Assembly (NCBI GenBank): GCA_963731735.1
Contig: CAVSWO010000002.1
Location: 128,529-192,528, forward strand
DNA: 64,000 nt
From: Candidatus Kerfeldbacteria bacterium
Lineage (GTDB): Bacteria > Patescibacteriota > Patescibacteriia > SBBC01 > CAIJZX01
Reading direction: 5' to 3'
Shown here: positions 1 to 64,000 of the stretch, in pieces
Layout: the number at the start of each line of letters is the position of its first letter
Position numbering within the stretch: the stretch's first letter is position 1
Notes under the pieces: model-generated
What the model was told of the DNA's origin: nothing
Seen by the model: only the letters and a program-made list of their open reading frames with translations
Databases searched by the model: none
Position numbers and translations under genes: made by a program

Positions 1-378
1 GACGAATTCATTGACCGCCTCCGGCAACTGCAAATCTTTAACATGCTTGAGTTCGGTACTAATGAAATGTAGCGTCATGGCTAACGAGCCGCGCTGATAA
101 AACGCGCTGACTTTAAAGCGAACTTGCGGATTAAGGCTGTAGCCGAGCACAATTTCTTTGTTGGTTTCCAGGGTTTTACGCTGCTGCTCGGTCAAAAAAG
201 TGCTCAGGACCGATTCCATAAAGTCTTCGGAGATGATTTGCTCGTCGGCCAGCGCTTGGAGCTGACCATTCACGCGCACAATCGGCTGGCTGCCGATCAG
301 TAAATGCAAATCCGAGGCCCGTAAACCGGCCGCGGTCGTCAACATCCGATTGAGTGTAATGCTATCCGTTGCTCCCAT
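1..378 (-). CDS. pilT: Type IV pilus retraction ATPase, PilT/PilU family, N-terminal part (gene continues past window start)
   Basis: Minus-strand translation from the ATG at 378 gives MGATDSITLNRMLTTAAGLRASDLHLLIGSQPIVRVNGQLQ..., matching the conserved PilT N-terminus (ASDLHL, PIxRVxG). No stop before position 1. Not in the ORF track because it is truncated. Confidence 0.6.
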   Translation of the reverse strand, partial: MGATDSITLNRMLTTAAGLRASDLHLLIGSQPIVRVNGQLQALADEQIISEDFMESVLSTFLTEQQRKTLETNKEIVLGYSLNPQVRFKVSAFYQRGSLAMTLHFISTELKHVKDLQLPEAVNEFV

Positions 379-769
379 GGGCCTGTTGCAAGACGTGTTT
401 AATTTTATCAACCACCTCGGACGGCATGAAGTGCGCTTTAATCAAGTAATCGACCGCGCCCAGATTCAGCCCTTCGACCACATCGGATTTCTGGCCCAAG
501 TTGGTGAGTAAAATCACCGGAATGTCTTTGGTGGCGGCATCGGCCTTCAATTGTTTCAAGACATCAAAACCATTGAGTTTTGGTAGCAAGATATCAAGTA
601 AGATGAGATCCGGCTGAAACTTCTGGGCTTGATCCAGTCCGGCTTTTCCGTCAACGGCCAGTTGGGTTTCGAACTTTTCCATGCTAAGCTTGGTGACGTA
701 CATTCCGGCTAAAAACGCGTCATCTTCGATGATTAAGATTTTAGATTTCGCGAGGTCTTTATTTGGCAT
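362..769 (-). CDS. Single-domain response regulator receiver (CheY/PilH-like)
   Basis: 135 aa; ILIIEDD acidic pocket, phospho-acceptor region LILLDILLP, conserved T and K (DYLIKA). Lies between pilB and pilT. Confidence 0.8.
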   Translation of the reverse strand: MPNKDLAKSKILIIEDDAFLAGMYVTKLSMEKFETQLAVDGKAGLDQAQKFQPDLILLDILLPKLNGFDVLKQLKADAATKDIPVILLTNLGQKSDVVEGLNLGAVDYLIKAHFMPSEVVDKIKHVLQQAHGSNG

Positions 770-780
770 AGGTATACATA

Positions 781-2535
781 TTAGGCGCGGGTCGCGTCGA
801 GAACTTCTTCAACGCTGGTAAATCCACGCAAGGCTTTAATCATCCCGTCTTGTTTCATGGTGACCATCCCCTGGTTGGCGAAAGCGGCCGTAATTTTTTC
901 AATTAAGTCACCGCCGCCAACGATAATTTTCTTCATTTCTTCGTTGATTTCCAGGACTTCAGAAATTGCCACCCGGCCCTTATAACCGGTATTTTCGCAG
1001 CGGGCGCATCCTTTTCCCTGCCACATTTTTAGCGGCGGCGTCAGGTCTATTTCTTTAGGGAGCGTCTTTTTCGATAACGGTTCCAACTCAGCCAATACTT
1101 TTTCCTGAATTTCATCCGGCATGGGAGTTTGCTGCTTACAATGCTGGCAGACCCGTCGCACCAGCCGTTGCGCCATGACCACATTCAACGAGGAGGCGAT
1201 CAGAAATGGTTCAATTTGCATATCAATCAAGCGCGGCACGGCCCCAATTGAGTCGTTGGTGTGCAAGGTGGAGAGCACGACGTGCCCGGTTAGTGCGGCG
1301 TGGACGCCTAAGGCGGCCGTTTCATTGTCGCGGATTTCACCGACCATGATAATATCCGGGTCTTGTCGCAGAATGGACCGCAAGCCGGCCGCAAACGTTA
1401 ACCCGACCTCCGGATTGACCTGCGATTGGTTAATGCCGGTCATGTAATACTCGACCGGGTCTTCAAGGGTAATAATGTTCACGCCCTCTTCATTCAGAAT
1501 ATTAAGGAGCGCGTACAAGGTGGTCGATTTACCGGATCCGGTTGGACCGGTTATCAGGAACATGCCGTGTGAGCGGGTTATTGCTTCCAGCATGACTTCC
1601 TTGTTGCGGCCTTCAAAACCCAGACCCTCAACCTTGATCAGTTCGCTGTTCGTATCCAAAATACGCATCACAACTTTTTCGCTGTTGATCAGCGGCAAGG
1701 TTGAAACGCGATAGTCAATATTGCGGCCGTCAATCACCATCCGGAATCGACCGTCCTGCGGCACCCGCGTTTCGTCAATTTTCAGGTTGGACAAGACCTT
1801 AATCCGGGCAACTAACGATGAGTGGACGTGCTTCGGGAGGGTCAACGAGGTGTGCAAGATACCGTCGATTCGGTAACGAATCCGGGTTTCATCGGCTACC
1901 GGCTCGATGTGCACGTCGGAGGCTTTGCCTTCAACCGCGTGACGCATGACGACCGAGACAATTTTTGAGACCGGCGCGGTTTTGACAACCTCCTCCAGCC
2001 CTTTATCAGAAATATCAACCGCTCCGATTTCCTTATCGGCGTCTTTCTCGGCGCCTTTCAGCGCCTCTTCCACTTCAGCCGACAAACTTTCGTACTGTCG
2101 CAAGACGTATTTGAGCGAAGCGTCGGAAGTCAGGTAATATTTGATCTGAAAATTATTCTTGCGGGCAATATACTCAATCGCTTCCAGGGCTTGAAAATTC
2201 GTCGGATCGACCATCGCAATCGAGACTTGGTTGTCGGACCGATTGAAGGCCACCATTTTGTAATTGGCCGCTAATTCCTGCGGCATGATATTCAAAATTT
2301 CGGCCCGGACAATTTTGCCGAACAAATCGACCGACGGCATGTTGTAGAGCGATGCCTTGGCTTTGAGCAGGTCCTCATCTCGAACCGCGCCCGAGTGCTC
2401 GATCACATGATCAAGCGTTTCCCGTTGCTGTTGCGCTTGGGCTTGCAATTCGCCAAGCTTGGCCGGCGTGATGGCCTTGGCCTGGAGCAGGATATCAGCC
2501 AGCGAGGCGGTCGTGGATACTTGCGGACCGGGCAT
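781..2535 (-). CDS. pilB: Type IV pilus assembly ATPase, PilB/GspE family
   Basis: 584 aa; N-terminal T2SSE_N-like region, Walker A GPTGSGKST, Walker B/Asp box DPDIIMVGEIRD, His box, tetracysteine CQHC...CARC zinc motif. Confidence 0.85.
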   Translation of the reverse strand: MPGPQVSTTASLADILLQAKAITPAKLGELQAQAQQQRETLDHVIEHSGAVRDEDLLKAKASLYNMPSVDLFGKIVRAEILNIMPQELAANYKMVAFNRSDNQVSIAMVDPTNFQALEAIEYIARKNNFQIKYYLTSDASLKYVLRQYESLSAEVEEALKGAEKDADKEIGAVDISDKGLEEVVKTAPVSKIVSVVMRHAVEGKASDVHIEPVADETRIRYRIDGILHTSLTLPKHVHSSLVARIKVLSNLKIDETRVPQDGRFRMVIDGRNIDYRVSTLPLINSEKVVMRILDTNSELIKVEGLGFEGRNKEVMLEAITRSHGMFLITGPTGSGKSTTLYALLNILNEEGVNIITLEDPVEYYMTGINQSQVNPEVGLTFAAGLRSILRQDPDIIMVGEIRDNETAALGVHAALTGHVVLSTLHTNDSIGAVPRLIDMQIEPFLIASSLNVVMAQRLVRRVCQHCKQQTPMPDEIQEKVLAELEPLSKKTLPKEIDLTPPLKMWQGKGCARCENTGYKGRVAISEVLEINEEMKKIIVGGGDLIEKITAAFANQGMVTMKQDGMIKALRGFTSVEEVLDATRA

Positions 2536-2538
2536 AGG

Positions 2539-2814
2539 CTATTGAAATGGATTGGGATTGCCAGAATCTGCGTTGACGTTGACCGTCACGGTTTGATCGA
2601 ACGACTGGAGGTCCTGATAGCGCGCATCGTTTAAAATCGTTTCTCCGAAATTGGTAATAACGGTTCGATTACGATTTTGGTTGACCAGCATGTCGTTACT
2701 GGTCGGAGCTAGGAACTGCTGGACTAAAAACCATCCAATCCCACCCAACACCAATACGACCACGGCGATGATGATGGTGCGATTTGAACTGGTGCGACGT
2801 TTAACAAGGGCCAT
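2539..2814 (-). CDS. Small membrane protein in the pilus operon (single TM helix, Asn/Gln-rich C-terminus)
   Basis: 91 aa ORF with one hydrophobic helix (IIIAVVVLVLGGIGWFLV). Translationally coupled between pilO-like and pilB. Confidence 0.4.
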   Translation of the reverse strand: MALVKRRTSSNRTIIIAVVVLVLGGIGWFLVQQFLAPTSNDMLVNQNRNRTVITNFGETILNDARYQDLQSFDQTVTVNVNADSGNPNPFQ

Positions 2815-2816
2815 GG

Positions 2817-3479
2817 CTAGGAAGATGTTTTATCAGGAACGTAATACGTTCGAACTACGATGGTATAAGGTGAGGAGGTAGTTTCCGTGTCGCTGGTTTC
2901 GGCCGTGTGCGAGAAGCTGACCGATAATACGTCAAATAATCGCTGGCTGGATTCAACCAGCGTCATAAAGCGCTTGAAGGCTTCGTAACTCGTTCCGCCG
3001 GAAACGGTCAGATTAATATCTTCCGTTTTGACATCCAGCGCCGTGGCGGTACCGGCCGGCGCCGTATCCGGCGTCGTCGCGGTGGCCGATGATCCCGAGG
3101 TGCCAATCTGGCCGGATTCATTGACCGAGATAGAGGACAATTCCAAGTTGGCCGTTCGGGCAATATTTTCAAGCGTCAACAACAGGCCCGGGAAATCGGA
3201 TTCGGTCGGCAGGAAGGCGTCCACCTGGGCTAATTGATCCTGCGGTAAGGCGGCTTTAAATTTGGCCACGGATTTCTTGAGTGAGGCCAGATATTCCTGT
3301 TCACTCGACAATTCGGATTCGACGTTCGCTTTTTCCAGGATGCCGGATGTGCGCAGATTCGATATCTTCGTGTCGAGCACTAAGAAATAGCCGCCGACCA
3401 TGACCAGCACCACCAGCACCCAGACCGTCCAGCGGTAATAGTCAGTTAAGAGCGATTGGAGAAAACTTGGGAATTTCAT
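2817..3479 (-). CDS. PilO-like pilus assembly protein (N-terminal TM, coiled coil)
   Basis: 220 aa; TM near N-terminus, predicted coiled-coil region, position after the pilN-like gene; overlaps it by 4 nt. Confidence 0.45.
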   Translation of the reverse strand: MKFPSFLQSLLTDYYRWTVWVLVVLVMVGGYFLVLDTKISNLRTSGILEKANVESELSSEQEYLASLKKSVAKFKAALPQDQLAQVDAFLPTESDFPGLLLTLENIARTANLELSSISVNESGQIGTSGSSATATTPDTAPAGTATALDVKTEDINLTVSGGTSYEAFKRFMTLVESSQRLFDVLSVSFSHTAETSDTETTSSPYTIVVRTYYVPDKTSS

Positions 3480-4351
3480 GAGGTGGTGTCAGTGGTTGGT
3501 GCCTGATCCTGGAAAACCGACGGCAGAATTTGCAGATTGACGGAGAAGGTAACCTGATCGCCCAGTTCAGTCGTGGTTCGGGTGGCGCCGGTGATATCAA
3601 AGCTCGAAATGAAATCTCCGTTGGCGACCGCTTGTTCAAACACCAAATACTGCTGCGCGACGTGTTCGTAGGTGTCCGTCCGGGCGCCAAGCGTCAGGCT
3701 GCCATTGATATCCGCCGCGAACGATGTGCCGTAAAAGACTTCCGGCAGTGTATAGTGCTCAAGCTTGGCGAACATATTGGTCCAGTGGACATGGTCATCA
3801 ATCAGCCGCCGAATGGCGCTGATCTTTTGGGTGGTTTGCTGAATGGTTTTCTGCTCGCCTTTCAGATCGTCAATTTGCTGACGAACCTGCGCTAGCTCCG
3901 TTCGCTTGGTAGTAATTTGGTTGGCAATCGAGCGATCGGCCAGGCTCAAACCGAAATAGGCCAGCCCGACAACCGCCGCCGCGCCCACCATCCAGCCAAC
4001 CAATGACAGCAGCACCATCCGCGGTTTAAAGCTGGAAACCAAATCTTCCGACAGCAGGTTAACATCAAAATTGTCATCATCTTCCGGCAAGGGAATAACC
4101 GCCGGCCGGCTGGAGCGCTTTTCATTGATGATCCGCTGATCCGGTTTTGATTTGCCGAGTCCCATCCGCCCTTTATCGGCTTTGGCTTGCCCGAGCGTCG
4201 GGTTCGAATGCCCAAGCATCGATCGGAACATTTTGCCAAATCCCCCGCCGCCGGCCGTCGGGTCGGTCATTTCCGGCTGCCCCGGCTTCTTCGGCGGCTT
4301 GGGCGGCAAGTCCGGGGATTGCGTGTCGTGAATTAGGTTAACTTCCGGCAT
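3476..4351 (-). CDS. PilN-like pilus assembly protein (cytoplasmic N-tail, TM, coiled coil)
   Basis: 291 aa; Pro/Gly-rich N-terminal tail, single TM (VLLSLVGWMVGAAAVVGLAYFGL), coiled-coil segment, directly downstream of pilM. Confidence 0.45.
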   Translation of the reverse strand: MPEVNLIHDTQSPDLPPKPPKKPGQPEMTDPTAGGGGFGKMFRSMLGHSNPTLGQAKADKGRMGLGKSKPDQRIINEKRSSRPAVIPLPEDDDNFDVNLLSEDLVSSFKPRMVLLSLVGWMVGAAAVVGLAYFGLSLADRSIANQITTKRTELAQVRQQIDDLKGEQKTIQQTTQKISAIRRLIDDHVHWTNMFAKLEHYTLPEVFYGTSFAADINGSLTLGARTDTYEHVAQQYLVFEQAVANGDFISSFDITGATRTTTELGDQVTFSVNLQILPSVFQDQAPTTDTTS

Positions 4352-4360
4352 AGCAAATTT

Positions 4361-5425
4361 TTAGGCGACGATCTCCCGCATCCCCAAGCCAATCGAAACC
4401 GCGAAGCGCGGTCCAATTTCCTGGAGCACCGGCTGTAGATCAACCGGGTAGACGACGCGCGCCCACGGGTCACCGATAAACGTTTTGAGCGATAGGGTTT
4501 TTTCCAAGTATTCCGGCAGATTTAACAAAAACGATGAGCCACCGGCCAGGATAATCTTTTCAACCGGCGCCCGGCCCTGGTTACGATAGAGATTCAGCAC
4601 AAACCGAATTTCATTGATGATTGAACTTATCACAAATTCAATCGTTTTCGGAATTTGGGAAACCGATTGGCCGGTCGAAATGCCGAAGTCGCGTTTGAAC
4701 TGTTCGGCGCGTTCGAGATCGATGTTCATACTTTGGGCAATGGATTTTGAAATGGTGTTGCCGCCCACGTCGATGCTGCGGTTGATCAGCGGTATGCCGT
4801 CGACGAAAACCGCGATGTTGGTGGCCACGGCGCCGATATCGACGATCATGACCGGGGAGGAATCCGTGCCGATCAAGGATCGTTCCAGGGCCAAAGCCTC
4901 CGTCTCAAGATTGATCATCTGGAGTCCGGCGCCTTTGGCAATGTCTAAATAGCGTTTAACCAGGTTTTTCGGCGCGGCCGTGATCAGGACTTTCAGGTTC
5001 TTGGGCTGGTCGGTTTGGGCTTTCGGGTTTTTCGACGAGTTCTCTTTGATTAATTTCCAGTCTAACACCAATTCATCGATCGGCAGGGGCACGAATTTCT
5101 TGGCTTCCCAGCGGACGGCTGCATTCAATTCTTTGCGGGTCATCAGCGGTAAACTGATGATCGAACTGAAAACCGTGAAGCTTGGCAGGGCGGTAATCGC
5201 CTTATTTGAGGTAAATCCGGCGTGTTTGATTAGCGATTTTAGCGCGCTGATGACCGCTTCCTTGCCGGCCGTGGCGTCGCTTTTGACTATATCGAACTTC
5301 TCTTCGACGTAACCGTAGGTCATCAAACGCGGCCGACCATTATCGTCGCCCATTTGGACCACTTTGATACTTGAGGTCCCGATATCGATGCCAAGAAAAC
5401 TTTGTTTTGGGTTGAATGTTGCCAT
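4361..5425 (-). CDS. pilM: Type IV pilus assembly protein PilM (actin-like ATPase fold)
   Basis: 354 aa; N-terminal GIDIGTSSIKVV phosphate-1 motif and actin/FtsA-like architecture typical of PilM. Confidence 0.8.
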   Translation of the reverse strand: MATFNPKQSFLGIDIGTSSIKVVQMGDDNGRPRLMTYGYVEEKFDIVKSDATAGKEAVISALKSLIKHAGFTSNKAITALPSFTVFSSIISLPLMTRKELNAAVRWEAKKFVPLPIDELVLDWKLIKENSSKNPKAQTDQPKNLKVLITAAPKNLVKRYLDIAKGAGLQMINLETEALALERSLIGTDSSPVMIVDIGAVATNIAVFVDGIPLINRSIDVGGNTISKSIAQSMNIDLERAEQFKRDFGISTGQSVSQIPKTIEFVISSIINEIRFVLNLYRNQGRAPVEKIILAGGSSFLLNLPEYLEKTLSLKTFIGDPWARVVYPVDLQPVLQEIGPRFAVSIGLGMREIVA

Positions 5426-5614
5426 AACGGCGGGTCAGCAAATCGGTGAATCTGGCCGGCCCGAATGTTGAAAAGAAGTCGTGCGAGACCGCTTTAGTAT
5501 GGCACAAAAAATGGTCAAAGTCAAAATAACCGCTACCTGTGGAGAACTTTCCAGGTACAAAAACTCCTTGCGATTGTTCGTTTCGCCTTCTGTCCCGATA
5601 ATGTTACTCGATGC

Positions 5615-8600
5615 TTACGGCCCGGTGCTGACACTACTTGGTAGCACGCCGGCGAAGTCGCGAAAACCTTGCGGCGGATTGGATTGCAGCCGACCGTCGT
5701 TGATGATGACTTCTGACGGCAACGGCGTTTCAACCGTGCCGGCGAAGGTCCGGGCGAAATAGAATTTATGAGCCAGCATTATCCCCCGAACCGTCAACGG
5801 GAAATTGTTTGGTAAATTGCGGGTAACGGTACACTCCGTCGGCGGTGAATCACCATTGTCCGGTTGGCCGGTGCATATCGTTCCGGTCACATAATAATTG
5901 CCGGCCAGCTCGGTCACGCCGTTATCAATGATCAGATTGCCTTTGACAACAACCATCAAGGATGCTAATTGACGGAGAAGCGTTATTGACGGTGATAGAG
6001 AATACACAATATCTTTATCGATCCGCAGGTTACCATTTATAATCAGGGTTCCCGCCCCGCTGACAAAACTGGAACCACTCAAGCCACCGTTAAGAATAGT
6101 GAAACTCCTGTCGATTGTGTAGGTTTGCGTGCCACCCGCCTTACCCGCGACGAACACTTTATCCTGGAGTTTGGTTGTCGAATTACCTGCACCAATCATT
6201 GCATCCACAATGCTCCCACCGCTGTCGCCAAGCGATGTGACTGTTTGACCAAATTTATTAGTCTTATTTGTGGAGTCTGTCACCGTCTCTGCGCCCTGTA
6301 AATCAATCCGGCCGAGCGCGGTTTCAAACAAGTTTTTTTGTGACGCAAACGGAGTAAACGACGCGTTATTTTTTTCGGTGTCATAGGTCGCGACTTGATC
6401 AACGGTCAGCGAGGAGCAAAAATTATTTATCGAGCCGCCGGCCGAAACTACGTAACTGGCGTTACACAAATTGCCAGGCGCCGGCAACGTATCCGGGGCG
6501 CCAATGTTCCCCTGCGAGTAGACATCACCCAGTCGGGTCTGAATATAGCGGCGAGTCCCTTTAATCACATTCCCGAAATTCAACCAGCCGTAATCCGGGC
6601 TCCAGGCATAACCGGAGAATTGTCCGGTGATCGTATCCAGGTTTACCCCGTATTGATCGCATAAGGCGCCGGCGGCGCTACAGGTCGCACCTGTAAAACT
6701 GCACGTCCCACCGTTGCATTGAGTGTCATTCGTGCAAGCGTCGTAGGCATTGGTTGATTCACTCGAGCAGAAAGAGGCCGGCTTACAAGATTCATTCGCC
6801 GTGCACTCCGAATCCACCGTGCAAGTATTTTTCGTGATATCTCCACCACAATATTTCGTACAGCTTGCCGCCTCAGGTTGACAACTCCGCTGGTCCCCAT
6901 CTTGGCAAAAAGCACAAGACAGGTCACCACCGCTTAAGGCACAGGCCTGACAGGCAATCAATGAATACGTACCGCCGATGTTCACTGGCGTTGGTGTATT
7001 AACGGGTTTTCCACGTAAACTAATCCAACCGCGGGAACTATCGCCGTTCGGGTCACTCGAATTGGCCAAGGTCATGAAGCGGCCAACGCCCTGCAATTTT
7101 CCGGTTGTTGCGTCCAGGCAGGCGCCGCCGTTGTCGCAGTAATTGCGTTCCCCAGATCCAGCCTCAAGTTCGGCCGGCGGTGTTCCAATATCATTAGCAT
7201 CAAAGCTCAACCAACCGCCGCCGGCGCAGGCCAGCGAACTGGCATTGTTTTCGTCACACTGCAATCGCGTATTCGGCAGACTTTGCAATTTTGAGCTGCC
7301 GACGCTGGCCCCGCTCGGCAAATCAGCCGAGCCGAACGTACAATCCGCGTCATGTAAACAAATGAAACTTTGATCGTATTCGCAGTGCCCGTAACAATCA
7401 AAATCACGCAAGCAGGCACGTGTATCATCCTCCTGACAGGTGCGGGTGGCTGGATTGCATGATCCGGTCATGGTGTACGTAGTGGCTGGTTGCGGTAAAT
7501 CCGGATCTCGCGCATTGGCGCCCTGGCAGCTGCCGAGAGCGATCGTTTCGTTGTCCGAATTACTGTTTCCGGCCGCGTAATTTTTTCCGAACCAGGCGCG
7601 TCCGCTCAAACGATTATCCTCGAGCGTCAATCCGTAGGCGTCAATTTGCCGCTGGCAAAGGGATACGCTGTTCCCATCCCGTTGATTTAAACAGCTAGTC
7701 GAAATCCAGCCCAACCCGGCATTTTGCCCGCCGTTGGCCGGACTTGCATTGCCGGCCCAGACATAGCCCGAGACGTTGCCGGACACCCGTTGGAGCAACA
7801 AACTGCTCGGCCCGACCGCAAAGGCGTGCTGCTGTCCGATAGCGCTGACCGCATATAATGGATCACTGGTATTAGCGGCAGACTCAACCCGGCTGGAGAG
7901 GCTTAAAAAATTTCTGTCAGAATAAATAATACTAGTTCCATTATCTCCGACGGCCGTTATTTCTGCTCCCACCAGGGAATTCGCTGACGGGCTGTCCACC
8001 TGTTCAACACGGAGATTATCACACCAAACTTTCGCTCCATAGGTCGCTTCGCAGCTAACTTGGAGCTGCATGCCAAAATACCCAATCCGCGGGTTGGAAG
8101 TGGCGCCCTTAATCGGATTGGCGTATTGATTATTTTCCTGGGAAACAACCATTTCAAACGGAATATAGCCGTCGGTCGCGCCCTGGTTGATGGTCCGAAT
8201 TTGCGTCCGATTTTCGAACGCGCAGTCCGGAGCGGTGGCCTGCCCGACGTTACCTCCGACGCATCCAATCGCGATGCCGCCCTGGGGAATGGTTGCGGCC
8301 GGGTTCGGAGCAACGGTACCGGGAAATTCCACCTTGTATTCGCCGGAAATTTTATAGCGAATGCCCGGAATTGTTGAAAGGCGGATGGTGTTCACCGCTG
8401 CAACCGAATGTTTCGTGTTTCCATTTGTTCCATTCGTACAATCGGATATGCTTGAATAGGTGGGTCGTGGTTCAAGCATCAACGCGTAATTGCTTCCCCC
8501 TGACCCAACTTCGGTCGAGATCTGGATTTCTTTGGTACTAATACCGACTTTATTGCTCCCCCCATCGCAACCAGTGCTGCTGAAACCGCCGGCGCCCTCA

Positions 8601-9853
8601 TCAGTAAGGGTCCAAACACTTGGATTCACATATTCACCGGAAGGGTTTGACGATTCCCAAGATTCGAAGTTGCCATTGCGCAAGAGGTTGGATGATGAAC
8701 CCTGTTGAATTGGAATGCTTGAAACATCATGCAAGATGGTCTCGCTGGGAGCGATCTGCGTAAAACCAGCGGCAGATTGTTTCTCACTCAGCCGCCACAA
8801 ACCGTTGCTGGCCGCAACGTAGACCATATTGGCAAGCGGTCCGTTCGTCGAATCAGTAGGATAGTCAGTCGTTTGGACCGTCACCCCGAAGAAACATACT
8901 CCCGAAGCAGAACCGACTTCTGTAACTTGATTGCCGACGACTTTATACAAATGCCCGGATTGAGCACCCGCATTGGTACAGTTTCGATCAAGTTCACCCG
9001 TATTCGATGTCGTGGTGGTGATATAAGCGGTTCGATTTTCCCCAAAAGCGATATCGGTGATATGTTCGGTGCTCGGAATTGGCGAACAAAGTTTTTTCCA
9101 GGTATCCTTCGTATCCGTTATTGAATCATAATATTTGGTATGTTGGAGGAGTAATCCGTTCTTACCCCCTGCTAACATGGGCGTTCGGTAACCTTTAGCC
9201 GCGGCAATCGCGTACAATTCGTTGTCTACCGCGGGATTATTACCTCCCGAACAAGTGGTGTCTTCAAGATATGATGGCAGGGTGGCATTGAGGTCAGGAT
9301 TGGTGGCGGACGTATTTGCATAATCTAGAATAGTGGTCGTTGCTGAACCTGATCCGTCTACATAATTTGTCTGTTTTCCAGCAAACCAAATTTCGGAATT
9401 ACCGCTGCCGGTGTTATATTGCCCGGTGACGGCGTTTTGTTCACCAAGGGTACCGATAGCTGCGGTGACCTGGTTTCCTGAAGAATTAATACGAGTGAGT
9501 GACGTCATCGTTCGCTGCCGCCAACGCTGACCGTCAAACCGGTAGATGCTTCCATCAAAAACGTTTGCTCCGGCTTTGTCTTTATTCTGTCCCACCGCCC
9601 AGGCTTCAAAGAGCTGATTCGAAGTTACGCTAGCTTCTGGGTCGTACGGGTCATTGCGTCTGCTGACTGACCCATCCACCCGGTAATACGAATAAACTCC
9701 CCGAAAATCGGTCGGGGAAAAGTTAGTGGTGGTAATCAGCGGCACAGCTAATTCGGCCATGGTCCGTTGTACGCCCAAGAACACTCCGGTCATGGCAATC
9801 AAAGCGATAATTAGAGAGGCCGGGAATCGGTATCGATGAATCAAACGACGCAT
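5615..9853 (-). CDS. Giant (1412 aa) secreted or cell-surface Cys-rich protein in the pilus operon; candidate pilus-associated adhesin (PilY1-analogous by position only)
   Basis: Intact 4.2-kb ORF; N-terminal basic region plus hydrophobic helix (RYRFPASLIIALIAMTGVFLGV); several Cys-dense segments. Starts 3 nt after the stop of paralog A and is followed by pilM. Confidence 0.7.
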   Translation of the reverse strand: MRRLIHRYRFPASLIIALIAMTGVFLGVQRTMAELAVPLITTTNFSPTDFRGVYSYYRVDGSVSRRNDPYDPEASVTSNQLFEAWAVGQNKDKAGANVFDGSIYRFDGQRWRQRTMTSLTRINSSGNQVTAAIGTLGEQNAVTGQYNTGSGNSEIWFAGKQTNYVDGSGSATTTILDYANTSATNPDLNATLPSYLEDTTCSGGNNPAVDNELYAIAAAKGYRTPMLAGGKNGLLLQHTKYYDSITDTKDTWKKLCSPIPSTEHITDIAFGENRTAYITTTTSNTGELDRNCTNAGAQSGHLYKVVGNQVTEVGSASGVCFFGVTVQTTDYPTDSTNGPLANMVYVAASNGLWRLSEKQSAAGFTQIAPSETILHDVSSIPIQQGSSSNLLRNGNFESWESSNPSGEYVNPSVWTLTDEGAGGFSSTGCDGGSNKVGISTKEIQISTEVGSGGSNYALMLEPRPTYSSISDCTNGTNGNTKHSVAAVNTIRLSTIPGIRYKISGEYKVEFPGTVAPNPAATIPQGGIAIGCVGGNVGQATAPDCAFENRTQIRTINQGATDGYIPFEMVVSQENNQYANPIKGATSNPRIGYFGMQLQVSCEATYGAKVWCDNLRVEQVDSPSANSLVGAEITAVGDNGTSIIYSDRNFLSLSSRVESAANTSDPLYAVSAIGQQHAFAVGPSSLLLQRVSGNVSGYVWAGNASPANGGQNAGLGWISTSCLNQRDGNSVSLCQRQIDAYGLTLEDNRLSGRAWFGKNYAAGNSNSDNETIALGSCQGANARDPDLPQPATTYTMTGSCNPATRTCQEDDTRACLRDFDCYGHCEYDQSFICLHDADCTFGSADLPSGASVGSSKLQSLPNTRLQCDENNASSLACAGGGWLSFDANDIGTPPAELEAGSGERNYCDNGGACLDATTGKLQGVGRFMTLANSSDPNGDSSRGWISLRGKPVNTPTPVNIGGTYSLIACQACALSGGDLSCAFCQDGDQRSCQPEAASCTKYCGGDITKNTCTVDSECTANESCKPASFCSSESTNAYDACTNDTQCNGGTCSFTGATCSAAGALCDQYGVNLDTITGQFSGYAWSPDYGWLNFGNVIKGTRRYIQTRLGDVYSQGNIGAPDTLPAPGNLCNASYVVSAGGSINNFCSSLTVDQVATYDTEKNNASFTPFASQKNLFETALGRIDLQGAETVTDSTNKTNKFGQTVTSLGDSGGSIVDAMIGAGNSTTKLQDKVFVAGKAGGTQTYTIDRSFTILNGGLSGSSFVSGAGTLIINGNLRIDKDIVYSLSPSITLLRQLASLMVVVKGNLIIDNGVTELAGNYYVTGTICTGQPDNGDSPPTECTVTRNLPNNFPLTVRGIMLAHKFYFARTFAGTVETPLPSEVIINDGRLQSNPPQGFRDFAGVLPSSVSTGP

Positions 9854-9856
9854 AAT

Positions 9857-10672
9857 CTAGGGATATAAACCAATACACCCGGTGGCGCTGCTGCCATTGG
9901 CGCAAAAACAACGGGGGGTCGGATCAACCGCGGAACAATCGTTTAGGCCACCCCCGTTCACGTCATCACCCACCCGAATTGGGGTGCCATCCAGTATTCC
10001 GGCATCCAGGGTTGAACCGATGCCATCATTGCCGCTGTACCACACCGGTAATTGGGTGCTGTCGTAAGCGGATTTCACGGTTAACTGGCCATTGACCTGT
10101 AAATCCCCGCCAATTTCAATCGCATCGTTTGAACTCAATGCGTAGCCGGAAGGGTTGATGTTTGAGATATAGAGCGCGGCCGCCGGATTATCAGCCACCA
10201 AACTGACGGTTGGGTTGGTGCTTGAACCGCCGGTCAGCTGGACTCCCCAACTTTTATCAACCGGAAGTAAACGCAGGCCCAGCAGTTCCCAGGTTCCACC
10301 GCCGCCATCAGCCGGCCAAGTGTTCCGACACGCCCCGCCTAAGCAGACACTGCCGGGTACATCCACATTCACCGCAGCGCCCGAACGGCTAAACTTGACC
10401 GAGAGGTTGGCGGCCAAAGACGAGGGGCGCAGATAAATATCCGACGATGATGAGGCGATGTCCTGCCCGGTGGCGCCCAGTTCAAAATAGCTGTCACCCG
10501 TGCCGCCGGGAACAATCGCCACCACCCCTTGATAGGCTGCCGCTCGGGTGGTCGCACCGGGTGACACCGGCGCGGCCATCGCCGAGGTTGCCAACAATCC
10601 GCCCGCCATCAGCAAGGCGATACCGGCGGTCAACCAGTTCATCCATCGAGAATTGTTGCGGACGGTTTGCAT
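9857..10672 (-). CDS. Secreted Cys-loop-motif protein, paralog A of a six-gene tandem family
   Basis: ORF 9857..10795; most likely start at Met42 (10672), 2 nt after paralog B stop. Sec-type signal MNWLTAGIALLMAGGLLATSAMA. Motif VCLGGACRNTWP. Confidence 0.6.
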   Translation of the reverse strand: MQTVRNNSRWMNWLTAGIALLMAGGLLATSAMAAPVSPGATTRAAAYQGVVAIVPGGTGDSYFELGATGQDIASSSSDIYLRPSSLAANLSVKFSRSGAAVNVDVPGSVCLGGACRNTWPADGGGGTWELLGLRLLPVDKSWGVQLTGGSSTNPTVSLVADNPAAALYISNINPSGYALSSNDAIEIGGDLQVNGQLTVKSAYDSTQLPVWYSGNDGIGSTLDAGILDGTPIRVGDDVNGGGLNDCSAVDPTPRCFCANGSSATGCIGLYP

Positions 10673-10674
10673 AG

Positions 10675-11544
10675 TTAAATATGATTCCACATTGGCGCGC
10701 ATTTCTTTCCGATATCGGTGGCTACACACAAGCAGGCCAACGTTTTGTCTCCACCCGGATTTGGTTGGCCAAACGGACCGAGAATGCTGGCGCATGATGC
10801 AGCGGGTTCCAGCGTGACATTCTCAAAGTCGCCAAATGGTGACACGTAGCGGTCGGCATCAAGTCCTGAACCTTCACCTTGGTGCGGCGCAATACCCGCC
10901 GCCGGATATCCCGGATGCCAAACCTCGCTTCCATTCACGTAAATTTTTCTTCCCACTACCGTCTCCCCATCCGAAAATACGTTGCCGTCGGCTTGCATGG
11001 CTTGGGATAATCCGCTAGTGTCCCGATTAATAACCTGTAATCCGTAATACCCCGAACCATGAACATCCAGAGCGGGTCCGTTCTGGACACGCTGGCTTGA
11101 GGTTCCAACGCCGAGCGCGTAGGTAGCCGTATTGGGTTCCAGGTAGCCACTGTTGACCTGCCAATAATTGCCGCCGCCGGCCGTCGGCCAGACATCCCGG
11201 CAATCCTGGCTGCCGCTCCCGTTTAAACAGAGTTTCCCGGTTATCAAGACGTCTTCGGCGCTCCCATTTTTGAAAAAACGGATGCCTCGAGATTCCGGAA
11301 GCTGGGGACGAAAATAGAGGTCGCCGGTTGAGCCAATGTCCCGCCCGTTGTTACCGATCTCCATGGCTTGGCTGCCGTCCAATATCGTCAGGACTCCGCC
11401 ATAGACGCCAAGTTTTGTAAACGGCGCGCTGTTCGGCCCGTTCGTAATTGGCCCGGCCTGGGCTGGCAACATAGTAACCAGCGCGATGACGGCGATCAGG
11501 CCGAGAGCTAACCAGGTGTGAGATGTGAATCGGAGACGCAACAT
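10675..11544 (-). CDS. Secreted Cys-loop-motif protein, paralog B
   Basis: 289 aa; signal MLRLRFTSHTWLALGLIAVIALVTMLPAQA; mature N-terminus GPITNGPNSAPFTKLGVYGGV parallels paralog C; motif LCLNGSGSQDCRDVWP. Confidence 0.65.
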   Translation of the reverse strand: MLRLRFTSHTWLALGLIAVIALVTMLPAQAGPITNGPNSAPFTKLGVYGGVLTILDGSQAMEIGNNGRDIGSTGDLYFRPQLPESRGIRFFKNGSAEDVLITGKLCLNGSGSQDCRDVWPTAGGGNYWQVNSGYLEPNTATYALGVGTSSQRVQNGPALDVHGSGYYGLQVINRDTSGLSQAMQADGNVFSDGETVVGRKIYVNGSEVWHPGYPAAGIAPHQGEGSGLDADRYVSPFGDFENVTLEPAASCASILGPFGQPNPGGDKTLACLCVATDIGKKCAPMWNHI

Positions 11545-11545
11545 A

Positions 11546-13045
11546 CTAGTTAAAATTTTCCGTACAAATATCAGCCCCTTGTCCGGCTACCGAATTATAA
11601 AATGTTTTATCATTCGTTAATCGACAATCACACGAGCACGTAAAATTATTCGTATTCCCATCATACGAGCAAGCGGATTGCCCGCAGCTGCCGGTATTGT
11701 AATGAATAGAGCTGCCGGTAAACGAACAGCTGGGGTCTTGGGTCCCCTGACATTTAAATCTCGCGGAGCATTCGGTATTGCAGCGACTGTTATCGCAACT
11801 TATCGGTAACCCCTGATACAAAACCATATACTGTAATAAATCACCGTACAGGCAAAAATCCGTCCCCGGCGGGCCGCAATCATCATTATAGGTACAGCTG
11901 GTGCTGTTATTATTTGCACAATGACCTTGGCCAACATCAACACCAGGTTCGGGATCTTTGGCACATATTTGGGCCTGCGCCGAACAGAGTTGGGAACAAG
12001 TCCCGCCGGGACAGTCCCCTGCGCTGGAACAAGTTCCGCCGGGACAGTCCCCTGCGCTGGAACAAGTTCCGCCGGCATTGCTGCCCCCCACACAAAGTTG
12101 GGAACAAGTTCCGCCGGCATTGCTGCCCCCCACACAAAGTTGATTGTCGGGGGTGTGCAGACAAAGGTATTCAAGATTTGATCCGGTGTTAGTTTCAATA
12201 TCTTTCCAGAATAAATCGTGATAATTTCCGGCCGCGTGGCTGGCTTTGGTGAAGGGTAAATTCGTCGTTCCATCAAACGTGTCGGCATCGACGCCTCCAT
12301 AATTATCATTTTCTGCATTCCAGGGGACCACCGCATAGGTATAGCCGTAGGAATACAAGGTTGGATAGCGAACCTGGTAATTCCCGTTCACTAGGGTGCT
12401 GCCGCCGACGTAATTGCCGCTGCCGGGATCATACCCGGTGGTAATGCGCTTGGTTACTTGGACGGCCGAGCCGGCATAATTGGCGTAGATTTCTCCGGCT
12501 TGGCCGCTGGAGGACGGGATCGGGTTGGTAAATGTACCAATCCGGATGCCGTTATTCCCGTCGGTCGGCTGCAAGTTCGACGGAGAGCCGGCAACTTGCC
12601 AATTCGGGTCGCTAGCACCGCCAGCTGACCAGGCGCTCCGGCAATTTGATAATGTTCCTAAACAAATTTGGCCGCTCGGGATACTGAAATTCGCTTTGCC
12701 GGACCCGCTGTCTTTGTAGATGTAGGCAATGTTATTCGGAAAGGTGTCCGAGGGACTCGTATACGTTGGCTGCATTGCTCCCGGGCGCAGGAAAATATCT
12801 CCGGTTGAAGCAATCTCTCGTCCGGCGTTTCCGAACTCCATCACGCTGTCCGTCGCACCGCCGGGAATGATCGTGATTACACCTTGGTAGACGCCGATCT
12901 TAGTGAAGGGCTCACCATACTGATTGGTTAACGGTCCGGCCTGGGCGGTTCGGGTAATCAATCCTGCCACGATGACAACCAGTCCAGCCACTGTCACAAT
13001 GCTTGGCCAACTCCGGTATGAAAATATGGTGCGTTTCCGGGGCAT
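11546..13045 (-). CDS. Secreted Cys-loop-motif protein, paralog C, containing in-frame tandem repeats
   Basis: ORF 11546..13111; probable start at internal Met (13045), giving signal MPRKRTIFSYRSWPSIVTVAGLVVIVAGLITRTAQA. Mature GPLTNQYGEPFTKIGVYQGV; motif ICLGTLSNCRSAWS; C-terminal Cys-rich region. Confidence 0.65.
   Translation of the reverse strand: MPRKRTIFSYRSWPSIVTVAGLVVIVAGLITRTAQAGPLTNQYGEPFTKIGVYQGVITIIPGGATDSVMEFGNAGREIASTGDIFLRPGAMQPTYTSPSDTFPNNIAYIYKDSGSGKANFSIPSGQICLGTLSNCRSAWSAGGASDPNWQVAGSPSNLQPTDGNNGIRIGTFTNPIPSSSGQAGEIYANYAGSAVQVTKRITTGYDPGSGNYVGGSTLVNGNYQVRYPTLYSYGYTYAVVPWNAENDNYGGVDADTFDGTTNLPFTKASHAAGNYHDLFWKDIETNTGSNLEYLCLHTPDNQLCVGGSNAGGTCSQLCVGGSNAGGTCSSAGDCPGGTCSSAGDCPGGTCSQLCSAQAQICAKDPEPGVDVGQGHCANNNSTSCTYNDDCGPPGTDFCLYGDLLQYMVLYQGLPISCDNSRCNTECSARFKCQGTQDPSCSFTGSSIHYNTGSCGQSACSYDGNTNNFTCSCDCRLTNDKTFYNSVAGQGADICTENFN
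11993..12142. repeat. In-frame tandem direct repeats inside paralog C: 2 x 33 nt (11993-12025, 12026-12058; 1 mismatch) followed by 2 x 42 nt (12059-12100, 12101-12142; identical)
   Basis: Read directly in the sequence. Units begin ggaacaagt(c/t)ccgccgg...; they encode SAGDCPGGTCS x2 and QLCVGGSNAGGTCS x2 on the minus strand. Confidence 0.9.
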
Positions 13046-13046
13046 G

Positions 13047-13934
13047 CTATTGGCAATCAAAACTAAATTGATCTTCCTGAATTTCCGGCCAACAGAGTCC
13101 GTCGTTATCATAAATTGGGCTAATGGAAACTTTCATAGGTCCGCCCGCTACGACTGATTCAAATTGCCAGGCCGCATTGGCTACGCCGTTCCCCGTCCCG
13201 GTCCAGGCGAGCCCGCCTTCAACCGGTAATCCTCCGACTGCAATCGGTTGGATCAACGGCGGATTGGCAGTTTGGACTTTGACGTACGGGTCAACCGTAA
13301 TTGATCCAAGATCGCTCCAAGCGGAAATACATTGCCCGCTCGGACTCTCGCCCGCGCCTTTACCGCGTTTTGTAATACCGTTCAAGCAGAGTAAACCAGG
13401 ATTGGAATTCTTATCTTGTTCAACGCTCAAGATGCCAGAAAAACGCGCCGCGAAAGCCCCGCGGTCGAGGTCATCGGTCGCGAAGATGCCCACTTGTGTA
13501 CCGAGTACTCCGATAGCCGGATCGGCAATCACCGTTGCAGCCGGCGTACCGCCTGAACCTTGGAGTGCCGCGTACCCGGTTTGTCGATAGGGTGTATAGG
13601 AATCTATGAGTGATGGATCGTCAACGAGTTGATCAGGATTAACCTTGACCAAGGCACCGCCGACACTGCCACCTAAGTCGCTCCAGGCGGTGATACAGTT
13701 GCCGTTTGGATCCGAACCGTTCAGACACAGCGCGGCTTGATTGACCGTGTCACCGATTACCAAAGAACCAAGCTTAACTTGTGTGTTGCTTGAGGTATCG
13801 AGAAAGGTTGCGCTCCGTCCGCCCGGCGGTGTTGAACTGGGTTCCACGTAGATCGCAATCGCCGGCGCGGCAATCGCCAAACCCAAAATGATCAAGATCG
13901 CCAGGCTGGTGGATGGTACACGCAAGGTCAACAT
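13047..13934 (-). CDS. Secreted Cys-loop-motif protein, paralog D (two motif copies)
   Basis: 295 aa; signal MLTLRVPSTSLAILIILGLAIAAPAIA; mature IYVEPSSTPPGG; motifs ALCLNGSDPNGNCITAWSDLG and LLCLNGITKRGKGAGESPSGQCISAWSDLG. Confidence 0.65.
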   Translation of the reverse strand: MLTLRVPSTSLAILIILGLAIAAPAIAIYVEPSSTPPGGRSATFLDTSSNTQVKLGSLVIGDTVNQAALCLNGSDPNGNCITAWSDLGGSVGGALVKVNPDQLVDDPSLIDSYTPYRQTGYAALQGSGGTPAATVIADPAIGVLGTQVGIFATDDLDRGAFAARFSGILSVEQDKNSNPGLLCLNGITKRGKGAGESPSGQCISAWSDLGSITVDPYVKVQTANPPLIQPIAVGGLPVEGGLAWTGTGNGVANAAWQFESVVAGGPMKVSISPIYDNDGLCWPEIQEDQFSFDCQ

Positions 13935-13935
13935 A

Positions 13936-15594
13936 TTATGGAGTTAAGGTTCCGCCCCCTCCGCCGCCTGAGGAGAACGTGGCGGTCACTGATTTATCAC
14001 CGTTCATGAGTATACTACAGCTCTGACCCGAGCAGGCGCCGCTCCAGCCGGTAAATGTATAGCTGGGGAGAACAATTGTATCTAACGTTTCCGTAATCCC
14101 ATACTCATACACGACTTGCGTGCTGGTACATGACGTGCTGCAGACAAAGCTGTTATTGTTGCCCAGGACACCGCCGGCACTGGTCGGGCCGGACTTGGTT
14201 ACATTCAGGTGCACCACCTTGATGGAATCGGTGGCGGCGTTCGAGTAGCGGGGGAAATGGTTACCTTGGTAGGCGCGATAATAATAGGTTGTACCGGATA
14301 CCACGTTGCTGTCGCCGGAGATACTGACCGATGATCCGCCGTTAACGCTGCCGGCGTAGATGATTGTGCTGCCGCCGACCGTCATGCCGGTGTAATACAG
14401 CCGACCATTCTGCGGCTCGAATGGATCGCTGGCATCGGTACTGCGGGTTACCAGGAGTTGAACGGTCCCGCTCGGGCTCTGCGAACCGGTCGTGATGGAG
14501 AATTTTACTTCATTCTCTAAGGTATAGAGTGAAAGCGTCGGCTGACCGACGGTCGCACAATCAATCGGGCAGTTCCCCTCCGAGGCGCAAAAGCCGTCGC
14601 CGCAGGTACACGGCGCCGAGCCGCAGGATGGTGTGGTGGAAAACCCATACGGATCACCGGCCAGAATCGAACCAACCGATCCGACGCCGTTGCTTGAATC
14701 GGTAACCGTTGAGGCAGTCAAGGATACACCGCCGTATTGTTTCGAGGCGGTGCCATAACTAAACGGCGCGCCGGCCGTAGATTTGCGTAAACGCACATAG
14801 ATAGTGCCTGAGCCGGTTAAATCCTCCCAGGCTGAAATACAACTTGATCCCCCGGTTCCGTTTAGGCACAACTGCCCCGAAGAATATCCGTTATACGGAT
14901 AGGTGTTGCCGGAAATCAGGAGGTTCCCGGCAAATCGGCCGGCCACATTATTGGCATTGCCGCCGTTGGTCGCGTAGATTCCATACAGATTAGACTGCTC
15001 GCCGGGTGACCCGGAATTCGGGGCGGTACAGTCAGAACTTCCGGTACAGGATGATTGTTGATCCCCCGAACAAAAACATGATTCTTGGGTTGACTGGCTT
15101 CCGCAAGGAACCTCATTAGCGCTCGGGTCCAGTTCAACGCACTGGTGCGGCGCCGCAATCACGGCTGAATAATTTTGCTGATCACCGGTTGAGGTAACGC
15201 GCGCGAAGCCGGCCTGGGTATCATAATTGCCATAGCTATTCGGGTTACTGCTGGGTGCGGCTTTATTCAGACGCACGAATTGTCCGCCCAAGGCCGAATC
15301 AATTTGATCCCAGCTACTGATACAGTTTGTCGAATCTCCGGTCCCAACGCCGGCTGTCGGATTTAAACATAAAACGTTACTGCCGCTGCCAATGGTCAGG
15401 TCGCCGGCTTTTTTTTGCGCGCTATCCGAAGCGTTCAAAGGTGGCGCGATTTGACCGTCGGGCGGGTTGTCGGGACGTGGAATATACGAATAGGCGGGTT
15501 GGGTGACCCAAAAGATGCCGCCAAACAACGCGACCAAGAGCACGAAAATACTGGGTAAACGTAGTCGGGTCATGGGCTGCAATCGCTCGGACAC
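13936..15594 (-). CDS. Secreted Cys-loop-motif protein, paralog E (552 aa, two motif copies)
   Basis: Signal MTRLRLPSIFVLLVALFGGIFWV; mature AYSYIPRPDNPPDG; motifs VLCLNPTAGVGTGDSTNCISSWDQ and QLCLNGTGGSSCISAWEDL. Confidence 0.65.
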   Translation of the reverse strand: MSERLQPMTRLRLPSIFVLLVALFGGIFWVTQPAYSYIPRPDNPPDGQIAPPLNASDSAQKKAGDLTIGSGSNVLCLNPTAGVGTGDSTNCISSWDQIDSALGGQFVRLNKAAPSSNPNSYGNYDTQAGFARVTSTGDQQNYSAVIAAPHQCVELDPSANEVPCGSQSTQESCFCSGDQQSSCTGSSDCTAPNSGSPGEQSNLYGIYATNGGNANNVAGRFAGNLLISGNTYPYNGYSSGQLCLNGTGGSSCISAWEDLTGSGTIYVRLRKSTAGAPFSYGTASKQYGGVSLTASTVTDSSNGVGSVGSILAGDPYGFSTTPSCGSAPCTCGDGFCASEGNCPIDCATVGQPTLSLYTLENEVKFSITTGSQSPSGTVQLLVTRSTDASDPFEPQNGRLYYTGMTVGGSTIIYAGSVNGGSSVSISGDSNVVSGTTYYYRAYQGNHFPRYSNAATDSIKVVHLNVTKSGPTSAGGVLGNNNSFVCSTSCTSTQVVYEYGITETLDTIVLPSYTFTGWSGACSGQSCSILMNGDKSVTATFSSGGGGGGTLTP

Positions 15595-16490
15595 TGCGTC
15601 TGTTCGTTATTTTCCGGTGAACAAATTCCGTCTCCGCATGTGTATGAAGCTGGGGTGCTGGCCGCCGGGTGGCCGGCTACCAGGGAACCCACAATAATTG
15701 GGCCGTTGATCCCGATGTTACCATCCTGCGGGGTATAGACCTGCCCTGACTGCAGCTCTAAGACATCATTCGGAACGCCGCCCACGACCTCGGCCCAACT
15801 TTGTTTACAGTCATCATTCAAACAAATAGACGTTTGCCCGCTTTCCGGCAGGATGACAGTTTTACCGGCCAATTGGCCAGCATAATATGAAGAGGTGGAG
15901 CTAGCGGCTTGGATGCCGGTTGAATTATCGATGCTGTTGGCCTGGGCCAGCAGTGAAATAAACTGGAATTTAGGCGAGTTACCGTCCGCCTGGAAGGTAA
16001 TAAAGCCGGAGTCGGCGGTGGCGCCGGCTTGTTGACTCGAATTATAAAGGTGTAAATAGTTACCGCTGGCTTGCGACGCGATATCGCTCCAGGAAGAAAT
16101 GCAATTGGTTGGATCGGTCGTCCAGAGATTCGCATCGGCATTCAAACACAGCCGCGCACAGTTGCCGTTTTCACTCGTCGTGCAATGAGCTAGCTGGCCG
16201 CCCCTTTCACCGAGAATAAGCGAACCGGCCTTCGTTTGGGCGGTAGTTGATCCATTTAAAAATTCTAGGGTGCTGCCACCCGTCGGAACGCCGTCTGGGG
16301 GTGGTCCATTTGGTTCAACGTAAGCTTGCGCACCGGCCACCAGCGGGAAGATAAGCGCCCCGGCCAACAATACGGCGGCCAGGGAAAAACGGGAACGGGA
16401 TTGGATTCGATGTTTCTTTTTAGGCGTTTTCACGACAAGCAATCTACAAAACGACCGCTTGAGTATACCAAATTTCGCTTGCCAATGCAA
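15570..16490 (-). CDS. Secreted Cys-loop-motif protein, paralog F (first gene of the operon; exact start uncertain)
   Basis: 306 aa ORF; signal-like SRSRFSLAAVLLAGALIFPLVAGAQA; mature AYVEPNGPPPDG; motifs ARLCLNADANLWTTDPTNCISSWSDI and SICLNDDCKQSW. Confidence 0.6.
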   Translation of the reverse strand: MHWQAKFGILKRSFCRLLVVKTPKKKHRIQSRSRFSLAAVLLAGALIFPLVAGAQAYVEPNGPPPDGVPTGGSTLEFLNGSTTAQTKAGSLILGERGGQLAHCTTSENGNCARLCLNADANLWTTDPTNCISSWSDIASQASGNYLHLYNSSQQAGATADSGFITFQADGNSPKFQFISLLAQANSIDNSTGIQAASSTSSYYAGQLAGKTVILPESGQTSICLNDDCKQSWAEVVGGVPNDVLELQSGQVYTPQDGNIGINGPIIVGSLVAGHPAASTPASYTCGDGICSPENNEQTQCPSDCSP

Positions 16491-16560
16491 CTCCTCGTAA
16501 TTCCGAAGATCGTCACAATTTCACCATAGCCAGAATCGCCGGAATTGCCTATACTAACGG

Positions 16561-17025
16561 ATGCTCCGTATGGAAAACCCCCTGTTTCCCGATCAACACC
16601 AAAAAGACGTCCGTCGCGTCGCGGCCTATAGCCTAGTGGTTGCAATCGGACTGATGATTGGCGTTGGTTTGTATTTGCATTTTCAGACTCCCGCCGTCGT
16701 TCCAACCCCCGCCCCCAAGACGCCGGTGGCCGCTACACCCAGCTATTTTACCGACTTTTACGGCTTAATCCGCCAAGTCACAGATACCGGGCTGGTTTTA
16801 GAGGCCACCATCGTCCAACCCTCCGGACAACGCGTAGCCAAGCAGTATACCGTCCTGGTGAATGATAAAACCGCGGTCCAACAACTCTCCACCGACGGTC
16901 AAGCTACCGATTTACCGCTGCATGATCTGCAGGTAGGAGAATTAGTCCAGGCGTTTGGCACTGAAAATTTGGGTCCGATCGATCATTTCGCCGCAACCCG
17001 AATTATTTTAGTTAAAAATTCTTAA
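16561..17025 (+). CDS. Hypothetical membrane-anchored protein
   Basis: 154 aa; one N-terminal TM (VAAYSLVVAIGLMIGVGLYL), Pro/Thr-rich linker; divergent from the pilus operon. Confidence 0.5.
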   Translation: MLRMENPLFPDQHQKDVRRVAAYSLVVAIGLMIGVGLYLHFQTPAVVPTPAPKTPVAATPSYFTDFYGLIRQVTDTGLVLEATIVQPSGQRVAKQYTVLVNDKTAVQQLSTDGQATDLPLHDLQVGELVQAFGTENLGPIDHFAATRIILVKNS

Positions 17026-17043
17026 TCACGAAGGGAACGACTT

Positions 17044-17601
17044 ATGAGCATACTTACTTGGGTGATTGTCGGGGTTATTGCCTTGGCCTTGCTGTGGCTG
17101 ATGGGCGCGTACAATGGCCTAGTCCGGCTCCGCAATCAAACCGATGAGGCCTGGTCGGATATTGACGTCCAGCTTAAACGACGCTTTGACCTGATCCCCA
17201 ACCTGGTTGAAACCGTCAAAGGCTACGCCAGTCACGAAAAAGAAGTCTTTGAAAAAGTTACCGAGGCTCGAGCGGCCGCGATGAATGCCCAAGGACCGGA
17301 AGCCAAGGGGCAGGCCGATAATATGTTGAGCGGCGCCTTAAAGTCCCTGTTCGCCGTGGCTGAAGCCTATCCGCAATTAAAAGCCAACGAAAACTTCGCC
17401 AAGCTCCAGGATGAATTGTCTGACACGGAGAATAAAATCCAGGCTGCCCGCCGCTTTTACAACGGCAATGTCCGGGATTTCAACACCCGAATGCAACAAT
17501 TCCCGACCAACTTGATCGCCAGTTCGTTTGGCTTCAGCCGACGAGAGTTCTTCGCCCTCGATAACGAAGCGGCTAAGGAACCGGTGGCGGTAAAATTCTA
17601 G
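17044..17601 (+). CDS. lemA: LemA family protein
   Basis: 185 aa; N-terminal TM and a LemA-typical sequence (NGLVRLRNQTDEAWSDIDVQLKRRFDLIPNLVETVKGYASHEKEVFE...). Confidence 0.8.
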   Translation: MSILTWVIVGVIALALLWLMGAYNGLVRLRNQTDEAWSDIDVQLKRRFDLIPNLVETVKGYASHEKEVFEKVTEARAAAMNAQGPEAKGQADNMLSGALKSLFAVAEAYPQLKANENFAKLQDELSDTENKIQAARRFYNGNVRDFNTRMQQFPTNLIASSFGFSRREFFALDNEAAKEPVAVKF

Positions 17602-17603
17602 CT

Positions 17604-18260
17604 ATGGCGGCATCCGGTCTCCCCGCTTTTGCGGAATTGTTTGAGACGAGCTGGAAACGCTACCAACGGGAATTCCAAACGCTGGTCACCATTGCCCTGA
17701 TCGCCAATGCGGGCACAATTATTTTTGCCTTGGCCCGGACATCCGTTATGTTGACCGGCCTGCTTGGTTTGGCCAGTCTGGTCCTGTCAATTTGGGGTAT
17801 CTTTGCGCTCTATGCCTATGTGATGCTGCCGAATGTCAAAACGGTTGGACAGGCCTACCGCAGCGTCCAAAGTTTTTTTCTGGATGGGATCGTGACCGGA
17901 TTGGTGTATGGGTTGCTGGTGGTGGCCGGATTGATCCTACTGATTGGGCCCGGTATTTATTGGGGAGTGCTGTATGGCTTCGCCGTTTATGTAGTGATCA
18001 AAGAACGTTTACCGCTGGGACAGGCGCTGAGCCGCTCGAAAGCCCTGGTGACCGGTCGCTGGTGGAATATCTTTTGGAAGGTCGCGGTCATTTTGATTTT
18101 TACCGCCGCCGTCCAAAGCTTGCCGGGCATTGGTTTTCCGGCCACCTCGCAACTGGGTAATTTGATTGACGCGGTGATGTCGGCCTTGGTCACGCCTTTG
18201 ACGGTCATCTTTATTGCCAATCTCTACCAGGCGCTAGCGGCCGATCGTCCCGCGAAGTAA
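17604..18260 (+). CDS. Hypothetical polytopic membrane protein
   Basis: 218 aa; 5-6 hydrophobic helices; sits between lemA and htpX. Confidence 0.5.
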   Translation: MAASGLPAFAELFETSWKRYQREFQTLVTIALIANAGTIIFALARTSVMLTGLLGLASLVLSIWGIFALYAYVMLPNVKTVGQAYRSVQSFFLDGIVTGLVYGLLVVAGLILLIGPGIYWGVLYGFAVYVVIKERLPLGQALSRSKALVTGRWWNIFWKVAVILIFTAAVQSLPGIGFPATSQLGNLIDAVMSALVTPLTVIFIANLYQALAADRPAK

Positions 18261-18263
18261 TCC

Positions 18264-19178
18264 ATGGCCACCACCTACCAAGCAATTGCGTCGAATAAGC
18301 GGCGTTCGTTATTCCTGATTCTGGTTTTTATTGTGATCATCGGACTGGCCGGTTGGGCGTTCAGCCAGTGGCTGGATGTGGGGAATATCGGTATCGTTTT
18401 CGCCGTGCTGCTGGCCGTCGGCATGTCCCTGGGCGGCTACTATGGCGGTGACAAGGTAGCCTTAGCCGCCTCTGGCGCGCGCGGACCGATCACCCAGGAT
18501 GATAATCCCTATCTTTATCGATTGGTTGAGAATCTCTGCATCGCCAACGGCCAACCGCTCCCAAAAATCTACCTGATGGAAGACCCGGCGATTAACGCTT
18601 TTGCCACCGGTCGAGATCCGCAGCGGGCGTCGATCGCGGTCACCACCGGGGCGATTGAAAAACTCGAAAACGAGGAGCTTGAAGGTGTCTTAGCGCATGA
18701 GCTGAGCCATATCAAAAATTTTGACATACGGTTTATGACGCTGGTAACGGTCTTGGCCGGGGTCTTGATACTGTTGGCTGATTTCTTCTGGCGGGCACAG
18801 TGGTTCGGCGGTCGACGCAGCGGCAACCGTTCGAATAACCAGGCCCAGGGGATTTTGATGATCATCGGGTTAGTTCTGCTGATTTTGGCGCCGATCATTG
18901 GACGCTTGATTCAGTTTGCGGTCTCGCGTCGTCGAGAATTTTTGGCCGACGCTTCGGGGGCATTACTGACGCGCTATCCGGAAGGCCTGGCTTCGGCCTT
19001 ACAAAAAATTGAAACTGGCAATCGCCAGCCAATGGCGCATGCGTCAAATGCCACCGCTCATTTATTTTTCAGTAATCCATTTGGTCCCGTCACCAAGGGC
19101 TTGTCGCGATTATTTATGACGCACCCGCCAATTCCGGAACGGGTGGCCGCCTTGCGGGCAATGGGCAACATTCGGTAA
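18264..19178 (+). CDS. htpX: Zinc metalloprotease HtpX (peptidase M48)
   Basis: 304 aa; HELSHIKNFD (HExxH) motif, multiple TM helices, M48-type C-terminal region. Confidence 0.8.
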   Translation: MATTYQAIASNKRRSLFLILVFIVIIGLAGWAFSQWLDVGNIGIVFAVLLAVGMSLGGYYGGDKVALAASGARGPITQDDNPYLYRLVENLCIANGQPLPKIYLMEDPAINAFATGRDPQRASIAVTTGAIEKLENEELEGVLAHELSHIKNFDIRFMTLVTVLAGVLILLADFFWRAQWFGGRRSGNRSNNQAQGILMIIGLVLLILAPIIGRLIQFAVSRRREFLADASGALLTRYPEGLASALQKIETGNRQPMAHASNATAHLFFSNPFGPVTKGLSRLFMTHPPIPERVAALRAMGNIR

Positions 19179-19275
19179 CAACAGCCCCTGTATCACAAAA
19201 TTATAAGCCGAGACAAATTGGCAAAAGCCCTGATCCGTGTAACCGAGTCGTGTGATTTGTCCTTCCTCGGCAGGG

Positions 19276-19304
19276 TTGACAAACGTGTTTACAGATACTA
19301 CAAT
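19276..19304 (+). promoter_or_regulatory. Sigma70-type promoter upstream of clpC: TTGACA (19276-19281), 17-nt spacer, TACAAT (19299-19304)
   Basis: Read directly in the sequence: ttgacaaacgtgtttacagatactacaat, about 12 nt upstream of the clpC ATG at 19316. Confidence 0.6.
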
Positions 19305-19315
19305 CTGTCGTAAGC

Positions 19316-21865
19316 ATGGACGATCTGAAACCAGAAATTCGGAATAAATTTACGGCCCACCTCCGGTCGGCGCTGCAGTACGCGGCTGAGCTTTCGGTTG
19401 AGCTAAAAAACAGTTATGTCAATCCGGAACATCTCTTATTCGGCTTAGCCGAAACGAAAGGCGGGGTGGCCTACGAAATTTTACGCAAATGTGGGGTCAA
19501 ACTCGATACCTTGCGAGATTTGATCAGCGTTCGCAATGAACCAGTCCTCAAACCCGGCCAAACCTTGAGCCGCGATGATTTAAAATTCTCGCTGCCGGCC
19601 AAGCGCGCTCTGGAAAAATCGGTCCTGGTAGCCGCCAATTATGAACATAAGTACGTCGGGACTGAACATCTCTTTTGGGGTTTGCTGGAAATAAACGACG
19701 CGACCCTGGAACAGGTTATGAAGGAGAATCAAATTAATGTGCCGGAAGCCCGGCGACAGCTGCAAGCAGTCCTGAAAAACACCACTCGGTTTCCCGACAT
19801 TTCCGGATTTTTTGATCAACCGAAGGGCATGCCGGATGATGCGGTGGTGGCTCCCAGCCTGCCGGGACGCGGACGCAATGACAAGGCGCCCGCCTTGGAA
19901 TTCTTTACCACCGATCTGACCAACCCGAAAACCCAGCTCTCAATTGATCCGGTCATCGGCCGGGCCGATGAAATTGAACGGTTGGTGCATATTTTAAGCC
20001 GCCGGACCAAGAATAATCCGGTTTTGATTGGCGATCCCGGAGTCGGGAAAACGGCAATTGTCGAAGGCCTGGCCAAGCGGATCGTGGATGGTCAAGTACC
20101 GGAAACATTGCAGCATAAACGCATATTATCGCTCGATTTAGGCTTAGTAGTGGCCGGTACGATTTATCGGGGTGAGTTTGAATCGCGGATCAAACAAATA
20201 CTCGAAGAGATCAAAGAGGATCCGAACATCATGCTGTTTATTGATGAACTGCATACCATCATCGGCGCCGGCTCGGCCTCCGGTTCAATGGATGCCGCGA
20301 ATATGTTGAAGCCGGCCCTGGCCAAGGGACAAATTCGAGCGATCGGCGCCACCACCATGGAAGAGTACAAGAAACATATTGAAACCGATCCGGCCCTGGA
20401 ACGCCGTTTCCAAGCGATCGTGGTCCAAGAACCGTCAGCGGCCGAAACCGTGGAAATCCTCAAAGGCTTGCGTCACAATTATGAACACTATCACGGCGTC
20501 CGTATCACCGATCAGGCGATCGAGGCGGCTGTGCGCTTTTCGACACGGTATATCCAGGACCGTTTTCTGCCCGACAAGGCGATCGACTTAATTGACGAGG
20601 CGGCTTCGAAAGTCAAAGTTAAACACGGCGGTTCAGCCCTCAGCAAGCAACTCCGGAAAATTGAAGCCGAGCTGCATCAGGTTCATCTAGCCAAACATGA
20701 GGCCATTCAAGCCGAGCAATTTGATACCGCCCTGGAACTGAAGCAACGCCAGGCCGGGCTGGAAAATAAACTTCAGAAAATGAAAGATCGCGAAGCCACC
20801 GCCCCGGTTCAATATGTCGGAACTATTGGTGATCAAGAAATCGCGGAAGTGATTTCCCGGATGACCGGCGTGCCATTACAGGATTTGGTCAAACAGGAAC
20901 GCGACCGGCTACTCAACCTTGAAGGCTTACTCAAAAAACGTATCGTCGGACAGGATGAGGCGATTCAAGCCATCGCAAATTTCGTGCGGCGTTCACGAGT
21001 CGGGCTTGGCAATCCCAATCGCCCGATTGGATCATTCTTGTTCTTGGGCCCATCCGGCGTCGGAAAAACCGAAACCGCCAAAGAAATCGCCCGCACGGTT
21101 TTTGAGGATGAGCAGGCCTTGATTCGAATCGACATGTCGGAGTTTCAGGAAAGTTTTAACGTCAGTAAACTGATTGGCGCGCCGGCCGGGTACGTTGGAT
21201 ACAAAGAGGGCGCCAAGCTGACTGACGCCGTTAAACGCAAACCGTATTCGGTGGTGTTGTTTGATGAACTTGAGAAGGCCCATCCGGATGTTTTCAATCT
21301 CTTGCTCCAAGTCCTGGATGAGGGCCACTTGACCGATGGCGTTGGGAAAACCGTCAATTTCAAGAACACCATCATCATTATGACCTCAAACATCGGTCTG
21401 CATAGTTTCAATCAAGTCCAGTCGATCGGCTTTGAAACAAATGATGCGGCCGCCAAGCAGAAGTTGGAAGATCGCTATCAGGCCCTGCGGAGCAAGGTTA
21501 TGTCGGATGTGGAACGTAGTTTTCGGCCAGAATTTCTAAACCGGATAGATAAAATTGTGGTTTATCGTCCGCTTGATCAGGCGGCGGTTGAAAAAATCGT
21601 GGATCTGCACATTGCTGATCTCCAACAGCGGCTCGAATCCCACCAGCTGAAAATTCAGCTGACCGCCAAAGCCCGCACCCATATTGCCGAGCGCGGATTC
21701 AGTCCGGATTTCGGGGCCCGCGCGGTTAGTCGCTTAATTCAAGAGGAAATTGAAAACCCGTTGGCTGGGATGCTCCTGCACGGGCAAATTAAAGCCGGCC
21801 AAAAAGTCCGGGTAACGGTGAAAAAACAAGGCATCGTCCTGGAAAAAGTCCAACCCAAAGGATAA
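19316..21865 (+). CDS. clpC: ATP-dependent Clp protease ATP-binding subunit ClpC (class III AAA+ chaperone)
   Basis: 849 aa; two Clp_N repeats, AAA-1 ([15 protein letters not shown]), UVR-like linker, AAA-2 ([15 protein letters not shown]), ClpB_D2-small C-terminus. Confidence 0.85.
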
Positions 21866-21893
21866 GTTTCGGCTTGGCAAAATTTACCGTCTG

Positions 21894-22544
21894 GTGGCAA
21901 CGGATGCGTCTGTTATGTTTCCACCAATCGGATCAATTCTCAACTGGCTATTCCCAGCGGTGTGTGCTGCCTGCGGACGCGAGGGCGCTTGGTTGTGTCC
22001 GAACGAGATGCAGGAATTGCTGGACACTCCCCCGCCAACACACGAACCAATCCCTGGTTTGGACCAGGTTGTGGTTGCTTATGCCTATGATCAAGCTCAC
22101 CTGGCGGCCTTTATTCAAAAGCTCAAATATAACTTCTGGACCGCGTCAGCTTCAACCATCGACGGGTTATTCCGCGGGCGGGCCGAAATCATCCAGGACG
22201 TACGGGCCGATTGCCTGGTTCCGGTGCCGCTCCACCCGGCCCGGATGCGATATCGCGGGTTTAATCAAAGCCAGCTAATCGCCCAGTCGCTCAGCCAGCT
22301 GACCAACCTACCGATTCGACCGCTGCTGCGTCGGACACGGAATACGGCCGCACAGGCTCGCCAGGCGCCGGAGCGCCGCCGGACGAACGTCCGCGACGCG
22401 TTCGCGAGCGTCGGCCGGCCGCCAAAGCGGATTATCCTCGTCGATGATGTTATCACGACCGGCGCCACCCTGGCCGCCTGCGCCAGCACACTCCGAGCGG
22501 CCGGCGCGGAGCAGATTATTGGATTGGCTTTAGCTCGGGGTTAA
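21894..22544 (+). CDS. comF: ComF family protein (phosphoribosyltransferase-domain competence protein ComFC)
   Basis: 216 aa; N-terminal Cys4 zinc finger (CAACGREGAWLCPNEMQ) and PRTase motif ILVDDVITTGATL. Confidence 0.75.
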   Translation: MATDASVMFPPIGSILNWLFPAVCAACGREGAWLCPNEMQELLDTPPPTHEPIPGLDQVVVAYAYDQAHLAAFIQKLKYNFWTASASTIDGLFRGRAEIIQDVRADCLVPVPLHPARMRYRGFNQSQLIAQSLSQLTNLPIRPLLRRTRNTAAQARQAPERRRTNVRDAFASVGRPPKRIILVDDVITTGATLAACASTLRAAGAEQIIGLALARG

Positions 22545-23044
22545 ATCTTCAGCATTCGCGACCACTGGTCCGAAACCGGTTCTTCTTCGCGCTTCACGTT
22601 TTCCAGCAAATACTCGTTCAACAGCTGACGCAACTTCAACGGATTCTGATCGAGTAAGGAGATTTCCATCGGCGGCCGAATGCGGCTGTTAAATTCAAAA
22701 TAGAGTTTTTTCACGGCCGGTGGTTGGTAGACAATCCAATACTCTTTTAATTCCCGCCAAGCATAAAATCGTTCACCAACTTCAATCCCTTCCTCCCGAA
22801 TCGAGAATTGCACATCCGGCGGATGCTGACGTAAGCGAATGACCAGAATAACCGTGGCCACCACAATCACCGCCGCAAACGTATAGTTGGTGGACAGAAT
22901 TGCAAAAACCAGCAAGCCGGCCACCGCTGCCATAAACCACAAATACCAAGCCCGGCTGCGCTCATGCTGGACGAACTCCGGAAACACCCAGGATTCGAGA
23001 ATTTCACCCTTATGTTGTGTTTGGTCCGGTTCGGGCATACCCAA
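22541..23044 (-). CDS. Hypothetical membrane protein (two TM helices plus soluble C-terminal domain)
   Basis: 167 aa ORF convergent with comF; hydrophobic segments YLWFMAAVAGLLVFAIL and FAAVIVVATVILVI. Confidence 0.45.
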   Translation of the reverse strand: MGMPEPDQTQHKGEILESWVFPEFVQHERSRAWYLWFMAAVAGLLVFAILSTNYTFAAVIVVATVILVIRLRQHPPDVQFSIREEGIEVGERFYAWRELKEYWIVYQPPAVKKLYFEFNSRIRPPMEISLLDQNPLKLRQLLNEYLLENVKREEEPVSDQWSRMLKI

Positions 23045-23058
23045 AGGATATCACACTC

Positions 23059-23079
23059 TTGGCGGAGGCGGTAGGATTC
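23059..23079 (-). repeat. Orphan 21-nt duplicate of the tRNA-Ser(TGA) 3' end (CGAATCCTACCGCCTCCGCCA)
   Basis: tggcggaggcggtaggattcg occurs at 23059-23079 and again at 23164-23184, which is the real tRNA 3' end. The upstream sequence of the first copy does not fold as a tRNA. Confidence 0.7.
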
Positions 23080-23163
23080 GCCCGTTGGGCCGGGGCTTGT
23101 GCTCTCCTGCCACCGGCAGAAGTGCTCGCCCTTCGAATCTATTTTCTTCGCCAAACATCCGTT

Positions 23164-23253
23164 TGGCGGAGGCGGTAGGATTCGAACCTACGAGGAGCTT
23201 GCACCCCTAACGGTTTTCAAGACCGTCGCTTTCGACCACTCAGCCACGCCTCC
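23164..23253 (-). tRNA. tRNA-Ser (anticodon TGA), type II with long variable arm, CCA encoded
   Basis: Minus-strand sequence GGAGGCGTGGCTGAGTGGTCGAAAGCGACGGTCTTGAAAACCGT...GTAGGTTCGAATCCTACCGCCTCCGCCA; 7-bp acceptor stem, anticodon arm ACGGT-CTTGAAA-ACCGT. Confidence 0.85.
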
Positions 23254-23360
23254 AAATATTTGCATTTTCATCCCGTGCGCCGCGGTTCCTGCGGAACAAC
23301 GCGTCGCCCGTCTCGGCGGCCGCGAGCAAAGCAGTTTGCTCGCTACTGGTGGTGCCGCCT

Positions 23361-23382
23361 CGACCCACTCAGCCACGCCTCC
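23361..23382 (-). repeat. Orphan duplicate of the tRNA-Ser(TGA) 5' end (GGAGGCGTGGCTGAGTGGGTCG; one extra G)
   Basis: Second copy of ccactcagccacgcctcc. It is followed on the minus strand by two perfect GC-rich hairpins (23319-23340 gcgagcaaagcagtttgctcgc; 23285-23298 ggttcctgcggaac) instead of a cloverleaf. Confidence 0.6.
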
Positions 23383-23511
23383 GTATTTTCGGGTTGGCGG
23401 GACACATAGGTTAGGTACCACCGCCTGAGGGGTATTGTAAGGCTTTTTCAGCTATTTTTCCAGAGGGCAAAATGAGGCATGTGGGTCGGGGTCTGAAATT
23501 CAAAATGAGAC

Positions 23512-23550
23512 AAATGAGACACGGGAATGGGATATTAGCGTGTCTCATTT
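23512..23550. terminator. Hairpin (12-bp stem aaatgagacacg / cgtgtctcattt, 15-nt loop) flanked by T-rich runs; probable terminator for the minus-strand HIT gene
   Basis: Inverted repeat read directly in the sequence; lies in the intergenic region between the HIT gene stop (23578) and the tRNA block. Confidence 0.5.
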
Positions 23551-23577
23551 TCTAAGGCCTTCTTGGCTAATTTTGGC

Positions 23578-24030
23578 TTATTCCCGGATGTGTTTGGCTA
23601 ATTCAGCTAATTCCTCATTATCAGCTCGTTGGAAGTCGTGTGAAGAAATATAACCCTCGTAATGGTCAAAATATTTGTCGACATTTGACTTCAACGACTT
23701 CCAGTTCTCCATCCTTGTACCATGCATGGGGAAGAGTTTAGCGTGCAGATGGTCAACACCAAAACCTTCAAATATCATTCCGGTTCGACCAACGTCTTCC
23801 AGTTTTACATCCAGTAGCTTGGCAACTTTCTTGCTTGCCATAACGAGATCTGTCATGACTGACTCGGGTACATCAAAGACATAGCTAGGATAATGCTTCT
23901 TTGGAATAACTACGGAGAAACCTTTGGTGTTGGGGAAAATAGACAAGAATGCAAGATGCTTTTCATTTTCCCAGATTTTGTGTGCCGGGCTTTCACCCGT
24001 GATGATTGAGCAGAAGATACATTCAGTCAT
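23578..24030 (-). CDS. HIT (histidine triad) family hydrolase
   Basis: 150 aa; CIFCSI N-terminal motif and histidine triad GVDHLHAKLFP. Confidence 0.75.
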   Translation of the reverse strand: MTECIFCSIITGESPAHKIWENEKHLAFLSIFPNTKGFSVVIPKKHYPSYVFDVPESVMTDLVMASKKVAKLLDVKLEDVGRTGMIFEGFGVDHLHAKLFPMHGTRMENWKSLKSNVDKYFDHYEGYISSHDFQRADNEELAELAKHIRE

Positions 24031-24671
24031 AAAAAGAAATTAGAAGCATGAGTTGATACAAGCTTACTTGGAAGTGCCGATGGATGCGTTTGTAAGTAAT
24101 CACTAATTATGTGAAAGGCAAGAGCATATCCCGACCAACGAGGTATTTTCCGTTGTCGTGATCCGAAAAACCAATCGTGGTGGTTGTATCTTGGCGAGTG
24201 AAGCTCTTTTTTGGCACGGTTATGAAGAGTTTCCAGTTTCTTCCCGCGTACAGCAACGTCCCACATATTCAGCTTTCCCTCAAAGACCTCGGATTCAAAG
24301 TGTGCCGCCAGCCCCTCAGTGACCAGAGCTTCCCCTAAAGTATGGCCGTACCCAGGGTTCGTCCAACGAACAGCGTGATGCAGTTCGTGAGCCAAAGTCC
24401 GTGATAGTTGCGTTTTAATGCCACTTGCGAACTTAGGATGCCTTGGATCTACGGAAATGAACACCGTGTGAGCATTTGGGGTGAAGCCTCCGATACCAAG
24501 TTCGGGTATGGCACCCTCGGGGTTAGAATAAATAACCAAATCTACCTCAACCGGGTGTGGGAGTAATGGGGAAACTCGCGCCAGAGTTTGTTGTATGGAT
24601 AACTTGAGAGCGGTCTTTCTTTGTGTGATTTGGTTTTCTCCCGCTGTCAAAATGTGTGTGGTAACTTTCAT
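24027..24671 (-). CDS. Putative Zn-dependent hydrolase (HExxH; DUF2268-like)
   Basis: 214 aa; HELHHAVRW motif; overlaps the HIT gene by 4 nt. Confidence 0.4.
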   Translation of the reverse strand: MKVTTHILTAGENQITQRKTALKLSIQQTLARVSPLLPHPVEVDLVIYSNPEGAIPELGIGGFTPNAHTVFISVDPRHPKFASGIKTQLSRTLAHELHHAVRWTNPGYGHTLGEALVTEGLAAHFESEVFEGKLNMWDVAVRGKKLETLHNRAKKELHSPRYNHHDWFFGSRQRKIPRWSGYALAFHIISDYLQTHPSALPSKLVSTHASNFFL

Positions 24672-24722
24672 AACTGAAGCATACCACTAAAGTAGGAGTT
24701 GTGCGAAAAAAGACCACTTCAG

Positions 24723-25301
24723 TTACGAAGTGGCTGTACCGTTGGTCGACCAGTGGTCAACCGCCTGATGGATGTGATCGCGAACGTGTTCTGCTCGCCA
24801 AAGGTGGGTCGAGGCGATGTTGGAGACGAGGAAGTCTGCTAGCGGGTAGTAGAATTCCTGTGTCTCGGCCGTCTGCCTGGCCTGCTTGTCTGCCGGACAA
24901 TCACCGAGCGTCCGCAGGTTGTGGAGACGATCAACAAGCTTGGCCATGATGACTGGGTTGCGGCCAGACTCGCGGATGTTCTGGACGTATCGGTCGGTGC
25001 TGACGCTATCACGGTGGGTCAGCAGGTAGGTGTCCTCGACGATGTCATGGAGTAGGAGTGCCAGGTGAAGCTCGAAATCATGGAGCTGGAGCTCGTTGAT
25101 GGCGATCCACGAGCAGGCACGGACGTGGTCGAAGTACCGCCGGCCGCTATCACGGGTCTGCAGTCGGTGACCCTCCTTGGAGAAGGCGTAGGCCGCGCGG
25201 AGCAGACGCATCTGGCGAGCGCTGAAGAACGGTTCGAACCGTTCCATGTACTCTTTCTTCCCGATTTCGGGATACGCAGGCACAACCGTGACGGCCGACA
25301 T
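24723..25301 (-). CDS. Stand-alone RelA/SpoT-type HD-domain protein (small alarmone hydrolase, (p)ppGpp hydrolase-like)
   Basis: 192 aa; LLHDIVEDT, KLVDRLHNLRTL and ETQEFYYPLADFL track the SpoT hydrolase HD motifs (LLHDVIEDT, KLADRTHNMRTL, ETLEIYSPLAHRLG). No synthetase domain. Confidence 0.7.
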   Translation of the reverse strand: MSAVTVVPAYPEIGKKEYMERFEPFFSARQMRLLRAAYAFSKEGHRLQTRDSGRRYFDHVRACSWIAINELQLHDFELHLALLLHDIVEDTYLLTHRDSVSTDRYVQNIRESGRNPVIMAKLVDRLHNLRTLGDCPADKQARQTAETQEFYYPLADFLVSNIASTHLWRAEHVRDHIHQAVDHWSTNGTATS

Positions 25302-25461
25302 GGGACCTCCGGATTGGAAGGGGCTAGCTAGATTGGTTGTCCGGAGGGTAGCACGTTTGGTCTACAAGTCAAGTGCCTTGCTGGCTATACACCTCCAACA
25401 AACAACAGGTTATAAACCTGTGTACACCGAGTATATATATAATTTCATTGATCAGAAAACC

Positions 25462-26991
25462 TCAAATGTTCCGAAGTATTTTCTTACTACCCACTGCGCC
25501 CTTAAAAATTATTGATTGGTCAATCTCAATGTACGATGTACACATATAGCTAATGACGCTAGGATCGTGAGACATAATGATACAAGATAGTCCTTGTTGG
25601 GTATGTATTTGTTTGAGAGTGTTAAGCACCATTTTCTGAGTCTGTACGTCAAGTGCAGATGTTGGTTCATCAAGTATTAATACGTCTGGACTAGCCAATA
25701 AGGCTCGCACTATAGCGATTCGTTGTTGCTGTCCACCACTTAGGCGACTAACCTGTGTATATAAAATTGTCTGCGGCAAATCAACCCTTAGAAGAAAGCT
25801 CTGCAATTCTGCGATAGAACGATTTTTTCTACCTTGAATTGTTCGATCCTCATTTAAGATGGCCAATACAGAGTGGTAGGGGTTCAGAGATTCACTCACC
25901 CCTTGATCAACCAATTCAACGCGTAGATTTGGACTAGTGATAATTTGGCCGCCACTTATCGATAAGTAACCAGCAATGATCTTTGCTAAAGTCGATTTGC
26001 CACCTCCGCTCGGACCCATGACCCCAAAACATTCGCCGTTTTTTATAGAGAAACTAATATCTCTAAGAGCAACAAAATCCTCGTCGAAAGACTTCGTTAA
26101 ACCACGAATATCTAAAACCTTTTTATTGTCGTCCTTTACATCCAAACTCTGTGAATGCAATTCTGACCCAGCTATGATACTCTTCGAAATGACTTTTTTC
26201 AGGTTTATCCCCTTCGAACTTCTTGTAGCATTTTCGATTATCCTACCCTTGTGAAGTACCATGACATTTGTTGCGGCATTTTGGACAAGGTGTATGTCGT
26301 GCGTTACAAAAATGATTGAGAGGTTTCGTTCACGCTTAATCTGGCTCAATATTTGTATAATAACATCGCGACGCTCCTTATCTAGAGCAGAGGTTGGCTC
26401 GTCCAGAAGTAATATCTCTGGATTATTTATGAGCCCGAGTGCGATGTTAATTCGCTGGTTCATGCCACCGCTCAGTTCTGCAGGATATTTCCCCAAAACT
26501 TGCTCTGGGTCGGTAATTTGCACTTCACGAAGTCGATCTACTATTGCCTTCCGAAGACCCCAAGCACTATGTCGACTTCCTTGCTGTTCTTGTAGGGCAA
26601 GTTGAAATTGTTTTTGAATAGAAAGAGTGGGGTTGAGTGACGCGAAAGGATCTTGAAAGACTATCGAAATCTGCTTACCCAGAAACGATTGAATCGAGGA
26701 TTGTTTCGTTCGCTGGTGGGCAAGGTCATAGCTTCTGTAGGACACGGATAGATTGGGGGGTAAAAGTCCACATAGGGCGCGTAGCAAGGTTGATTTCCCG
26801 CCACCAGACATACCAATGATACACAAAAAATCGCCCTGTTGAAGATCTAAACTGATATTCGTTAAAATACTTTTTTTCTTTCCCGCAGTAGAGTGCCAGA
26901 CATTCAAGCCGCGCACACTCAGCACCAATTGTGATGTTGAACTATTCTGAGGCATGATGTTGATCGCTGAGTAGGAAACCGTAAATCCCAA
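25462..26991 (-). CDS. ABC transporter ATP-binding protein with two fused ATPase cassettes (DppD/DppF-like, peptide/nickel type)
   Basis: 509 aa; two Walker A sites (GMSGGGKSTL, GPSGGGKSTL), two signature motifs (LSGGMNQR, LSGGQQQR), two Walker B sites (LLLDEPTSALD, LILDEPTSALD). Confidence 0.8.
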   Translation of the reverse strand: MGFTVSYSAINIMPQNSSTSQLVLSVRGLNVWHSTAGKKKSILTNISLDLQQGDFLCIIGMSGGGKSTLLRALCGLLPPNLSVSYRSYDLAHQRTKQSSIQSFLGKQISIVFQDPFASLNPTLSIQKQFQLALQEQQGSRHSAWGLRKAIVDRLREVQITDPEQVLGKYPAELSGGMNQRINIALGLINNPEILLLDEPTSALDKERRDVIIQILSQIKRERNLSIIFVTHDIHLVQNAATNVMVLHKGRIIENATRSSKGINLKKVISKSIIAGSELHSQSLDVKDDNKKVLDIRGLTKSFDEDFVALRDISFSIKNGECFGVMGPSGGGKSTLAKIIAGYLSISGGQIITSPNLRVELVDQGVSESLNPYHSVLAILNEDRTIQGRKNRSIAELQSFLLRVDLPQTILYTQVSRLSGGQQQRIAIVRALLASPDVLILDEPTSALDVQTQKMVLNTLKQIHTQQGLSCIIMSHDPSVISYMCTSYIEIDQSIIFKGAVGSKKILRNI

Positions 26992-27745
26992 ACGTTAGTG
27001 TTATTAACACTAGAAATAGTGTGGGGAACAACAGCACATTTGGATGATTCCGAAAAACAAGAATTCCATCGCTGATCATCTTTCCTAAATTAGCCTCCGG
27101 CGGTTGGAAACCGATGCCGATAAATCCAAGGAAGGCAGAAAGGAGAACAACAACCGGAACGCGTTGTATGCCAATCATCACCAACGTCTCTTTCATGGAC
27201 GGTAGGAGATGAAACGCTAATATGTGGCGCCATCCAGCTCCCTTGTTTCGTGCGTAGGCTATAAATCCGCGTTGCATTGCCTTACTCGTTTCGTTAGTAA
27301 CGACCCTAGCTACTCCGGTCCAAGAGATAATGATAATGGTAATAACCATGCCAAGATCACTGCCTATTTGCGGTATGTTACTAAAAAGTAAGAGCAGCGC
27401 AATGGCTAGAAGAAAGTCCGGTATACTGTCTGTAATATTCAATATGGCGGTCATGGCACGACGAACTGTGCCGCCGCGGAAACCAGAGTATGCCCCGAAA
27501 AGTGTTCCAATGCCTAGGCTGCATAATGTGGCGATAGAAACAACCAATATGGCTGATGTGGTTGCCGCCAAAGTACGTGCAAATAAATCTCGTCCAAGAT
27601 AGTCCGTACCAAAAAGATATGTTTTGGAGGGCGGAAGATATTTACCAGCTATGATTTCATTTGGGCTATATTTATTTAGTCCGACGCATACTAAAATAAT
27701 AACCACAGGAACTACAATTACTACCCAAGACTCGCAGCGTTTCAT
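26942..27745 (-). CDS. ABC transporter permease (DppC/OppC-like)
   Basis: 267 aa polytopic membrane protein of the binding-protein-dependent permease family, in the same operon as the ATPase. Confidence 0.7.
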   Translation of the reverse strand: MKRCESWVVIVVPVVIILVCVGLNKYSPNEIIAGKYLPPSKTYLFGTDYLGRDLFARTLAATTSAILVVSIATLCSLGIGTLFGAYSGFRGGTVRRAMTAILNITDSIPDFLLAIALLLLFSNIPQIGSDLGMVITIIIISWTGVARVVTNETSKAMQRGFIAYARNKGAGWRHILAFHLLPSMKETLVMIGIQRVPVVVLLSAFLGFIGIGFQPPEANLGKMISDGILVFRNHPNVLLFPTLFLVLITLTFGIYGFLLSDQHHASE

Positions 27746-28701
27746 GGCAGGTCTCCTGTCTTTTGCGAGTGGCTCCGTTTATCGTTGATTTTTACAATGG
27801 CGTTGGCAATAGAATTCAATGCTATCAAGATTATTGAATAAAAAATTGTTACCCCGGCAATTACGGGATAATCTCGATTTGTGACACTGTCAATAAAGTA
27901 CCGGCCTAAGCCAGGAATATTAAAGATTGATTCAATAATAAAACTGCCCGCAAGTATGTTTGCCACGATTGGTGCGGCGTATGTTAAGCTTGCCGTTAAG
28001 CTATTTTTAAACACGTAATAAATCATTACTGCATCAGTAGAAACTCCCCGCGCGCGAGCGGCCAGCACGTAAAGACTTTGACGAGTTTTTCTCATGTCTC
28101 TCGTTAAAAGTTGTGTCAGAATAATCGTCGGCACAATGCTCAGGATAATGATTGGCAGGATATAACCTGCTCTATCGTCGATACCATAAACAGGTAAGAG
28201 CGAGGCTTTCACGCCTATAAAATATTGAAAGAGTACCGCTATGACAAAAACTGGGACACTGAGGATAATGACTCCTAAAACATTAAATATCAAACTAACA
28301 CGATGATGGAGACTGAGATACGCGCTCAATACCAAGCTCATCACCATAGTGAGTAACATCGCGATAAAGCCAATAACCAAGGAAATTGAGGCATGACTAA
28401 AGATAATACTACGAACGGACTGACCCTCATTTACATACGAATATCCAAAATTAAAAGTTGGCAGCCCCTTCAGTGCGGTGAAGTATCTCGTTAGCGGAGA
28501 TGCATCGAGCTGATGCTTCGCAATAATGTTGTGGATGACCTGCTCACTCTTGATGTTCTCAATATCATAGAATTTTCCAGGCACGACCTCAAAAATTATG
28601 AAGGTGGCCGTAAAAACGAGCAGTAGGGATACCGCAAAAGACAAAACACCGCCGAGAGCAATTCTGGCGGTGTTTCTGTATCTACTTCTTGAAGTAGGCA
28701 T
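27742..28701 (-). CDS. ABC transporter permease (DppB/OppB-like)
   Basis: 319 aa polytopic membrane protein; overlaps the downstream permease by 4 nt. Confidence 0.7.
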   Translation of the reverse strand: MPTSRSRYRNTARIALGGVLSFAVSLLLVFTATFIIFEVVPGKFYDIENIKSEQVIHNIIAKHQLDASPLTRYFTALKGLPTFNFGYSYVNEGQSVRSIIFSHASISLVIGFIAMLLTMVMSLVLSAYLSLHHRVSLIFNVLGVIILSVPVFVIAVLFQYFIGVKASLLPVYGIDDRAGYILPIIILSIVPTIILTQLLTRDMRKTRQSLYVLAARARGVSTDAVMIYYVFKNSLTASLTYAAPIVANILAGSFIIESIFNIPGLGRYFIDSVTNRDYPVIAGVTIFYSIILIALNSIANAIVKINDKRSHSQKTGDLP

Positions 28702-30238
28702 TCTGTAGTATCAATGTACCCGTGTTGTCTTGATAGTAGCCCGTCAGACTCGGGTCAGCAATGTATGTATTAGCCAATGAGTAGAGAGGAAACACGGCAT
28801 GATCATTCATTAATAAATCTTCTGCCTGATGTGCAAGTTGGTATTTCTTGGCACCTTCCGGTTCTTTCAAAATACTTTGATACAGGTCATCGTATTGGGT
28901 ATTCTTGTACCCTGGATAGTTGTTCGTGTCGGTTGATACAAACCCATAGAGGTAGCTCGAAATGTCCGGATATTCTGCAGCCCACGAAGCGGCAACCAAA
29001 TCATACTTCCTATCTTTACGATAACTGTTGAAACTTTGCTTTCGTACGCTTGGATGTCAATGTTTATACCGACTTTCTCGAGCTGGTTCTTTATCAACTC
29101 TGCCAGTGCGACGTCCCCCGATGTATTCGTCAAGTACACTAATGTGAGAGGGTGCTTCGTAGAATAACCAGCATCAGACAAGAGTTGTATCGCTCGTTGT
29201 TGGTCAGCGGTTGCAGTCAAGTACTGTCCCTGGTAGCCATCATTACGGAAGTCAGCCCCCTTTGCTGTATTCATGAAACCCGACGGAATAAAACTCAGGA
29301 GGGCTTGACTACCACTGATGGTTTTAGCAACTGCACTTCGGTCAATGGCCAACGTGATTGCCTGTCGAACTCGATCGTCTTTTAGCGGCGCATGATCGAA
29401 GTTCGGAGATAAGAACTTCGTATAGACAAAGTTTGCATAGTGTACGCTACTTACTTGCGACATTTGATCAACGGTAAGTACGTTACTGACATATGCTAAA
29501 TCCTTACTCTGAAAAGCACTCATAATCGAGTTAGGATCAGACAGCAATTTGAAATGTATTTGGGCTAGATGGACAGTGTTGCGGTTCCAGTACTGATCAT
29601 TTCGCGTCAGAACGATTTGTGTATCGTGACCCCAACTTTCAAGTTTATAAGCACCGTTGCTACATACGTCTCCGCTTTCGTTGACCAGGCCTGGCCATTT
29701 GCCTCGATCGTTTTTTTCTGGACTGGGAAATAGGCTTGTAAAGCGGTCATTGATCCGAAAAAGGAATTTGGTGCTGCAATAGTTACTTCCAGCGTTGTAT
29801 CATTTACTACTTTAATCCCCACATCGTTGGTACTGCCCTTACCGCTATTGTATTCTTTAGCACCCTTAATGTAATACAGATATGATGCCCATCCTGAGGC
29901 GGTTGATGGATTAGGAACCGTAACCAAGCATATTTAAAGTCGTTGGCAGTAACTGCGCTACCATCCGACCATCGGGCATTATTTCGAATAGTAAATGTAT
30001 AAACAGACTGCTGGCTATTGGTGGTGAAGCTCGAGGCTGCGGCTGGTTTTAGACTGCCATCAGAACCAATACTCATGAGCCACACAAACATATTGGAAAG
30101 ATATGCTCGAGCATCTATTGTGAGACTGATTGCGGGATCCAAGGAACTCGGCTCCGATCCTAATACTAAGTTGGCTGTGCGCGTGTTATCAATTCTGGGC
30201 TGCGCCAACGCATAAATCAGCAGCGCAACCAAACCCAA
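28682..30238 (-). pseudogene. Family-5 (peptide/nickel) ABC substrate-binding protein, fragmented into at least 4 ORFs by frameshifts
   Basis: ORFs 29807..30238, 29607..29927, 28867..29547 and 28682..28999 are colinear pieces of one SBP (signal/TM MGLVALLIYALA, then NLVLGSEPSSLDP...). They lie in different frames. Confidence 0.55.
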
Positions 30239-30338
30239 GGACGCGACAGATAGTCATAATGTCCACCTGCCTATCTTAAAAGAGCTTTTATCATAAGATT
30301 CGCCGTAGAAAGTGTATGAAAAAATCTTTTCTTGTGGG

Positions 30339-31817
<1,479 letters not shown>

Positions 31818-32048
31818 CTAGTTTTTTCCTATATTACAAGGGCACCCCCTGAGGGTGCGATACAATGGTTTATCACCCTAACTGGCTAATTTAAAGGATA
31901 TTCAGCCAACGGTGAGCCTAGGGTACAAATCATATCGTTAGAAAATAAAAACTTATTATAAGAAATAAATACAAATAGGTGCCATACGTCAAGTCGTGAA
32001 TCAGACTTGTCATATGGCACCTAGTAAAAGGAGCTGAGAAAATACACT

Positions 32049-33584
32049 CTAGATGACATGCTTCTCGTCCGAAGTGAATGAACGCGTCGGACTGAAAGCG
32101 TGCATGTCGATCGCGAGCCTGTCGAAAGGAGCCGGAAGCAACACCCGACCAGCTTGATTAATACCATCCGTGAGAATGGCTTCAACCAAGAAGGCGGTAA
32201 TCGGCGCATGCATGAGGCCGTGACCAGAACATCCGACAGCATGGATCAGGTTGGACAGGTTCGTATCCTGACCGATGATCGGCGTGTGATCTGGCGTCGT
32301 CGCATAGTAACCAGAAAGCGTGGCGACTATTTGACCCTCGGCCAATTCAGGAACGAAGTCACTCATCTGCATCAAGGCACAGATGCCGTGGTTATCATCC
32401 CCATTCTTGTGGTTATATGGCGGCTCGATCAGATCCTGATCCGAGTCTTCGAAATCCGGTTCAGGAATGGCATCATGAGCCCAGCCAATCATCAGCCTGA
32501 CGTTGTCCGGACGCGAGTAGACGCCCCGATTCCCACCCATACCATAAATGATCATGGGCATTTGTTTCCAGTTTGCCTCCCCGAACTGAAGAAGGAATTC
32601 CGGTTGCGGGACAAGGGAGTACAGATATCGTTTCTCTGGTACGATCGAGATCTCCATCCCACCGATCGCCCGCGAGACTCGCGGAGCCCAAGCGTTGGTG
32701 CAATTGACGACCATGTCGACTTCTAGACGGCCTTCTTCCAGACCGCGTCTCGTCTTCAACGCCACAATCTTTCCGTCCAGAATTTCTGAACCAGTCACTT
32801 CCGTCCACGTCAGGATTCTGACACCTATCTCTTTGGCGTACCGTGACGCTTCGCCATAGATCACCTCGGGCTGCAGAAATCCGTCATGCGGACACCATGT
32901 CGCACCGATGAGATGTTCGGTTCGGATATGAGGCCAGCGTTCGCTTACCTGCTCTGGAGTGAGCAGATACACGTCCAGACCGACCGCACGTTGGATTGCG
33001 TACGCCTCTTGCGCGGCCTGCCAGGACGCCACCAATGCTTCGGCATGATCGGGATTCGCTTTCGCGTCCTCATACAGGAAAAGATACCCGTTATGAGTAA
33101 TCACGTCTCGGCGGTCATCCGGCCTGGTATGCATGTGGTCATGAAACTCGTCGAAATACTGCTCTGAATACATCATACCGATCACCGTCTGCGGATTGCT
33201 GAACTGTGCACGAATGCACGCCGCTGACCGACTTGAAGAACCGTTGCCGATAGCTGCTTTCTCGATTAGCGTAACATCAAAACCACGCTCGGCGAGACGA
33301 ACAGCGCACATGGCTCCGACCGATCCACCACCAATGACCGCGGTACGTGTCGCGGTTCCGTGAGAATTGAAGAGTTTCACTTTTCCCTCCCAAGTAGTAG
33401 AACACTTAGTTCTATCCTGCTGAGTATTGGGTAATACAACGGAAATGGCTTGAGATGCGCCAAAACAAGCACGCAGACACCTGCCATACTTTATTGTCAA
33501 AGGCCATTCTTGCTTGGTCTCTACACCAAAACCAACCACATTGTCAAGCGCCGTCGCGACGGCGCTTGACCACCTCTCACCCAC
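32049..33584 (-). CDS. FAD-dependent oxidoreductase (DAO/glycine-oxidase superfamily); true start probably internal
   Basis: Dinucleotide-binding motif TAVIGGGSVGAMCAVRLAERGFDVTLIEK at about residue 80 of the ORF. The N-terminal 75 aa look like an ORF-calling extension. Confidence 0.6.
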   Translation of the reverse strand: MGERWSSAVATALDNVVGFGVETKQEWPLTIKYGRCLRACFGASQAISVVLPNTQQDRTKCSTTWEGKVKLFNSHGTATRTAVIGGGSVGAMCAVRLAERGFDVTLIEKAAIGNGSSSRSAACIRAQFSNPQTVIGMMYSEQYFDEFHDHMHTRPDDRRDVITHNGYLFLYEDAKANPDHAEALVASWQAAQEAYAIQRAVGLDVYLLTPEQVSERWPHIRTEHLIGATWCPHDGFLQPEVIYGEASRYAKEIGVRILTWTEVTGSEILDGKIVALKTRRGLEEGRLEVDMVVNCTNAWAPRVSRAIGGMEISIVPEKRYLYSLVPQPEFLLQFGEANWKQMPMIIYGMGGNRGVYSRPDNVRLMIGWAHDAIPEPDFEDSDQDLIEPPYNHKNGDDNHGICALMQMSDFVPELAEGQIVATLSGYYATTPDHTPIIGQDTNLSNLIHAVGCSGHGLMHAPITAFLVEAILTDGINQAGRVLLPAPFDRLAIDMHAFSPTRSFTSDEKHVI

Positions 33585-33752
33585 ATGCTACCATCGAAAC
33601 ATCGTTATGAATCTATCAATCGATACATCTTCACAAGCCTATTATTACGTAATTTCTCTCCTGCAGAAGTTGCGGTAATTCTATTCTAGATAATAGTTAC
33701 ACCAACCGCCCTCTGCAGGCGGTGTTTTTCTTATTATCCTCACCTCAAGTAT

Positions 33753-34439
33753 ATGACCCAACTCAGTAAACCAGTTATCGGCGTCCTCGGCGGACTTGGA
33801 CCAGAGACTACTGCCGAGTTCTACAAAGAACTCATTGCTTCGACGTGCGGTCAAACACGACCTGCGGTCTGTATCTGGAGCCTGCCCATCGACCGACGCA
33901 AAGAAGCAATATTTATTGCGACAGGTCAACATGGTGACCATTTTCGCACCCTCATGGTTGATGGCACCAAAAGACTCGTTTCAGCTGGTGCTACTACGAT
34001 TGTTATTCCGTGTAACACTGTGCATGAATTCTTCGACGAGGTCTCGGCAAGCGTGTCGGTTCCATTCACGAACATGATAGATCTTGTTGCTGAAGAAGTT
34101 GCGCGTCGTCAATGGAAACATGCGTTATTATTGGCGACTAGCCGAACAATCCAGACTCAACTCTTCCAACGAGCTATCCCAACAACAAAAACTGAGCTTG
34201 GTTTGCCTTCCCCAGCTGATCAGCAAACGCTTGATCGAACCATCCAGGGTTTGTTGAAGAATGATCGAGACACATCCCACAGACAGTTCCTACAGCATCT
34301 CATGGCTCAGGCAAAGACCGATCATGTGATCTTGGGTTGTACGGATTTACAGCTTCTATGGACAGCCAAAGACTCCGTCATCGATAGCTTGCATCTCCTT
34401 GCTCAAGACACTGCTCGGCTAGCAGGTGCTAGAGTCTAA
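33753..34439 (+). CDS. Aspartate/glutamate racemase family protein
   Basis: 228 aa; PVIGVLGGLGPETT, IVIPCNTVH, VILGCTDL motifs with two catalytic Cys positions. Confidence 0.7.
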   Translation: MTQLSKPVIGVLGGLGPETTAEFYKELIASTCGQTRPAVCIWSLPIDRRKEAIFIATGQHGDHFRTLMVDGTKRLVSAGATTIVIPCNTVHEFFDEVSASVSVPFTNMIDLVAEEVARRQWKHALLLATSRTIQTQLFQRAIPTTKTELGLPSPADQQTLDRTIQGLLKNDRDTSHRQFLQHLMAQAKTDHVILGCTDLQLLWTAKDSVIDSLHLLAQDTARLAGARV

Positions 34440-36007
34440 ACTCCGTTGCACATAACGACAACCCCGGATAATCTGAAAAATATGTGAAGCCATAGTCATG
34501 AAACTACCTTGAAGAGTCTGGATTACTTCATGGTGCCATCCGTGGACTGATAACAGCAATCTATGCTTATATCCATGGCAACGAAAACTGGCCCTGCTCT
34601 TTTTAGCTCTTCGCGTTTGGCATAGAGGACTGGGATGGACACAGGGACACGGGCCTGGTTTACATCATCATCATTAATCCATCTGTCCCTGACAAACAGG
34701 GTAAATCATTCATCCACTTAAAACATAAATCGGTCATTGAGGCATATATGTTAGTCAGACGAGTCATCGAGGCAGGACTAGCAAAGGTGCTCAAATGAAT
34801 ACGATGCTGTTGTTCAGCAGTGCTTGGACCTCCATGCTAGCCCCAGCTGTCGCACGAAAGCGCCCTCCCATTGCTGTACCTTGAGCACTTCTATTAGGGA
34901 AACACCTCTCCTTTCCCTGAGGGACCTGTTCACGGTAGTTTTATCTATTTGAGCTGAGGAGGGGTCTCTTATTGCTTCGTTAGCTTCCTGGTTGTGGTAT
35001 GAACTTCGTGCGCCGATGTGAGCTATTCTCCACCAAAATGATGGGTCACCCAAACAGCCAATTTGGACTCCACATGCGTTCCTTGTGGCTACTATTGTTC
35101 TCCCTGCTAAGCAATGCACATATCACCAGCAATGAATCAGAATTGATAGCCTCTATCCAAAAATAAAAAAGGCAATACTTCAAGCTGATAAAAGCTGTGT
35201 GCTGATCTTAGCCATGTTCCACATGCACAGGTCATCAACCATGACGGTGACTCAGCTGCTGCTATCAGTGATTAATGGCGGACAAAAGCGTTGTTCTTAT
35301 GTGAACGCCTTATAGTCGGCCAAGAGCGTCTGGCCTATTCCTAAACCGGACTCCTATAAACTCCCCAAGGCTGTGACTACTTTACTTTACAAAAGAAACC
35401 ACACACACGCCTCTGGGCTGCCTCACAATGACTGCCTGAGGCTCACTGGGCAGTCATTCTCGCCCCCAGTCACTCGACTAGACAGCTCGCTTCCTCCGTG
35501 ATCACTCACTGCTCCGCCAAAATTGCTGACTTTTGGAACCGCTGGCAAGAAGCCGGCACAGGGAAACTCTACCGTGGTGCATCGTATGTAGAGATATTCA
35601 CATATTACGGGCCTCAGGCTCCGAATGGTGGCCTGTATCGCCCGACGGCCGGACAACGGCGGTACGGGCGCAAATCGCCGCTTACTTCAGCGTCAGCATC
35701 AGCACCCATCCGAGCGGTCGCGACAGCATCAGCCCACAACATTCAATTGCCGCCCGGCTGATGGCCGGGTCTCCTCCGACGGCGCCAGCCAGCCCGAGAT
35801 CAGCCTGCCTAACCTCTGGCCACACTGTCACATCATTTGCCTTTTTACAACGGCAGGTTCAAACCAACATCCACCTATCGTCTATACCGATCGGAGACGA
35901 CGGGGTTCTCGACCAGATCGGCGAAGTTGCTATCAATCCGTCCTCCGCCTGACCCGCGCATGGAGCCAGCTGGCGGGGACTCGGAGACGCCTCTCCGGTG
36001 GTGAACA

Positions 36008-36547
36008 ATGGGGTCGAGCCGAGTGGGATGCACATGGTTGGATATGGGCAATGAACCAATTCACTGTGGCCAGCTTGTTCATGAGTACTGGCCAGCTGAT
36101 CAGGTCAAGCAGGATATCGCACACGAACTCTCTCCTTGTGCTAGCTGTTGGCTGGCGCTCGATGCGGAGCAAGTGGTTGGATTCTGCTGGGGATACCCAA
36201 TTACACTTGAAAACTTGGAGCGGAAGCTGGCGACTCCGATCATGCTCCGGTTTCTGTGGAAGTGTGGCTACCCGCCGGGTACCGAGGTGGCTTATCAGGA
36301 TGAGCTCGGTGTTCTCCTTCCCTACCGCTCCCACGGTATCGCGCGCCAATTGGTCACCATGCGTCAGCTCAGTTTTGACGCTCAGCGTCTTACCCTGAAC
36401 ATTGTCCGAACGCGGAAATCACCTCCATCAGTAACGTACCTCTGGTATACGCGCGATGGGTACCGCGAGATCGGATCGTATCCGGATGGACGCGTAGTCC
36501 TCGCCAGAGAAGTTGCTGGGTATCTCATCCCGCAGTCGGAATACTAA
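36008..36547 (+). CDS. GNAT family N-acetyltransferase
   Basis: 179 aa; acetyl-CoA binding motif A-like QDELGVLLPYRSHGIARQLV. Confidence 0.5.
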   Translation: MGSSRVGCTWLDMGNEPIHCGQLVHEYWPADQVKQDIAHELSPCASCWLALDAEQVVGFCWGYPITLENLERKLATPIMLRFLWKCGYPPGTEVAYQDELGVLLPYRSHGIARQLVTMRQLSFDAQRLTLNIVRTRKSPPSVTYLWYTRDGYREIGSYPDGRVVLAREVAGYLIPQSEY

Positions 36548-36626
36548 TCCGACACATCGTCAGCCAAGCCTCACAATATGTGGGGCTTTTTTTCTACTAC
36601 TTCATTTTGCGATGCGATAAATATTG

Positions 36627-37496
36627 CTAAACTCCTTTTTTCGTCTCTGATAAGCTCTCCCAAAAACCAATCAACTTTGGATCGTAATGGTGCTGACTGG
36701 ACATTGGGATGACGAAATCCTTGTCCCACTGCTTGAATTCACCATGGAGCGTTTGTGAGAAGAGTCCCTTATAACTCTTTACCTTCTGTTCAAGATTTGT
36801 ACTGAAGGAATATGCCTGAAAGTGCTTGAGGTATTCTGGATCATGCTGTTCTAAATATTCAATGGCTGCCTTCTCTCCACGCCAAGGGATGTTACGAAAA
36901 GAGAAATACGCTGTGACTAACTCGGTAATGCTGTACAGCAATCGAAGTTCAAGAGTCTGGTGGTAAAGGGTATTATTAGATTTGTAGTACCGGGTATTGG
37001 CAATATAGTTATAATTGACCTTCACCCACAAGTCCTGTTGTTCTTGCTTAGCAAATGTGAATTCTGGGGACTGATGTTCAAGTTTCACGCAAAGCTTCTT
37101 GAGTAAGGCGTCAGGATCGTAAACGATTTTTGCCAAAGTCAGCCACGTTACAAACATGCCATCAAAGTCATTGGCCGTGAAGGTGTTCTTGGTATTCAAT
37201 CGCTTAAGGAAGCTCGTATCAAAAAAGAAGATATCGGCGAAATGATCCTCAATCGTGGTATAGATGGACTTCAACCCAACCGTATTAGTATCAAGAATAA
37301 CTATGAGGTCAATATCGCTCGAGTCCGTTATCGAAGTAGCTGTCGATCCTGTTAGAAAAATTCCTCGTACTCGCGGGGAACGCTCGAGCTTATCAATGAC
37401 TTGAGAAAGCGAAAGGCTAGACACGCGGGCTTCTACTTCAGCAACTGTTTTACCTTCTCCACCACTTCCGCCGGAGAATTCATCGCCTTGACCCAA
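36627..37496 (-). CDS. Nucleotidyltransferase-domain protein (Pol-beta superfamily; KNTase/ANT-like N-terminal fold plus helical C-terminal domain)
   Basis: 289 aa; GIFLTGSTATSITDSSDIDLIVILD matches the GS...D.D nucleotidyltransferase signature. Last gene of the signalling operon. Confidence 0.5.
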   Translation of the reverse strand: MGQGDEFSGGSGGEGKTVAEVEARVSSLSLSQVIDKLERSPRVRGIFLTGSTATSITDSSDIDLIVILDTNTVGLKSIYTTIEDHFADIFFFDTSFLKRLNTKNTFTANDFDGMFVTWLTLAKIVYDPDALLKKLCVKLEHQSPEFTFAKQEQQDLWVKVNYNYIANTRYYKSNNTLYHQTLELRLLYSITELVTAYFSFRNIPWRGEKAAIEYLEQHDPEYLKHFQAYSFSTNLEQKVKSYKGLFSQTLHGEFKQWDKDFVIPMSSQHHYDPKLIGFWESLSETKKGV

Positions 37497-37840
37497 TAAT
37501 CGGTGGCACCAAGTTCTTTGGCGCGTTCCACGTTACCCTGCATTTTTTCATCAAGATTGGTGAGAATAACTACGGGGACATCTTTCGTGGCTGGATTCTT
37601 CTTTAGTTGTTCGAGCACTTCAAACCCCGATTCTTTATCAAGTACGTCCGTAAGCCCGCGATGCTTGGGCATAATGAGATCCAGAAGAATAAGATCTGGA
37701 TGAACCCGCTGAGCGGTTTCCAGACCTTTTTCTTGGGTAGCGGCTGGGAGAAACTCGAATGTTCCTTCAAGTGAAAACTTAAGGGTATAGAGATGGATTA
37801 GCTCTTGTTCGTCATCAATAAATAGTACTTTTTTCTTCAT
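37433..37840 (-). CDS. Single-domain response regulator receiver
   Basis: 135 aa; VLFIDDE, LILLDLIMP, KAMNSPAEVV receiver motifs. Confidence 0.75.
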   Translation of the reverse strand: MKKKVLFIDDEQELIHLYTLKFSLEGTFEFLPAATQEKGLETAQRVHPDLILLDLIMPKHRGLTDVLDKESGFEVLEQLKKNPATKDVPVVILTNLDEKMQGNVERAKELGATDYWVKAMNSPAEVVEKVKQLLK

Positions 37841-37844
37841 AAAG

Positions 37845-38228
37845 TTATTCTTTGGCTAATCGTTCAAGAACCTTATTCACCACTTGCTGTGGTAGGAGTT
37901 CTGCCTTGATAAGGTACTGTTCCGCCCCAAGTCCAAGGCCTTTAGCGGCATTATCTTTTTCACCTACATTGGTGAGCAAAAAAACTGGGATACTAGCCAG
38001 TGACGGATCTTCTTTTAAGCGTTTGAGAACCTCAAAGCCATCGAGATCATCCATACGGATATCGAGCAAGATCAGATTTGGCTTACTCTTCTTGGCTAAG
38101 GACAAACCCTCATAACCACCATAGGCAATCAAAAGGTTCAAGCCAGCCACCTTGAATTTAATGCCATACATCTCACACAAAACGCGCTCGTCTTCGATTA
38201 GGAGTATCTTGGCTTTTTTAGGATCCAT
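37845..38228 (-). CDS. Single-domain response regulator receiver
   Basis: 127 aa; ILLIEDE, LILLDIRMDDLDGF, conserved T/K region LLTNVGEK...YLIKA. Confidence 0.75.
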   Translation of the reverse strand: MDPKKAKILLIEDERVLCEMYGIKFKVAGLNLLIAYGGYEGLSLAKKSKPNLILLDIRMDDLDGFEVLKRLKEDPSLASIPVFLLTNVGEKDNAAKGLGLGAEQYLIKAELLPQQVVNKVLERLAKE

Positions 38229-38230
38229 AA

Positions 38231-39239
38231 TTATTTAGTAGAGTGATTTTGTTGATGAATGGGAAGTGTGATCGTGACCGTGGAACCCTTTCCATCTCCG
38301 TCACTAATGATGTCAATCGCACCGTGGTGCTCGTCAATCACGTTCTTGGCAATAAAGAGTCCGAGACCAGAACCGTTGGTGTGCTGGTAAGTGGATTTTT
38401 CGCCTCGGGAAGACTTCTGGAACAACTTCGAACGGTCAGACTTTGGAATGCCAATACCGGTGTCCTTAACGGTGAGGACGACTGCCTCACCCTTAACCCC
38501 CAGACTGATTGTTGTGCCACCGGTATTTGTATATTTCTCGGCGTTATCGATAATGTTCATTAAGACCTCGTGGAGCATCTTTGGTTCGGCCTCTATCTTT
38601 GGTAGCGGTGGCTTCGGGTGATTAAACTTTAAGTAGAGCTCCTTATGGTCATAGTTCGGTTTGAGGTCACCACAAACACTATCGATCATTTCCTCAAGTT
38701 GTACTTGTTGGAAGTCAAAATGAAGACTCCCGCCCTCAAGCTCCATCGCTTTCAGCAAATCGTTGACGATACTAGAAGCCTATTTGCTGAGTCCAACATG
38801 TGGTGCTGTTCGGTTTTCTTTTCGTCCTTCGATAAGCTATCAAAGTCTCCGTCTGCTTGCATAGCCAATAGTCCACGAACAGCTGTCAATGGCGTGCGGA
38901 GCTGGTGGGAAGCAATAGTAAGGAACTCCGACTTATTTTAACGAGTTCTTGCAAATGTTCATTTTTATCGGAAATGTCCCTTGTTTGCTCATCAACCTTT
39001 GAGCGGAGATTCTTGTTGAAGTCTTGAACTTGCTGATAGAGCAAGCCGTTTTGAATAGCAATTGATGCTTGGTCAGCGATGGAATCGAGGAGTTGTAAAT
39101 CACCGGACGTGTAGGCTTCCTTGGTTACCTTTGATCCTAACACAACAATACCAATAAGATGCTTACCAAACGTTAACGGCAAACAGAGCGCCGCTTCAAT
39201 CCTTTTCATATTTACAACGAGCTTCCCCGACCTCGCCAT
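38231..39239 (-). pseudogene. 3' part of the sensor histidine kinase (end of GAF domain, HisKA, HATPase_c), broken by frameshifts
   Basis: 38886..39239 carries the GAF C-terminal part; HisKA (SHQLRTPL-like) reads in another frame around 38760-38940; 38231..38758 encodes HATPase_c (GTGIGIPKSD..., GSGLGLFIAKNV). All are colinear with the upstream 787-aa ORF. Confidence 0.55.
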
Positions 39240-41559
39240 TTCCTTGTCCCGCGACTTGCATCCCTTCCAGTTCCTGCAACAACACGGAACGTCGATTTGT
39301 TGTAAGATAATTCGTTAAAAAGTTGTTACGAACAAGTGAAATACCGTTTTCCTCATTGAAACCAATGTTTTTGACGATATGGTAATTCGATGTCGTTTGG
39401 TCATACAAGAGGACACCTGCTCGGTCGAGCTTCATAGTGCTCTTAATCGTCTCAACGACTGAGTTAACAATCTGTTGAAGATCAATGGTATGCGTCAGTT
39501 CGCGCCCTAAGTCAGCTAACGTCACTTGCACGTTATACAGACTGGTAAAGAAGAAACGATTGGCTAGTCGTTCGATCCACAATTTGAGTGGATCGAAGAC
39601 GATTAAGCCAAACGTGATAACGGCTAAACTCCATGGGATAGGAGTACTGCCAGAAAAATTGTTTGATCCCCAGTCAACAAGTAATCCAGAAACACCAAGA
39701 ATAATTGCGAATGTTAATAGATAAACTGTCGTTCGTTTAAAAATAATACGAATATCTAGGAGTCGGTATCGCACAATAGTGTATGCGACGGTCATGATAA
39801 AGACGAGCGGAGCGACGTTAGTAAACGTTATTAACGCCGAGGAGTGAAAAACGAGTGGGGCAACGACATTGAAGAGAATAATACACGTGAAGCTCAGGGC
39901 AAAACTTCCGAGAATATATTGAAGCTGTGTTCGCTCGATTCCGAACCTGGTTCGGATCTGATGGACAAACTGCTTAATAATCCCAAACAAGTAAAGAAAA
40001 AAACCGATGAAGAAATAGCCCACCGCCCAGCCCGGATGCGCTACGATATTTCCATTATTTACCTCGACGCTTTTGAACATCCATGGACTGAGTGCCAGTG
40101 CCATACTGGAGACCACGACAAATGCTGATAATACAACAGTCTGTCGCCGAGTAACTAATGATCGATGCGGAAAGTTGCTAAGAAATAAATACCAAGACGG
40201 GGTCAGAACCGAAGCAAAAAACATAGTCCAACGTATCCAAATGACTATGCGGGATGGATCGTGATAGAACGATGTCAGGTAGTTTGAACCGATGGCGCCA
40301 GCAAAACCGATGGAAAAGATGAACAGCAACATATGCAGCGCCGATCGTCGGTTATTCGACAACACAACGCCCGCCAGAATAATGGTGCTCGCGACCGAGA
40401 GGATAGTAACAATGAGACCAAACATATTAGACAGCAAAAAGTTTTTCGAATGGACCGAAACACATGAAGGCAATTGGTCACCAAGGGCTATGCGCTTGAT
40501 GGCGTACGTGACTAGAGAACCACCGAGGAATGAAGCTAGGGCAAGTTGTGGATGGCCAGCAAGATGTGTCCCCACTCGACGAATGGAATCCAGCATGCGC
40601 GGGGAAATATCTTTCACTCCAATCATCTGCGTCGCCAGTCGTGCTATTTCCTGATACTCTAAGGTCGTAGGTACATTTTCCAATTCCTTCTCCGGCACAC
40701 GGCCACCAAACATTGGTGTATGTTGGTCGAGATCATGTCGCTCAATATCAAGTATCGCCCCATCTGCCAAATCCGTCGCCATTAAAACAGCGATCCGGTG
40801 TTGACGAGCAAAAAGACGAAGTTTGATTTTCATTCGGATGTTGTCAAAAGCATCAACCACAATATCTAGTTTCTGGTCACCGAGGAGAAAAGCCTCTAGA
40901 TTCTCTTCGGTAATCGCCTGAGGGAAAAGTAAGGGTGCCGCAAATGGATCAAGTTCCGTTATCTTACGAGCCAGAACTGTGGTTTTTTGTTCCCCCACGT
41001 CTGCCAGCGTCGCGTGCATGCGATTTAAATTGCTCGCCTCAATAATATCCGGATCGGCCATCCGAAGTGACTGCCCGATGCCACTAATCGTAAGTGTCAA
41101 TGCCTGAGCTTGACCGACGCTGAGACCGATAATACCGATGCGTATTTGCTGAAGCTTACGCTGTTCCTCGATCGTTACAAGATTACGGTTTCTCGCGGTA
41201 CGCAGTTGAAAATAGTCATCCGCAGCCGGAACATGGATGAGCTCTCGATTCCATGGATAATAGGCCCATACCCCACACCGTGCTGAATTTTCTTGGTTCC
41301 CACGGTGTGACTGAAGCCAGGATTCATAGGCGATTTTCAAACCTTGGGGATCCGATTTTAACGGTGGATGGCTGATGACGTACAGCTCACGAAGCATCTC
41401 ATCATATCGATCAAGAACAACCACGTCCCGCGCCTCAGCTAAAAAGGCATCCAGTCGATCCACCTCGTCCGGACGACTCATATCATACAAAACTGGGCGA
41501 GCTACATCAGTATCATCTGTGTGACGACGTTGCCACTGCTCAAGGCGTTCTTCAAGCAT
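39196..41559 (-). CDS. Fusion protein: N-terminal E1/ThiF-like adenylyltransferase domain, multi-TM (about 8 helices) sensor region, and start of a GAF domain
   Basis: 787-aa continuous ORF. ThiF/E1 signature ADPDIIEASNLNRM and Rossmann-like IRIGIIGLSVGQ in the first 330 aa, then a long hydrophobic block, then GAF-like sequence continuing into the frameshifted kinase. Start overlaps the upstream gene by 8 nt. Confidence 0.6.
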   Translation of the reverse strand: MLEERLEQWQRRHTDDTDVARPVLYDMSRPDEVDRLDAFLAEARDVVVLDRYDEMLRELYVISHPPLKSDPQGLKIAYESWLQSHRGNQENSARCGVWAYYPWNRELIHVPAADDYFQLRTARNRNLVTIEEQRKLQQIRIGIIGLSVGQAQALTLTISGIGQSLRMADPDIIEASNLNRMHATLADVGEQKTTVLARKITELDPFAAPLLFPQAITEENLEAFLLGDQKLDIVVDAFDNIRMKIKLRLFARQHRIAVLMATDLADGAILDIERHDLDQHTPMFGGRVPEKELENVPTTLEYQEIARLATQMIGVKDISPRMLDSIRRVGTHLAGHPQLALASFLGGSLVTYAIKRIALGDQLPSCVSVHSKNFLLSNMFGLIVTILSVASTIILAGVVLSNNRRSALHMLLFIFSIGFAGAIGSNYLTSFYHDPSRIVIWIRWTMFFASVLTPSWYLFLSNFPHRSLVTRRQTVVLSAFVVVSSMALALSPWMFKSVEVNNGNIVAHPGWAVGYFFIGFFLYLFGIIKQFVHQIRTRFGIERTQLQYILGSFALSFTCIILFNVVAPLVFHSSALITFTNVAPLVFIMTVAYTIVRYRLLDIRIIFKRTTVYLLTFAIILGVSGLLVDWGSNNFSGSTPIPWSLAVITFGLIVFDPLKLWIERLANRFFFTSLYNVQVTLADLGRELTHTIDLQQIVNSVVETIKSTMKLDRAGVLLYDQTTSNYHIVKNIGFNEENGISLVRNNFLTNYLTTNRRSVLLQELEGMQVAGQGNGEVGEARCKYEKD

Positions 41560-43075
41560 GGGGTTTTACGATGATAAACTTTTGCTTATCTGAAGAAAAA
41601 TATTTACGGTCTTGGAATGGACGATTATGGACTTGGACTAGGCCAGGCCTCGTAACCGACTCGGTCAGTTTTCGGAATTCACTGTTCACCGTTTTGAGGT
41701 GGTCGGTAATATACTTCGCTAGATACTGTTCATCAACATCACCATTCTGGTGTTTCGGACCGAGCTCAACGAAAAATTCTAGATATTGATTGCTTTTCTC
41801 ATCCTCGCTTGTCTGCATAGCGAATCGTCCGGTGATTTTCCCCTGGAATTCCGGTGCGAGTAAAATGGATTTAATACTTTCCGGATATACATTGACGGCA
41901 TAGATGGTCGCTGTCAGGTTTGAACGCCCAAAGAGATAGGCAAACGGTAAACTCCATGGAGCCGAACCTATAGCCTTGTTTATCACTTCTTGACTGATAC
42001 CAGCTTTGGCCAAGTGCCCTATGATTTCGGTAATGGTGAGGAGGCCGCCCCGATCTTTGGTATTATATCGAACTAATGGTATACCACCAAGATTCGTCAG
42101 CACCAGTTCGTGGTCAACCGCTTCGATGAACTTTGTCAGAGGATTAAACTGGACGATAGACGGTAACGTATCATGACCGAAGAATTGGGTATGCAACTTC
42201 GGCTGTTTATAACAAGCACGACGCAGGTAAACACTCATTGGCGTCTCAACCCCGACGATGCCGCCCTCTGATGATCCGAGTACAGAGGTAATATCTTTGA
42301 ACTCGTGGTTTAATTGTGCATGTTTGAAAACATAATCTCGCCATGACTCGGTATGGACTTCACCACCAACGAGTACCTTCAGTTTCATTTTTGCAATGTC
42401 GATTCCTTCGGTGATAGCTAGGTCAATGATATCTTTTACGAAGGCTGGATAGCCTATGATGAAAACCTGTTCATAATACGGGGCTACATTCCGTAGGATT
42501 TTTATCGTCTCCCCAAGATCGATTCCCGGCGACATGACTGTCAGTGGGTAACCCTTGGCGGCAATAGTCTTTCCTGACGAAAGCATCATCTCGCCGGCAG
42601 TCCAGACACCCATGCCAAGGTTGTCGAGTAAGAGGGTTGAAACGTGATCAATGGCGAAATTTTTGATATACAACAGCTCTAATATTTTTGCTATGCCCAG
42701 ATCCTGATCAAGAAGTCGGGGCCAGTAGAAAGGTTTTCCTGACGATCCCGAACTTGAAGAGATAATGTTGGTTTGTGACAAATTGCCGTCCAAACACAAC
42801 TGATCCAGTGGGTACTGCATCAGGTATGACTCTTTATCGGTTAGTGGAACCTCTTGAAAAGCTTCGTAGGTAGTAATTTTTGTCGAATCGACACTGTGTT
42901 TTTTGAGAAAATCTTTATAGGCCGGTACGCGTTCCGCGACGATCTGAAAACTCTTTAGCGCAAACTCCTTACCCTTTTCATCCCACATAGCGGGAGGTGC
43001 TTTTTGGAGAGCTACTTCGTCCTTGGTGGGATCGGAAGTATAGTATGTCTGAAATAACTCAAGTGGTGTTGGCAT
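41552..43075 (-). CDS. Adenylate-forming enzyme of the PaaK / coenzyme F390 synthetase / GH3-like family
   Basis: 507 aa; AMP-binding P-loop SSSGSSGKPFYWP and family-typical size and architecture. Translationally coupled to the E1-like/sensor gene. Confidence 0.6.
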   Translation of the reverse strand: MPTPLELFQTYYTSDPTKDEVALQKAPPAMWDEKGKEFALKSFQIVAERVPAYKDFLKKHSVDSTKITTYEAFQEVPLTDKESYLMQYPLDQLCLDGNLSQTNIISSSSGSSGKPFYWPRLLDQDLGIAKILELLYIKNFAIDHVSTLLLDNLGMGVWTAGEMMLSSGKTIAAKGYPLTVMSPGIDLGETIKILRNVAPYYEQVFIIGYPAFVKDIIDLAITEGIDIAKMKLKVLVGGEVHTESWRDYVFKHAQLNHEFKDITSVLGSSEGGIVGVETPMSVYLRRACYKQPKLHTQFFGHDTLPSIVQFNPLTKFIEAVDHELVLTNLGGIPLVRYNTKDRGGLLTITEIIGHLAKAGISQEVINKAIGSAPWSLPFAYLFGRSNLTATIYAVNVYPESIKSILLAPEFQGKITGRFAMQTSEDEKSNQYLEFFVELGPKHQNGDVDEQYLAKYITDHLKTVNSEFRKLTESVTRPGLVQVHNRPFQDRKYFSSDKQKFIIVKPHA

Positions 43076-43603
43076 AAAAAGGGAAAAGATTACCCCGATA
43101 TTAAAGCCCTACGGCAAGCAAATGATAACACAAAATGAGGCTTTCGCGTAATATTACGTCATCAAACCTTGCAAGGGATCTTAAGGGTTTCGCGGTCTTT
43201 TAGAAACCAAACTTATTTGAAGTTACCTACAGTTTACCAACTAGACGCCGTCCCCCATCGCGGTACTGTCTGGACAAGTCACTGAGCAAGAAAAACGAAG
43301 TTGCTGGAAGGCGCAAAATACGCTAGAATAACGCCAGTTTGAGGCCTCGGTAGCAGTTGTTTCCTCAAACGTCCTTTCTCCAACTTCTTTGCCTAACCCA
43401 TACCCTTGTATGGCACGGCATCTAACTCCCATCCCTGGTATTGAGCTCTCCGCTCAGTGACTCAGGGATGGGTCATATCCTGAAAGGGGTATGGGTGGCC
43501 GCAAGGCTGCTAGCTGACGGAGAGCTCTGTGTTATGCAGAGATTCTCGCAAGCTACAAAATCCCATCCCACGACATGCTTTTATCTACCAATATCCTAAG
43601 CAT

Positions 43604-44122
43604 ATGAAAACCGTCTATGGTTCGCTTTTGCATAGAAAAAATATAGTGGCCATCACCTTTATTGGTGTGTCGGCTATGCTTCTCTCGGGCTGTTCCGGAT
43701 CGTCAACAACGAAGACAACTAATACCACAAACACTGGGGTGTCCGCCCCGCAGGTCAGCGCAGAAGATAGTATCAAGGAAGTCCTGAGAAGTTACAGTTC
43801 ACTTTGCGGACAACGGAAGTTCGGTGATGCATACCAATACGTCGCGTCAGCTAGTAACGTTACCCAGAAGAATTTCGTTGACGACCTAACTGGCCGTGGC
43901 CAGCTTGTAAGCGGATTTAAGGACATTTCCTATAACTACGTTCAAATACATGGCGACACCGCCGATGTTTCATACACGGTGACGTGGAGCCTGCTTACCA
44001 ATTCTGTTAGTGGGGGCGCATACAACTACGAGCGGCAGTACCAAATGGTCAAAGAAACTGGGAATTGGAAAATCCTGTGGAAGAGCGACGACGCAGTAAA
44101 TACGAATTCAACCAATCAGTAA
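43604..44122 (+). CDS. Putative lipoprotein
   Basis: ORF 43529..44122; start taken at internal Met MKTVYGSLL...; lipobox LLSGC; Ser/Thr-rich linker. Confidence 0.5.
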   Translation: MKTVYGSLLHRKNIVAITFIGVSAMLLSGCSGSSTTKTTNTTNTGVSAPQVSAEDSIKEVLRSYSSLCGQRKFGDAYQYVASASNVTQKNFVDDLTGRGQLVSGFKDISYNYVQIHGDTADVSYTVTWSLLTNSVSGGAYNYERQYQMVKETGNWKILWKSDDAVNTNSTNQ

Positions 44123-44123
44123 C

Positions 44124-44399
44124 ATGTTCAAACGCGTCCCTGTTCAGAAACTCACTGGTCAAGAAACTTTCCACCAGACGGGAGAGAAGAAGTTCAACGT
44201 GTTGGAGTTCTGGCAGTATGGTTTCTCGAACCTGAACTCAAATGTTTTGCGCGGAGCATTGGCCGAGTTCATTGTTGAGAACGCCCTCAAAGACGTAAAG
44301 GACATCAACATCAGAAACCCGTGGGGCGACTCCGATAAAAGATTGAGTTGGCGGAGAGGGAGAGATTCGAACTCTCGATACGGGTTTAACCCCGTATAA
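44124..44399 (+). other. Short ORF that runs into the tRNA-Ser(GCT) gene; likely a gene remnant at the island/tRNA junction
   Basis: 91-aa ORF whose last about 17 codons overlap the tRNA (44349-44442). The first 70 aa look protein-like (FNVLEFWQYGFSNLNSNVLRGALAEFIVENALKD) but no domain is recognised. Confidence 0.3.
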
Positions 44400-44442
44400 C
44401 AGGTTAGCAACCTGCCGCTTTCAACCGCTCAGCCACCTCTCC
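44349..44442 (-). tRNA. tRNA-Ser (anticodon GCT), type II, CCA encoded
   Basis: Minus strand GGAGAGGTGGCTGAGCGGTTGAAAGCGGCAGGTTGCTAACCTG...GAGTTCGAATCTCTCCCTCTCCGCCA; anticodon arm CAGGT-TGCTAAC-ACCTG. Confidence 0.85.
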
Positions 44443-44475
44443 CCGTTTCTGTTGACGATATGTAAAACTGACTTT

Positions 44476-44552
44476 TGGTGCGCCCGACAGGATTCGAACC
44501 TATGACCTTCAGCTCCGCAAGCTGACGCTCTATCCAACTGAGCTACGGGCGC
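44476..44552 (-). tRNA. tRNA-Arg; anticodon reads GCG as sequenced
   Basis: Minus strand GCGCCCGTAGCTCAGTTGGATAGAGCGTCAGCTTGCGGAGCTGAAGGTCATAGGTTCGAATCCTGTCGGGCGCACCA. Arg-type D-arm; anticodon arm TCAGC-TTGCGGA-GCTGA. Confidence 0.75.
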
Positions 44553-44635
44553 CAAAAACTTAGCCGGCCTATCGTACCAGAAATTGCGAGGAAAAACAAG
44601 GTCTGAAAAATAGGTGGATCTGCTACAATACCCGC

Positions 44636-46651
44636 ATGTCCTCGCTGCTCACCCCGATCGCCGCCTTGCCGCGAATGCGACCTGAAATTGCCAAGAAATT
44701 TTTGGCCCTGGGTTTAACCACCCTCCAAGACGCCTTGTGGCATTTTCCGATTCGTCATCAGGACTGGCGACAACGACTTGCGATTGCTCAACTCCAATCC
44801 GGTCAGCCAGCTACCGTACTGGCCACTATTCTGTCCATCCGGGGCCGTCGCGCCTGGCGCCGGCGTGGCATACACGTAACGGAAGCGGTGGTCACCGATG
44901 AAAGCGGGGCTCGGCTGCGGGTTGTTTGGTTTAATCAGCCCTATCTGGCCACCTGGATCAAACCGAAGCAGGCTTGGTTTTTGTCCGGAAAAATCAGTGC
45001 TAAAAACGAGCAACTCCAAATGCAAAATCCGATGTATGAACGACCGGGCGCCTCACCAACGCACGAAACATTGGTCCCGGTCTATCCGTCGACGGCCGGG
45101 TTATCACAGTGGCAGATTCGGAAAGTTATTAAACGCGCAGTCGAGTACGCCGCTCTGTTACCCGATCCGTTGGATCATGCAATCCAGGTTAAGAATTCTA
45201 TCGTCGATCGCACCACCGCCTTGAAAGAAATACATTTCCCAACCGATGAGGCGAGTGCCACCCGTGCGGTCAACCGCATGAAGTTTGAGGAGTTATTGAC
45301 CTGGCAACTGCGGTGGCGGTTGGCCGAGTCGGAACGTGAAGCGTTGCCCGGTATCCCGATGCCGTTTCAATCCGAAGCGATCCGAGAATTTATTCAACGT
45401 TTACCGTTTAAATTGACGGATGATCAACGCCTGGCCGCTTGGGAAATGTTTCAGGACATGGGAAAGCCGCGGGCCATGTCGCGTTTGCTTCAAGGTGACG
45501 TCGGAACCGGCAAAACCGTGGTGGCGGCGTTGGCGGCACTCTTGGCGATGCGGCAAGGGTGGCAGGTAGCCTGGCTGGCGCCGACCGTGGTGCTGGCCCA
45601 ACAACACGCCACTACTCTCAAGCGGTTTTTTGCCGGCACGGATTTTTCAATCCATGTCCTGGCCGGACATCAACGCGATTCGGTGGCTAGCCAGCCGGCC
45701 ATTATCGTTGGAACCCATGCCCTGTTTACTGCTCAGTTGGACTGGAGTCGATTGGGTTTGGTGGTGATTGATGAGCAGCAACGCTTTGGGGTGGCGCAGC
45801 GGCAGGTACTGCTTGATCGTCCCCAGGCGGCCGGCCTACCGGTCCCACACTTTCTAAGCTTGACGGCGACACCAATTCCGCGAACCCTGGCTTTGTTCCT
45901 GTCTGGTGAACTGGCTATTTCCAGTCTGCACAGTAGGCCTCCCGGCCGCCAACCGATCGTGACGCGGTTACTTGGTTCGAATGACCGGGACCTGGCTGAT
46001 GAGGCTATCCAGGAGACCTGTGACCGGGGTCTACAGGTCTACGTGATAACCCCGTTGATTGAAGAAAGTGATGTATTCGGCGCCACCGCGGCCACCACCG
46101 AGCACGCTCGGCTAGTAAAAAAGTTTCCGAAGCTGCATGTCGGCCTAGTTCATGGACTTTGCACGCCCGAGGAACGGGTCCAAGCGCTTCAAGACTTTCG
46201 CGAACATCGGTACGATATTTTGGTGAGTACGACTGTTATCGAAGTCGGCGTTGATGTTCCGAACGCGTCCTTAATCGTAATATTGGATGCTGAGCGATTC
46301 GGTCTGGCACAGTTACATCAACTTCGCGGGCGCGTGGGCCGCGGAGATCAGGCCAGCCAGTGCTTACTGGTGACCGAAAAAAATTCAGCCGCGGTTCGGC
46401 AGCGGTTACAACGGGTGGCTGAGACTAACGATGGCCTGGCGCTAGCCGAACTCGATTTATCATTGCGCGGCGCTGGCGACTTGTATGGCCTGCGCCAGTC
46501 CGGCTTGCCGGATTGGAAATTGGCGACCTTACAGGATCAGGAATTGATGACTCGGGCCCGCCAAACTGCCGAATCGCTGGATTCCGCAAATCGACAACGT
46601 TTACTCACCGCGCTGAGTGGTGAAACTCAGGTCAACGTGCATCGGGAGTAG
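44636..46651 (+). CDS. recG: ATP-dependent DNA helicase RecG
   Basis: 671 aa; wedge/OB N-terminal domain, helicase motif I GDVGTGKT, DExH box VIDEQQRFG, motif VI QLRGRVGRG. Confidence 0.85.
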   Translation: MSSLLTPIAALPRMRPEIAKKFLALGLTTLQDALWHFPIRHQDWRQRLAIAQLQSGQPATVLATILSIRGRRAWRRRGIHVTEAVVTDESGARLRVVWFNQPYLATWIKPKQAWFLSGKISAKNEQLQMQNPMYERPGASPTHETLVPVYPSTAGLSQWQIRKVIKRAVEYAALLPDPLDHAIQVKNSIVDRTTALKEIHFPTDEASATRAVNRMKFEELLTWQLRWRLAESEREALPGIPMPFQSEAIREFIQRLPFKLTDDQRLAAWEMFQDMGKPRAMSRLLQGDVGTGKTVVAALAALLAMRQGWQVAWLAPTVVLAQQHATTLKRFFAGTDFSIHVLAGHQRDSVASQPAIIVGTHALFTAQLDWSRLGLVVIDEQQRFGVAQRQVLLDRPQAAGLPVPHFLSLTATPIPRTLALFLSGELAISSLHSRPPGRQPIVTRLLGSNDRDLADEAIQETCDRGLQVYVITPLIEESDVFGATAATTEHARLVKKFPKLHVGLVHGLCTPEERVQALQDFREHRYDILVSTTVIEVGVDVPNASLIVILDAERFGLAQLHQLRGRVGRGDQASQCLLVTEKNSAAVRQRLQRVAETNDGLALAELDLSLRGAGDLYGLRQSGLPDWKLATLQDQELMTRARQTAESLDSANRQRLLTALSGETQVNVHRE

Positions 46652-46652
46652 C

Positions 46653-49600
46653 TCAGTTTTGCCGCGGCGCGGTCACCGGTCCCGGCGTGGGAGAAACTTT
46701 CGAGAGCGTACAAATTTTATCATAGTTTGCTTTTGTCCCGAGGACATACCCGATCCCCTGATTTTGTAATTGTTGTAATCGGGCGGCCGAGGCATCCTTG
46801 ATTTTAATGTCTTCGCCCTGACAATAGCGCGTGGCATTACCTGGTCCAAGATAATATCCAAAGGCGGTATAAATTAAATTACGGTTGACGCAGGACGTCT
46901 GGGAAATTTTGGCTAAGTACAGGGCGGCCATCCGGACTTGTGTTTCCAGGTGCGCGTCCAGCCAATCCCGGCAGCTTTTGATCAGCGTATTGGTGGCCGT
47001 ATCTACGTTGTTCGATTCCGGACACGCAGACGGCAACGAACCATTGACCTGCTTGAGGAGCGGAAGCATGGTGCCCACCACAAATTGGCCTATGCCATAG
47101 GCGGTAGTGGCCGCCCGGCCGTCGGCGCCTTTGACCTCGGTGCCGGTGGAAAGCGGATAACCATCGCTCGTTTTTTTACTTTCTTGCATAATAATTGCCT
47201 TGACCAGGAAACGGTCGACTTTGTAGTCACCTGCCGCATCATTGATCCAACGGTTAAGGCCAGACTGGCAGGCTGGACTAACTTTATTGGCGCAAGCCTG
47301 ATCCGGGTCGCCACGCAGCGTCGTTGCCGCGCAAGCCGGCCACTCGCCGACTTGTTTGGCAACTTGTACATTGAGTTCAAACAACTTCTGATCAACCGTG
47401 GCAATCGTTAAACCCTGAAATTTCGTCAATTGCGGATTGATGAGGTTCAGGAGTACCACCGACACCAAGGCCAGAATCACACCGATTATGGCATTATTGA
47501 TGATGTCGCGGGCGTCATTAATCCGTCCCGCGTTCCCGGCTGCGGTGACCCAGCGAATCCCGCCGTAGACCACCATCACGGTTGCCAAGATTCCTACCAC
47601 CCAGATGAATAAGATAAACACCGCCTGAATATATTGGGCGACTGACTCGCCGCTAATTGGTCCGCCCAGAAACCCGGGGAGCGGCACTTCCGGCACGAAT
47701 TGGACAGATTTATCAGCCGAGCTCGGGCTCGATCCGGTGCCTCCGCTGCTGGTGCGGGTGGAGCTTGAACTGGAAACAGCGCTGGCTCCGTTGGTGGTGA
47801 TCGAAATCGGCTGACTGGTAGTCTGATTACCGGCCGCGTCCTGTGCTCGAGCCGTTAATTGGTGGGTGCCGGCCGCCACCGAAGAACTGTCCCAGGATAA
47901 ACTAAAGGGCGAGACCGTACTGGCCCCGATCTGGGTGGTGTCAAGAAAATAGTCGACCCGGGTCACGCCGGTATCATCACTGGCGGCCACCGCGATACTA
48001 ATCTGGCCTTGGACGCTGGTTTGGGTGGCGGGTGAGGTAATCGTCACGCTTGGCGCTTGCGTATCGTTCGTGCAAGCCTGCGTCAGGGCCGGACGGCTGT
48101 TGTTCGTTCCGCAACCATTGGCGTCCGTACAGGTACGTGACTGCTGTCCATTCTGACAGACCGACCAGGCGCTACACTGCCAATTCTCGGTACAGGCGCT
48201 TGGCGGAGGCGGCGGCGCGGCCGCGCTTGGGTCGGCACCGATGTTGGTGCCGTTGCTACCGGCGCCGATAGCCGGCGAACCAGCCTGCAAGGACAAATCA
48301 TAAGTAGCGGCATTTACAAATAGCGGATCGCCTTCAATCGAATTGGCCTGCTCACCACTCAGAGTCTTCCAACCGGCCAACGAGGCGGCGGCGCCGAAAC
48401 TGACACTCCCGTTTCGTTTGTGGTAGAGATTATGATGGGCGGTAAATCCGGTATAGTCGTTGGTATTGTCGATGCTGTTACCGAGTGAACTGACAATATT
48501 GTTCGTCCACACCGTATTAGCGGCTCCTGAAACATCAAAGGTGACGCCGGAACCGTTAGAAGCTTGGTTGTAAAACGTATTGTGGTCATAGGTATTTTTC
48601 GGTTGGAGGTGCGAACCGGTCGGAGAGTTTGAATACAAAATATTGTTGGAAAAAACATTATTCTGGGCAATCGCTTGGATCCAGAGCGCTTTCCCATTAT
48701 CGGCAATGATCGTATTTCCGCGGAAGGTATTATTCGAAGGAAAACCCTTGAAGGCCGCTCCTTCGTTGCCAGAAACCATGGTCAAACCACCGCGTTGGTC
48801 ATTGACCGCATGATTCACGTGAATGGTATTGTTGGTGAAAGTCCCGCCCGTCCAGCCGTCACGAATCAGGAAACCAGTGGCCTGTCCGGTGGCAATCACT
48901 AGATTATTGTCAAACACATCGTTCGTGCTGCAAGCCAAATAGACGGTCAGCGGATTGTCCGTCAGCGTGTCGATGGTATTGGTAATCGTATTGCCGGTCA
49001 CCACGCGTCCCGAAGCAGGACAGGGATGCGTCGCGTCCCCATAATTATGAAAGTCAATAAAGCGACTGGCTGATCCCGTGATGGTGTTATTTTCCAGGTG
49101 GAAATTGAGCGCCTGGTTCCACCAGGCACACGTGGCGTCGTCAATACATCCCCCGTTGGTATTATCCGAGATTACCCCGCCGTTAATCGTGTTCCCGCGA
49201 ACCGTGATACTATCACCGCCGTAGTTTCCAAACTCTCCAAAGGTGGCGTTGGCAAAGGTGATGTCCGAGTTGTTATCTCCGTAGTTTCGAACCCCGTTAG
49301 AGCTGGAAAAATTGCTGATCTGAATTGTATGATACGGGCCCGATCCGTAATCGGCGACCTCGACCGCATCTCCCCCAGTGGCCGTGATGGTTTTTCCGTT
49401 GCCATCGAAGGTGACGTTGCTAGCGCGAATTGAAAAACACGTACCGGACGATGAAACGTTGTTTTCCAGCCGATAGCTCCCCGCGTTCGTTATTGTTTGA
49501 CAACCGGTGAGACTTATGACCGTTTGGGCATCGGTCAGGGATGCGAACACGGCAAGCAACGCGACCACGCCCAAACCAAATACCCAGGCCGACGTTCGCC

Positions 49601-49673
49601 AGGCAGACCGGCGTTTACCGGAGCGCAATTTTTTGGATTGTGCCGGTGTTTGCATCCACAAAATAGAGGGCAT
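46653..49673 (-). CDS. Large T4SS-associated cell-wall protein: signal peptide, right-handed beta-helix repeats, Ig-like domains, pilin-like two-helix membrane module, C-terminal lytic transglycosylase (VirB1/SLT-like)
   Basis: 1006-aa intact ORF. PbH1-type repeats (GNTI..N.I..N). SLT motifs IIMQESKKTS and AYGIGQF in the last 250 aa. Hydrophobic hairpin FILFIWVVGILATVMVVYGGIRWVTAAGN...IIGVILALVSVVLLNLI. Confidence 0.65.
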   Translation of the reverse strand: MPSILWMQTPAQSKKLRSGKRRSAWRTSAWVFGLGVVALLAVFASLTDAQTVISLTGCQTITNAGSYRLENNVSSSGTCFSIRASNVTFDGNGKTITATGGDAVEVADYGSGPYHTIQISNFSSSNGVRNYGDNNSDITFANATFGEFGNYGGDSITVRGNTINGGVISDNTNGGCIDDATCAWWNQALNFHLENNTITGSASRFIDFHNYGDATHPCPASGRVVTGNTITNTIDTLTDNPLTVYLACSTNDVFDNNLVIATGQATGFLIRDGWTGGTFTNNTIHVNHAVNDQRGGLTMVSGNEGAAFKGFPSNNTFRGNTIIADNGKALWIQAIAQNNVFSNNILYSNSPTGSHLQPKNTYDHNTFYNQASNGSGVTFDVSGAANTVWTNNIVSSLGNSIDNTNDYTGFTAHHNLYHKRNGSVSFGAAASLAGWKTLSGEQANSIEGDPLFVNAATYDLSLQAGSPAIGAGSNGTNIGADPSAAAPPPPPSACTENWQCSAWSVCQNGQQSRTCTDANGCGTNNSRPALTQACTNDTQAPSVTITSPATQTSVQGQISIAVAASDDTGVTRVDYFLDTTQIGASTVSPFSLSWDSSSVAAGTHQLTARAQDAAGNQTTSQPISITTNGASAVSSSSSTRTSSGGTGSSPSSADKSVQFVPEVPLPGFLGGPISGESVAQYIQAVFILFIWVVGILATVMVVYGGIRWVTAAGNAGRINDARDIINNAIIGVILALVSVVLLNLINPQLTKFQGLTIATVDQKLFELNVQVAKQVGEWPACAATTLRGDPDQACANKVSPACQSGLNRWINDAAGDYKVDRFLVKAIIMQESKKTSDGYPLSTGTEVKGADGRAATTAYGIGQFVVGTMLPLLKQVNGSLPSACPESNNVDTATNTLIKSCRDWLDAHLETQVRMAALYLAKISQTSCVNRNLIYTAFGYYLGPGNATRYCQGEDIKIKDASAARLQQLQNQGIGYVLGTKANYDKICTLSKVSPTPGPVTAPRQN

Positions 49674-50865
49674 CTTCGGTTGGGGTTAGGCGCAATTGGG
49701 TCGCGCTGTAGCGCTGATTGAGGTTCTGATCAACCGGCCGGGCTACAATTTCCGAGCTACCACGCAATAAATCAATTTTGTAAATATTGTCCGGAATTCC
49801 AGTCGCCAAAGACGGTTGCGGGCCCGAACCCGGATCAAGGTAATACGGCACAGCACAAAAGACATCCACGCCGCTGGCTGAAAAGACGCATTTGTCGGCC
49901 GTAGTGTTTAGCCCCAAATCCACCAGTCCGCTGCCGATTGATTCCGGTGAAGCATTCATGATGTATAAATGCGGGATTTCATCGGTGGTCGGACCGTAGG
50001 CGCTATACAGCAGCTTGCGTCCGTCCGGTGACCACTTTGGATCAAAGCCCCGACCCTGGATCGTGGCGGACGGAAAGTTTTCGCCGTTCGCCCCTAAAAA
50101 GATGATTTCAGATAATTGATCGCTGGTACTTTTTTCATAGGTTGCAATTATCTGGTTATTCGGTGACCACAGCGGCGTAACTTTATCCGCGTTCGATCCC
50201 AAGTGTTCGACCGCCTGCGATTGTGATCCATCAGGTTTCGAAACCATCAGCCACTGATCATCGGTGTTGCCCGGATTTAAATACTTTGAGACCACCTGAT
50301 CAGACTGCGCGGAAAACGAAAAGTCGTTTAATTCATTCGGGAGCGTGGTTTGTTTATCCTGCGTGAAATCATAGAGAATTTTCGCGCCGTCCGGAAAACT
50401 GATTATGGCCTGGCTGCCATCAGCCGACCAATCGACGTTTTGAACATCTTTATAGGTCGCGTCCGAGAGCGGCGTAGTCGTTAAGCCATCGGCGCTGAGC
50501 ATGAAGAATTTACCGCTGGTCGCGTCGTAAAACCGAAAATCATTTGAAGTAGTCGAGACCAGTTGCTCCGAGGTAGTGTCGACCACGGTCTGGCTCAAGG
50601 TCGCGCCGCCGTTCGCCACCGCGTCGGGTTGGGTTTGCCCCTGTAAGCCATTTACAATCGGCAAGGCGTTGACGTTGCTGGGCGTTTGGCCGTTGATGTT
50701 GCCATTGTTCACGTTCGGCAGTCCATTCACCACCACGCCGTTCGCGTTATTGACTGGCGTGGTCGGCGTCGAACGGAAAAAGACTAGCCAAATCACGTAG
50801 AAAATAGCTAGCACCACCACCACGAAGGCGGAAATCAACAGTATTCTACGAAGCGTGGGATTCAT
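49615..50865 (-). CDS. Membrane-anchored TolB-like beta-propeller protein
   Basis: 416 aa; N-terminal TM, Asn/Gly-rich linker, PD40-type repeats (WSPDGRKLLYSA, WSADGSQAIISF). Confidence 0.5.
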   Translation of the reverse strand: MNPTLRRILLISAFVVVVLAIFYVIWLVFFRSTPTTPVNNANGVVVNGLPNVNNGNINGQTPSNVNALPIVNGLQGQTQPDAVANGGATLSQTVVDTTSEQLVSTTSNDFRFYDATSGKFFMLSADGLTTTPLSDATYKDVQNVDWSADGSQAIISFPDGAKILYDFTQDKQTTLPNELNDFSFSAQSDQVVSKYLNPGNTDDQWLMVSKPDGSQSQAVEHLGSNADKVTPLWSPNNQIIATYEKSTSDQLSEIIFLGANGENFPSATIQGRGFDPKWSPDGRKLLYSAYGPTTDEIPHLYIMNASPESIGSGLVDLGLNTTADKCVFSASGVDVFCAVPYYLDPGSGPQPSLATGIPDNIYKIDLLRGSSEIVARPVDQNLNQRYSATQLRLTPTEDALYFVDANTGTIQKIALR

Positions 50866-51938
50866 ATACCGTATTGGGTAGGTGACAAGTCATAGGTTTT
50901 ACAAAGAGTTCGTGGGCCCAGCAATTGACATTGATCGCCAAATCCCGCGAGAGCACAATATGCATTTGAACCACACGTGTCCTTCGTCCCATAGACGGGC
51001 GCATCTCCAAGGTTAACGACTTTCCCACAATCCAGGTTGCTATCAAAGAAAAGTTGGAATTGTGGGGTGCCAGCCTTGATGCATATAGCTACATTACTGA
51101 AAACCTGATCCGTTCCGTTGGTAGGAACACAGTTGCCGGTGTAACGCCCAGTTATATTACAGACTTTTCCCGCAACTGGACAGCTCACGCCCAGACATGG
51201 GTTCCCCTTCCCGTCATCGCTGAGCGAACCACAACTGGTGGTATCTGTACAAGCCGGGAGTGTATTTGGATCAAGCGGAACTTGATTACATGTCCCCTCC
51301 CATTCATTGCTCAAGTCCTTGGCACTATAGCTGTAGCAAGTATTCGTATCTTTGAGTTGGCAGCAGATACCTTTGACGATGTTGGCGGCACACGACGGTT
51401 TCCCCGGATTAACCAGGGTTTTGGCCCCTCCGTAACAGGCACCCGACGAAACCTGCGTCATGCCGGTTGGGCAGGTCAGATTTTCAAAACATTTGTAGGC
51501 ATCATTGTACGTCGCAAATCCGGGTTTTACTTGTTGGGCTTGCTTGATCTCCGGTAACCCCAAGCTTGTGAATTGCGGACTAATTAAGTTCAACAGCACG
51601 ACCGAGACCAGTGCAATAATTATCCCGATGATCGCATTATTAATAATATCGCGCGCTTGCGCGACTTGGCCGGGATTGCCGCTGGCGGTAACCCAACGAA
51701 TGCCGCCGAAGATAACCATCACGGTCGCAATGATGCCAACCACCCAGACAAAGTACGTGTAAATTACTTTGACGTAGGTGCCGATAAAATCATCATTCAC
51801 TTCCTGCGGTCCGGTAAATCCCGGCAGACTGACTTCGGGAGTAAAGGTGACGCCGCTGGACGTGGTAGCCGCCACGGCTGGCGTCACGGCTGTCAGCCCC
51901 GCTCCAACCATCAGCAAACTAAACAAGAGCCGCTTCAT
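50862..51938 (-). CDS. Secreted/membrane protein with pilin-like two-helix module and Cys-rich C-terminal domain
   Basis: 358 aa; signal peptide; module VTFTPEVSLPGF...FVWVVGIIATVMVIFGGIRWVTASGNPGQVAQARDIINNAIIGIIIALVSVVLLNLISPQF is homologous to the module in the 1006-aa protein. Confidence 0.6.
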   Translation of the reverse strand: MKRLLFSLLMVGAGLTAVTPAVAATTSSGVTFTPEVSLPGFTGPQEVNDDFIGTYVKVIYTYFVWVVGIIATVMVIFGGIRWVTASGNPGQVAQARDIINNAIIGIIIALVSVVLLNLISPQFTSLGLPEIKQAQQVKPGFATYNDAYKCFENLTCPTGMTQVSSGACYGGAKTLVNPGKPSCAANIVKGICCQLKDTNTCYSYSAKDLSNEWEGTCNQVPLDPNTLPACTDTTSCGSLSDDGKGNPCLGVSCPVAGKVCNITGRYTGNCVPTNGTDQVFSNVAICIKAGTPQFQLFFDSNLDCGKVVNLGDAPVYGTKDTCGSNAYCALAGFGDQCQLLGPRTLCKTYDLSPTQYGI

Positions 51939-52624
51939 TGGGTTAAGAGTGATCCAAAGCTCTTGAGTAAGTCCGCTAGCGCACCTAATCCCAGTTGGGC
52001 AAAATCAAGCGGATGGAATATGAAGTACAAAATGAAAATGATCAGACCCCAAAGAATGCCGGTAATGAGGCTAATAAACACAACTTTGCTGGTCCGGTAG
52101 ACCGCCTCCGCCGCCGAAAAGCTTGGCACGAGCGGCACGTGCAAATCGCGCGCGGCATCCATGCCCGGCGGCAAGGGAACGTTCGACGGAACGCCGATTT
52201 GGCTGATACCGTTTAGCCAGTGGCCGCCCACCCAGCGGATCAGAAAAAGCGCGATGACCACTGGTCCAATGACTATTGATAAAAGTCCAAAAAATTGAAA
52301 CGAGAGATCCTCGACCACCTCGTGGACCGTCTGCCAGGCCCGACGCCAGGCTTGGAGTGCGATTTGGTTGGCTTCCGCCACTGCCGTTTCCGGATTGAGT
52401 GACAGGCCTTTCCGCCGTACGCTTTGCAGCGCTCGCAGTCGGGCTGCCCGTTGGAGACGATTGCCTTCACCCGGCGCACTCAACGCCTCTGGTTGCTCGG
52501 CCAAGGTTCCTGGCACCGGCTGGCCGGATCGCTGAGCATCAAATCGCTCCTGCCGGGCTCGATTTAGTCGGTAGGCGCGATCGGCTTGGATATTGGCGCG
52601 TTCAACTGCGGTAGCTTCGGCCAT
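51935..52624 (-). CDS. Hypothetical membrane protein in the T4SS cluster
   Basis: 229 aa; basic/Ala-rich N-terminal region, then 3-4 TM helices. Confidence 0.45.
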   Translation of the reverse strand: MAEATAVERANIQADRAYRLNRARQERFDAQRSGQPVPGTLAEQPEALSAPGEGNRLQRAARLRALQSVRRKGLSLNPETAVAEANQIALQAWRRAWQTVHEVVEDLSFQFFGLLSIVIGPVVIALFLIRWVGGHWLNGISQIGVPSNVPLPPGMDAARDLHVPLVPSFSAAEAVYRTSKVVFISLITGILWGLIIFILYFIFHPLDFAQLGLGALADLLKSFGSLLTQ

Positions 52625-52627
52625 AAT

Positions 52628-53185
52628 TTATGTTGCTTCCCACGACGCCGCGTTAATTTTCCATTCGTCGCTCTGTTTGACTAGGTCCAGAAAGAGTTTT
52701 TGGGTCTTGACGGTTTCATCAGTCCCAGTGGTTTCAACCCGTTGCGTGTCGACGGTCACGGCCGCGTTGCCAGATGTTTGATTGGTAATCGAAATCACAA
52801 TCACTTTAGTGGTCAGGGCGTGATAGGGCGTGATAGTTTGGTTGATCCGACCCTGGGAAATAGTTCGATCAAGAAAGCTGTTAAAGTTACTGGTCCCCCA
52901 GTTTTTACTGGCTTCCAAGTTGGCGAAATTATTTTGGTTGCTTTCGTTGCCGTACTCTTCGGTAAAGTTTCGAGCCACGTATCGAATCGCCACCGCGTCC
53001 GGATCTTCCGCTTGGTTGGTGTTCAGATTGGTATTTATGACTTCCACGTTGGCTGAGTTCGTGTTGGCAATTTTTTCGACCGCGTTCTGAAGGCTTGGAT
53101 TACGATCCACGAGAAATAACACGATGATAGCCGGAATAATGAGTACGGCCAGCGCGATTGAGATAATCAGAAGTCGACGTGACAT
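52628..53185 (-). CDS. Membrane-anchored protein, possibly VirB8/PrgL-like
   Basis: 185 aa; N-terminal TM followed by a soluble domain; sits immediately downstream of VirB4. Assignment is by position and topology only. Confidence 0.35.
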   Translation of the reverse strand: MSRRLLIISIALAVLIIPAIIVLFLVDRNPSLQNAVEKIANTNSANVEVINTNLNTNQAEDPDAVAIRYVARNFTEEYGNESNQNNFANLEASKNWGTSNFNSFLDRTISQGRINQTITPYHALTTKVIVISITNQTSGNAAVTVDTQRVETTGTDETVKTQKLFLDLVKQSDEWKINAASWEAT

Positions 53186-53188
53186 AAA

Positions 53189-55135
53189 TTAGGCGTTAAT
53201 ATCTTCCGGACTCGAGACGGCCGTACCAACATTGGTGGCCGTTCCGCTGGCAATTGATTGCTCAAACTCCTTTTTCGAACGCTCAATTTCAAGCAATTGG
53301 GCGGGGTTGGTAGTCACGATTTGGTCCTCACTGTACGATGCCACGACTTTGATGGCCGCGTGTTTTGGTCCGGCGAAGAAGATACCTTCGCCGACTCCGG
53401 CTTCAAGCAGCAGGTAGCGCTCTTGTTGAGTCAACAGGAAGGTCTTGGCGACGATATCAATTGAAGCCGGCGACTGTTTCATCAACAACGTTAGGGCTGA
53501 GTTGTTGATAATGGCTTGTCCGTACGGCGACAGTAAGAAGTCATTGACGTCCTGGGTGATGGTCGTCACGCCCAGGTAATATTTACGCGAACGTTTGACC
53601 AGGCCGAAAATAAACTTGGCCGAGTCTTCGTGCTGCATTAACCACCAGGCTTCATCAATCACCAGGATACGTTTTTTGAGACTCGAACGCGCCACGTTCC
53701 AGATGTAGCTGACCACAATCGAAATCCCGACCGGCCGTAATTCATCTTCCAGATCTCGGACCGAGAACACTACCAGCTGGTTCGTCAATTCGACGTTGGT
53801 CGGACTGTTAAACAAACCGGCGAAGGTTCCTTGGGTAAACTTTTTTAAACGCTCCGCCATCCGTTCTCCACCCGTCATGCCGCCCAGCACTTCTTCAAAA
53901 TCCGACATCACCGGCACTTCAATATTCTGGAGATCGGCATCGGGGGTAATATCTTTCTTGGCATATGTTTCCAGCAGCGCCCGATCCAGGATTGAATCTT
54001 CCTCGTGGGTCATGTCACCCAGCATCAACCGGAACATAGATTTCAACGTGATGACCGCCGAGCGAATAATATCGGCCGTACTTTCGTCGCTGCTAATGGG
54101 TTTCGGCAGATCGAAGGGATTAATTTTACTATCTGAATTGAGTGAAATGTTAATATAGGTGCCGCCGACCGCGTCCGACAGATATTTATATTCGTGCTCC
54201 GGGTCAATAATGATGATGTCCGTTCCGAACATCATGCTGCGCAAAATTTCCAGCTTGACTGCGTAGGATTTACCGGAGCCGGCCGTCGCAAAGACGGTAT
54301 AATTCGCGTTCTGGAGCGAGAATCGATCAAATAGAATCAGCGAGTTATTGTGTCGGTTAATCCCATATAAAATGCCGTTGTCGCTCGACAGGTCGGCGGA
54401 CACAAACGGGAAACTCGAGGCGATCGGCGACGAATTCATATTGAAGGTCACCTGGAGTTGGTCCATGCCAATCGGCAAGGTTGAGGCGTATCCTTGTTCG
54501 GTTTGGAAGAAGGCGCGTTTCGAATATACCAGTTTCGAGCCGAATAAGGCTTCAACTTGGCTGGTTACTTCATCCAATTGCTTCTGCGTATCGGCGTACA
54601 GCGTGACATACAACGCGAATTGGAAAAATTTCTCCGTGCCCTGGGTTAAATCATCGCGCAGTTTTTCAATGTCGCGGAGGGCCGTTTCGCGCACCGGATC
54701 GCGCGGCGCGCCTTTTTGAATATCGGCTGAGAGCTGGGCTTCCAGCGCGCCAACTTTGTTCTTGAGTTGCTTTAAGATCAAATCCGAGGGGATCGGATAG
54801 AAAAACATGGATATATCCAGCGGGGCGTTAAAGTTGATGATCGGCGCAAACCAGCCGACCGCGATATACCGCGGATAGGTCACGACAAATAATGTTCGCA
54901 GGAATTGGCCGTTCAGGCGCAGGGTATTCGGATCAACCTTGAGTGCCGCCGGTGCGATCAGGTCACGGACCGTAACCACTCCGCGACGATAAATCCGCTC
55001 GGCTTCAATTAGTTCTTTTTCATCGGCCGGGTGCGGAAGCTCGCGACGCGGTGATTGCCGGTCGTCCTGGAAAATTTTCGGGCTCGAAAGGTTGATATCA
55101 GGCATTGCGGTCGTCTCCTTTAGATTTTTCATCAT
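53189..55135 (-). CDS. VirB4/TrbE/PrgJ-family T4SS ATPase, C-terminal ATPase portion
   Basis: 648 aa; Walker A FATAGSGKSYAV, Walker B VIDEAWWLM. Confidence 0.75.
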   Translation of the reverse strand: MMKNLKETTAMPDINLSSPKIFQDDRQSPRRELPHPADEKELIEAERIYRRGVVTVRDLIAPAALKVDPNTLRLNGQFLRTLFVVTYPRYIAVGWFAPIINFNAPLDISMFFYPIPSDLILKQLKNKVGALEAQLSADIQKGAPRDPVRETALRDIEKLRDDLTQGTEKFFQFALYVTLYADTQKQLDEVTSQVEALFGSKLVYSKRAFFQTEQGYASTLPIGMDQLQVTFNMNSSPIASSFPFVSADLSSDNGILYGINRHNNSLILFDRFSLQNANYTVFATAGSGKSYAVKLEILRSMMFGTDIIIIDPEHEYKYLSDAVGGTYINISLNSDSKINPFDLPKPISSDESTADIIRSAVITLKSMFRLMLGDMTHEEDSILDRALLETYAKKDITPDADLQNIEVPVMSDFEEVLGGMTGGERMAERLKKFTQGTFAGLFNSPTNVELTNQLVVFSVRDLEDELRPVGISIVVSYIWNVARSSLKKRILVIDEAWWLMQHEDSAKFIFGLVKRSRKYYLGVTTITQDVNDFLLSPYGQAIINNSALTLLMKQSPASIDIVAKTFLLTQQERYLLLEAGVGEGIFFAGPKHAAIKVVASYSEDQIVTTNPAQLLEIERSKKEFEQSIASGTATNVGTAVSSPEDINA

Positions 55136-55847
55136 CCTTCAAACTTGATACTTCTTCGAGTGACATGGCTTTGACTGACTGCAGTTTTTGCTGGCGCGAA
55201 GTTTCCGGATTGTATGAATTGTAATACAACTCGATCAAACTTTGGGTATCGAGAATAATTGATTTGAGCCCGGCCGAATCCAGGGCATTCATAGTTCCAT
55301 CCACCCGTTTATACAGTTCCCGCCGGTAATCTTCGAATTGTTTTTGCTTGAGGTGAATTGTTGACGTCGGTGAAAAAACGTCAATCACTTTTGAAAAGAA
55401 TTTCGCCGGCCGGTCGATTTTCGGTGAATACGGAATCACCAGGTAAAAACGCTTGGTCATAATATCGGCAATTTGGACCAGTTCGCCCACAAATTGTCGA
55501 TAGTCCTGGGTTTGCATCCGCAGGAGTTCGTTGGTTTGTTTCTTCTCAACATCCTTGAGTTGGTCCAAGTAGGCGTCAATATCGAGTCGGCGCGATTGGA
55601 CGACAATTTGGAGCGGAAAATCAATGGTGTTTAAGAATTGGGTATAGGCGCCAATCACCGCGTCCTGCTCTTCTTCGGATTTGAGCGAGAAGTTAATTGA
55701 GGACACCAGCAACACAGCCCGCAAAGTTCCGTCGCGCAGCACCACCGTATCATCCCGAATTTCCAAAATATCAAGATACTGCTGCGTCGAGGGAGCCGAT
55801 TTTGTCCGGCGGGTAGTCTTTTCCTTTTTGGTGTCCTGGTCGGCCAT
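55098..55847 (-). CDS. VirB4 N-terminal domain as a separate ORF (start taken at Met MADQD...)
   Basis: DGTLRAVLLVSSINFSLKSEEEQDAVIGAYTQFLNTIDFPLQIVVQS resembles the VirB4 N-terminal region. It overlaps the ATPase ORF by 38 nt in another frame. Confidence 0.5.
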   Translation of the reverse strand: MADQDTKKEKTTRRTKSAPSTQQYLDILEIRDDTVVLRDGTLRAVLLVSSINFSLKSEEEQDAVIGAYTQFLNTIDFPLQIVVQSRRLDIDAYLDQLKDVEKKQTNELLRMQTQDYRQFVGELVQIADIMTKRFYLVIPYSPKIDRPAKFFSKVIDVFSPTSTIHLKQKQFEDYRRELYKRVDGTMNALDSAGLKSIILDTQSLIELYYNSYNPETSRQQKLQSVKAMSLEEVSSLKDDEKSKGDDRNA

Positions 55848-55851
55848 GGGC

Positions 55852-56352
55852 TTATCGGTTATCGAATGGATTGGCTGGTTCGGGTTGTTTTGGAAGCGAT
55901 TGGCCCCAATACAACAATTCTTCGTCTTCATGATAGGCGCCGCCGGTATCGACCAGCAATGATAATTGCGCCAACTTCGTTTCGCTTAAGGGTTGCTTAG
56001 AAGGAATTGGAGGCGGTGGCGGCGGTTCACGTCGATACTGAATTCGTTCGCCCAATTGATTGTTCCACAGGCGGAGGCGCGGATTCTTGAGTGATTGCAA
56101 AAGATTCAGCAGGAACAAATGGAATGGCCGGCCGTTTACCCGAACAAACGCGAATGAAACCATGGCCACTAAAATCCCAAACCCGGTAAATAGGAATGGT
56201 CCGGTTTGATTGGCCAGGCGAACCATCAGTTGATACGACCCGACCAAAAGCCCGACACCGACTAAAATGATGATAAACTGCCGAACCGTGACCGGACCGA
56301 TCACTTTGTCTTCGACTTCGATAAATTGTGGGACGACGTATTGTTGGGGCAT
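55852..56352 (-). CDS. Small two-TM protein, VirB3/PrgI-like
   Basis: 166 aa; two hydrophobic helices (FIIILVGVGLLVGSY, FLFTGFGILVAMVSFAFV); immediately upstream of VirB4, as in Gram-positive T4SS loci. Confidence 0.4.
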   Translation of the reverse strand: MPQQYVVPQFIEVEDKVIGPVTVRQFIIILVGVGLLVGSYQLMVRLANQTGPFLFTGFGILVAMVSFAFVRVNGRPFHLFLLNLLQSLKNPRLRLWNNQLGERIQYRREPPPPPPIPSKQPLSETKLAQLSLLVDTGGAYHEDEELLYWGQSLPKQPEPANPFDNR

Positions 56353-56356
56353 GGTA

Positions 56357-57250
56357 TTAGGCGTGCACGCGACGATTTAAGTCAGCCAGCGAAGCAAATT
56401 CATGTTCGGATAAATAGGGTTGATTGTCTTTAGCGCGGCGACGAATAACTTCACTGATCGGGATGTTGTCATCAAGACTTTGTCGTCCCATGGCCAAGTA
56501 CAGTTGATAGACTGAGCTTTGACGCCAACCCGCAACCGCTTCCGCCCAGAGTCGAAACGATTCGTGTTTGAGATGCTCAAATGTTTCAAAGAGGTGTTTG
56601 GTTGAATCAGTGGCGCCTTGACCCAGGCGTCGAAATTCAGCCACCGACATGCTTTTGAGTTCTTCGGCCGGACCCAGTGTCCGGGATGGTTGGGTGATGT
56701 CGGCAACTTTGGGTCGATCGCTCCCCCGACTCCGTGGCCAGGACGGACTTGACTTGACCGTTGGCGGCGGTTGTTGCGGCACGGGCTTAGCCGGTGGCGG
56801 GGCCGGGATATCCGGCGGCCGCACGATCGGCCGGCTAGGTCGCGGCGCTTCAGTCACCGACGGCATCGGTGACTTGGGCGGAGTTTGATCGGTCGACGGG
56901 AATACTCGCGTGAGCGGCGGTTTCGGCGCCGGGTGTTCAGCTTGGACAGTCGGAACTTTGGGGGGCGGCGGGGCCGGAATCGGTTCGGGCTTGGCTACCA
57001 TACCGCGACTCTTGAGCTGCTTGGCCTGTTCGGTCAGGCTGGCCACGACCTGCTCGGCCAAATCGCGATCTAAACCGAGGCCGCCAATTTTCGGATCACG
57101 CGCCATGACGTCAATTGTTTGGTCAGACGTCCGAATATCTTTCAATCGGCTTTTGAAAATCGCGTGCGCCCGCTTCGTTAAAAATTCATCCGGAAAAGCG
57201 AGTTGGTGCTGCTGAATGATTTGCTCAGCAATCGCATCGAGATCCTTGGG
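56357..57250 (-). CDS. C-terminal domain of a proline-rich T4SS-cluster protein (reading frame upstream of about 57250 is unreliable)
   Basis: ORF 56357..57535. Protein-like sequence (DLDAIAEQIIQQHQLAFPDEF...) only in the 3' two-thirds; the 5' part is an Arg-rich out-of-frame reading of a Pro-rich tract. Confidence 0.4.
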   Translation of the reverse strand, partial: PKDLDAIAEQIIQQHQLAFPDEFLTKRAHAIFKSRLKDIRTSDQTIDVMARDPKIGGLGLDRDLAEQVVASLTEQAKQLKSRGMVAKPEPIPAPPPPKVPTVQAEHPAPKPPLTRVFPSTDQTPPKSPMPSVTEAPRPSRPIVRPPDIPAPPPAKPVPQQPPPTVKSSPSWPRSRGSDRPKVADITQPSRTLGPAEELKSMSVAEFRRLGQGATDSTKHLFETFEHLKHESFRLWAEAVAGWRQSSVYQLYLAMGRQSLDDNIPISEVIRRRAKDNQPYLSEHEFASLADLNRRVHA

Positions 57251-57501
57251 AGCCTGCGTTGCTGTCGCTAAATGTTGTAAGTTTTTTGGCTTGGGCTTCA
57301 ATTTCTTTGGCGTCTTCTTCTGAATATGCCTGGGTCGGGGCTTTGGCGCCAATCGGGGCTTCCGGGGTGGCCATCGCCGGAACTTTCGGCGGCGGGGGTA
57401 GTGGCGGTGAGCTCGCAACGGATTGGGGCGGCGGGGTCGGTTTGATTTTTGGGGCGGCGGGAACCGTCGGTGTCTGGACTGGTTGCGATTGTCCGAGTGG
57501 T

Positions 57502-57909
57502 TTAAGCTTCGGCGCGACGGTCGGTTTTTTGGCAATTGGCAAGTTCGGTGGTGCCGCGGGACGCGGCGGATTGTTGACGGCGCTGGGAGGCGTTACTTTT
57601 GTGGCCGCCCCGGCTGGCGGCTCGAGATTTTTCGCCTAAATATTCGCTGACCTGGCCGAATACGCTTTTGCGAAGCTCAGCGACGACGGCGTCCGCCTGC
57701 GGCGGGGCAAGTTCAGCCTCGCGTTGGATTGCTTCAGACAGCGTCGCCAGCGGAATTTCCTTCACCATCACTCGCATTACAAAACCGGCCACGTCGAGTT
57801 GCGGGTAGGTTGCCTCAAGCTTGTCAACGGCCGCTAAGGCTCTCGAGGAAGCGACGGTATCGCGAATCGAACGGGGCAACTGATGAAATTGTTGCCAAAT
57901 ATCAGCCAT
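57502..57909 (-). CDS. N-terminal domain ORF of the same proline-rich protein (probably one gene split by frameshifts in the Pro-rich linker)
   Basis: 135 aa; MADIWQQFHQLPRSIRD.... It is followed by overlapping ORF 57225..57542, which encodes a plausible Pro-rich linker (PKLKPLGQSQPVQTPTVPAAPKIKPTPPP). Confidence 0.4.
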   Translation of the reverse strand: MADIWQQFHQLPRSIRDTVASSRALAAVDKLEATYPQLDVAGFVMRVMVKEIPLATLSEAIQREAELAPPQADAVVAELRKSVFGQVSEYLGEKSRAASRGGHKSNASQRRQQSAASRGTTELANCQKTDRRAEA

Positions 57910-58083
57910 CTCGTTAGCGTTTTGGAGAATAAGAAAAAATGCCCAGCGATAAAATCACCGGGGTTGGGAATTTCTTGGGAAAACTTTGATATTCAATCTC
58001 TAACGAGAACATGAAGTGTTTGTTTGAGTGGATTTATTATAGCACAAACCCACCCGGACCGCAAAGCCTGAAAGTGGAAAAAA

Positions 58084-58377
58084 TTACTGGAAATATTGCT
58101 GGATTCGCTCGCTTTCGGCTTCGACCGTCGAACCATCATATTCCCCCGCATGACGCGATGTGCCGGAATAAGAGGGTTGTTTCTGGTCGAGGTGGAGATT
58201 CAGACGAACCCTTTCCCCTTCCTCCTGGAGATAGACATGAAATCGCGGGTAGGCGTAGCTGCTCAGCCGACGAACGTACGAAATATCTCCGGATCGCGGA
58301 TCACGTATCATTGAATAACCCGCCCGTTGGAGTGTCAGGCGGGCTGGTTGAGCCAAGCGGCGAAGGCGCAGGATCAC
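58084..58377 (-). CDS. Small hypothetical protein
   Basis: 97 aa; protein-like composition (YPRFHVYLQEEGERVRLNLHLDQKQPSYSG...); overlaps the upstream gene by 4 nt. Confidence 0.4.
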   Translation of the reverse strand: MILRLRRLAQPARLTLQRAGYSMIRDPRSGDISYVRRLSSYAYPRFHVYLQEEGERVRLNLHLDQKQPSYSGTSRHAGEYDGSTVEAESERIQQYFQ

Positions 58378-59108
58378 GCCGGCAGCTGGTCAGTTTGTTT
58401 GAGGATGCGCCGAATCTTCCGTTTGAGCGCGTTGAGTTCAAACGGGTTGAGATCTTGGGTATTGACGGCATAACTAACGGCATCCAGGTCCTGCATTAGA
58501 CGCTCGCCATCAGGCTGCAGCAATTCACCGCTTTTCATGGCTGCTTCGACTTGGCTGGATAATCCGGTTAAACGGAGGAGGATGTCAGCCTTGCCGCGTA
58601 GGGTCGCAGCCTTGGTATCAAAGTCACGGAGCAACGGATGCGCATCTTCATCGAAGGCGACCGATGGTTCTATTGAATCCGCCGTGGCTGCTGCCGCAGC
58701 TGCGTTCGGTTCAGGTTGCGGGGCATAGACTTCCGGAAAGTTTTTTTGGGCTTCAGCTAAGGCCGCGACCGGGTCTCCGCCCAGGTTCTTGATCGTTGAT
58801 TGAATGTCACCCAGGTACCATTCCATTGGCAGCATGATCCGGCTTAAAATTTCACGCGTTAAGTTTTTTGCGTGATCAGTATCAGTATGAAGTTCATTTT
58901 GAATCTGTGTTTGTAATTGTTCGGGAGTAAATTCTTGCGCCACCAAGCTGGCTTCCAACCGGACCATCTTACGTTGCTGATCATCACTTAGTTTGTACTG
59001 CTTGCTAAGCGCTATGTTTATATCAGACAACTCTCGGTGGGCCAGCACTTCCTTTAAGAGCGGGGGAAATTCGAGATAGAGTTTGTAGTAAGCTTTTGGA
59101 CTGACCAT
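58374..59108 (-). CDS. Hypothetical protein in the T4SS cluster
   Basis: 244 aa; mostly alpha-helical-looking; starts 2 nt after the TrbL-like gene stop. Confidence 0.45.
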   Translation of the reverse strand: MVSPKAYYKLYLEFPPLLKEVLAHRELSDINIALSKQYKLSDDQQRKMVRLEASLVAQEFTPEQLQTQIQNELHTDTDHAKNLTREILSRIMLPMEWYLGDIQSTIKNLGGDPVAALAEAQKNFPEVYAPQPEPNAAAAAATADSIEPSVAFDEDAHPLLRDFDTKAATLRGKADILLRLTGLSSQVEAAMKSGELLQPDGERLMQDLDAVSYAVNTQDLNPFELNALKRKIRRILKQTDQLPA

Positions 59109-59109
59109 A

Positions 59110-61893
59110 TTATGCTAAGTTTGCGGTATTAGGATTCATCGCATAAACACGATAGAGCCGTGGATTGGTTCGTAGCAGGGTTTGAACCGCATCTCGGGCC
59201 AGTTGAAATCGACGAGCTCCCAACTCAGGCATTTCTTTTTCCCGAAGCGCCTCCCCAACCGTTTGGTCAATAAAGGCTTTGTTTTGTTGATAGACTTGGC
59301 CTTGATCAAGTCGTCCCAGCTGTTCACCTTTCGCTGCGGCAATGGTATCACGAAAGGCGGCCTGCCCGGCAACATCGCCAAAATCAAAGTCTTTATGTTC
59401 ACCGCGCGAGATGAGTAGTCGGGCACCCATAGCTTTGTGAAGATCGTCTGGGTTAACTAGGCCTCCGTATGTCGCCTGTAACCCATTGACAACGGCATCG
59501 CGCATTGCAGCATTCCGCTCGCCAGCTTTGACTATATTGCTTCGGCGAAAGTTTCTGTTTTGCAAAGCGGCTGTCATAAAATCAGCATCAGCGGCCACTG
59601 ATTCAGTCATCACGTCCGCCATCTTATCAGCATTGCGGGAAAGATATTCGTTAAGTGCCTGAGTCATAATGTTGTTTGCATCCCGAAATGCCCGGTGCGT
59701 GGCTCCGGTTGCATTCGCGAACTTCTGACGATCTTCAAAATCAACATTATCCAAAACGACATGATTATAGAGCTGATCTCGCATTTGTTCGGATAAGTCT
59801 TGTCCTGCTTTATCTGCCATTCCTTGCCGAATGTACATGTTCGCAATTTGTTGGCCAAGCTCATCTCCAGCCGCTCCGTTGCGAACCTGTAAATGTCGGC
59901 TTTTCAATATCGATTTGCTTGCTGCTTCGCGTTCAACTGCAGCCACAAAACTTGCCGTATCGGCTTGCGTCGCAAAGTCATTGTGGAACGCAGAAATCGA
60001 CATGTCTCCCATGTGTTTGTACATGGTTTTCAAGAACTGCTCCTCACGGTCAGGGCCCATCTGTCGTGCCACGTCACGAATCGCTTGGGCTTCAGCTACA
60101 TTTTGGACATGTCCGCGGTTAGCCAACTCTTCTCCCGATTCCATCCGCATCGATAATGGTGCGGTATTATTCATAGCCATGTCACGGAGCGTATCATTTG
60201 TCGTTTCTGGCCGTTTAACTGCTTTCGCCAACGAACTGGACAGTTTGGTTCGGACATCAGGATTGCTATCCCAAGCTTTGATCGTCCGGCTAACCACGTC
60301 TCGATTTGTAAGATCATTCAAATCAATTTTTCCGGATTGCAAGCCGACGGTCGCCGCTGCCGCTCGCGTCGCACCGCCACCCGTTCGAAGGAGGGTATTG
60401 ATTGTGCCAGCTGAAGCGTTGCTGAGGTCGCGTTCTTTAATTTCGCGATCCACGAGAGTTTCACGGAACTGCTCATATCGTCCAAGGGCTTGCCGTCGAG
60501 ATCGTGTGCCTTGTTCAAAGCCAGTTTGTGCCGCACTGTCAATGTCACGACCTGCCTCTTGGACCGTTTTTCGTCGAAGCGCTACATCGCGAACACCTCG
60601 CAAACTTGCTCCAGCTGCGCTGGTAGTGGCTGCTCGCGCGCGCCCAATTTGGCCAACTGTTCGGGCCAGGCCCGCATCAACCCGCGCGCCCAGGGCAACA
60701 CTTCGTTCGCGAACTTCAGCTTGACGGCGGGCTGAACGCTGCTGAAATACTCCTTGGATCGGCCGGATAGTCCGATCCCGTAACCAATTCACTCCGGTCG
60801 CGCCCAATCCAACCCCGACGCCAAAGGCGCCGGCCGCTTTCGCGCCATAGGTGCCGGACTGCATCGCGTACTGCAGCCCCATCACCATGAAAATAATGGC
60901 CACCAAGAACGGTAAGAAGTGATTGAGTTGCAGCGCGCCGGTTACAAATCCGAAAGTTGATCCCACCACGCCAATTTCTTGTTCATACGCGGCGCCGGCG
61001 TCACCACCGATATTGATACCGGCGTTCGGTCCGGCATTCGTTAAAATGGCAAGCGATAACCACAAAATAAACGCGATGACCGGCCCAACCGTCACGTATC
61101 GCCCAAATTCGGACCACCACTTCCGGGCGTACCCTTCGGTATTCGGCAGGATCCGCAAGGCGTAGGCCAATGGTGATAAGATGACTAAAATCCAGAGGGC
61201 CACGATCCGAACGGTCAAGATAACCGCAAAAGCCAAGGTCACAATCAAGGCGGTGACCATCAGCGCCAACCCGGCTAGTAGGCTGACGAAGATGCTACTA
61301 AAGGCAATGCCATTCCCGCCGGAAGAGACTGATGTTTGTGAAAAATTCAGAATCTCATTCAGTCCAAACAGCGACGCAAAATTTCCGAATAAGGCGTCTT
61401 TGTAGGAATTCACAAAGGTTAACATCACCACCTGTGAGGTTTGGATGAAGAAGCCGGCGATCAGGCGCGAGAAGTTGACCAGGAAAGCCATGATGATCAG
61501 CCGGGCCAGCAGCCGATTGTAGCGGTAGTTTTCGATCCGCAGGACCGTGCCGACCGCGATAATCAGCAGCGTGACGATAAAGAACATGTTGGTAATATCG
61601 CGCACGATTGACCAGCCGGTCACCACAATTGGAACATTAATGAAGTTATTGTGCAGCGACAGAATCACGATGACGTGTGTTGCGACCGCCGTCAGGTACC
61701 CGACAGTTTGAATCACTAGGAACACCAAGTTAGCCATTATTTGCGACAACTTGTTTAAGACCGCTGACTGATCGCCGGCCGCGTAGGTGACTGAACCGGC
61801 CAAAAACAATCCCGCGATAACCGCCAGCACCGTATAGGCGCGTGAATATCGGCTGAGATGGTGCGTCAGGCGTCGTAACATATTACTCAACAT
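59110..61893 (-). CDS. VirB6/TrbL-like polytopic membrane protein with long hydrophilic C-terminal extension
   Basis: 927 aa; about 8 TM helices in the first 400 aa, then a charged, Ala/Arg-rich 500-aa tail. Confidence 0.5.
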   Translation of the reverse strand: MLSNMLRRLTHHLSRYSRAYTVLAVIAGLFLAGSVTYAAGDQSAVLNKLSQIMANLVFLVIQTVGYLTAVATHVIVILSLHNNFINVPIVVTGWSIVRDITNMFFIVTLLIIAVGTVLRIENYRYNRLLARLIIMAFLVNFSRLIAGFFIQTSQVVMLTFVNSYKDALFGNFASLFGLNEILNFSQTSVSSGGNGIAFSSIFVSLLAGLALMVTALIVTLAFAVILTVRIVALWILVILSPLAYALRILPNTEGYARKWWSEFGRYVTVGPVIAFILWLSLAILTNAGPNAGINIGGDAGAAYEQEIGVVGSTFGFVTGALQLNHFLPFLVAIIFMVMGLQYAMQSGTYGAKAAGAFGVGVGLGATGVNWLRDRTIRPIQGVFQQRSARRQAEVRERSVALGARVDAGLARTVGQIGRARAATTSAAGASLRGVRDVALRRKTVQEAGRDIDSAAQTGFEQGTRSRRQALGRYEQFRETLVDREIKERDLSNASAGTINTLLRTGGGATRAAAATVGLQSGKIDLNDLTNRDVVSRTIKAWDSNPDVRTKLSSSLAKAVKRPETTNDTLRDMAMNNTAPLSMRMESGEELANRGHVQNVAEAQAIRDVARQMGPDREEQFLKTMYKHMGDMSISAFHNDFATQADTASFVAAVEREAASKSILKSRHLQVRNGAAGDELGQQIANMYIRQGMADKAGQDLSEQMRDQLYNHVVLDNVDFEDRQKFANATGATHRAFRDANNIMTQALNEYLSRNADKMADVMTESVAADADFMTAALQNRNFRRSNIVKAGERNAAMRDAVVNGLQATYGGLVNPDDLHKAMGARLLISRGEHKDFDFGDVAGQAAFRDTIAAAKGEQLGRLDQGQVYQQNKAFIDQTVGEALREKEMPELGARRFQLARDAVQTLLRTNPRLYRVYAMNPNTANLA

Positions 61894-63070
61894 GAACGGT
61901 TAGTCCCGAATCAATCCACTGACTAGAGTCTAAGGAATTCGTTCCACCGGACGCCTCGCTCGCCCATCCCCAGTTATCCTTGATCTGGATCTTGATATGG
62001 TAATCACATTCCGTGGCTCCGGTTCCGCCTCGGTGACAGTCAGTCGCACCCGGTTTAATCGTGTAGGCATGACTAAAGATGTGCGGGTTGCTCGGATCAG
62101 TTCGTGGCGCGTACGGGAAGTTAAAGCTATCCACCGTATCGCCCCAATTAATCGCAATTGACTGCAATGGCACCTGCTCCGCATCGGCTTTCGAGTTGAA
62201 TTTAATGGTCACCAAACCGCTACCACCTGAAACATTCAGTGTGTCGTCAGTGCTGTTCAGGAATAAGGCTTTCCGGTCAATTTTCCCATCATTGTTGACA
62301 TCGACACCGCAAATTTGCTCTCCCGCTTTATTTTTCAAACTTGGGTCACAGAAGAAGTCCGGCGGAATGGCGCAATAATCGTTCGGATATTGGGGATCGC
62401 GCTTCGGTGGATCGCCCGCGCAAACTTGAGTCGGCGGTTCCCAACCCGCACCGGAGACCAGCACGTAATTTGAACCATCCCAGCGCCAAATTCCACGGGA
62501 AGCCGGGAACAGTCGTCGAAGTCGTTCCTGGGCGAAATATTGGTTGGTGGTTGGATCATTTGGATCCGAGGTTTGCAATCCGGCGGTGTAGGATTGTGTT
62601 CCGCGGTTACTGGCGGCCGGAGAAGCAACGCCGACACACTGCCCGTCCGGATTTCCGTCGCCGTCATTATCGCGTTGGCATTGATTTACCTTGGTCATAT
62701 CGAGATTTCCGAGCGAATTCAAACAGCTCGAACCGTCCGTGGTACAGGCGATATCGCCACACGGCCCGTCACATGAGTACGGCGTCCCGCCTCGGGCTTG
62801 TGTCGCGCCGCTAAATTGCGAAACGTTTTTGACTTCGACTGACATCAATGGCCAGGTGGCAGGATTATTCGGGAAGCCATCCGGTTGCAGAAGACCACCG
62901 TACGGAGCCAAGTCTTGACTCCGGGTGTAACCAAGCGTCGGAACCGTATACGAATCCGAATTGACGCGTTGGGCATAGGCTTGATTATCACCGTTCGGCG
63001 AGACTACTTCAACAATGTCCTGGCAGGATTCTTTCACGAAGAATTGTACTTTATAGGTCAGCGCCTTCAT
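61883..63070 (-). CDS. Secreted Cys-rich protein
   Basis: 395 aa; many paired Cys, Asp/Gly/Asn-rich (DNDGDGNPDG) calcium-binding-like loops. Confidence 0.45.
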   Translation of the reverse strand: MKALTYKVQFFVKESCQDIVEVVSPNGDNQAYAQRVNSDSYTVPTLGYTRSQDLAPYGGLLQPDGFPNNPATWPLMSVEVKNVSQFSGATQARGGTPYSCDGPCGDIACTTDGSSCLNSLGNLDMTKVNQCQRDNDGDGNPDGQCVGVASPAASNRGTQSYTAGLQTSDPNDPTTNQYFAQERLRRLFPASRGIWRWDGSNYVLVSGAGWEPPTQVCAGDPPKRDPQYPNDYCAIPPDFFCDPSLKNKAGEQICGVDVNNDGKIDRKALFLNSTDDTLNVSGGSGLVTIKFNSKADAEQVPLQSIAINWGDTVDSFNFPYAPRTDPSNPHIFSHAYTIKPGATDCHRGGTGATECDYHIKIQIKDNWGWASEASGGTNSLDSSQWIDSGLTVHVE

Positions 63071-63160
63071 AGACGGTTGAGCCAGTCTGAATCATTAACC
63101 TATTGAGTCCATAGCAACTGAAATTCACCAGTTGCCTTGTCAAAGAGATTCGAATGCGCG

Positions 63161-63978
63161 TCAATCGCCATTAGCGTTTAGATTCTCCACGGCACCAGGG
63201 TAACTATATGTTACCCGCCAATAATCTGCATCGGGTGCATCATCCCGAAAACGGTATATTTTTTCGCAGACCCTTCCTTCATAATCACCCATACAATCTG
63301 TTTTATAAGGCGAAGTGGCATTCGAAGCTTTGAACTGCTTATTATTCGTAAATGTAATTGGGCTAAGTGCGTTCACCTCCAGGACTTGAATTGGTCCAGA
63401 CAGCATTAACGATTTCATCTTCTGTTAGACCTTTAGCATTTTGCGTCGGTTGGACTGTACAGTAGTTTACACTTGAGGCAATCATCCATACGAGGCAGCG
63501 ATCGTACGATCAACATTGAACAATTGGTCCGGAATCGCCACCTGCACAAGAGTTTCCTATGGGGTTACATTGGGTGGTTTCTGTTCGGTATTGCTCGGAT
63601 ATTACATACGAAAGTCCGGACGAAAATCGGACCACCTTTGTTGTTTCCCTTTGCACTCGCACACAGATAGAGTGGCACACGGTCCTGATAACCGGCCTGG
63701 GTTTCCGAGCCGAAAATTGAACTTTGCCCTTTAATCAAATCAACGGGCCACCAGGATAGACAGGTGCCGGTCAGTGAGTCTTGTTCCAGGCAGTATCCTT
63801 GCCATCCGTGGTATTCCACTCCGCTCTGGTCAATATAGTCGCAAGCCGGCGCGTCTTCGCGCGGATATAACCGACAGGATGGCGAAACATAAGATGGACT
63901 GGTGTCGGTCTGCAAAACCGGTTGCACCTGAACATCATCCACATAGAACGGGACGGCTGGCTGTCCCGGAGCCAGCAC
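63161..63978 (-). other. Two further Cys-rich ORF fragments (63161..63418, 63565..63978) upstream of the Cys-rich protein; possibly pieces of one larger decayed gene
   Basis: Similar Cys/Asp-rich composition; separated by stops or frame changes; the distal one reaches the window edge. Confidence 0.3.
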
Positions 63979-64000
63979 AATCGCAAAACGTGTGTATCCG

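Follow-up and report, generated by a model that had tools for sequence, protein, structure and literature searches.

A putative oxazolone-type pathway operon linked to a 7TM histidine kinase in a CPR-type bacterium, and the one-base gap behind its apparent ThiF-kinase fusion

Oxazolone synthetases have been known only since 2020-2025, and the physiological role of their products has been called a "major unresolved question" (PMC12856293). OxzAB of Pseudoalteromonas rubra (de Rond et al.) is encoded by a two-gene operon and TyzACB of Mycobacterium tuberculosis (Grigg et al. 2023, PMC10404671) by a three-gene cluster. The logic proposed for both comprises the N-acylation of an amino acid, an ATP-dependent cyclisation by a ThiF-type enzyme and a nitroreductase-type desaturation. 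In M. tuberculosis and M. smegmatis, TrzAS (Rv1356c-Rv1355c) is responsible for the synthesis of N-acyl tryptazolones (Kleetz et al. 2025, PMC12856293). Rv1355c, i.e. [quoted passage not shown] The biochemistry of TrzS, TyzB and OxzB has been described (PMC12856293, PMC10404671, bioRxiv 10.1101/2020.06.11.147165), and the authors of the oxazolone papers suspect a signalling role. Neither a kinase nor a two-component system is mentioned in the oxazolone papers that we searched for these terms, and our literature search found no paper bringing together oxazolone, histidine kinase and nitroreductase.

We analysed a 64-kb stretch of DNA (hereafter the window) from a CPR/Patescibacteria-type bacterium. 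It carries, at 36627-43075, a six-gene operon encoding a PaaK-like ligase, a ThiF-like cyclase, a 7TM-GAF histidine kinase, two receiver-only response regulators and an accessory nucleotidyltransferase. As an earlier note on this DNA had described, the genes are tightly packed and all lie on the minus strand. Relative to a contig of the same strain (L001), the window copy of the operon carries four damaging single-base indels; in L001 and in all relatives examined, the operon genes are separate and intact. The first gene is an ORF encoding a 507-aa adenylate-forming ligase of the PaaK clade (41552-43075), and its 8-nt overlap with the ThiF-like gene, already pointed out in that note, is real. 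The latter gene, a homologue of the cyclase half of Rv1355c/TrzS, has a true extent of 40427-41559 (377 aa in L001), its final 9 codons being out of frame in the window. The sensor histidine kinase follows, with a true extent of 38231-40425. In L001 it is intact (731 aa) and displays all the Pfam domains of the 7TM-GAF-HisKA-HATPase architecture (HisKA_7TM, GAF, HisKA, HATPase_c), while three indels split it in the window. Both receivers are intact in the window and have no output domain. One (127 aa, 37845-38228; Pfam Response_reg, E 8.7e-19) keeps its position in L001 and in another relative (L003); the other is 135 aa long (37433-37840; E 1.2e-14). The 7TM, GAF and HATPase pieces and the two receiver proteins reported earlier were all recovered with Pfam.

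The last gene (36627-37496, minus strand, longest ORF 289 aa) had been read as a Pol-beta-type nucleotidyltransferase acting as the effector of the relay. With the start called in L001, its product is 265 aa long (about 36627-37424). Matches to Polbeta and NTP_transf_2 were indeed seen, but both lie below the Pfam cut-offs (24.7 vs. 26.9 bits and 19.5 vs. 21 bits, respectively), and the protein has no NCBIfam match and no PDB sequence match; the assignment is putative. Its homologues are restricted to the two closest relatives (L001/L002 and L003). It is therefore not a conserved effector; this candidate was dropped, and the gene is accessory, outside the conserved core. In scans for promoters and terminators, one hairpin alone exceeded shuffled expectation. 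This hairpin (36566-36588) is located between the end of the operon and a GNAT gene (36008-36547) that is convergent to it.

The most unusual feature initially proposed for this locus was a single ORF joining an E1-like domain to a membrane sensor, with a GAF domain continuing into HisKA-HATPase, i.e. an E1-like module as part of a sensor kinase. By aligning the window with L001 and reading both directly, we traced this ORF to a 1-nt gap at 40452-40453, where L001 has a T. In L001, the 377-aa ThiF gene ends with a TAA stop, followed by one base (T) and then by the ATG of the intact kinase. In the window, one base is missing between 40453 and 40452, 26 nt ahead of the ThiF stop (TAA, 40429-40427), and the kinase's own ATG is found at 40425-40423; a C>T mismatch at 40464 lies 12 nt from the gap. 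The missing base shifts the ThiF reading into the kinase frame, hence the apparent 787-aa fusion, which ends before HisKA and HATPase. The suspected frameshifts in the kinase correspond to three further single-base indels relative to L001, at 39228 (+1), 38934 (-1) and 38776 (-1). Across most of 14 kb, the window and L001 show 0 mismatches per 500 bp. In addition, a 377-aa protein 100% identical to the window ThiF (P0001) is stand-alone in two other assemblies. We also searched 5.8 billion clusters with the 787-aa ORF; among the matches listed, the best coverage was at most 52% of the fused ORF. The ~240 relatives listed are stand-alone ThiF proteins, kinases or ThiF-nitroreductase fusions, and in none of them are ThiF and kinase combined in one protein. 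The listed matches with HisKA/HATPase (730-749 aa, as are the intact kinase orthologues P0241-P0245) have no PF00899, and all the other matches listed have PF00899 with or without nitroreductase, never with kinase domains. The earlier note had itself named an assembly artefact, with separate genes in relatives, as what would overturn its proposal, and the two genes are separate in L001 and in all 16 CPR-type loci. The fusion results from a 1-nt indel and is an artefact; at best, it would be a lesion peculiar to this strain, in a gene that was broken already.

The product of the first gene had been described as a PaaK/GH3-like adenylating enzyme. Its place in the ANL superfamily and the PaaK clade stands, while GH3 was rejected, no GH3 structure being found in the top 50 Foldseek matches. 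The protein matches NCBIfam PaaK (E 2.3e-14) with 52.8 and 45.1 bits, to be compared with equivalog cut-offs of 700 and 646; on scores so far below the cut-offs, it is not an equivalog of phenylacetate-CoA ligase. The top Foldseek matches of its AF2 model (pLDDT 88.1) are PaaK1/PaaK2, BT_0428, AjiA1, 6six/6siy and ClxA, with a probability of 1.00 and a TM of up to 0.77 (normalised to target) for PaaK1 and BT_0428, and its PDB profile match to PaaK has an E of 2e-17. It has the two-domain PaaK fold and the SSGxxGxP nucleotide motif; SSGSSGxP and a C-terminal Lys are conserved, with S109, S111 and G113 invariant. The ligase has no Pfam match and belongs to a distinct PaaK subfamily of ~505 aa without a Pfam model. 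AjiA1, the PaaK-family AMP-ligase 6six/6siy and ClxA share its fold and nucleotide motif but only 12-19% identity. Several of these PaaK relatives need no CoA to form ester or amide bonds, and an N-acylating role of the ligase is plausible on that account. The ligase family is also found alone in Actinobacteria and Cyanobacteria, so that ThiF need not be its partner, and a quick look at the context in these two groups revealed no recurrent partner. An aminotransferase was considered as a conserved partner of the ligase and discarded as too rare (6 out of 90 loci).

The second protein contains the expected ThiF domain with the ADPDIIEASNLNRM signature (Pfam PF00899, E 2.8e-21). The best NCBIfam model is NF005901, the "Rv1355c family" (E 1.7e-85, 287.7 bits), with residues 13-365 aligned to profile positions 4-328 of 722; the next-best model, ThiF, only reaches E 2.7e-20. 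The score is below the whole-protein cut-off of NF005901 (476 bits) because the oxidase half is absent. The protein is a homologue of the full N-terminal (cyclase) half of Rv1355c/TrzS, and the match includes an extra N-terminal extension of ~120 residues. By sequence profile, TcdA (E 1e-18) ranks first among its PDB matches. With the AF2 model (pLDDT 91.9), AclA (PDB 9egb) is the best structural match, ThiF and TcdA being within the top Foldseek matches. Among 47 family members, R123, N124, G145, S147, G149, D169, N177, N179, R180, K192 and D239 are invariant, and the set is the same in the stand-alone (A2) and fused (A3) families; the residues of the adenylation (ATP) site are all conserved. 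D239 sits in the motif VVDAFDN and is probably equivalent to D217 of TrzS, on the basis of the shared motif rather than of a direct alignment. The D217A mutation in TrzS abolishes cyclisation (PMC12856293). Judged by its sequence, the ThiF-like protein is a member of the Rv1355c/TrzS family of small-molecule cyclases and not a ubiquitin-type E1 as initially proposed.

We then investigated the conservation of this gene set. The neighbourhood survey suggested at the outset showed that the PaaK-like, ThiF and HisKA_7TM kinase genes occur together in 14 of the 16 CPR-type loci, in variable gene order. The proposed tie between two adenylating enzymes and a phosphorelay holds at the level of gene context, both enzymes being kept neighbours of a 7TM kinase and receivers in these 14 loci. 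As it persists through changes of gene order, this neighbourhood gives good contextual support to a functional connection of the phosphorelay with a pathway that modifies small molecules. The PaaK-like gene was found in 16/16 CPR-type loci vs. 0 of ~80 loci of a fused type, in which ThiF and oxidase form one protein. Conversely, 68 of 78 loci of the fused type, but none of the CPR type, encode c2, a protein in the position of oxzA. It gave only sub-threshold GNAT-like signals and is, by position, a putative acyltransferase. In 51 out of 55 fused loci, a co-directional 7TMR-DISM kinase is encoded no more than 1.5 kb downstream; at 70% non-redundancy, a kinase is within 1.6 kb in 38 out of 40. 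The control set comprised 70 non-CPR PaaK-like loci; a kinase encoded up to 1.6 kb away, in either direction, occurs in only 1 of them. The enzymes of the pathway are accompanied by two unrelated kinds of 7TM sensor, HisKA_7TM in CPR-type loci and 7TMR-DISM in fused-type loci. Moreover, a nitroreductase-type oxidase is encoded by a separate gene in 6/16 CPR-type loci, adjoining the pair or within ~9 kb (L022). In L006, it matches positions 376-712 of the Rv1355c profile (E 1.6e-55), so that ThiF and oxidase together correspond there to a split TrzS. The 64-kb window contains neither a flavin oxidase nor an N-acyltransferase, and the c2 family has no homologue there or in any CPR-type locus; known pathways have three components, of which two are therefore missing here. 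Candidates for c2 in the CPR-type loci and the window, including the GNAT at 36008-36547, were rejected, with no match at E up to 10.

The best reading, to which we give a probability of about 0.6, is that the operon couples a two-component system to a small-molecule pathway resembling oxazolone synthesis, the link between metabolite and kinase being our inference. The PaaK-like enzyme would adenylate a carboxylic acid and join it to an amino acid, or supply an activated acyl group; it would then take over the function that an acyl-CoA N-acyltransferase (OxzA/TyzA/TrzA) has in the pathways described so far, a role suggested by the gene distribution and by its CoA-independent PaaK relatives. 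[quoted passage not shown] Where present (6/16 relatives, not the window), the nitroreductase-type flavin oxidase would desaturate the ring. The product in the window would be a saturated oxazolone or the N-acyl amino acid itself. The adjacent 7TM kinase would sense this metabolite, or a cue controlling its production, and pass phosphate to the two receiver-only proteins. The operon hints at oxazolone-lipid-type molecules acting as signals.

Three other explanations have to be weighed against this reading. If the indels were real, the kinase would be a decaying pseudogene and the ThiF C-terminus would be mutationally fused to a dead 7TM remnant in this strain. The indels are not evenly spread but concentrated in the kinase/receiver stretch (4 indels and 8 mismatches confined to 37745-40464, with flanking kilobases identical to L001), a second heavily degraded block at 34.5-36.05 kb takes out three more genes, and the indels could be genuine mutations in a subpopulation instead of consensus errors. 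However, the mismatches adjoin the indels, as is typical of consensus errors, and ~75 indels in 1.5 kb would be an implausible divergence for strains that are otherwise identical. L002, a raw long-read-style assembly of the same organism, is full of indels and still encodes the 377-aa ThiF. We give this scenario very little credit, and even real indels would yield a pseudogene and no working E1-kinase. Accepted as submitted, the fusion would introduce a non-existent domain architecture (E1 and histidine kinase), and the case is a warning on indels in patchily polished assemblies. The mechanism initially put forward could also hold without the fusion: a peptide or small protein would be adenylated at its C-terminus by an E1/MccB/PaaA-type enzyme and modified a second time by the PaaK-like enzyme, and the kinase would sense the modified peptide. 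The ThiF fold also resembles the peptide-acting MccB and PaaA, the ~120-residue extension is present, and E1-E2 models of PADLOC give weak matches (best E 5e-12). These matches are partial, covering the E1 part only, and no other operon protein matched a defence system in PADLOC; a CBASS Cap2-type E1-E2 or other defence system was rejected. Against peptide adenylation or thiolation, the Rv1355c-family match, N-terminal extension included, beats every E1, MoeB, MccB-like and Cap2 match by more than 60 orders of magnitude. The suggested checks for a catalytic Cys and a GG-ending peptide gene both came out negative: the 47 family members have no invariant or nearly invariant Cys, a rhodanese domain and Zn-binding CxxC pairs are likewise absent, and the window and 6 related loci contain no ThiS/MoaD/ubiquitin-like partner or GG-ended small ORF (25-130 aa). 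No conserved small ORF stands out among the gene families recurring in at least 3 of 15 loci. The nitroreductase-type oxidase of the relatives, in turn, reproduces the arrangement of the small-molecule oxazolone pathways. Peptide modification is therefore very improbable.

A third explanation keeps the same enzymes but not the sensing of their product. The kinase would answer an outside cue, such as envelope or host-contact stress, and control the making or use of an N-acyl-amino-acid or oxazolone-type lipid with a structural or protective role. In Proteobacteria, antibiotics induce oxazolone production, the tyz locus of M. tuberculosis is linked to oxidative stress, and no phenotype was seen in bacteria exposed to oxazolones. 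Furthermore, gene adjacency suits a "regulator of" as well as a "receptor for" the product; taken alone, it would fit a kinase sensing the product, controlling the enzymes or responding to something else. On the other hand, the regulators are receiver-only, without DNA-binding output, so that a simple transcriptional control of the operon is not apparent, and the recruitment of the unrelated HisKA_7TM and 7TMR-DISM to the same enzymes is a pattern fitting a membrane-soluble ligand. We consider this explanation rather unlikely, although far less so than the two preceding ones.

Under the preferred reading of an oxazolone-like pathway coupled to a two-component system, the adjacency of 7TM kinases, with two enzyme formats and two unrelated sensor types, suggests a testable role for the product, as a signal or a signal-controlled metabolite, and also names candidate oxazolone receptors. 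It further points to N-acyl amino acids being made without CoA in CPR bacteria, and to a potential means of signalling in organisms dependent on host-cell contact. A more tentative step, which we find somewhat doubtful, is that oxazolones or close relatives made from N-acyl amino acids are dedicated signals whose receptors are the adjacent 7TM histidine kinases. If true, synthases and receptors would form a widespread system that has not been described so far. It would extend from bacteria of the Bacteroidota type, with a ThiF-oxidase fusion, c2 protein, 7TMR-DISM kinase, hybrid kinase and receivers, to CPR bacteria, where an ATP-dependent PaaK-like ligase would replace the acyl-CoA acyltransferase and the oxidase would often be lost. 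It would provide reduced, host-attached CPR bacteria with a small-molecule communication channel.

Finally, we compared the locus with known systems. As in TrzAS, the adenylation residues are shared, the window ThiF covers the cyclase half of the Rv1355c model, on which it scores far higher than on other ThiF-family models, and in some CPR relatives the oxidase half is encoded nearby by a gene of its own. Signalling genes adjoin both the M. tuberculosis locus and the window pair. Unlike in TrzAS, the window ThiF is stand-alone with no flavin oxidase in the window, a PaaK-clade ATP-dependent ligase takes the place of the TrzA-type acyl-CoA N-acyltransferase, and the pair, in a CPR host, is accompanied by receiver-only regulators and a 7TM histidine kinase. 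The three-step logic of OxzAB and TyzACB would also apply to window-type loci, but the N-acyltransferase of these two systems is acyl-CoA-dependent. With TcdA/CsdL (tRNA t6A cyclodehydratase), ThiF, MoeB and E1, the window ThiF shares the Rossmann-type ThiF fold and ATP-site residues, but it has no ubiquitin-like partner, catalytic Cys, rhodanese domain or Zn site, and its ~120-residue N-terminal domain is common to the Rv1355c family only. In LuxM-LuxN and CqsA-CqsS/LqsA-LqsS, whose enzymes and sensor domains are unrelated to those of the window, the autoinducer synthase gene adjoins a multi-pass membrane sensor kinase feeding a phosphorelay. This pairing of an autoinducer synthase with a membrane-kinase receptor offers the closest parallel to the way in which the cassette may function.

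From ORF calls, the operon under study starts with a gene encoding a PaaK-like ligase of 507 aa (41552-43075, no Pfam match), followed by an apparent ThiF-kinase ORF of 787 aa (39196-41559) in which Pfam detects ThiF (residues 123-291, E 2.8e-21) and HisKA_7TM. Two kinase fragments (38886-39239 and 38231-38758) carry the end of the GAF domain and HATPase_c (Pfam). Two Response_reg receiver proteins of 127 aa (37845-38228) and 135 aa (37433-37840) come next, and then a putative nucleotidyltransferase of 289 aa (36627-37496), whose Polbeta and NTP_transf_2 matches are both sub-threshold. All these genes are on the minus strand. The ORF calls and Pfam matches therefore establish the genes described in the earlier note and the 8-nt overlap. 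In an HMM screen of the fetched loci, the nucleotidyltransferase gene was restricted to L001 and L002, two contigs from other assemblies of the same organism, and to the related locus L003.

The fusion of ThiF and kinase into a single sensor protein, also claimed in that note, did not survive, and the observation made there holds only in part. Using residues 1-376 of the 787-aa ORF as query, we found a stand-alone protein of 377 aa (P0001) that is 100% identical to the ThiF part. Essentially all of the best 120 relatives are likewise short (286-434 aa), and they come mostly from Patescibacteria MAGs. P0001 is encoded on both L001 (Logan assembly of ERR11594398) and L002, the latter being a contig full of indels, yet with the 377-aa ThiF retained. 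The gene order in L001 is 507 aa, 377 aa (ThiF), kinase, 127 aa, 135 aa and 265 aa. Across most of 14 kb, the window and L001 show 0 mismatches per 500 bp, the exceptions being two noisy patches together with 8 mismatches and 4 single-base indels within 37745-40464. The first of these indels is a T absent from the window between 40453 and 40452, 26 nt ahead of the ThiF stop codon. Direct reading of the window and L001 gives the junction as ...GGTC(T)CATTCGAAAAACTTTTTGCTGTC TAA T ATG TTT GGT..., and therefore ThiF ends at 40427 and the kinase starts separately, from an ATG at 40425. The missing T thus explains the joined frames, while the stop codon and the kinase ATG separate the two genes. 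The kinase frameshifts that had been suspected correspond to the remaining three indels (39228, 38934 and 38776); intact in L001, the kinase has 731 aa with HisKA_7TM, GAF, HisKA and HATPase_c. With the whole 787-aa ORF as query, no match covered more than 52% of the ORF, and the matches were kinases (730-749 aa) or else fusions of ThiF with a nitroreductase. The window indels may be genuine in a subpopulation; the kinase would then be a pseudogene, and there would still be no working E1-kinase. The claimed architecture is an artefact, and we put the probability that no functional ThiF-kinase fusion exists at about 0.9.

Other parts of the window also differ from L001. At 34528-36034, about 260 mismatches and about 75 indels against the otherwise identical L001 destroy three genes intact in L001 (a GNAT N-terminus, a Trp-repressor-like gene of 104 aa and an AstE/AspA-like gene of 269 aa), and a smaller divergent patch lies at about 30600-31000. 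For the larger block, the pattern suggests patchy errors in the consensus or strain variants collapsed into one sequence. Any ORF-based reading of this window needs comparison with L001. Divergent from the operon, a full-length LOOT RNA motif (Rfam RF03000, 76.5 bits vs. a gathering score of 46.4) is located at 43390-43511 on the plus strand, directly upstream of a 197-aa NTF2/MecA_N-like gene (43529-44122). Genes for tRNA-Ser(GCT), tRNA-Arg(GCG) and tRNA-Ser(TGA) are found at 44349-44552 and 23164-23253, on the minus strand. Since a 91-aa ORF (44124-44399) overruns into a tRNA-Ser gene, its C-terminal part is probably non-coding.

We then considered the identity of the ThiF protein. Its residues 13-365 align to positions 4-328 of the 722-position NCBIfam 'Rv1355c family' model (E 1.7e-85), the runner-up being ThiF (E 2.7e-20). 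Rv1355c is TrzS, which converts the N-acyl-tryptophan made by the acyltransferase TrzA to N-acyl tryptazolone (PMC12856293); the chemistry of TyzB/TyzC (PMC10404671) and OxzB (bioRxiv 10.1101/2020.06.11.147165) is the same. Oxazolones are hydrolysed by acid and by methanol (PMC12856293). The Rv1355c/OxzB/TyzB cluster comprises some 2,400 sequences. Eleven residues are invariant in 47 stand-alone members (R123, N124, G145, S147, G149, D169, N177, N179, R180, K192 and D239); they form the ThiF/MoeB adenylation site, and the invariant residues of the fused ThiF-oxidase family are the same. AF2 modelled the protein with high confidence (pLDDT 91.9); the top solved structures are AclA (9egb), ThiF, PaaA and TcdA, and the best sequence-profile match is TcdA, a cyclodehydratase. 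From the earlier description of an E1-like adenylating module, the ThiF fold and the adenylation site are thus retained. The reading as a ubiquitin-type E1 acting on a peptide finds no support, given the Rv1355c-family match, the lack of any Cys conserved among the 47 members and the lack of a small GG-ended ORF in the window and six related loci. Models of defence-type E1-E2 systems gave weak matches at most. The protein is probably a cyclase of the small-molecule type.

The 507-aa protein is indeed the PaaK-like adenylating enzyme expected upstream of ThiF. Its AF2 model (pLDDT 88.1) retrieved PaaK1/PaaK2, BT_0428, AjiA1, 6six/6siy ('PaaK family AMP-ligase') and ClxA with a Foldseek probability of 1.00, a profile search of the PDB returned PaaK (E 2e-17) and the SSGSSGxP motif is conserved. 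Some relatives of PaaK, among them AjiA1 and ClxA, make ester or amide linkages independently of CoA. The score is far under the NCBIfam PaaK cut-off, and the protein therefore belongs to a separate subfamily, with at least 556 matches in GTDB species genomes, including Actinobacteria, Cyanobacteria and Methylococcaceae. Subfamily members of about 500 aa and 35-38% identity occur in L016 and L018-L089 (mostly at about 10001-11400), with neither a ThiF nor a 7TM-kinase neighbour. Hosts outside CPR bacteria, among which the subfamily is common, are Actinobacteria (Lentzea, Amycolatopsis, Umezawaea, Pseudonocardia), Cyanobacteria (Nostoc, Scytonema and others) and Methylococcaceae.

To survey gene context, we screened the fetched loci with HMMs of the operon proteins, clustered the neighbouring genes and added annotated contigs. 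Among 16 non-redundant CPR-type loci, the ThiF gene lies beside the PaaK-like gene in 15, a HisKA_7TM kinase adjoins the pair in 14, receiver proteins are close by in 12 and a separate nitroreductase-type oxidase is present in 6. For the two loci without an adjoining kinase, one contig stops inside ThiF, and in the other the kinase is 9 kb off, beside the oxidase. The order varies (ligase-ThiF-kinase or ThiF-ligase-kinase). The proposed association of ligase, ThiF and sensor is therefore found in other genomes, as neighbouring genes and not within one protein. Outside CPR bacteria, about 70 ligase loci contained no ThiF gene, and a kinase within 1.6 kb of the ligase only once. Against the Rv1355c model, the L006 oxidase aligns with positions 376-712 in the C-terminal half (E 1.6e-55); ThiF and oxidase together make up a split TrzS in this CPR-type locus. 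No oxidase was found in the window's clade (L001, L003, L004, L005) or in the entire 64-kb window.

In some CPR-type loci, an additional stand-alone membrane protein with HisKA_7TM only is encoded near the ligase, ThiF and kinase genes, as in L005 (5705-6391, 228 aa) and L017 (about 2066-3019, 315 aa). In 6 of 90 loci, a class I/II aminotransferase gene is found no more than 1.5 kb from the ligase gene, and gene clustering and annotated contigs gave two more cases (L017 and L173); it adjoins the PaaK-like gene or lies close to it in L014, L022, L090, L173, L045 and L080, and about 4 kb upstream in L017. L007 (5385-6455) has, within its cluster, an alpha/beta hydrolase along with an ELFV amino-acid dehydrogenase. 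The aminotransferase and ELFV neighbours hint at an amino-acid or 2-oxo-acid substrate, and are too rare to rely on.

Beyond CPR bacteria, scanning metagenomes with an alignment built from fused proteins yielded 80 fused-type loci. The clade with fused genes has culturable members, such as Algoriphagus and other Cytophagales. In L092, the closest fused relative on a long contig, a divergent REC is followed by the ThiF-oxidase (776 aa), a 229-aa protein, a 7TMR-DISM kinase, a REC-HisKA-HATPase protein and a REC. This cluster is conserved in L092-L172 (e.g. L092 6453-13635), with approximate sizes of 154 aa (divergent REC), 770 aa (ThiF-oxidase), 230-270 aa (the c2 family), 715 aa, 361 aa and 133 aa. 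A co-directional kinase starts within 1.5 kb downstream in 51 of the 55 loci having at least 3.5 kb downstream; after reduction to 70% non-redundancy, 38 of 40 have a kinase within 1.6 kb. The median pairwise identity of the fused enzymes is 44%. The c2 protein intervenes or precedes in 68 of 78 loci and resembles GNAT only below threshold. In published oxzAB operons, its position is that of oxzA (bioRxiv 10.1101/2020.06.11.147165), from which we infer that c2 may be an N-acyltransferase. No c2 homologue occurs in any CPR-type locus or the window, and no PaaK-like ligase in any fused-type locus. Mainly because these distributions are complementary, we infer that the ligase could provide the N-acylation step in CPR bacteria.

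The operon is tightly packed and, judged by family membership, encodes two predicted ATP-dependent carboxylate-activating enzymes. The two-component system is intact in the same strain, and its linkage to the enzymes is conserved. As far as gene context goes, the 7TM kinase and the pair of oxazolone-synthetase-like enzymes are truly coupled, and this coupling is conserved. In the pathway that we propose, the ligase would form an N-acyl amino acid, whose carboxylate ThiF would adenylate, leading to ring closure to a 5(4H)-oxazolone. The 7TM-GAF kinase would sense an oxazolone-type compound, or else a cue that governs it, and would phosphorylate the two receiver-only proteins; sensing of the pathway product itself is a tentative proposal, somewhat less probable than its opposite. 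Our literature search joining oxazolone, histidine kinase and nitroreductase found no paper, and the oxazolone papers searched for kinases and two-component systems do not mention them. These papers suggest a signalling role for oxazolones, with no receptor reported. Without the oxidase, the oxazolone ring would remain saturated, and such a saturated intermediate builds up with TrzS under limiting O2 (PMC12856293).

Follow-up and report, generated by a model that had tools for sequence, protein, structure and literature searches.

[quoted passage not shown] In the window, by which we mean the whole stretch of 64,000 nucleotides analysed, the cluster is a genuine relaxase-less chromosomal T4SS of ultrasmall Patescibacteria (CPR), located beside recG and comF. 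We consider, with a probability of about 85%, that this Patescibacteria T4SS derives from the MPF_FATA conjugation machinery of monoderms, is no longer linked to a relaxase, and serves a connection to a host cell rather than the transfer of mobile DNA. The genes concerned are the following.

781-2535, T4P gene PilB
2817-3479, T4P gene, PilO-like
4361-5425, T4P gene PilM
21894-22544, strand opposite to the cluster, ComF-like gene (weak Pribosyltran match, slightly under the cutoff)
44636..46651, plus strand, recG (RecG_wedge, DEAD and Helicase_C matches)
46653..49673, minus strand, fusion protein of 1006 aa (Big_7, E 2.9e-18; T4SS_pilin, E 1.5e-7; Beta_helix, E 4e-6)
49615..50865, minus strand, membrane-anchored PD40/TolB-like beta-propeller of 416 aa (PD40, E 2.6e-5)
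50862..51938, minus strand, protein of 358 aa with signal peptide, VirB2-like pilin hairpin and Cys-rich C-terminus (T4SS_pilin PF18895, E 3e-10)
51935..52624, minus strand, membrane protein of 229 aa with TM segments, position kept in close relatives
52628..53185, minus strand, candidate PrgL/VirB8-like (NTF2-like) bitopic protein of 185 aa with an N-terminal TM segment
53189..55135, minus strand, VirB4-type ATPase, C-terminal two thirds (P-loop_TraG, E 1.5e-27)
55098..55931, minus strand, TrsD-like protein, homologue of the VirB4 N-terminal domain in its own gene (277-aa ORF)
55852..56352, minus strand, PrgI/VirB3-like small membrane protein (PrgI PF12666, E 2.1e-10)
56363..57909, minus strand, conserved protein, length about 515 aa (encoded by one ORF in 25 of 27 relatives)
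58084..58377, minus strand, conserved protein of 97 aa, position kept in relatives
58374..59108, minus strand, soluble protein of 244 aa, beside VirB6 also in close relatives
59110..61893, minus strand, extended VirB6/TrbL-like polytopic membrane protein of 927 aa (assigned through the families of its homologues)
61883..64000, minus strand, 3' part of a giant gene for a Cys-rich surface protein (tblastn with the giant proteins of relatives L006 and L004)

The cluster genes form a tightly packed operon, with gene overlaps of 4 nt and 8 nt, that extends from 46653 to the last position of the window (64000) or beyond. All of the parts named in the original prediction were found in place on the minus strand by ORF, Pfam and NCBIfam analysis, and the single long operon is upheld; however, its supposed end at 63070 lies within the giant gene, which runs past the window end and encodes about 1,500 aa in relatives. 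That inventory also overlooked the conserved 97-aa ORF, and the ORFs 56357-57535 and 57502-57909 are actually one gene split by two 1-nt insertions.

VirB4 was correctly recognized, and both of its Walker motifs (A at 283-290, B at 490-497) are intact, but "VirB4" is made up of two genes: the TrsD-like ORF is separate in 51 of the 51 relatives compared. The ATPase reaches 356 bits against NCBIfam conju_CD1110 (cutoff 325), covering profile positions 175-729 of 752, and is 63-87% identical to its relatives. Its true start is likely at 55105, where ATGCCTGA overlaps the upstream stop codon; this gives 638 aa, the length of the gene call in L001. The TrsD-like gene likely starts at 55847, and its product aligns with the Mbov_0397 VirB4 profile over positions 91-253 (E 2.5e-11) and also matches TrsD NF041427 (E 1.2e-5); 30 of 45 family members match the N-terminal part of TraC_F_IV, and the proteins of relatives carry PF26593 (TraC-like).

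The match to PrgI supports the predicted VirB3-like protein, which has two or three TM segments and is found in 50 related loci. The VirB6-like protein itself has no Pfam match, and its identification holds through its homologues, 7 of 33 aligned matching TrbL PF04610, the sole family matched. Relatives of this protein (484 in GTDB representative genomes) are spread across Patescibacteria, some with PF04610 or PF19590. Residues 1-345 form a TM bundle and about 480-927 an all-alpha solenoid domain; the AF2 model made with an alignment has a mean pLDDT of 80.5 (>90 in the C-terminal domain), and Foldseek returned generic HEAT/ARM solenoids only. As for the possible VirB8-like protein, a protein is present at 52628-53185 and its family occurs in 45 related loci, but its identity is tentative: the profile of the soluble domain has PrgL (7aed, E 0.018) as its best PDB match, followed by a designed NTF2 protein, and a few members weakly match NTF2_YvbJ or VirB8. 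Judged from sequence, it may be a PrgL/VirB8-like component.

Both predicted pilin-like module proteins contain PF18895, and the two modules are 59% identical to each other. In the 358-aa protein, which also matches the Mbov_0395 pilin-like family (E 1.8e-5), the C-terminal domain of 228 aa contains 20 Cys. The 1006-aa protein starts with an N-terminal signal/anchor, after which come a right-handed beta-helix (about 224-393) and an Ig domain of the Big_7 family (541-608); the VirB2-like T4SS pilin hairpin (676-745; TM 677-710 and 721-750) and a C-terminal SLT-like lytic transglycosylase domain (about 810-946) follow. The Pfam match of the last domain (E 0.0056) is below the family cutoff, but the ES, GxGQ and YxGPGN motifs that it contains (MQES 829-832, YGIGQF 859, FGYYLGPGN 938) hint at the predicted VirB1-like transglycosylase, possibly a wall hydrolase. 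The positional homologue combines a pilin with Peptidase_M23 in one relative and has an SLT match in another, where its N-terminal/pilin part lies outside the stretch read. The predicted TolB-like propeller is likewise present, as a PD40 protein with an N-terminal TM segment and a partial TolB match (E 6.5e-9) far under the cutoff, and it occupies the same position in relatives.

The remaining operon proteins are conserved as well. The 229-aa membrane protein has no Pfam or NCBIfam match and has homologues in L003, L004, L006, L008 and L011; the 97-aa protein has no Pfam match and is 52-62% identical to the same-position ORFs of L003, L006, L007 and L011. The protein of about 515 aa consists of three small helical domains with Pro-rich linkers between them, without a TM segment or a Pfam match. 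The 244-aa protein has no Pfam or NCBIfam match, and by hhalign its N-terminal domain, some 95 aa long, is a paralogue of the N-domain in the 515-aa protein (probability 96.5%, E 9e-10). In relatives, three giant genes (1310-1861 aa) lie upstream of VirB6, one of the three with a Big_7 match, and there are faint hints of fn3.

Because two genes are frameshifted, the cluster could be taken for a decaying, non-functional remnant. The 515-aa gene lies in three frames (tblastn), with 1-nt insertions at 57625 and 57278, and the giant gene (ORFs 61883-63070, 63161-63418 and 63565-63978) in at least two: tblastn with the L006/L004 proteins puts 63999-63634 in frame -2 and 63067-61886 in frame -1; further genes of the window also appear split. 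However, when the differences from a 99.8% identical Logan contig (L088) were mapped, the 515-aa ORF was intact there; thus, the gene appears frameshifted because of two single-base insertions absent from that contig, one of them no more than two bases from a homopolymer, as is typical of consensus errors. With the VirB4 motifs preserved and all other genes full length and highly conserved, decay is hardly credible. Equally improbable, in our opinion, is an ordinary ICE whose relaxase, coupling protein, integrase and att sites lie just beyond the window, even though the upstream side of the locus is unseen in the source genome because the window ends inside the operon, tRNA genes (44349-44552) lie 2 kb from the cluster, and VirB4 falls in a family named after conjugative elements. 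As had been predicted, no relaxase, VirD4/FtsK-type coupling protein or integrase was found by Pfam among the ORFs scanned (>=85 aa in the cluster; long, non-nested and >=120 aa elsewhere in the window), and there are no mobility genes in five Pfam-annotated relatives. We also found no direct repeats flanking the cluster, and its base composition is like that of the core genome. The predicted surroundings were confirmed, with recG convergent and 1 nt from the cluster, and with ComF-like and T4P genes in the same window. The gene order is kept in 80 Patescibacteria loci; the flank LemA-M48-ClpB-ComF...RecG, with RecG convergent with the cluster, is common to three relatives, and gene order and flank alike recur in relatives only 46-57% identical in RecG, a housekeeping context. 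More distant relatives have other housekeeping flanks (ATP synthase, KsgA, RadA), and the giant surface-protein genes are the upstream genes in relatives. VirB4 tracks RecG (identity pairs of 87/57, 84/51, 81/50, 79/50, 80/49 and 77/46%). The nearest plasmid VirB4s, from monoderms (Firmicutes, Actinobacteria), are 27-35% identical (at most 35.5%), and no relatives were found in IMG/VR viral contigs. Furthermore, in a survey of 3,035 Patescibacteria genomes, a relaxase of any kind occurs in just 103 of them (PMC12102498). Housekeeping flanks, missing mobility genes and repeats, and core-like composition bear out the original view of a chromosomal, CPR-style T4SS rather than a classical conjugative element.

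The same conclusion, including the link to comF, recG and radA in ABY1, was reached in that survey (Quinonero-Coronel et al. 2025, PMC12102498), and there is no essential difference between our cluster and the ABY1-class arrangement: VirB4, a separate TrsD, PrgI/VirB3, VirB6 and PF18895 VirB2-like pilins in a chromosomal, relaxase-free locus linked to comF and recG (radA in relatives), with a VirB8-like protein reported nearly exclusively in ABY1. Our locus differs in an unusually long terminal gene, with beta-helix and Ig ahead of the pilin-SLT part, and in an additional 21 kb or so that separates comF from recG; the part of the paper available to us is silent on the 97-aa ORF, on the paralogous pair of soluble proteins and on the giant genes upstream. 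It does report that most of the genomes surveyed have VirD4-like homologues, at sites distant from virB4, and thus the absence of a coupling protein applies to the locus only. The T4SS of Southlakia epibionticum (Saccharimonadia; SEML1_0006-0019; Wang et al. 2023, PMC10633639) is also of monoderm type, with VirB2-like pilins and with neither relaxase nor coupling protein recognisable in its cluster, but it has six small pilins in an array in place of two hairpins fused to large domains, no reported structural VirB8 homologue and another genomic context. Compared with MPF_FATA systems (pIP501/pGO1 TraC-TraD-TraE, pCF10 PrgI-PrgJ-PrgL, C. difficile CTn CD1110, Mycoplasma ICE Mbov_0395/0397), the cluster shares a VirB4 above the CD1110 family cutoff, a TrsD/TraD-like gene directly upstream of it, PrgI-like and PrgL-like proteins, and a pilin-like protein of the Mbov_0395 family, whereas it lacks relaxase, coupling protein and oriT context, is chromosomal and vertically inherited, and has VirB2-like pilins, normally absent from Gram-positive systems. 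H. pylori ComB and Sulfolobales Ced similarly pair an ATPase of the VirB4 family with a VirB6-like channel and lack a relaxase, there for uptake; however, the outer-membrane parts VirB7, VirB9 and VirB10 of ComB are absent here, and CedB and CedD matches are far under the family cutoffs. We know of no Patescibacteria T4SS for which import has been demonstrated.

A machine devoted to DNA import in the manner of ComB or Ced, supplying incoming DNA to ComF, RecG and RadA, would account for the linkage of comF, recG and radA to the cluster in ABY1, and import is favoured by the authors of PMC12102498. The adjacent recG and the comF-like gene in the neighbourhood, in the window and in relatives alike, are consistent with it, as are the missing relaxase and the position of RadA, which in L086 separates recG from the cluster and in 12 distant loci lies downstream of the cluster. 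However, recG is convergent and comF, 24 kb away, is on the other strand, and thus they are not co-transcribed with the cluster; the CedB match reaches 35 bits against a cutoff of 700; a T4P/ComEC route for DNA uptake exists already; and in S. epibionticum ComEC is dispensable whereas the T4SS is essential (PMC10633639, PMC12857230). We regard this specialized function as unlikely. A protein-export or adhesion organelle, for host attachment and delivery of effectors or wall hydrolases without nucleic acid transport, was in part suggested by Wang et al., who proposed protein export (PMC10633639). Pilin hairpins fused with beta-helix/Ig, Cys-rich and SLT-like domains, the giant surface proteins of the operon and a locus without coupling protein all point that way, but its ancestry is among DNA-transfer machines and no effector or secretion signal was identified; in this pure form, it is somewhat doubtful.

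Our preferred reading remains a T4SS that connects the cell with its host. VirB3, VirB6 and the VirB8-like protein would form a membrane platform, on which VirB4 and TrsD may drive pilins to assemble as a short tube or pilus. The hairpins of the pilin modules would tether the extracellular domains (beta-helix/Ig, Cys-rich, SLT), and these, together with the giant surface proteins, might bind an envelope and open it locally, be it the wall of the cell itself or that of the host. Consistent with a role at this interface, the T4SS was essential to epibiotic growth of S. epibionticum in Tn-seq (PMC10633639; Patescibacteria T4SS are reviewed in PMC12857230), and both T4SS-like tubes at that interface and uptake of host RNA have been described (bioRxiv 10.64898/2026.06.21.733656). 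As for the cargo, we put import, whether of nucleic acid from the host or of further kinds of macromolecule, at slightly short of even odds and the export of effector proteins at rather lower ones, and some other direction or cargo is distinctly less probable. This kind of T4SS, with its ABY1 comF/recG/radA link and separate TrsD-like ORF before VirB4, has already been published (PMC12102498); the small additions made here are the pilin modules fused to extracellular domains, the alpha-solenoid tail on VirB6 and the two paralogous proteins. In this reading, the channel would let macromolecules pass between an epibiont and the cell that hosts it, rather than serving the conjugation of a mobile element.

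The minus-strand operon that runs from 46653 to at least 64000 is a real type IV secretion (T4SS) cluster, correctly read from the sequence and already known. The survey of 3,035 Patescibacteria genomes by Quinonero-Coronel et al. 2025 (PMC12102498) describes a monophyletic Patescibacteria VirB4 clade nested in MPF_FATA, with TrsD, PrgI/VirB3, VirB6 and PF18895 pilins near virB4; VirB8 homologues are found almost exclusively in ABY1, where linkage to comF, recG and radA is reported. Across the survey, relaxases occur in only 103 of the genomes, and VirD4-like genes are mostly distant from virB4. The original prediction, a chromosomal CPR-style T4SS rather than a classical conjugative element, was right and already published. 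Because the make-up, the absence of relaxase and the recG/comF neighbourhood were described there in 2025, no new principle emerges from the locus. A 2025 review (PMC12857230) and a 2026 preprint, the latter reporting T4SS-like tubes and host RNA use, treat such systems as established. The T4SS of a Saccharibacterium, in which pilins were noted and coupling protein and relaxase were missing, was essential for epibiotic growth by Tn-seq (Wang et al. 2023, PMC10633639). The components assigned in the cluster are:

52628-53185, minus strand: candidate VirB8-like protein (185 aa), with an N-terminal TM segment; PrgL match, E 0.018
53189-55135, minus strand: VirB4 ATPase; P-loop_TraG, E 1.5e-27 (Pfam)
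55098-55931, minus strand: TrsD-like protein, VirB4 N-terminal part; VirB4-profile positions 91-253, E 2.5e-11; TrsD family, E 1.2e-5
55852-56352, minus strand: PrgI/VirB3; PrgI, E 2.1e-10 (Pfam)
59110-61893, minus strand: VirB6/TrbL-like 927-aa protein, assigned through homologues

The VirB4 ATPase has intact Walker A and Walker B motifs and passes the cutoff of NCBIfam conju_CD1110, a VirB4-like conjugal ATPase family (356 bits, cutoff 325), with a match that covers profile positions 175-729 only. This score, the P-loop_TraG match and the plasmid matches show its MPF_FATA affinity; the top plasmid matches are monoderm VirB4/TraE proteins, of which the closest come from Firmicutes and Actinobacteria (27-35% identity, maximum 35.5%). 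Identity to the VirB4 of 51 Patescibacteria loci, used as a proxy for tree placement, is 63-87%. The ATPase gene was thus confirmed, but what had been listed as VirB4 is two genes, the N-terminal part being a separate TrsD-like ORF. Thirty of the 45 members of this TrsD-like family match the N-terminal part of TraC_F_IV, and a PDB sequence search with the family gave nothing useful. A sequencing artefact as the cause of the split was ruled out, because every one of the 51 related loci compared that have both parts encodes them in separate ORFs. The separate TrsD-like gene beside virB4 in the Patescibacteria-clade T4SS, as described in PMC12102498, has its counterpart here in ORF 55098-55931. 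One related locus (L074, 16058-20005) has a VirB4 ORF of 1315 aa versus about 640 aa elsewhere, with homology to the window VirB4 resuming only past a long insert, possibly an intein. The expected VirB3-like protein was found, as judged by the PrgI match.

The 927-aa protein had no direct Pfam match. Its proposed VirB6/TrbL-like identity was upheld through its homologues, 7 of the 33 aligned matching TrbL/VirB6 and none matching any other family, and PrgI/VirB3 and VirB6 homologues are thus both present near virB4, as in the Patescibacteria-clade T4SS. The AlphaFold model made with the 33-homologue alignment (mean pLDDT 80.5) has a helical membrane bundle and, after it, a confidently modelled all-alpha solenoid (residues 480-927), for which Foldseek returned generic HEAT/ARM repeats only. 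This solenoid half (window 59110-60450) is predicted with high confidence, and an Arg-rich segment after the last TM helix suggests that it forms a cytoplasmic C-terminal domain. As for the possible VirB8-like protein, PrgL came first when the soluble-domain profile of the 185-aa family was compared with the PDB, but the match is weak (E 0.018), with a designed NTF2 protein next, and the single-sequence AF2 model (pLDDT 49.8) was unusable; a VirB8-like nature of this bitopic protein is only weakly suggested.

Two VirB2-like pilin hairpins (PF18895, Pfam E 3e-10 and E 1.5e-7), which share 59% identity, account for the two pilin-like module proteins that had been proposed, and provide the PF18895 genes of the Patescibacteria-clade T4SS. 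Neither hairpin protein is a small free pilin: the first hairpin comes after a signal peptide and is followed by a 228-aa Cys-rich domain, and the second lies inside a 1006-aa protein (46653-49673, minus strand), between a beta-helix and Ig region and an SLT-like domain. Pfam support for this last domain, the predicted VirB1-like transglycosylase, is weak (E 0.0056), and a PDB sequence search with the region gave nothing useful, but the SLT call is supported by the motifs ES, GxGQ and YxGPGN and by the positional homologues of the 1006-aa protein, which carry pilin and Peptidase_M23 in one relative and an SLT match in another. The TolB-like propeller was confirmed as a PD40 propeller. No Pfam match was obtained for the 244-aa protein (58374-59108) or the ~515-aa protein (56363-57909), whose N-terminal domains, each about 95 aa long, are paralogous (hhalign probability 96.5%).

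According to the ORF calls, the minus-strand genes are tightly packed in a single run from 46653 to the window end; most adjoining genes overlap or are spaced by a few bases, and the sole sizeable intergenic gap is 174 nt (57910-58083). Promoter and terminator counts were not above those in shuffled sequence. The operon had been placed at 46653-63070, and its limit at 63070 does not hold, since 61883-64000 matches, by comparison with relatives, the C-terminal portion of a surface protein about 1,500 aa long. Directly upstream of VirB6, relatives have three giant genes (1310-1861 aa), with a Big_7 match in one of the three proteins and faint fn3 hints. All T4SS parts named in the original prediction are present, the VirB8-like one as a candidate, but a conserved 97-aa ORF (58084-58377) had been overlooked, and the ORFs 56357-57535 and 57502-57909, called as two, belong to one gene. 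This ~515-aa gene, in three frames in the window, forms one ORF of 410-630 aa in 25 of 27 relatives, and it is intact (515 aa) in a Logan contig of run ERR11594398 that is 99.8% identical to the window over 5.9 kb. In view of the intact copy, a pseudogenised cluster was rejected. Compared with the contig, the window has two single-base insertions in this gene (57625 and 57278), one of them at most 2 bases from an A-run, and consensus error is the likeliest cause of the frameshifts. Further window genes appear split too: a solute-binding protein gene falls into two ORFs (28867-30238), and a histidine kinase ATPase domain (38231-39196) stands apart from its sensor part. Together with the two insertions, these suggest indel errors in the window assembly.

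The absence of integrase, relaxase and VirD4 from the window, as originally stated, was borne out by Pfam among the ORFs scanned (cluster ORFs of at least 85 aa; elsewhere, long non-nested ORFs from 120 aa upwards), and five annotated relatives likewise have neither relaxase nor type IV coupling protein. A search for flanking direct repeats found only tRNA-like similarities, no relatives were found on viral contigs, and the base composition of the cluster is that of the core genome. When one genome per GTDB species was scanned with the VirB6-like protein (the source genome being absent), 484 relatives were found, the best 37% identical, with the gene order kept in the best 80 of the 484 loci; every homologue of this protein is from Patescibacteria (CPR), which places the organism in that group. 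As had been noted, the cluster directly follows recG and the window carries a comF-like gene. The original prediction called for a synteny comparison, core versus mobile: at recG, the three relatives examined have the window's order of LemA, M48 peptidase, ClpB, ComF-like and then RecG convergent with the cluster; RadA lies between recG and the cluster in the related locus L086, and the flanks in more distant relatives are housekeeping genes (ATP synthase, KsgA, RadA). The cluster therefore combines lack of a relaxase, among the ORFs scanned, with a fixed location near comF, recG and, in L086, radA. VirB4 identity tracks RecG identity across six genomes (VirB4/RecG 87/57, 84/51, 81/50, 79/50, 80/49 and 77/46%), a pattern that fits strongly constrained vertical descent. 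A role in conjugating a mobile element is very unlikely: of the hallmarks of an ICE or conjugative plasmid, no relaxase, coupling protein or integrase was found among the window ORFs scanned, and no att repeats, and the site and flanks are conserved.

The variable DNA of the neighbourhood, about 21 kb that separate recG from the comF-like gene (window 23000-44600), is not T4SS and is absent in relatives, where only 2-4 kb lie between the two genes. It lies between tRNA-Ser (23164-23253) and tRNA-Ser/tRNA-Arg (44349-44552), with partial tRNA-Ser-like repeats at 23049-23089 and 23365-23389, has low-GC patches (0.43-0.47), and carries Opp-like ABC transporter, oxidoreductase, racemase and two-component genes; it may be an acquired island. 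Among the latter region's genes is a 787-aa protein (39196-41559, minus strand) with a ThiF-family domain and a histidine kinase 7TM sensor region, followed downstream on the same strand by a HATPase domain in an ORF of its own and by two receiver-domain genes. Immediately before a 197-aa ORF (43529-44122) with an NTF2-like MecA_N domain is an RNA motif:

43390-43511, plus strand: LOOT RNA motif (Rfam RF03000), 76.5 bits versus a gathering score of 46.4

Elsewhere, at 5615-16490 on the minus strand, seven large ORFs (1412, 312, 289, 521, 295, 552 and 306 aa), almost without Pfam matches, are directly upstream of PilM/PilO/PilB genes on the same strand and may encode pilus-associated or surface proteins.

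Judging from the parts present, VirB3, VirB6 and the VirB8-like protein would form a membrane platform, and VirB4 and TrsD would drive the pilin hairpins to assemble; contact with a host envelope would be made and held by the fused extracellular domains, wall hydrolase and giant surface proteins, and macromolecules would pass through the resulting channel. Nucleic acid, taken up, is one candidate for the cargo. In its favour are the import hypothesis already in print and the linkage with recG, radA and comF; against it, the cluster is transcribed separately from these three genes, and where the T4SS is essential, ComEC can be dispensed with. A family-level component match to the ComB/Ced DNA-import systems is absent from the cluster (NCBIfam CedB 35 bits, cutoff 700; CedD 19 bits, cutoff 600), and no homologues of VirB7, VirB9 or VirB10 were found. 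One possible explanation of the whole, to which we give a probability of about 15%, is that an ABY1 T4SS with extra parts (hairpin-anchored beta-helix/Ig, Cys-rich and wall-hydrolase domains, three giant adhesins, a VirB6 alpha-solenoid tail and paralogous soluble proteins) forms a host-envelope-piercing import device working with RecG, RadA and ComF. The hairpins may be membrane or pilus anchors and the giant surface proteins the missing adhesins, and the two paralogous soluble proteins could take the place of the missing coupling protein as cargo receptor. These extra ABY1 parts may go beyond those described in the consulted portion of PMC12102498; the pilin-domain fusions, giant genes in the operon, VirB6 solenoid tail and paralogous soluble proteins are additions that we regard as leads, not findings.

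The value of the locus is as a clean ABY1 example with a few unannotated conserved genes, and its giant surface proteins, pilin fusions, VirB6 tail and paralogous soluble proteins could help direct structural or genetic studies. The T4SS of Patescibacteria is an active topic; it is essential for epibiotic growth in the one lineage tested, and may be the route by which macromolecules reach these reduced bacteria from the host.

Follow-up and report, generated by a model that had tools for sequence, protein, structure and literature searches.

Organization of the locus

Within the window, the 64-kb stretch of Candidatus Kerfeldbacteria DNA analysed here, two minus-strand genes, designated gene A (46653..49673, 1006 aa) and gene B (50862..51938, 358 aa), encode proteins with a pilin-type hairpin. 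Both are uninterrupted ORFs, as given in a preliminary description of this DNA. Between them lies a minus-strand gene for a 416-aa TolB/PD40-like beta-propeller (49615..50865; Pfam PD40 and a weak NCBIfam TolB propeller match), which occupies the same place, at 57% identity, in L001, L003 and L011, loci of relatives. Beyond gene B, also on the minus strand, are two conserved small genes (51935..53185; 229 aa and 185 aa), syntenic in L001 and L003 and without Pfam or NCBIfam matches; a gene for a VirB4-type ATPase (53189..55135, 648 aa; Pfam P-loop_TraG, AAA_10 and DUF87), 84% identical to the copy in L003, a Ca. Kerfeldbacteria MAG; and a TrsD/TraC-like gene (277 aa) with a PrgI/VirB3-like gene (166 aa), together at 55098..56352 (Pfam PrgI, 41.4 bits; weak matches to NCBIfam TrsD and Mbov_0397). 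The ORFs of the upstream part (56357..61893, minus strand), syntenic in L003 and without Pfam matches, encode a Pro-rich 392-aa protein, 135-aa and 244-aa proteins and a 927-aa polytopic membrane protein, the last being, by its position, a candidate VirB6-like protein.

At the other end, gene A converges on recG (44636..46651, plus strand; Pfam RecG_wedge, DEAD and Helicase_C), a conserved end of the locus that is arranged identically in L001, L003 and L011; recG adjoining T4SS genes has been reported for the class ABY1 (PMC12102498). The gene order in ABY1/Kerfeldbacteria relatives is PrgI, TrsD, VirB4, two small genes, pilin-Cys, beta-propeller, pilin-hydrolase, recG, and the module was strictly linked to virB4 in every locus examined.

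A pilin-type module common to proteins A and B

Proteins A and B have a single module of about 100 aa in common. BLASTP comparison gave one significant segment (A629-752 against B14-126; 125 aa, 53% identity, 70% positives, E 5e-29), every other segment having E > 1. Similarity persists at the nucleotide level, with 130 of 181 positions identical (72%, gapless, E 6e-25). The preliminary description had placed the modules at A655-755 and B25-125, had called the two proteins otherwise unrelated, and had noted both the close alignment and the visible nucleotide similarity; all of this was borne out. The coordinates are correct (nt 47409-47711 and nt 51564-51866), and the consensus quoted there agrees with the pairwise alignment, in which 61 of 104 columns are invariant. 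A third copy was sought in the window with tblastn and with a profile built from 46 diverse modules, run by hmmsearch without filters against the ORFs of all six frames; both searches returned these two copies only. Across the 46 modules, two strong hydrophobic segments flank a loop carrying on average 3.0 positive and 2.0 negative charges.

Both modules match PF18895 (T4SS_pilin) above its gathering cut-off of 26.6, with 31.8 bits for A and 40.5 bits for B, and both AlphaFold models show two long helices joined by a turn of 3-4 residues, the hairpin parts being modelled with moderate confidence (pLDDT about 70-80). Because the module belongs to a named family, and VirB2-like pilin pairs or arrays near virB4 have already been published for Patescibacteria (PMC12102498), the bare observation is not new. 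Neither module matched PF04956 (TrbC/VirB2) at E <= 0.1, hhalign against TrbC/VirB2 gave a probability of 27%, and no match to structurally solved pilins was found; direct homology to TrbC/VirB2 is only weakly supported. Of the earlier assignment to a VirB2/TrbC-type pilin, the pilin-like character is upheld by the PF18895 matches, the two-helix models and the virB4/prgI locus, whereas descent from TrbC/VirB2 proper finds little in the profile comparison.

Domain architecture of proteins A and B

Protein A begins with a probable Sec signal peptide (residues 1-49, 49527..49673), read from a hydropathy segment at 25-50 and from the sequence, which has a basic n-region (KKLRSGKRRSAWR), a hydrophobic h-region and a terminal TDA before Q. 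It is followed by a right-handed beta-helix ectodomain (residues 50-493, 48195..49526; Pfam Beta_helix at 224-393, 26.9 bits). In other Patescibacteria this beta-helix occurs as free-standing secreted proteins of 640-870 aa, and the homologues P0002-P0016 cover A residues ~1-630 only, without the hairpin. Residues 494-608 (47850..48194) comprise a Cys motif (CTENWQCSAWSVC...TCTDANGCGT), also present in the beta-helix homologues, and a Big_7 Ig-like domain (541-608, 66.7 bits, E 2.9e-18). A low-complexity Ser/Thr/Gly-rich linker (residues 609-652, 47718..47849), where the model of A has pLDDT < 50 at its start, leads to the PF18895 module (residues 653-755, 47409..47717). The module consists of the FxPEVxLPGF motif, TM1, the conserved loop AAGNAGRINDARD, TM2 and INPQLTKFQGL, with model helices at 675-711 and 715-745 and hydropathy segments at 677-710 and 721-750.

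The remainder of A (residues 756-1006, 46656..47408) is a lysozyme-like (goose-lysozyme/SLT) domain with conserved E-S, GxGQ and Y..G motifs, in which E (E831), G, Q, Y and G are invariant in 17 homologues. The best Foldseek matches in the PDB were MltF (prob 1.0, E 0.03), Tse3 and SltB3, and the domain profile matched goose-type lysozyme 3gxk (E 6.9e-4) over the catalytic Glu. Motifs and fold support an enzyme assignment, and we propose that this domain is a putative VirB1-like peptidoglycan glycosidase. The Pfam SLT match (810-906, 16.7 bits) lies below the cut-off of 21.3, and the structural E-values are weak. The three-part architecture of A recurs in P0100 (935 aa).

Protein B likewise starts with a probable Sec signal peptide (residues 1-24, 51867..51938), indicated by a hydropathy segment at 4-24, a model helix at 2-15 and an AxA motif read from the sequence (MKRLLFSLLMVGAGLTAVTPAVA followed by A). 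The PF18895 module (residues 26-127, 51558..51863), supported by alignment to A and by Pfam, has model helices at 51-84 and 89-119. The rest of the protein (residues 128-358, 50865..51557) is a fast-evolving, beta-rich domain. Of its 20 Cys, 14 are invariant across 15 homologues; the domain had no convincing fold match in the PDB and weak profile links to the other Cys-rich classes. The flanking domains are thus as described earlier, with Beta_helix and Big_7 N-terminal and a sub-threshold SLT C-terminal to the hairpin in A, and a 20-Cys domain in B. Their richness in Cys fits an extracytoplasmic location.

Diversity of fused domains and conservation of the hairpin

An exhaustive profile search returned 33,591 matching cluster representatives at E <= 1e-3, and the best 150 were inspected. 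Of these, 149 are at least 278 aa long, nearly all at least 300 aa, and carry extra domains. The hairpin in these best 150 is followed by lysozyme/SLT-like, Peptidase_M23, Peptidase_M15 or various Cys-rich beta domains, clustering giving 48 SLT-like, 15 M23, 5 M15_4 and several Cys-rich C-terminal classes. Pilin-SLT and pilin-Cys architectures recur on many independent contigs, and no description of a fused hairpin-ectodomain architecture was found in the literature. Similarity between SLT-class and M23-class proteins repeatedly ends 5-8 residues past the hairpin. P0042 and P0049, for example, are 86% identical over residues 1-257 and unrelated beyond; their loci share 94.9% identity as far as the hairpin end and 99.5% from recG on, while the hydrolase segment in between shows no similarity. 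These two near-identical genomes differ only by a precise exchange of SLT-like for M23 directly past the hairpin. Across a large subfamily the hairpin thus carries varied C-terminal domains, and this variety on one hairpin, together with the swap, strongly supports the earlier suggestion that the hairpin anchors or presents different extracellular domains. Anchoring and presentation on a pilus fit the present data alike.

Conservation is far higher in the hairpin and loop than in the enzyme domains: modules from different genomes are 50-90% identical, SLT-like domains about 30-44%. Column entropy over the hairpin and loop is about 1.0-1.15 bits (138 representatives) with little helical periodicity, a pattern that speaks for specific contacts with proteins on every face as well as on the cytoplasmic side. 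It is not obvious why a pure tether would need both helices to be so extremely conserved, and this would allow for polymerisation. Modules group by position and class, not by genome, pairs within a contig being 56-72% identical and orthologues 70-94%.

Comparison with known systems

A close parallel is the VirB2-like (PF18895) pilin array SEML1_0014-0019 in the T4SS locus of Southlakia epibionticum (Wang 2023, PMC10633639; Quinonero-Coronel 2025, PMC12102498), which shares the Pfam family and the placement beside virB4, prgI and trsD, with no relaxase evident nearby. Its pilins, which match both PF18895 and PF04956, are small and stand-alone (about 104-185 aa), whereas every hairpin in the present locus is fused to large ectodomains, and the subfamily here is marked by an extra N-terminal motif (FxPEVxLPGF) and a post-TM2 motif (INPxLT). 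In Southlakia, lysozyme-like and M15-like hydrolases are encoded by separate genes (SEML1_0006 and SEML1_0007) that share the essential T4SS locus with the small pilins; the fusions described here thus join partners that are separate elsewhere.

In Agrobacterium-type (MPF_T) systems, a GH23-type wall-cutting domain, VirB1, is similarly coupled in function to a two-helix pilin, VirB2, and a transglycosylase gene lies immediately upstream of virB2 in all seven plasmids examined. There, however, the two are separate proteins, VirB1 being soluble in the periplasm, whereas here a single polypeptide contains both with the order reversed (pilin, then glycosidase), and similarity to VirB2 itself is marginal. 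PrgK (pCF10), TraG (pIP501) and TcpG (pCW3), the membrane-anchored VirB1-like hydrolases of Gram-positive bacteria, have a single N-terminal transmembrane anchor and several hydrolase domains per protein; here each hydrolase is single and lies downstream of a pilin-type hairpin. The likeness is that parts of a monoderm T4SS tether peptidoglycan hydrolase domains (SLT, LytM/M23, CHAP) at the secretion site, and the enzyme repertoires overlap (SLT-like, M23). Such anchored hydrolases of Gram-positive conjugation systems have been cited in this context (PMC12102498).

The B module also matched NF045849, the pilin-like Mbov_0395 family of mycoplasma ICEs, over positions 9-77 of the 80-position profile (E 1.8e-5), although its 24.3 bits fall below the curated cut-off of 40 and the ICE members are small and carry no fused domains. 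Next to it, the TrsD-like gene matches the VirB4 family of these same ICEs, and both matches fit the reported MPF_FATA ancestry of the Patescibacteria system. The RP4 prepilin TrbC is likewise made with extra C-terminal sequence past TM2, but there the extension measures a few tens of residues and is later removed, whereas the extensions here fold into domains of 180-260 aa that have conserved catalytic motifs.

Proposed model and alternatives

We propose, with a probability of about 0.6, that in ABY1/Kerfeldbacteria-like Patescibacteria the PF18895 hairpin provides an unchanging membrane platform, docked to the secretion machine, whose flanking domains can be exchanged. Hydropathy, charge and structural models point to an N-out/C-out hairpin in A and B, and docking to the VirB4/VirB6-like machine is suggested by gene neighbourhood and conservation.

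Alternatively, the hairpins may be true polymerising pilin subunits that VirB4 extracts from the membrane and that build a pilus or a conduit across the wall; the hydrolases, beta-helix/Ig heads and Cys-rich domains would then sit on its outer surface or at its tip, to bind and breach the host envelope. In F and T pili, VirB2-type pilins expose both ends on the outer side of the filament, so terminal fusions would be geometrically allowed. The family is treated in the literature as VirB2-like pilins, and near-uniform conservation round both helices and the loop is expected if all faces pack. No plain small pilin was found in the window, nor in L001 and L003 within ~10 kb; a pilus made by this locus would thus have to draw on A/B-type proteins, although genes for plain pilins may lie at other places in the 0.82-Mb genome. 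A domain of 180-650 aa on each subunit would, however, cause crowding in a five-start filament, the SLT-like domain sits on a short tether, homology to solved pilins went undetected, and pili have not been observed for any T4SS of Patescibacteria (PMC12857230); we consider polymerisation possible but unlikely. An improbable alternative is that A and B are precursors cut by a protease at the conserved post-TM2 junction (INPxLTxFxG), freeing the hydrolase or Cys-rich protein outside the cell and leaving a small mature pilin in the membrane. C-terminal processing of VirB2-type pilins has a precedent in RP4 TrbC, whose C terminus is trimmed before cyclisation; moreover, the junction motif is conserved in all classes and repeated between modules of tandem multi-module proteins, the segment past it has low model confidence, and domain swaps break exactly there. 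No protease gene was recognised in the locus by Pfam or NCBIfam, and the motif could equally be an interfacial packing element.

That the module is a generic two-helix signal-anchor with a misleading Pfam name and no specific link to pilins or the secretion machine, the refuting possibility named in the preliminary description, appears very unlikely. Hydrophobic hairpins can match through composition alone, and the comparisons with PF04956 and solved pilins were not significant; but both proteins score above the PF18895 threshold, the cross-genome identity and conserved polar loop go far beyond compositional similarity, the virB4 linkage is strict, the Southlakia pilins match both families, and a sub-threshold match reaches the mycoplasma ICE pilin-like family. 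Conservation and synteny largely refute this reading. The residual nucleotide identity of 72% and the resemblance of gene A to three joined genes could also suggest recent duplication, gene conversion, or an assembly or gene-calling artefact in one genome, but with modules grouping by position and class across genomes, both architectures recurring on independent contigs, P0100 repeating that of A, and the ORFs uninterrupted, such an origin is for practical purposes refuted.

If the hairpin serves as the constant membrane platform, A and B would be exported via Sec with cleavable signal peptides; TM1 would halt transfer, the short, highly conserved, net-positive loop would remain cytoplasmic, and TM2 would resume export, so that the parts on both sides of the hairpin lie outside the membrane. 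On one side of the hairpin in protein A, a long S/T-rich stalk would then hold the beta-helix/Ig head; on the other, a short tether (~15 aa) would hold the putative peptidoglycan glycosidase of the lysozyme/SLT-like type. B would display its disulfide-rich, fast-evolving beta domain, which may serve in binding or in host specificity. Protein A would combine a VirB2-like and a VirB1-like protein in one fusion and so restrict wall cutting to the site of secretion, and such a fused hydrolase may explain why the usual wall-cutting component (VirB1) seemed missing.

Results

Two T4SS proteins, the 1006-aa ORF at 46653-49673 (-) (protein A) and the 358-aa ORF at 50862-51938 (-) (protein B), share a module of about 100 residues. 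The close alignment claimed in the preliminary description was confirmed by BLASTP of A versus B, which paired residues 629-752 of A with 14-126 of B (53% identity, 70% positives, E 5e-29) and revealed no segment with E < 1 outside the module. The coordinates claimed for it were also correct (A 655-755, nt 47409-47711; B 25-125, nt 51564-51866), and the nucleotide similarity described as still visible amounts to 72% identity across 181 ungapped bases (E 6e-25). The window contains only these two copies, as determined by tblastn and by an unfiltered HMM search of all six-frame ORFs, using a profile built from 46 diverse modules.

Both proteins match the Pfam family PF18895 (T4SS_pilin) above its gathering threshold of 26.6 bits, A with 31.8 bits (residues 676-745) and B with 40.5 bits (57-119). 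AlphaFold models, which rest on homologue alignments, show two helices in each (A, 675-711 and 715-745; B, 51-84 and 89-119), separated by a turn of 3-4 residues. Hydropathy analysis revealed two strong transmembrane segments in A and in B, together with an N-terminal signal-peptide-like segment, called by eye and from hydropathy only. Placed after a cleaved signal peptide, two such segments would form an N-out/C-out hairpin whose loop is cytoplasmic, as in the VirB2 topology. The inter-helix loop contains a mean of 3.0 basic and 2.0 acidic residues (n = 46 diverse modules).

The module had been described as VirB2/TrbC pilin-like. Its PF18895 match and two-helix fold support the pilin-like assignment, whereas direct homology to TrbC/VirB2 was not established. 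Neither A nor B matched PF04956 (TrbC/VirB2) in Pfam at E <= 0.1, and a PDB search with the 46-module profile matched no solved pilin, giving only chance matches to MacB and the HtrII transducer. Comparison with 7 verified VirB2/TrbC proteins taken from plasmids using hhalign gave a weak match (probability 27%, P 6.6e-4), with TM1-loop-TM2 in register. An indirect bridge from PF18895 to PF04956 is provided by the Southlakia pilins SEML1_0018 and SEML1_0019, which match both families (Wang et al. 2023, Table S2, PMC10633639). A second indirect link to pilins is the match of the B module to NCBIfam NF045849, the Mbov_0395 pilin-like family of mycoplasma ICEs (24.3 bits, E 1.8e-5, profile positions 9-77 of 80), which falls short of the curated cut-off of 40 bits. 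The shared module as such is already known.

The TrsD-like gene at 55098-55931 (-) weakly matches the mycoplasma ICE Mbov_0397 VirB4 family. Together, the weak Mbov_0397 and Mbov_0395 matches suggest that some monoderm ICEs may already have pilin-like hairpins, which would run against the usual view that VirB2 homologues are missing from Gram-positive T4SSs.

Exhaustive searching of 1.84 billion cluster representatives with a profile yielded 33,591 matches to the module family at E <= 1e-3, of which 3,827 reached E <= 1e-10 and 95 reached E <= 1e-30. The 110-aa module on its own gave no match in a word-indexed homologue search, reflecting the sensitivity limit of that search and not absence of homologues. 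Described Patescibacteria pilins are small and stand-alone (about 100-190 aa), unlike A (1006 aa) and B (358 aa), and 149 of the 150 best representatives of the 33,591 are at least 278 aa long. BLAST clustering of the non-hairpin parts of these 150, followed by Pfam scans of class representatives, gave C-terminal classes that are SLT-like (48 members), Cys-rich of about 187 aa (32), Peptidase_M23 (15), Cys-rich of the B type (15) and Peptidase_M15_4 (5), along with several smaller Cys-rich classes. The clustering also revealed a shared Cys-rich domain on the N-terminal side. Representatives of every fused class passed the PF18895 threshold.

Eight family members (P0073, P0093, P0119, P0133, P0152, P0168, P0176 and P0184) contain 3-8 tandem PF18895 hairpins in a single ORF. 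P0093 has 6 hairpin stretches by Pfam, and some tandem proteins end in a Cys-rich domain. Such proteins, which would have up to ~16 transmembrane helices, may be pilin oligomers joined covalently, or precursors that are polyproteins.

The modularity of hairpin and fused domain is shown directly by a swap between an SLT-like and an M23 domain. The homologues P0042 (hairpin plus SLT-like domain) and P0049 (hairpin plus M23) have residues 1-257 in common at 86% identity, beyond which they are unrelated, and their genes occupy the same position in loci with identical gene order. In DNA sequence, these loci (L001:1-14502 versus L011:16-14341) share 94.9% identity as far as the hairpin extends, after which the hydrolase segments are wholly dissimilar; from recG on, identity is 99.5%. 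In other SLT/M23 pairs, similarity stops 5-8 residues past the hairpin. The earlier proposal that such hairpins carry different domains is thus borne out by the SLT-like, M23, M15 and Cys-rich classes and by this exact cassette swap. The mosaic around the swapped cassette, with the left flank, which holds the T4SS genes, at 94.9% and the right flank, beginning with recG, at 99.5%, suggests that co-occurring groundwater strains have recombined across the locus.

Conservation is concentrated in the hairpin. Across 138 single-module representatives, the mean column entropy was 1.15 bits in TM1, 1.03 in the loop and 1.07 in TM2, compared with ~2.2-2.4 bits in the N-terminal flank and 1.84 bits past TM2, with little helical periodicity in the hairpin. 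Between genomes and between classes, modules retain 50-90% identity, while the SLT-like domains are just ~30-44% identical. The much stronger conservation of the hairpin than of its payload implies that it makes specific contacts, including on the cytoplasmic side. Class and position, and not genome of origin, determine how the modules group; this clustering of orthologues ruled out concerted evolution or gene conversion between the A and B modules.

The hairpin of A is flanked by further domains on both sides. Residues 1-630 comprise a beta-helix, a Cys motif and a Big_7 Ig-like domain (Pfam), and have homologues among free-standing Patescibacteria proteins of 640-870 aa that carry no hairpin. 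Proteins of 380-517 aa from many contigs conserve both the hairpin and residues 756-1006; most orthologues of A have no beta-helix block. All three parts are present in P0100 (935 aa), indicating that the three-part arrangement is a real architecture; an assembly or gene-fusion artefact was ruled out by P0100 and by many independent pilin-SLT contigs.

In 17 homologues of the C-terminal domain of A, the Glu of IMQES, the Gly and Gln of YGIGQ, and the Tyr and Gly of YYLGPG are invariant. In the alignment they correspond to the goose-lysozyme motifs IISRES and AAYNTGDG, and the sequence profile of the domain matches goose-type lysozyme with E 6.9e-4, spanning the catalytic Glu. The domain was modelled with a pLDDT of ~90 (AlphaFold); its best PDB fold match is the lytic transglycosylase MltF (probability 1.0, with a weak E-value of 0.03), followed by Tse3, autolysin, endolysin and SltB3, also with weak E-values. 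Although its Pfam SLT (PF01464) score of 16.7 bits is below the cut-off of 21.3, motifs, fold and the goose-lysozyme match together indicate a lysozyme/SLT-like domain, and one relative, P0050, has a precomputed PF01464 match. We therefore predict that it is a peptidoglycan glycosidase (GH23 lysozyme-like/SLT, VirB1-like). No CHAP or M23 domain was detected in A by Pfam. The C-terminal domain of B is beta-rich and contains 20 Cys, 14 of them invariant. A Foldseek search with the B model gave no meaningful PDB fold match, and weak profile links connect the domain to Cys-rich domains at the same locus position in relatives.

The T4SS locus encodes, in order, a 927-aa polytopic membrane protein, a 244-aa, a 135-aa and a Pro-rich 392-aa protein, PrgI (VirB3-like), a TrsD/TraC-like protein, VirB4, a 185-aa and a 229-aa protein, B, a TolB/PD40-like beta-propeller and A, followed by recG, which is convergent with A. 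B and A lie 1.2 kb and 3.5 kb from the VirB4 gene. The gene order is identical on the groundwater contig L001, in the Ca. Kerfeldbacteria MAG L003, whose VirB4 is 84% identical to that of the window, and in L011. A plain small pilin was found neither in the window nor, for L001 and L003, within ~10 kb. Placement of recG beside T4SS genes has been published as a trait of class ABY1, to which Kerfeldbacteria belong (PMC12102498). A scan of a genome collection yielded one locus only, the derived peptide patterns being too specific, and with the module as query, tblastn matched none of 72,556 plasmids.

Counted from its first ATG, A shares 59 nt (49615-49673) with the 3' end of the beta-propeller gene upstream, whereas the orthologous genes in L001 and L011 are ~4 nt apart; the true start may thus be further downstream, which would leave the signal-peptide core unaffected. 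The 392-aa protein (56357-57535, -) has a Pro-rich, very basic N-terminal half, a C-terminal part conserved at 46-48% identity in L001 and L003, and no family match. Upstream of the 927-aa membrane protein, two Cys-rich, secreted-looking ORFs (61883-63070, - and 63565-63978, -), with no match in Pfam or NCBIfam, may be part of the same surface apparatus. Just beyond the recG end of the locus are tRNA-Ser(GCT) and tRNA-Arg(GCG) (44349-44552, -), and a further tRNA-Ser(TGA) is located at 23164-23253.

Elsewhere in the window, a 787-aa protein (39196-41559, -) combines a ThiF/E1-like adenylyltransferase domain (123-291) with a histidine-kinase-type 7TM region (386-603), an unusual pairing. A 507-aa ORF (41552-43075, -) overlaps the start of this gene by 8 nt, suggesting an operon; it has no Pfam match at E <= 0.01, and contains an SSSGSSGKP motif, identified by eye, that is reminiscent of adenylate-forming enzymes. 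The G+C content is 0.43-0.45 at 26001-32000, with a second dip to 0.44-0.47 at 36-44 kb, compared with ~0.50-0.55 elsewhere; the low-G+C segments may be acquired or differently constrained.

Discussion

We propose, with a probability of roughly 0.6, that the hairpin is an N-out/C-out docking platform for the secretion machine, which tethers or presents exchangeable ectodomains. On this view A would fuse a VirB2-like with a VirB1-like protein, combining a beta-helix/Ig head, which would span the wall and sit on an S/T-rich stalk, with a short-tethered peptidoglycan glycosidase, and B would present a fast-evolving, disulfide-rich domain. Family membership, architecture, synteny, the cassette swap and the pattern of conservation come directly from the data, whereas the topology, the docking, the enzyme activity and the biological role are inferred. 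That near-identical genomes carry different cassettes in nature suggests that the payload is under selection, which may be tied to host range.

Several other explanations were considered. The hairpins could truly polymerise and display their payloads on a pilus; no pilus has been reported for any Patescibacteria T4SS (PMC12857230), and we regard this as unlikely. The junction motif INPxLT is conserved, and A and B could be precursors cut there, a reading we hold to be decidedly improbable. That the module is a generic anchor is very hard to reconcile with the conservation of hairpin and loop and with the 50-90% module identity across genomes. An artefact is left practically no room by P0100 and the many independent pilin-SLT contigs, and recent duplication or gene conversion practically none by the grouping of modules by class and position.

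A further reading, speculative and rather improbable in our view, is that the extracellular conduit of the Patescibacteria T4SS is itself built of payload-bearing pilin subunits. The VirB4 ATPase would pull hairpin-anchored hydrolases, beta-helix/Ig heads and Cys-rich binders out of the membrane and polymerise or extrude them, with payloads swapped between strains by recombination at the hairpin boundary following host wall chemistry. If true, such a payload-bearing 'pilus' would be a drill studded with enzymes and adhesins, opening the host cell wall.

The arrangement differs from known systems. PF18895 pilins are essential in Southlakia, where they are small proteins and separate genes of the same locus encode lysozyme-like and M15-like proteins (PMC10633639). 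The membrane-anchored, VirB1-like hydrolases of Gram-positive systems (PrgK/TraG/TcpG type) are described as having one N-terminal TM anchor followed by SLT and CHAP (with or without LytM) in a single protein, whereas in A the signal peptide is of the cleavable type and the two-helix pilin hairpin is internal. The literature and supplements searched, with incomplete coverage, contained no mention of pilin-hydrolase or pilin-ectodomain fusions; automated Pfam annotations of pilin-hydrolase-type architectures are already present in databases.

The T4SS is essential in the sole genetically tractable Patescibacterium, and its function has been called completely unknown (PMC11665869; PMC10633639). 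A published survey lists VirB2 matches by HMM coverage only, and most VirB2-bearing genomes in it have no VirB1 (PMC12102498). Our results suggest that loci of the ABY1/Kerfeldbacteria type do encode the wall-cutting function, hidden in a divergent domain that is attached to a pilin-type hairpin, and that M23 and M15 peptidases can take the place of this domain. Handles for experiments are offered by the conserved catalytic Glu, by the junction motif and by the conserved loop, presumably cytoplasmic. The results further imply that HMM counts of 'pilins' include many large surface proteins of several domains, which changes the way in which pilin arrays should be interpreted.
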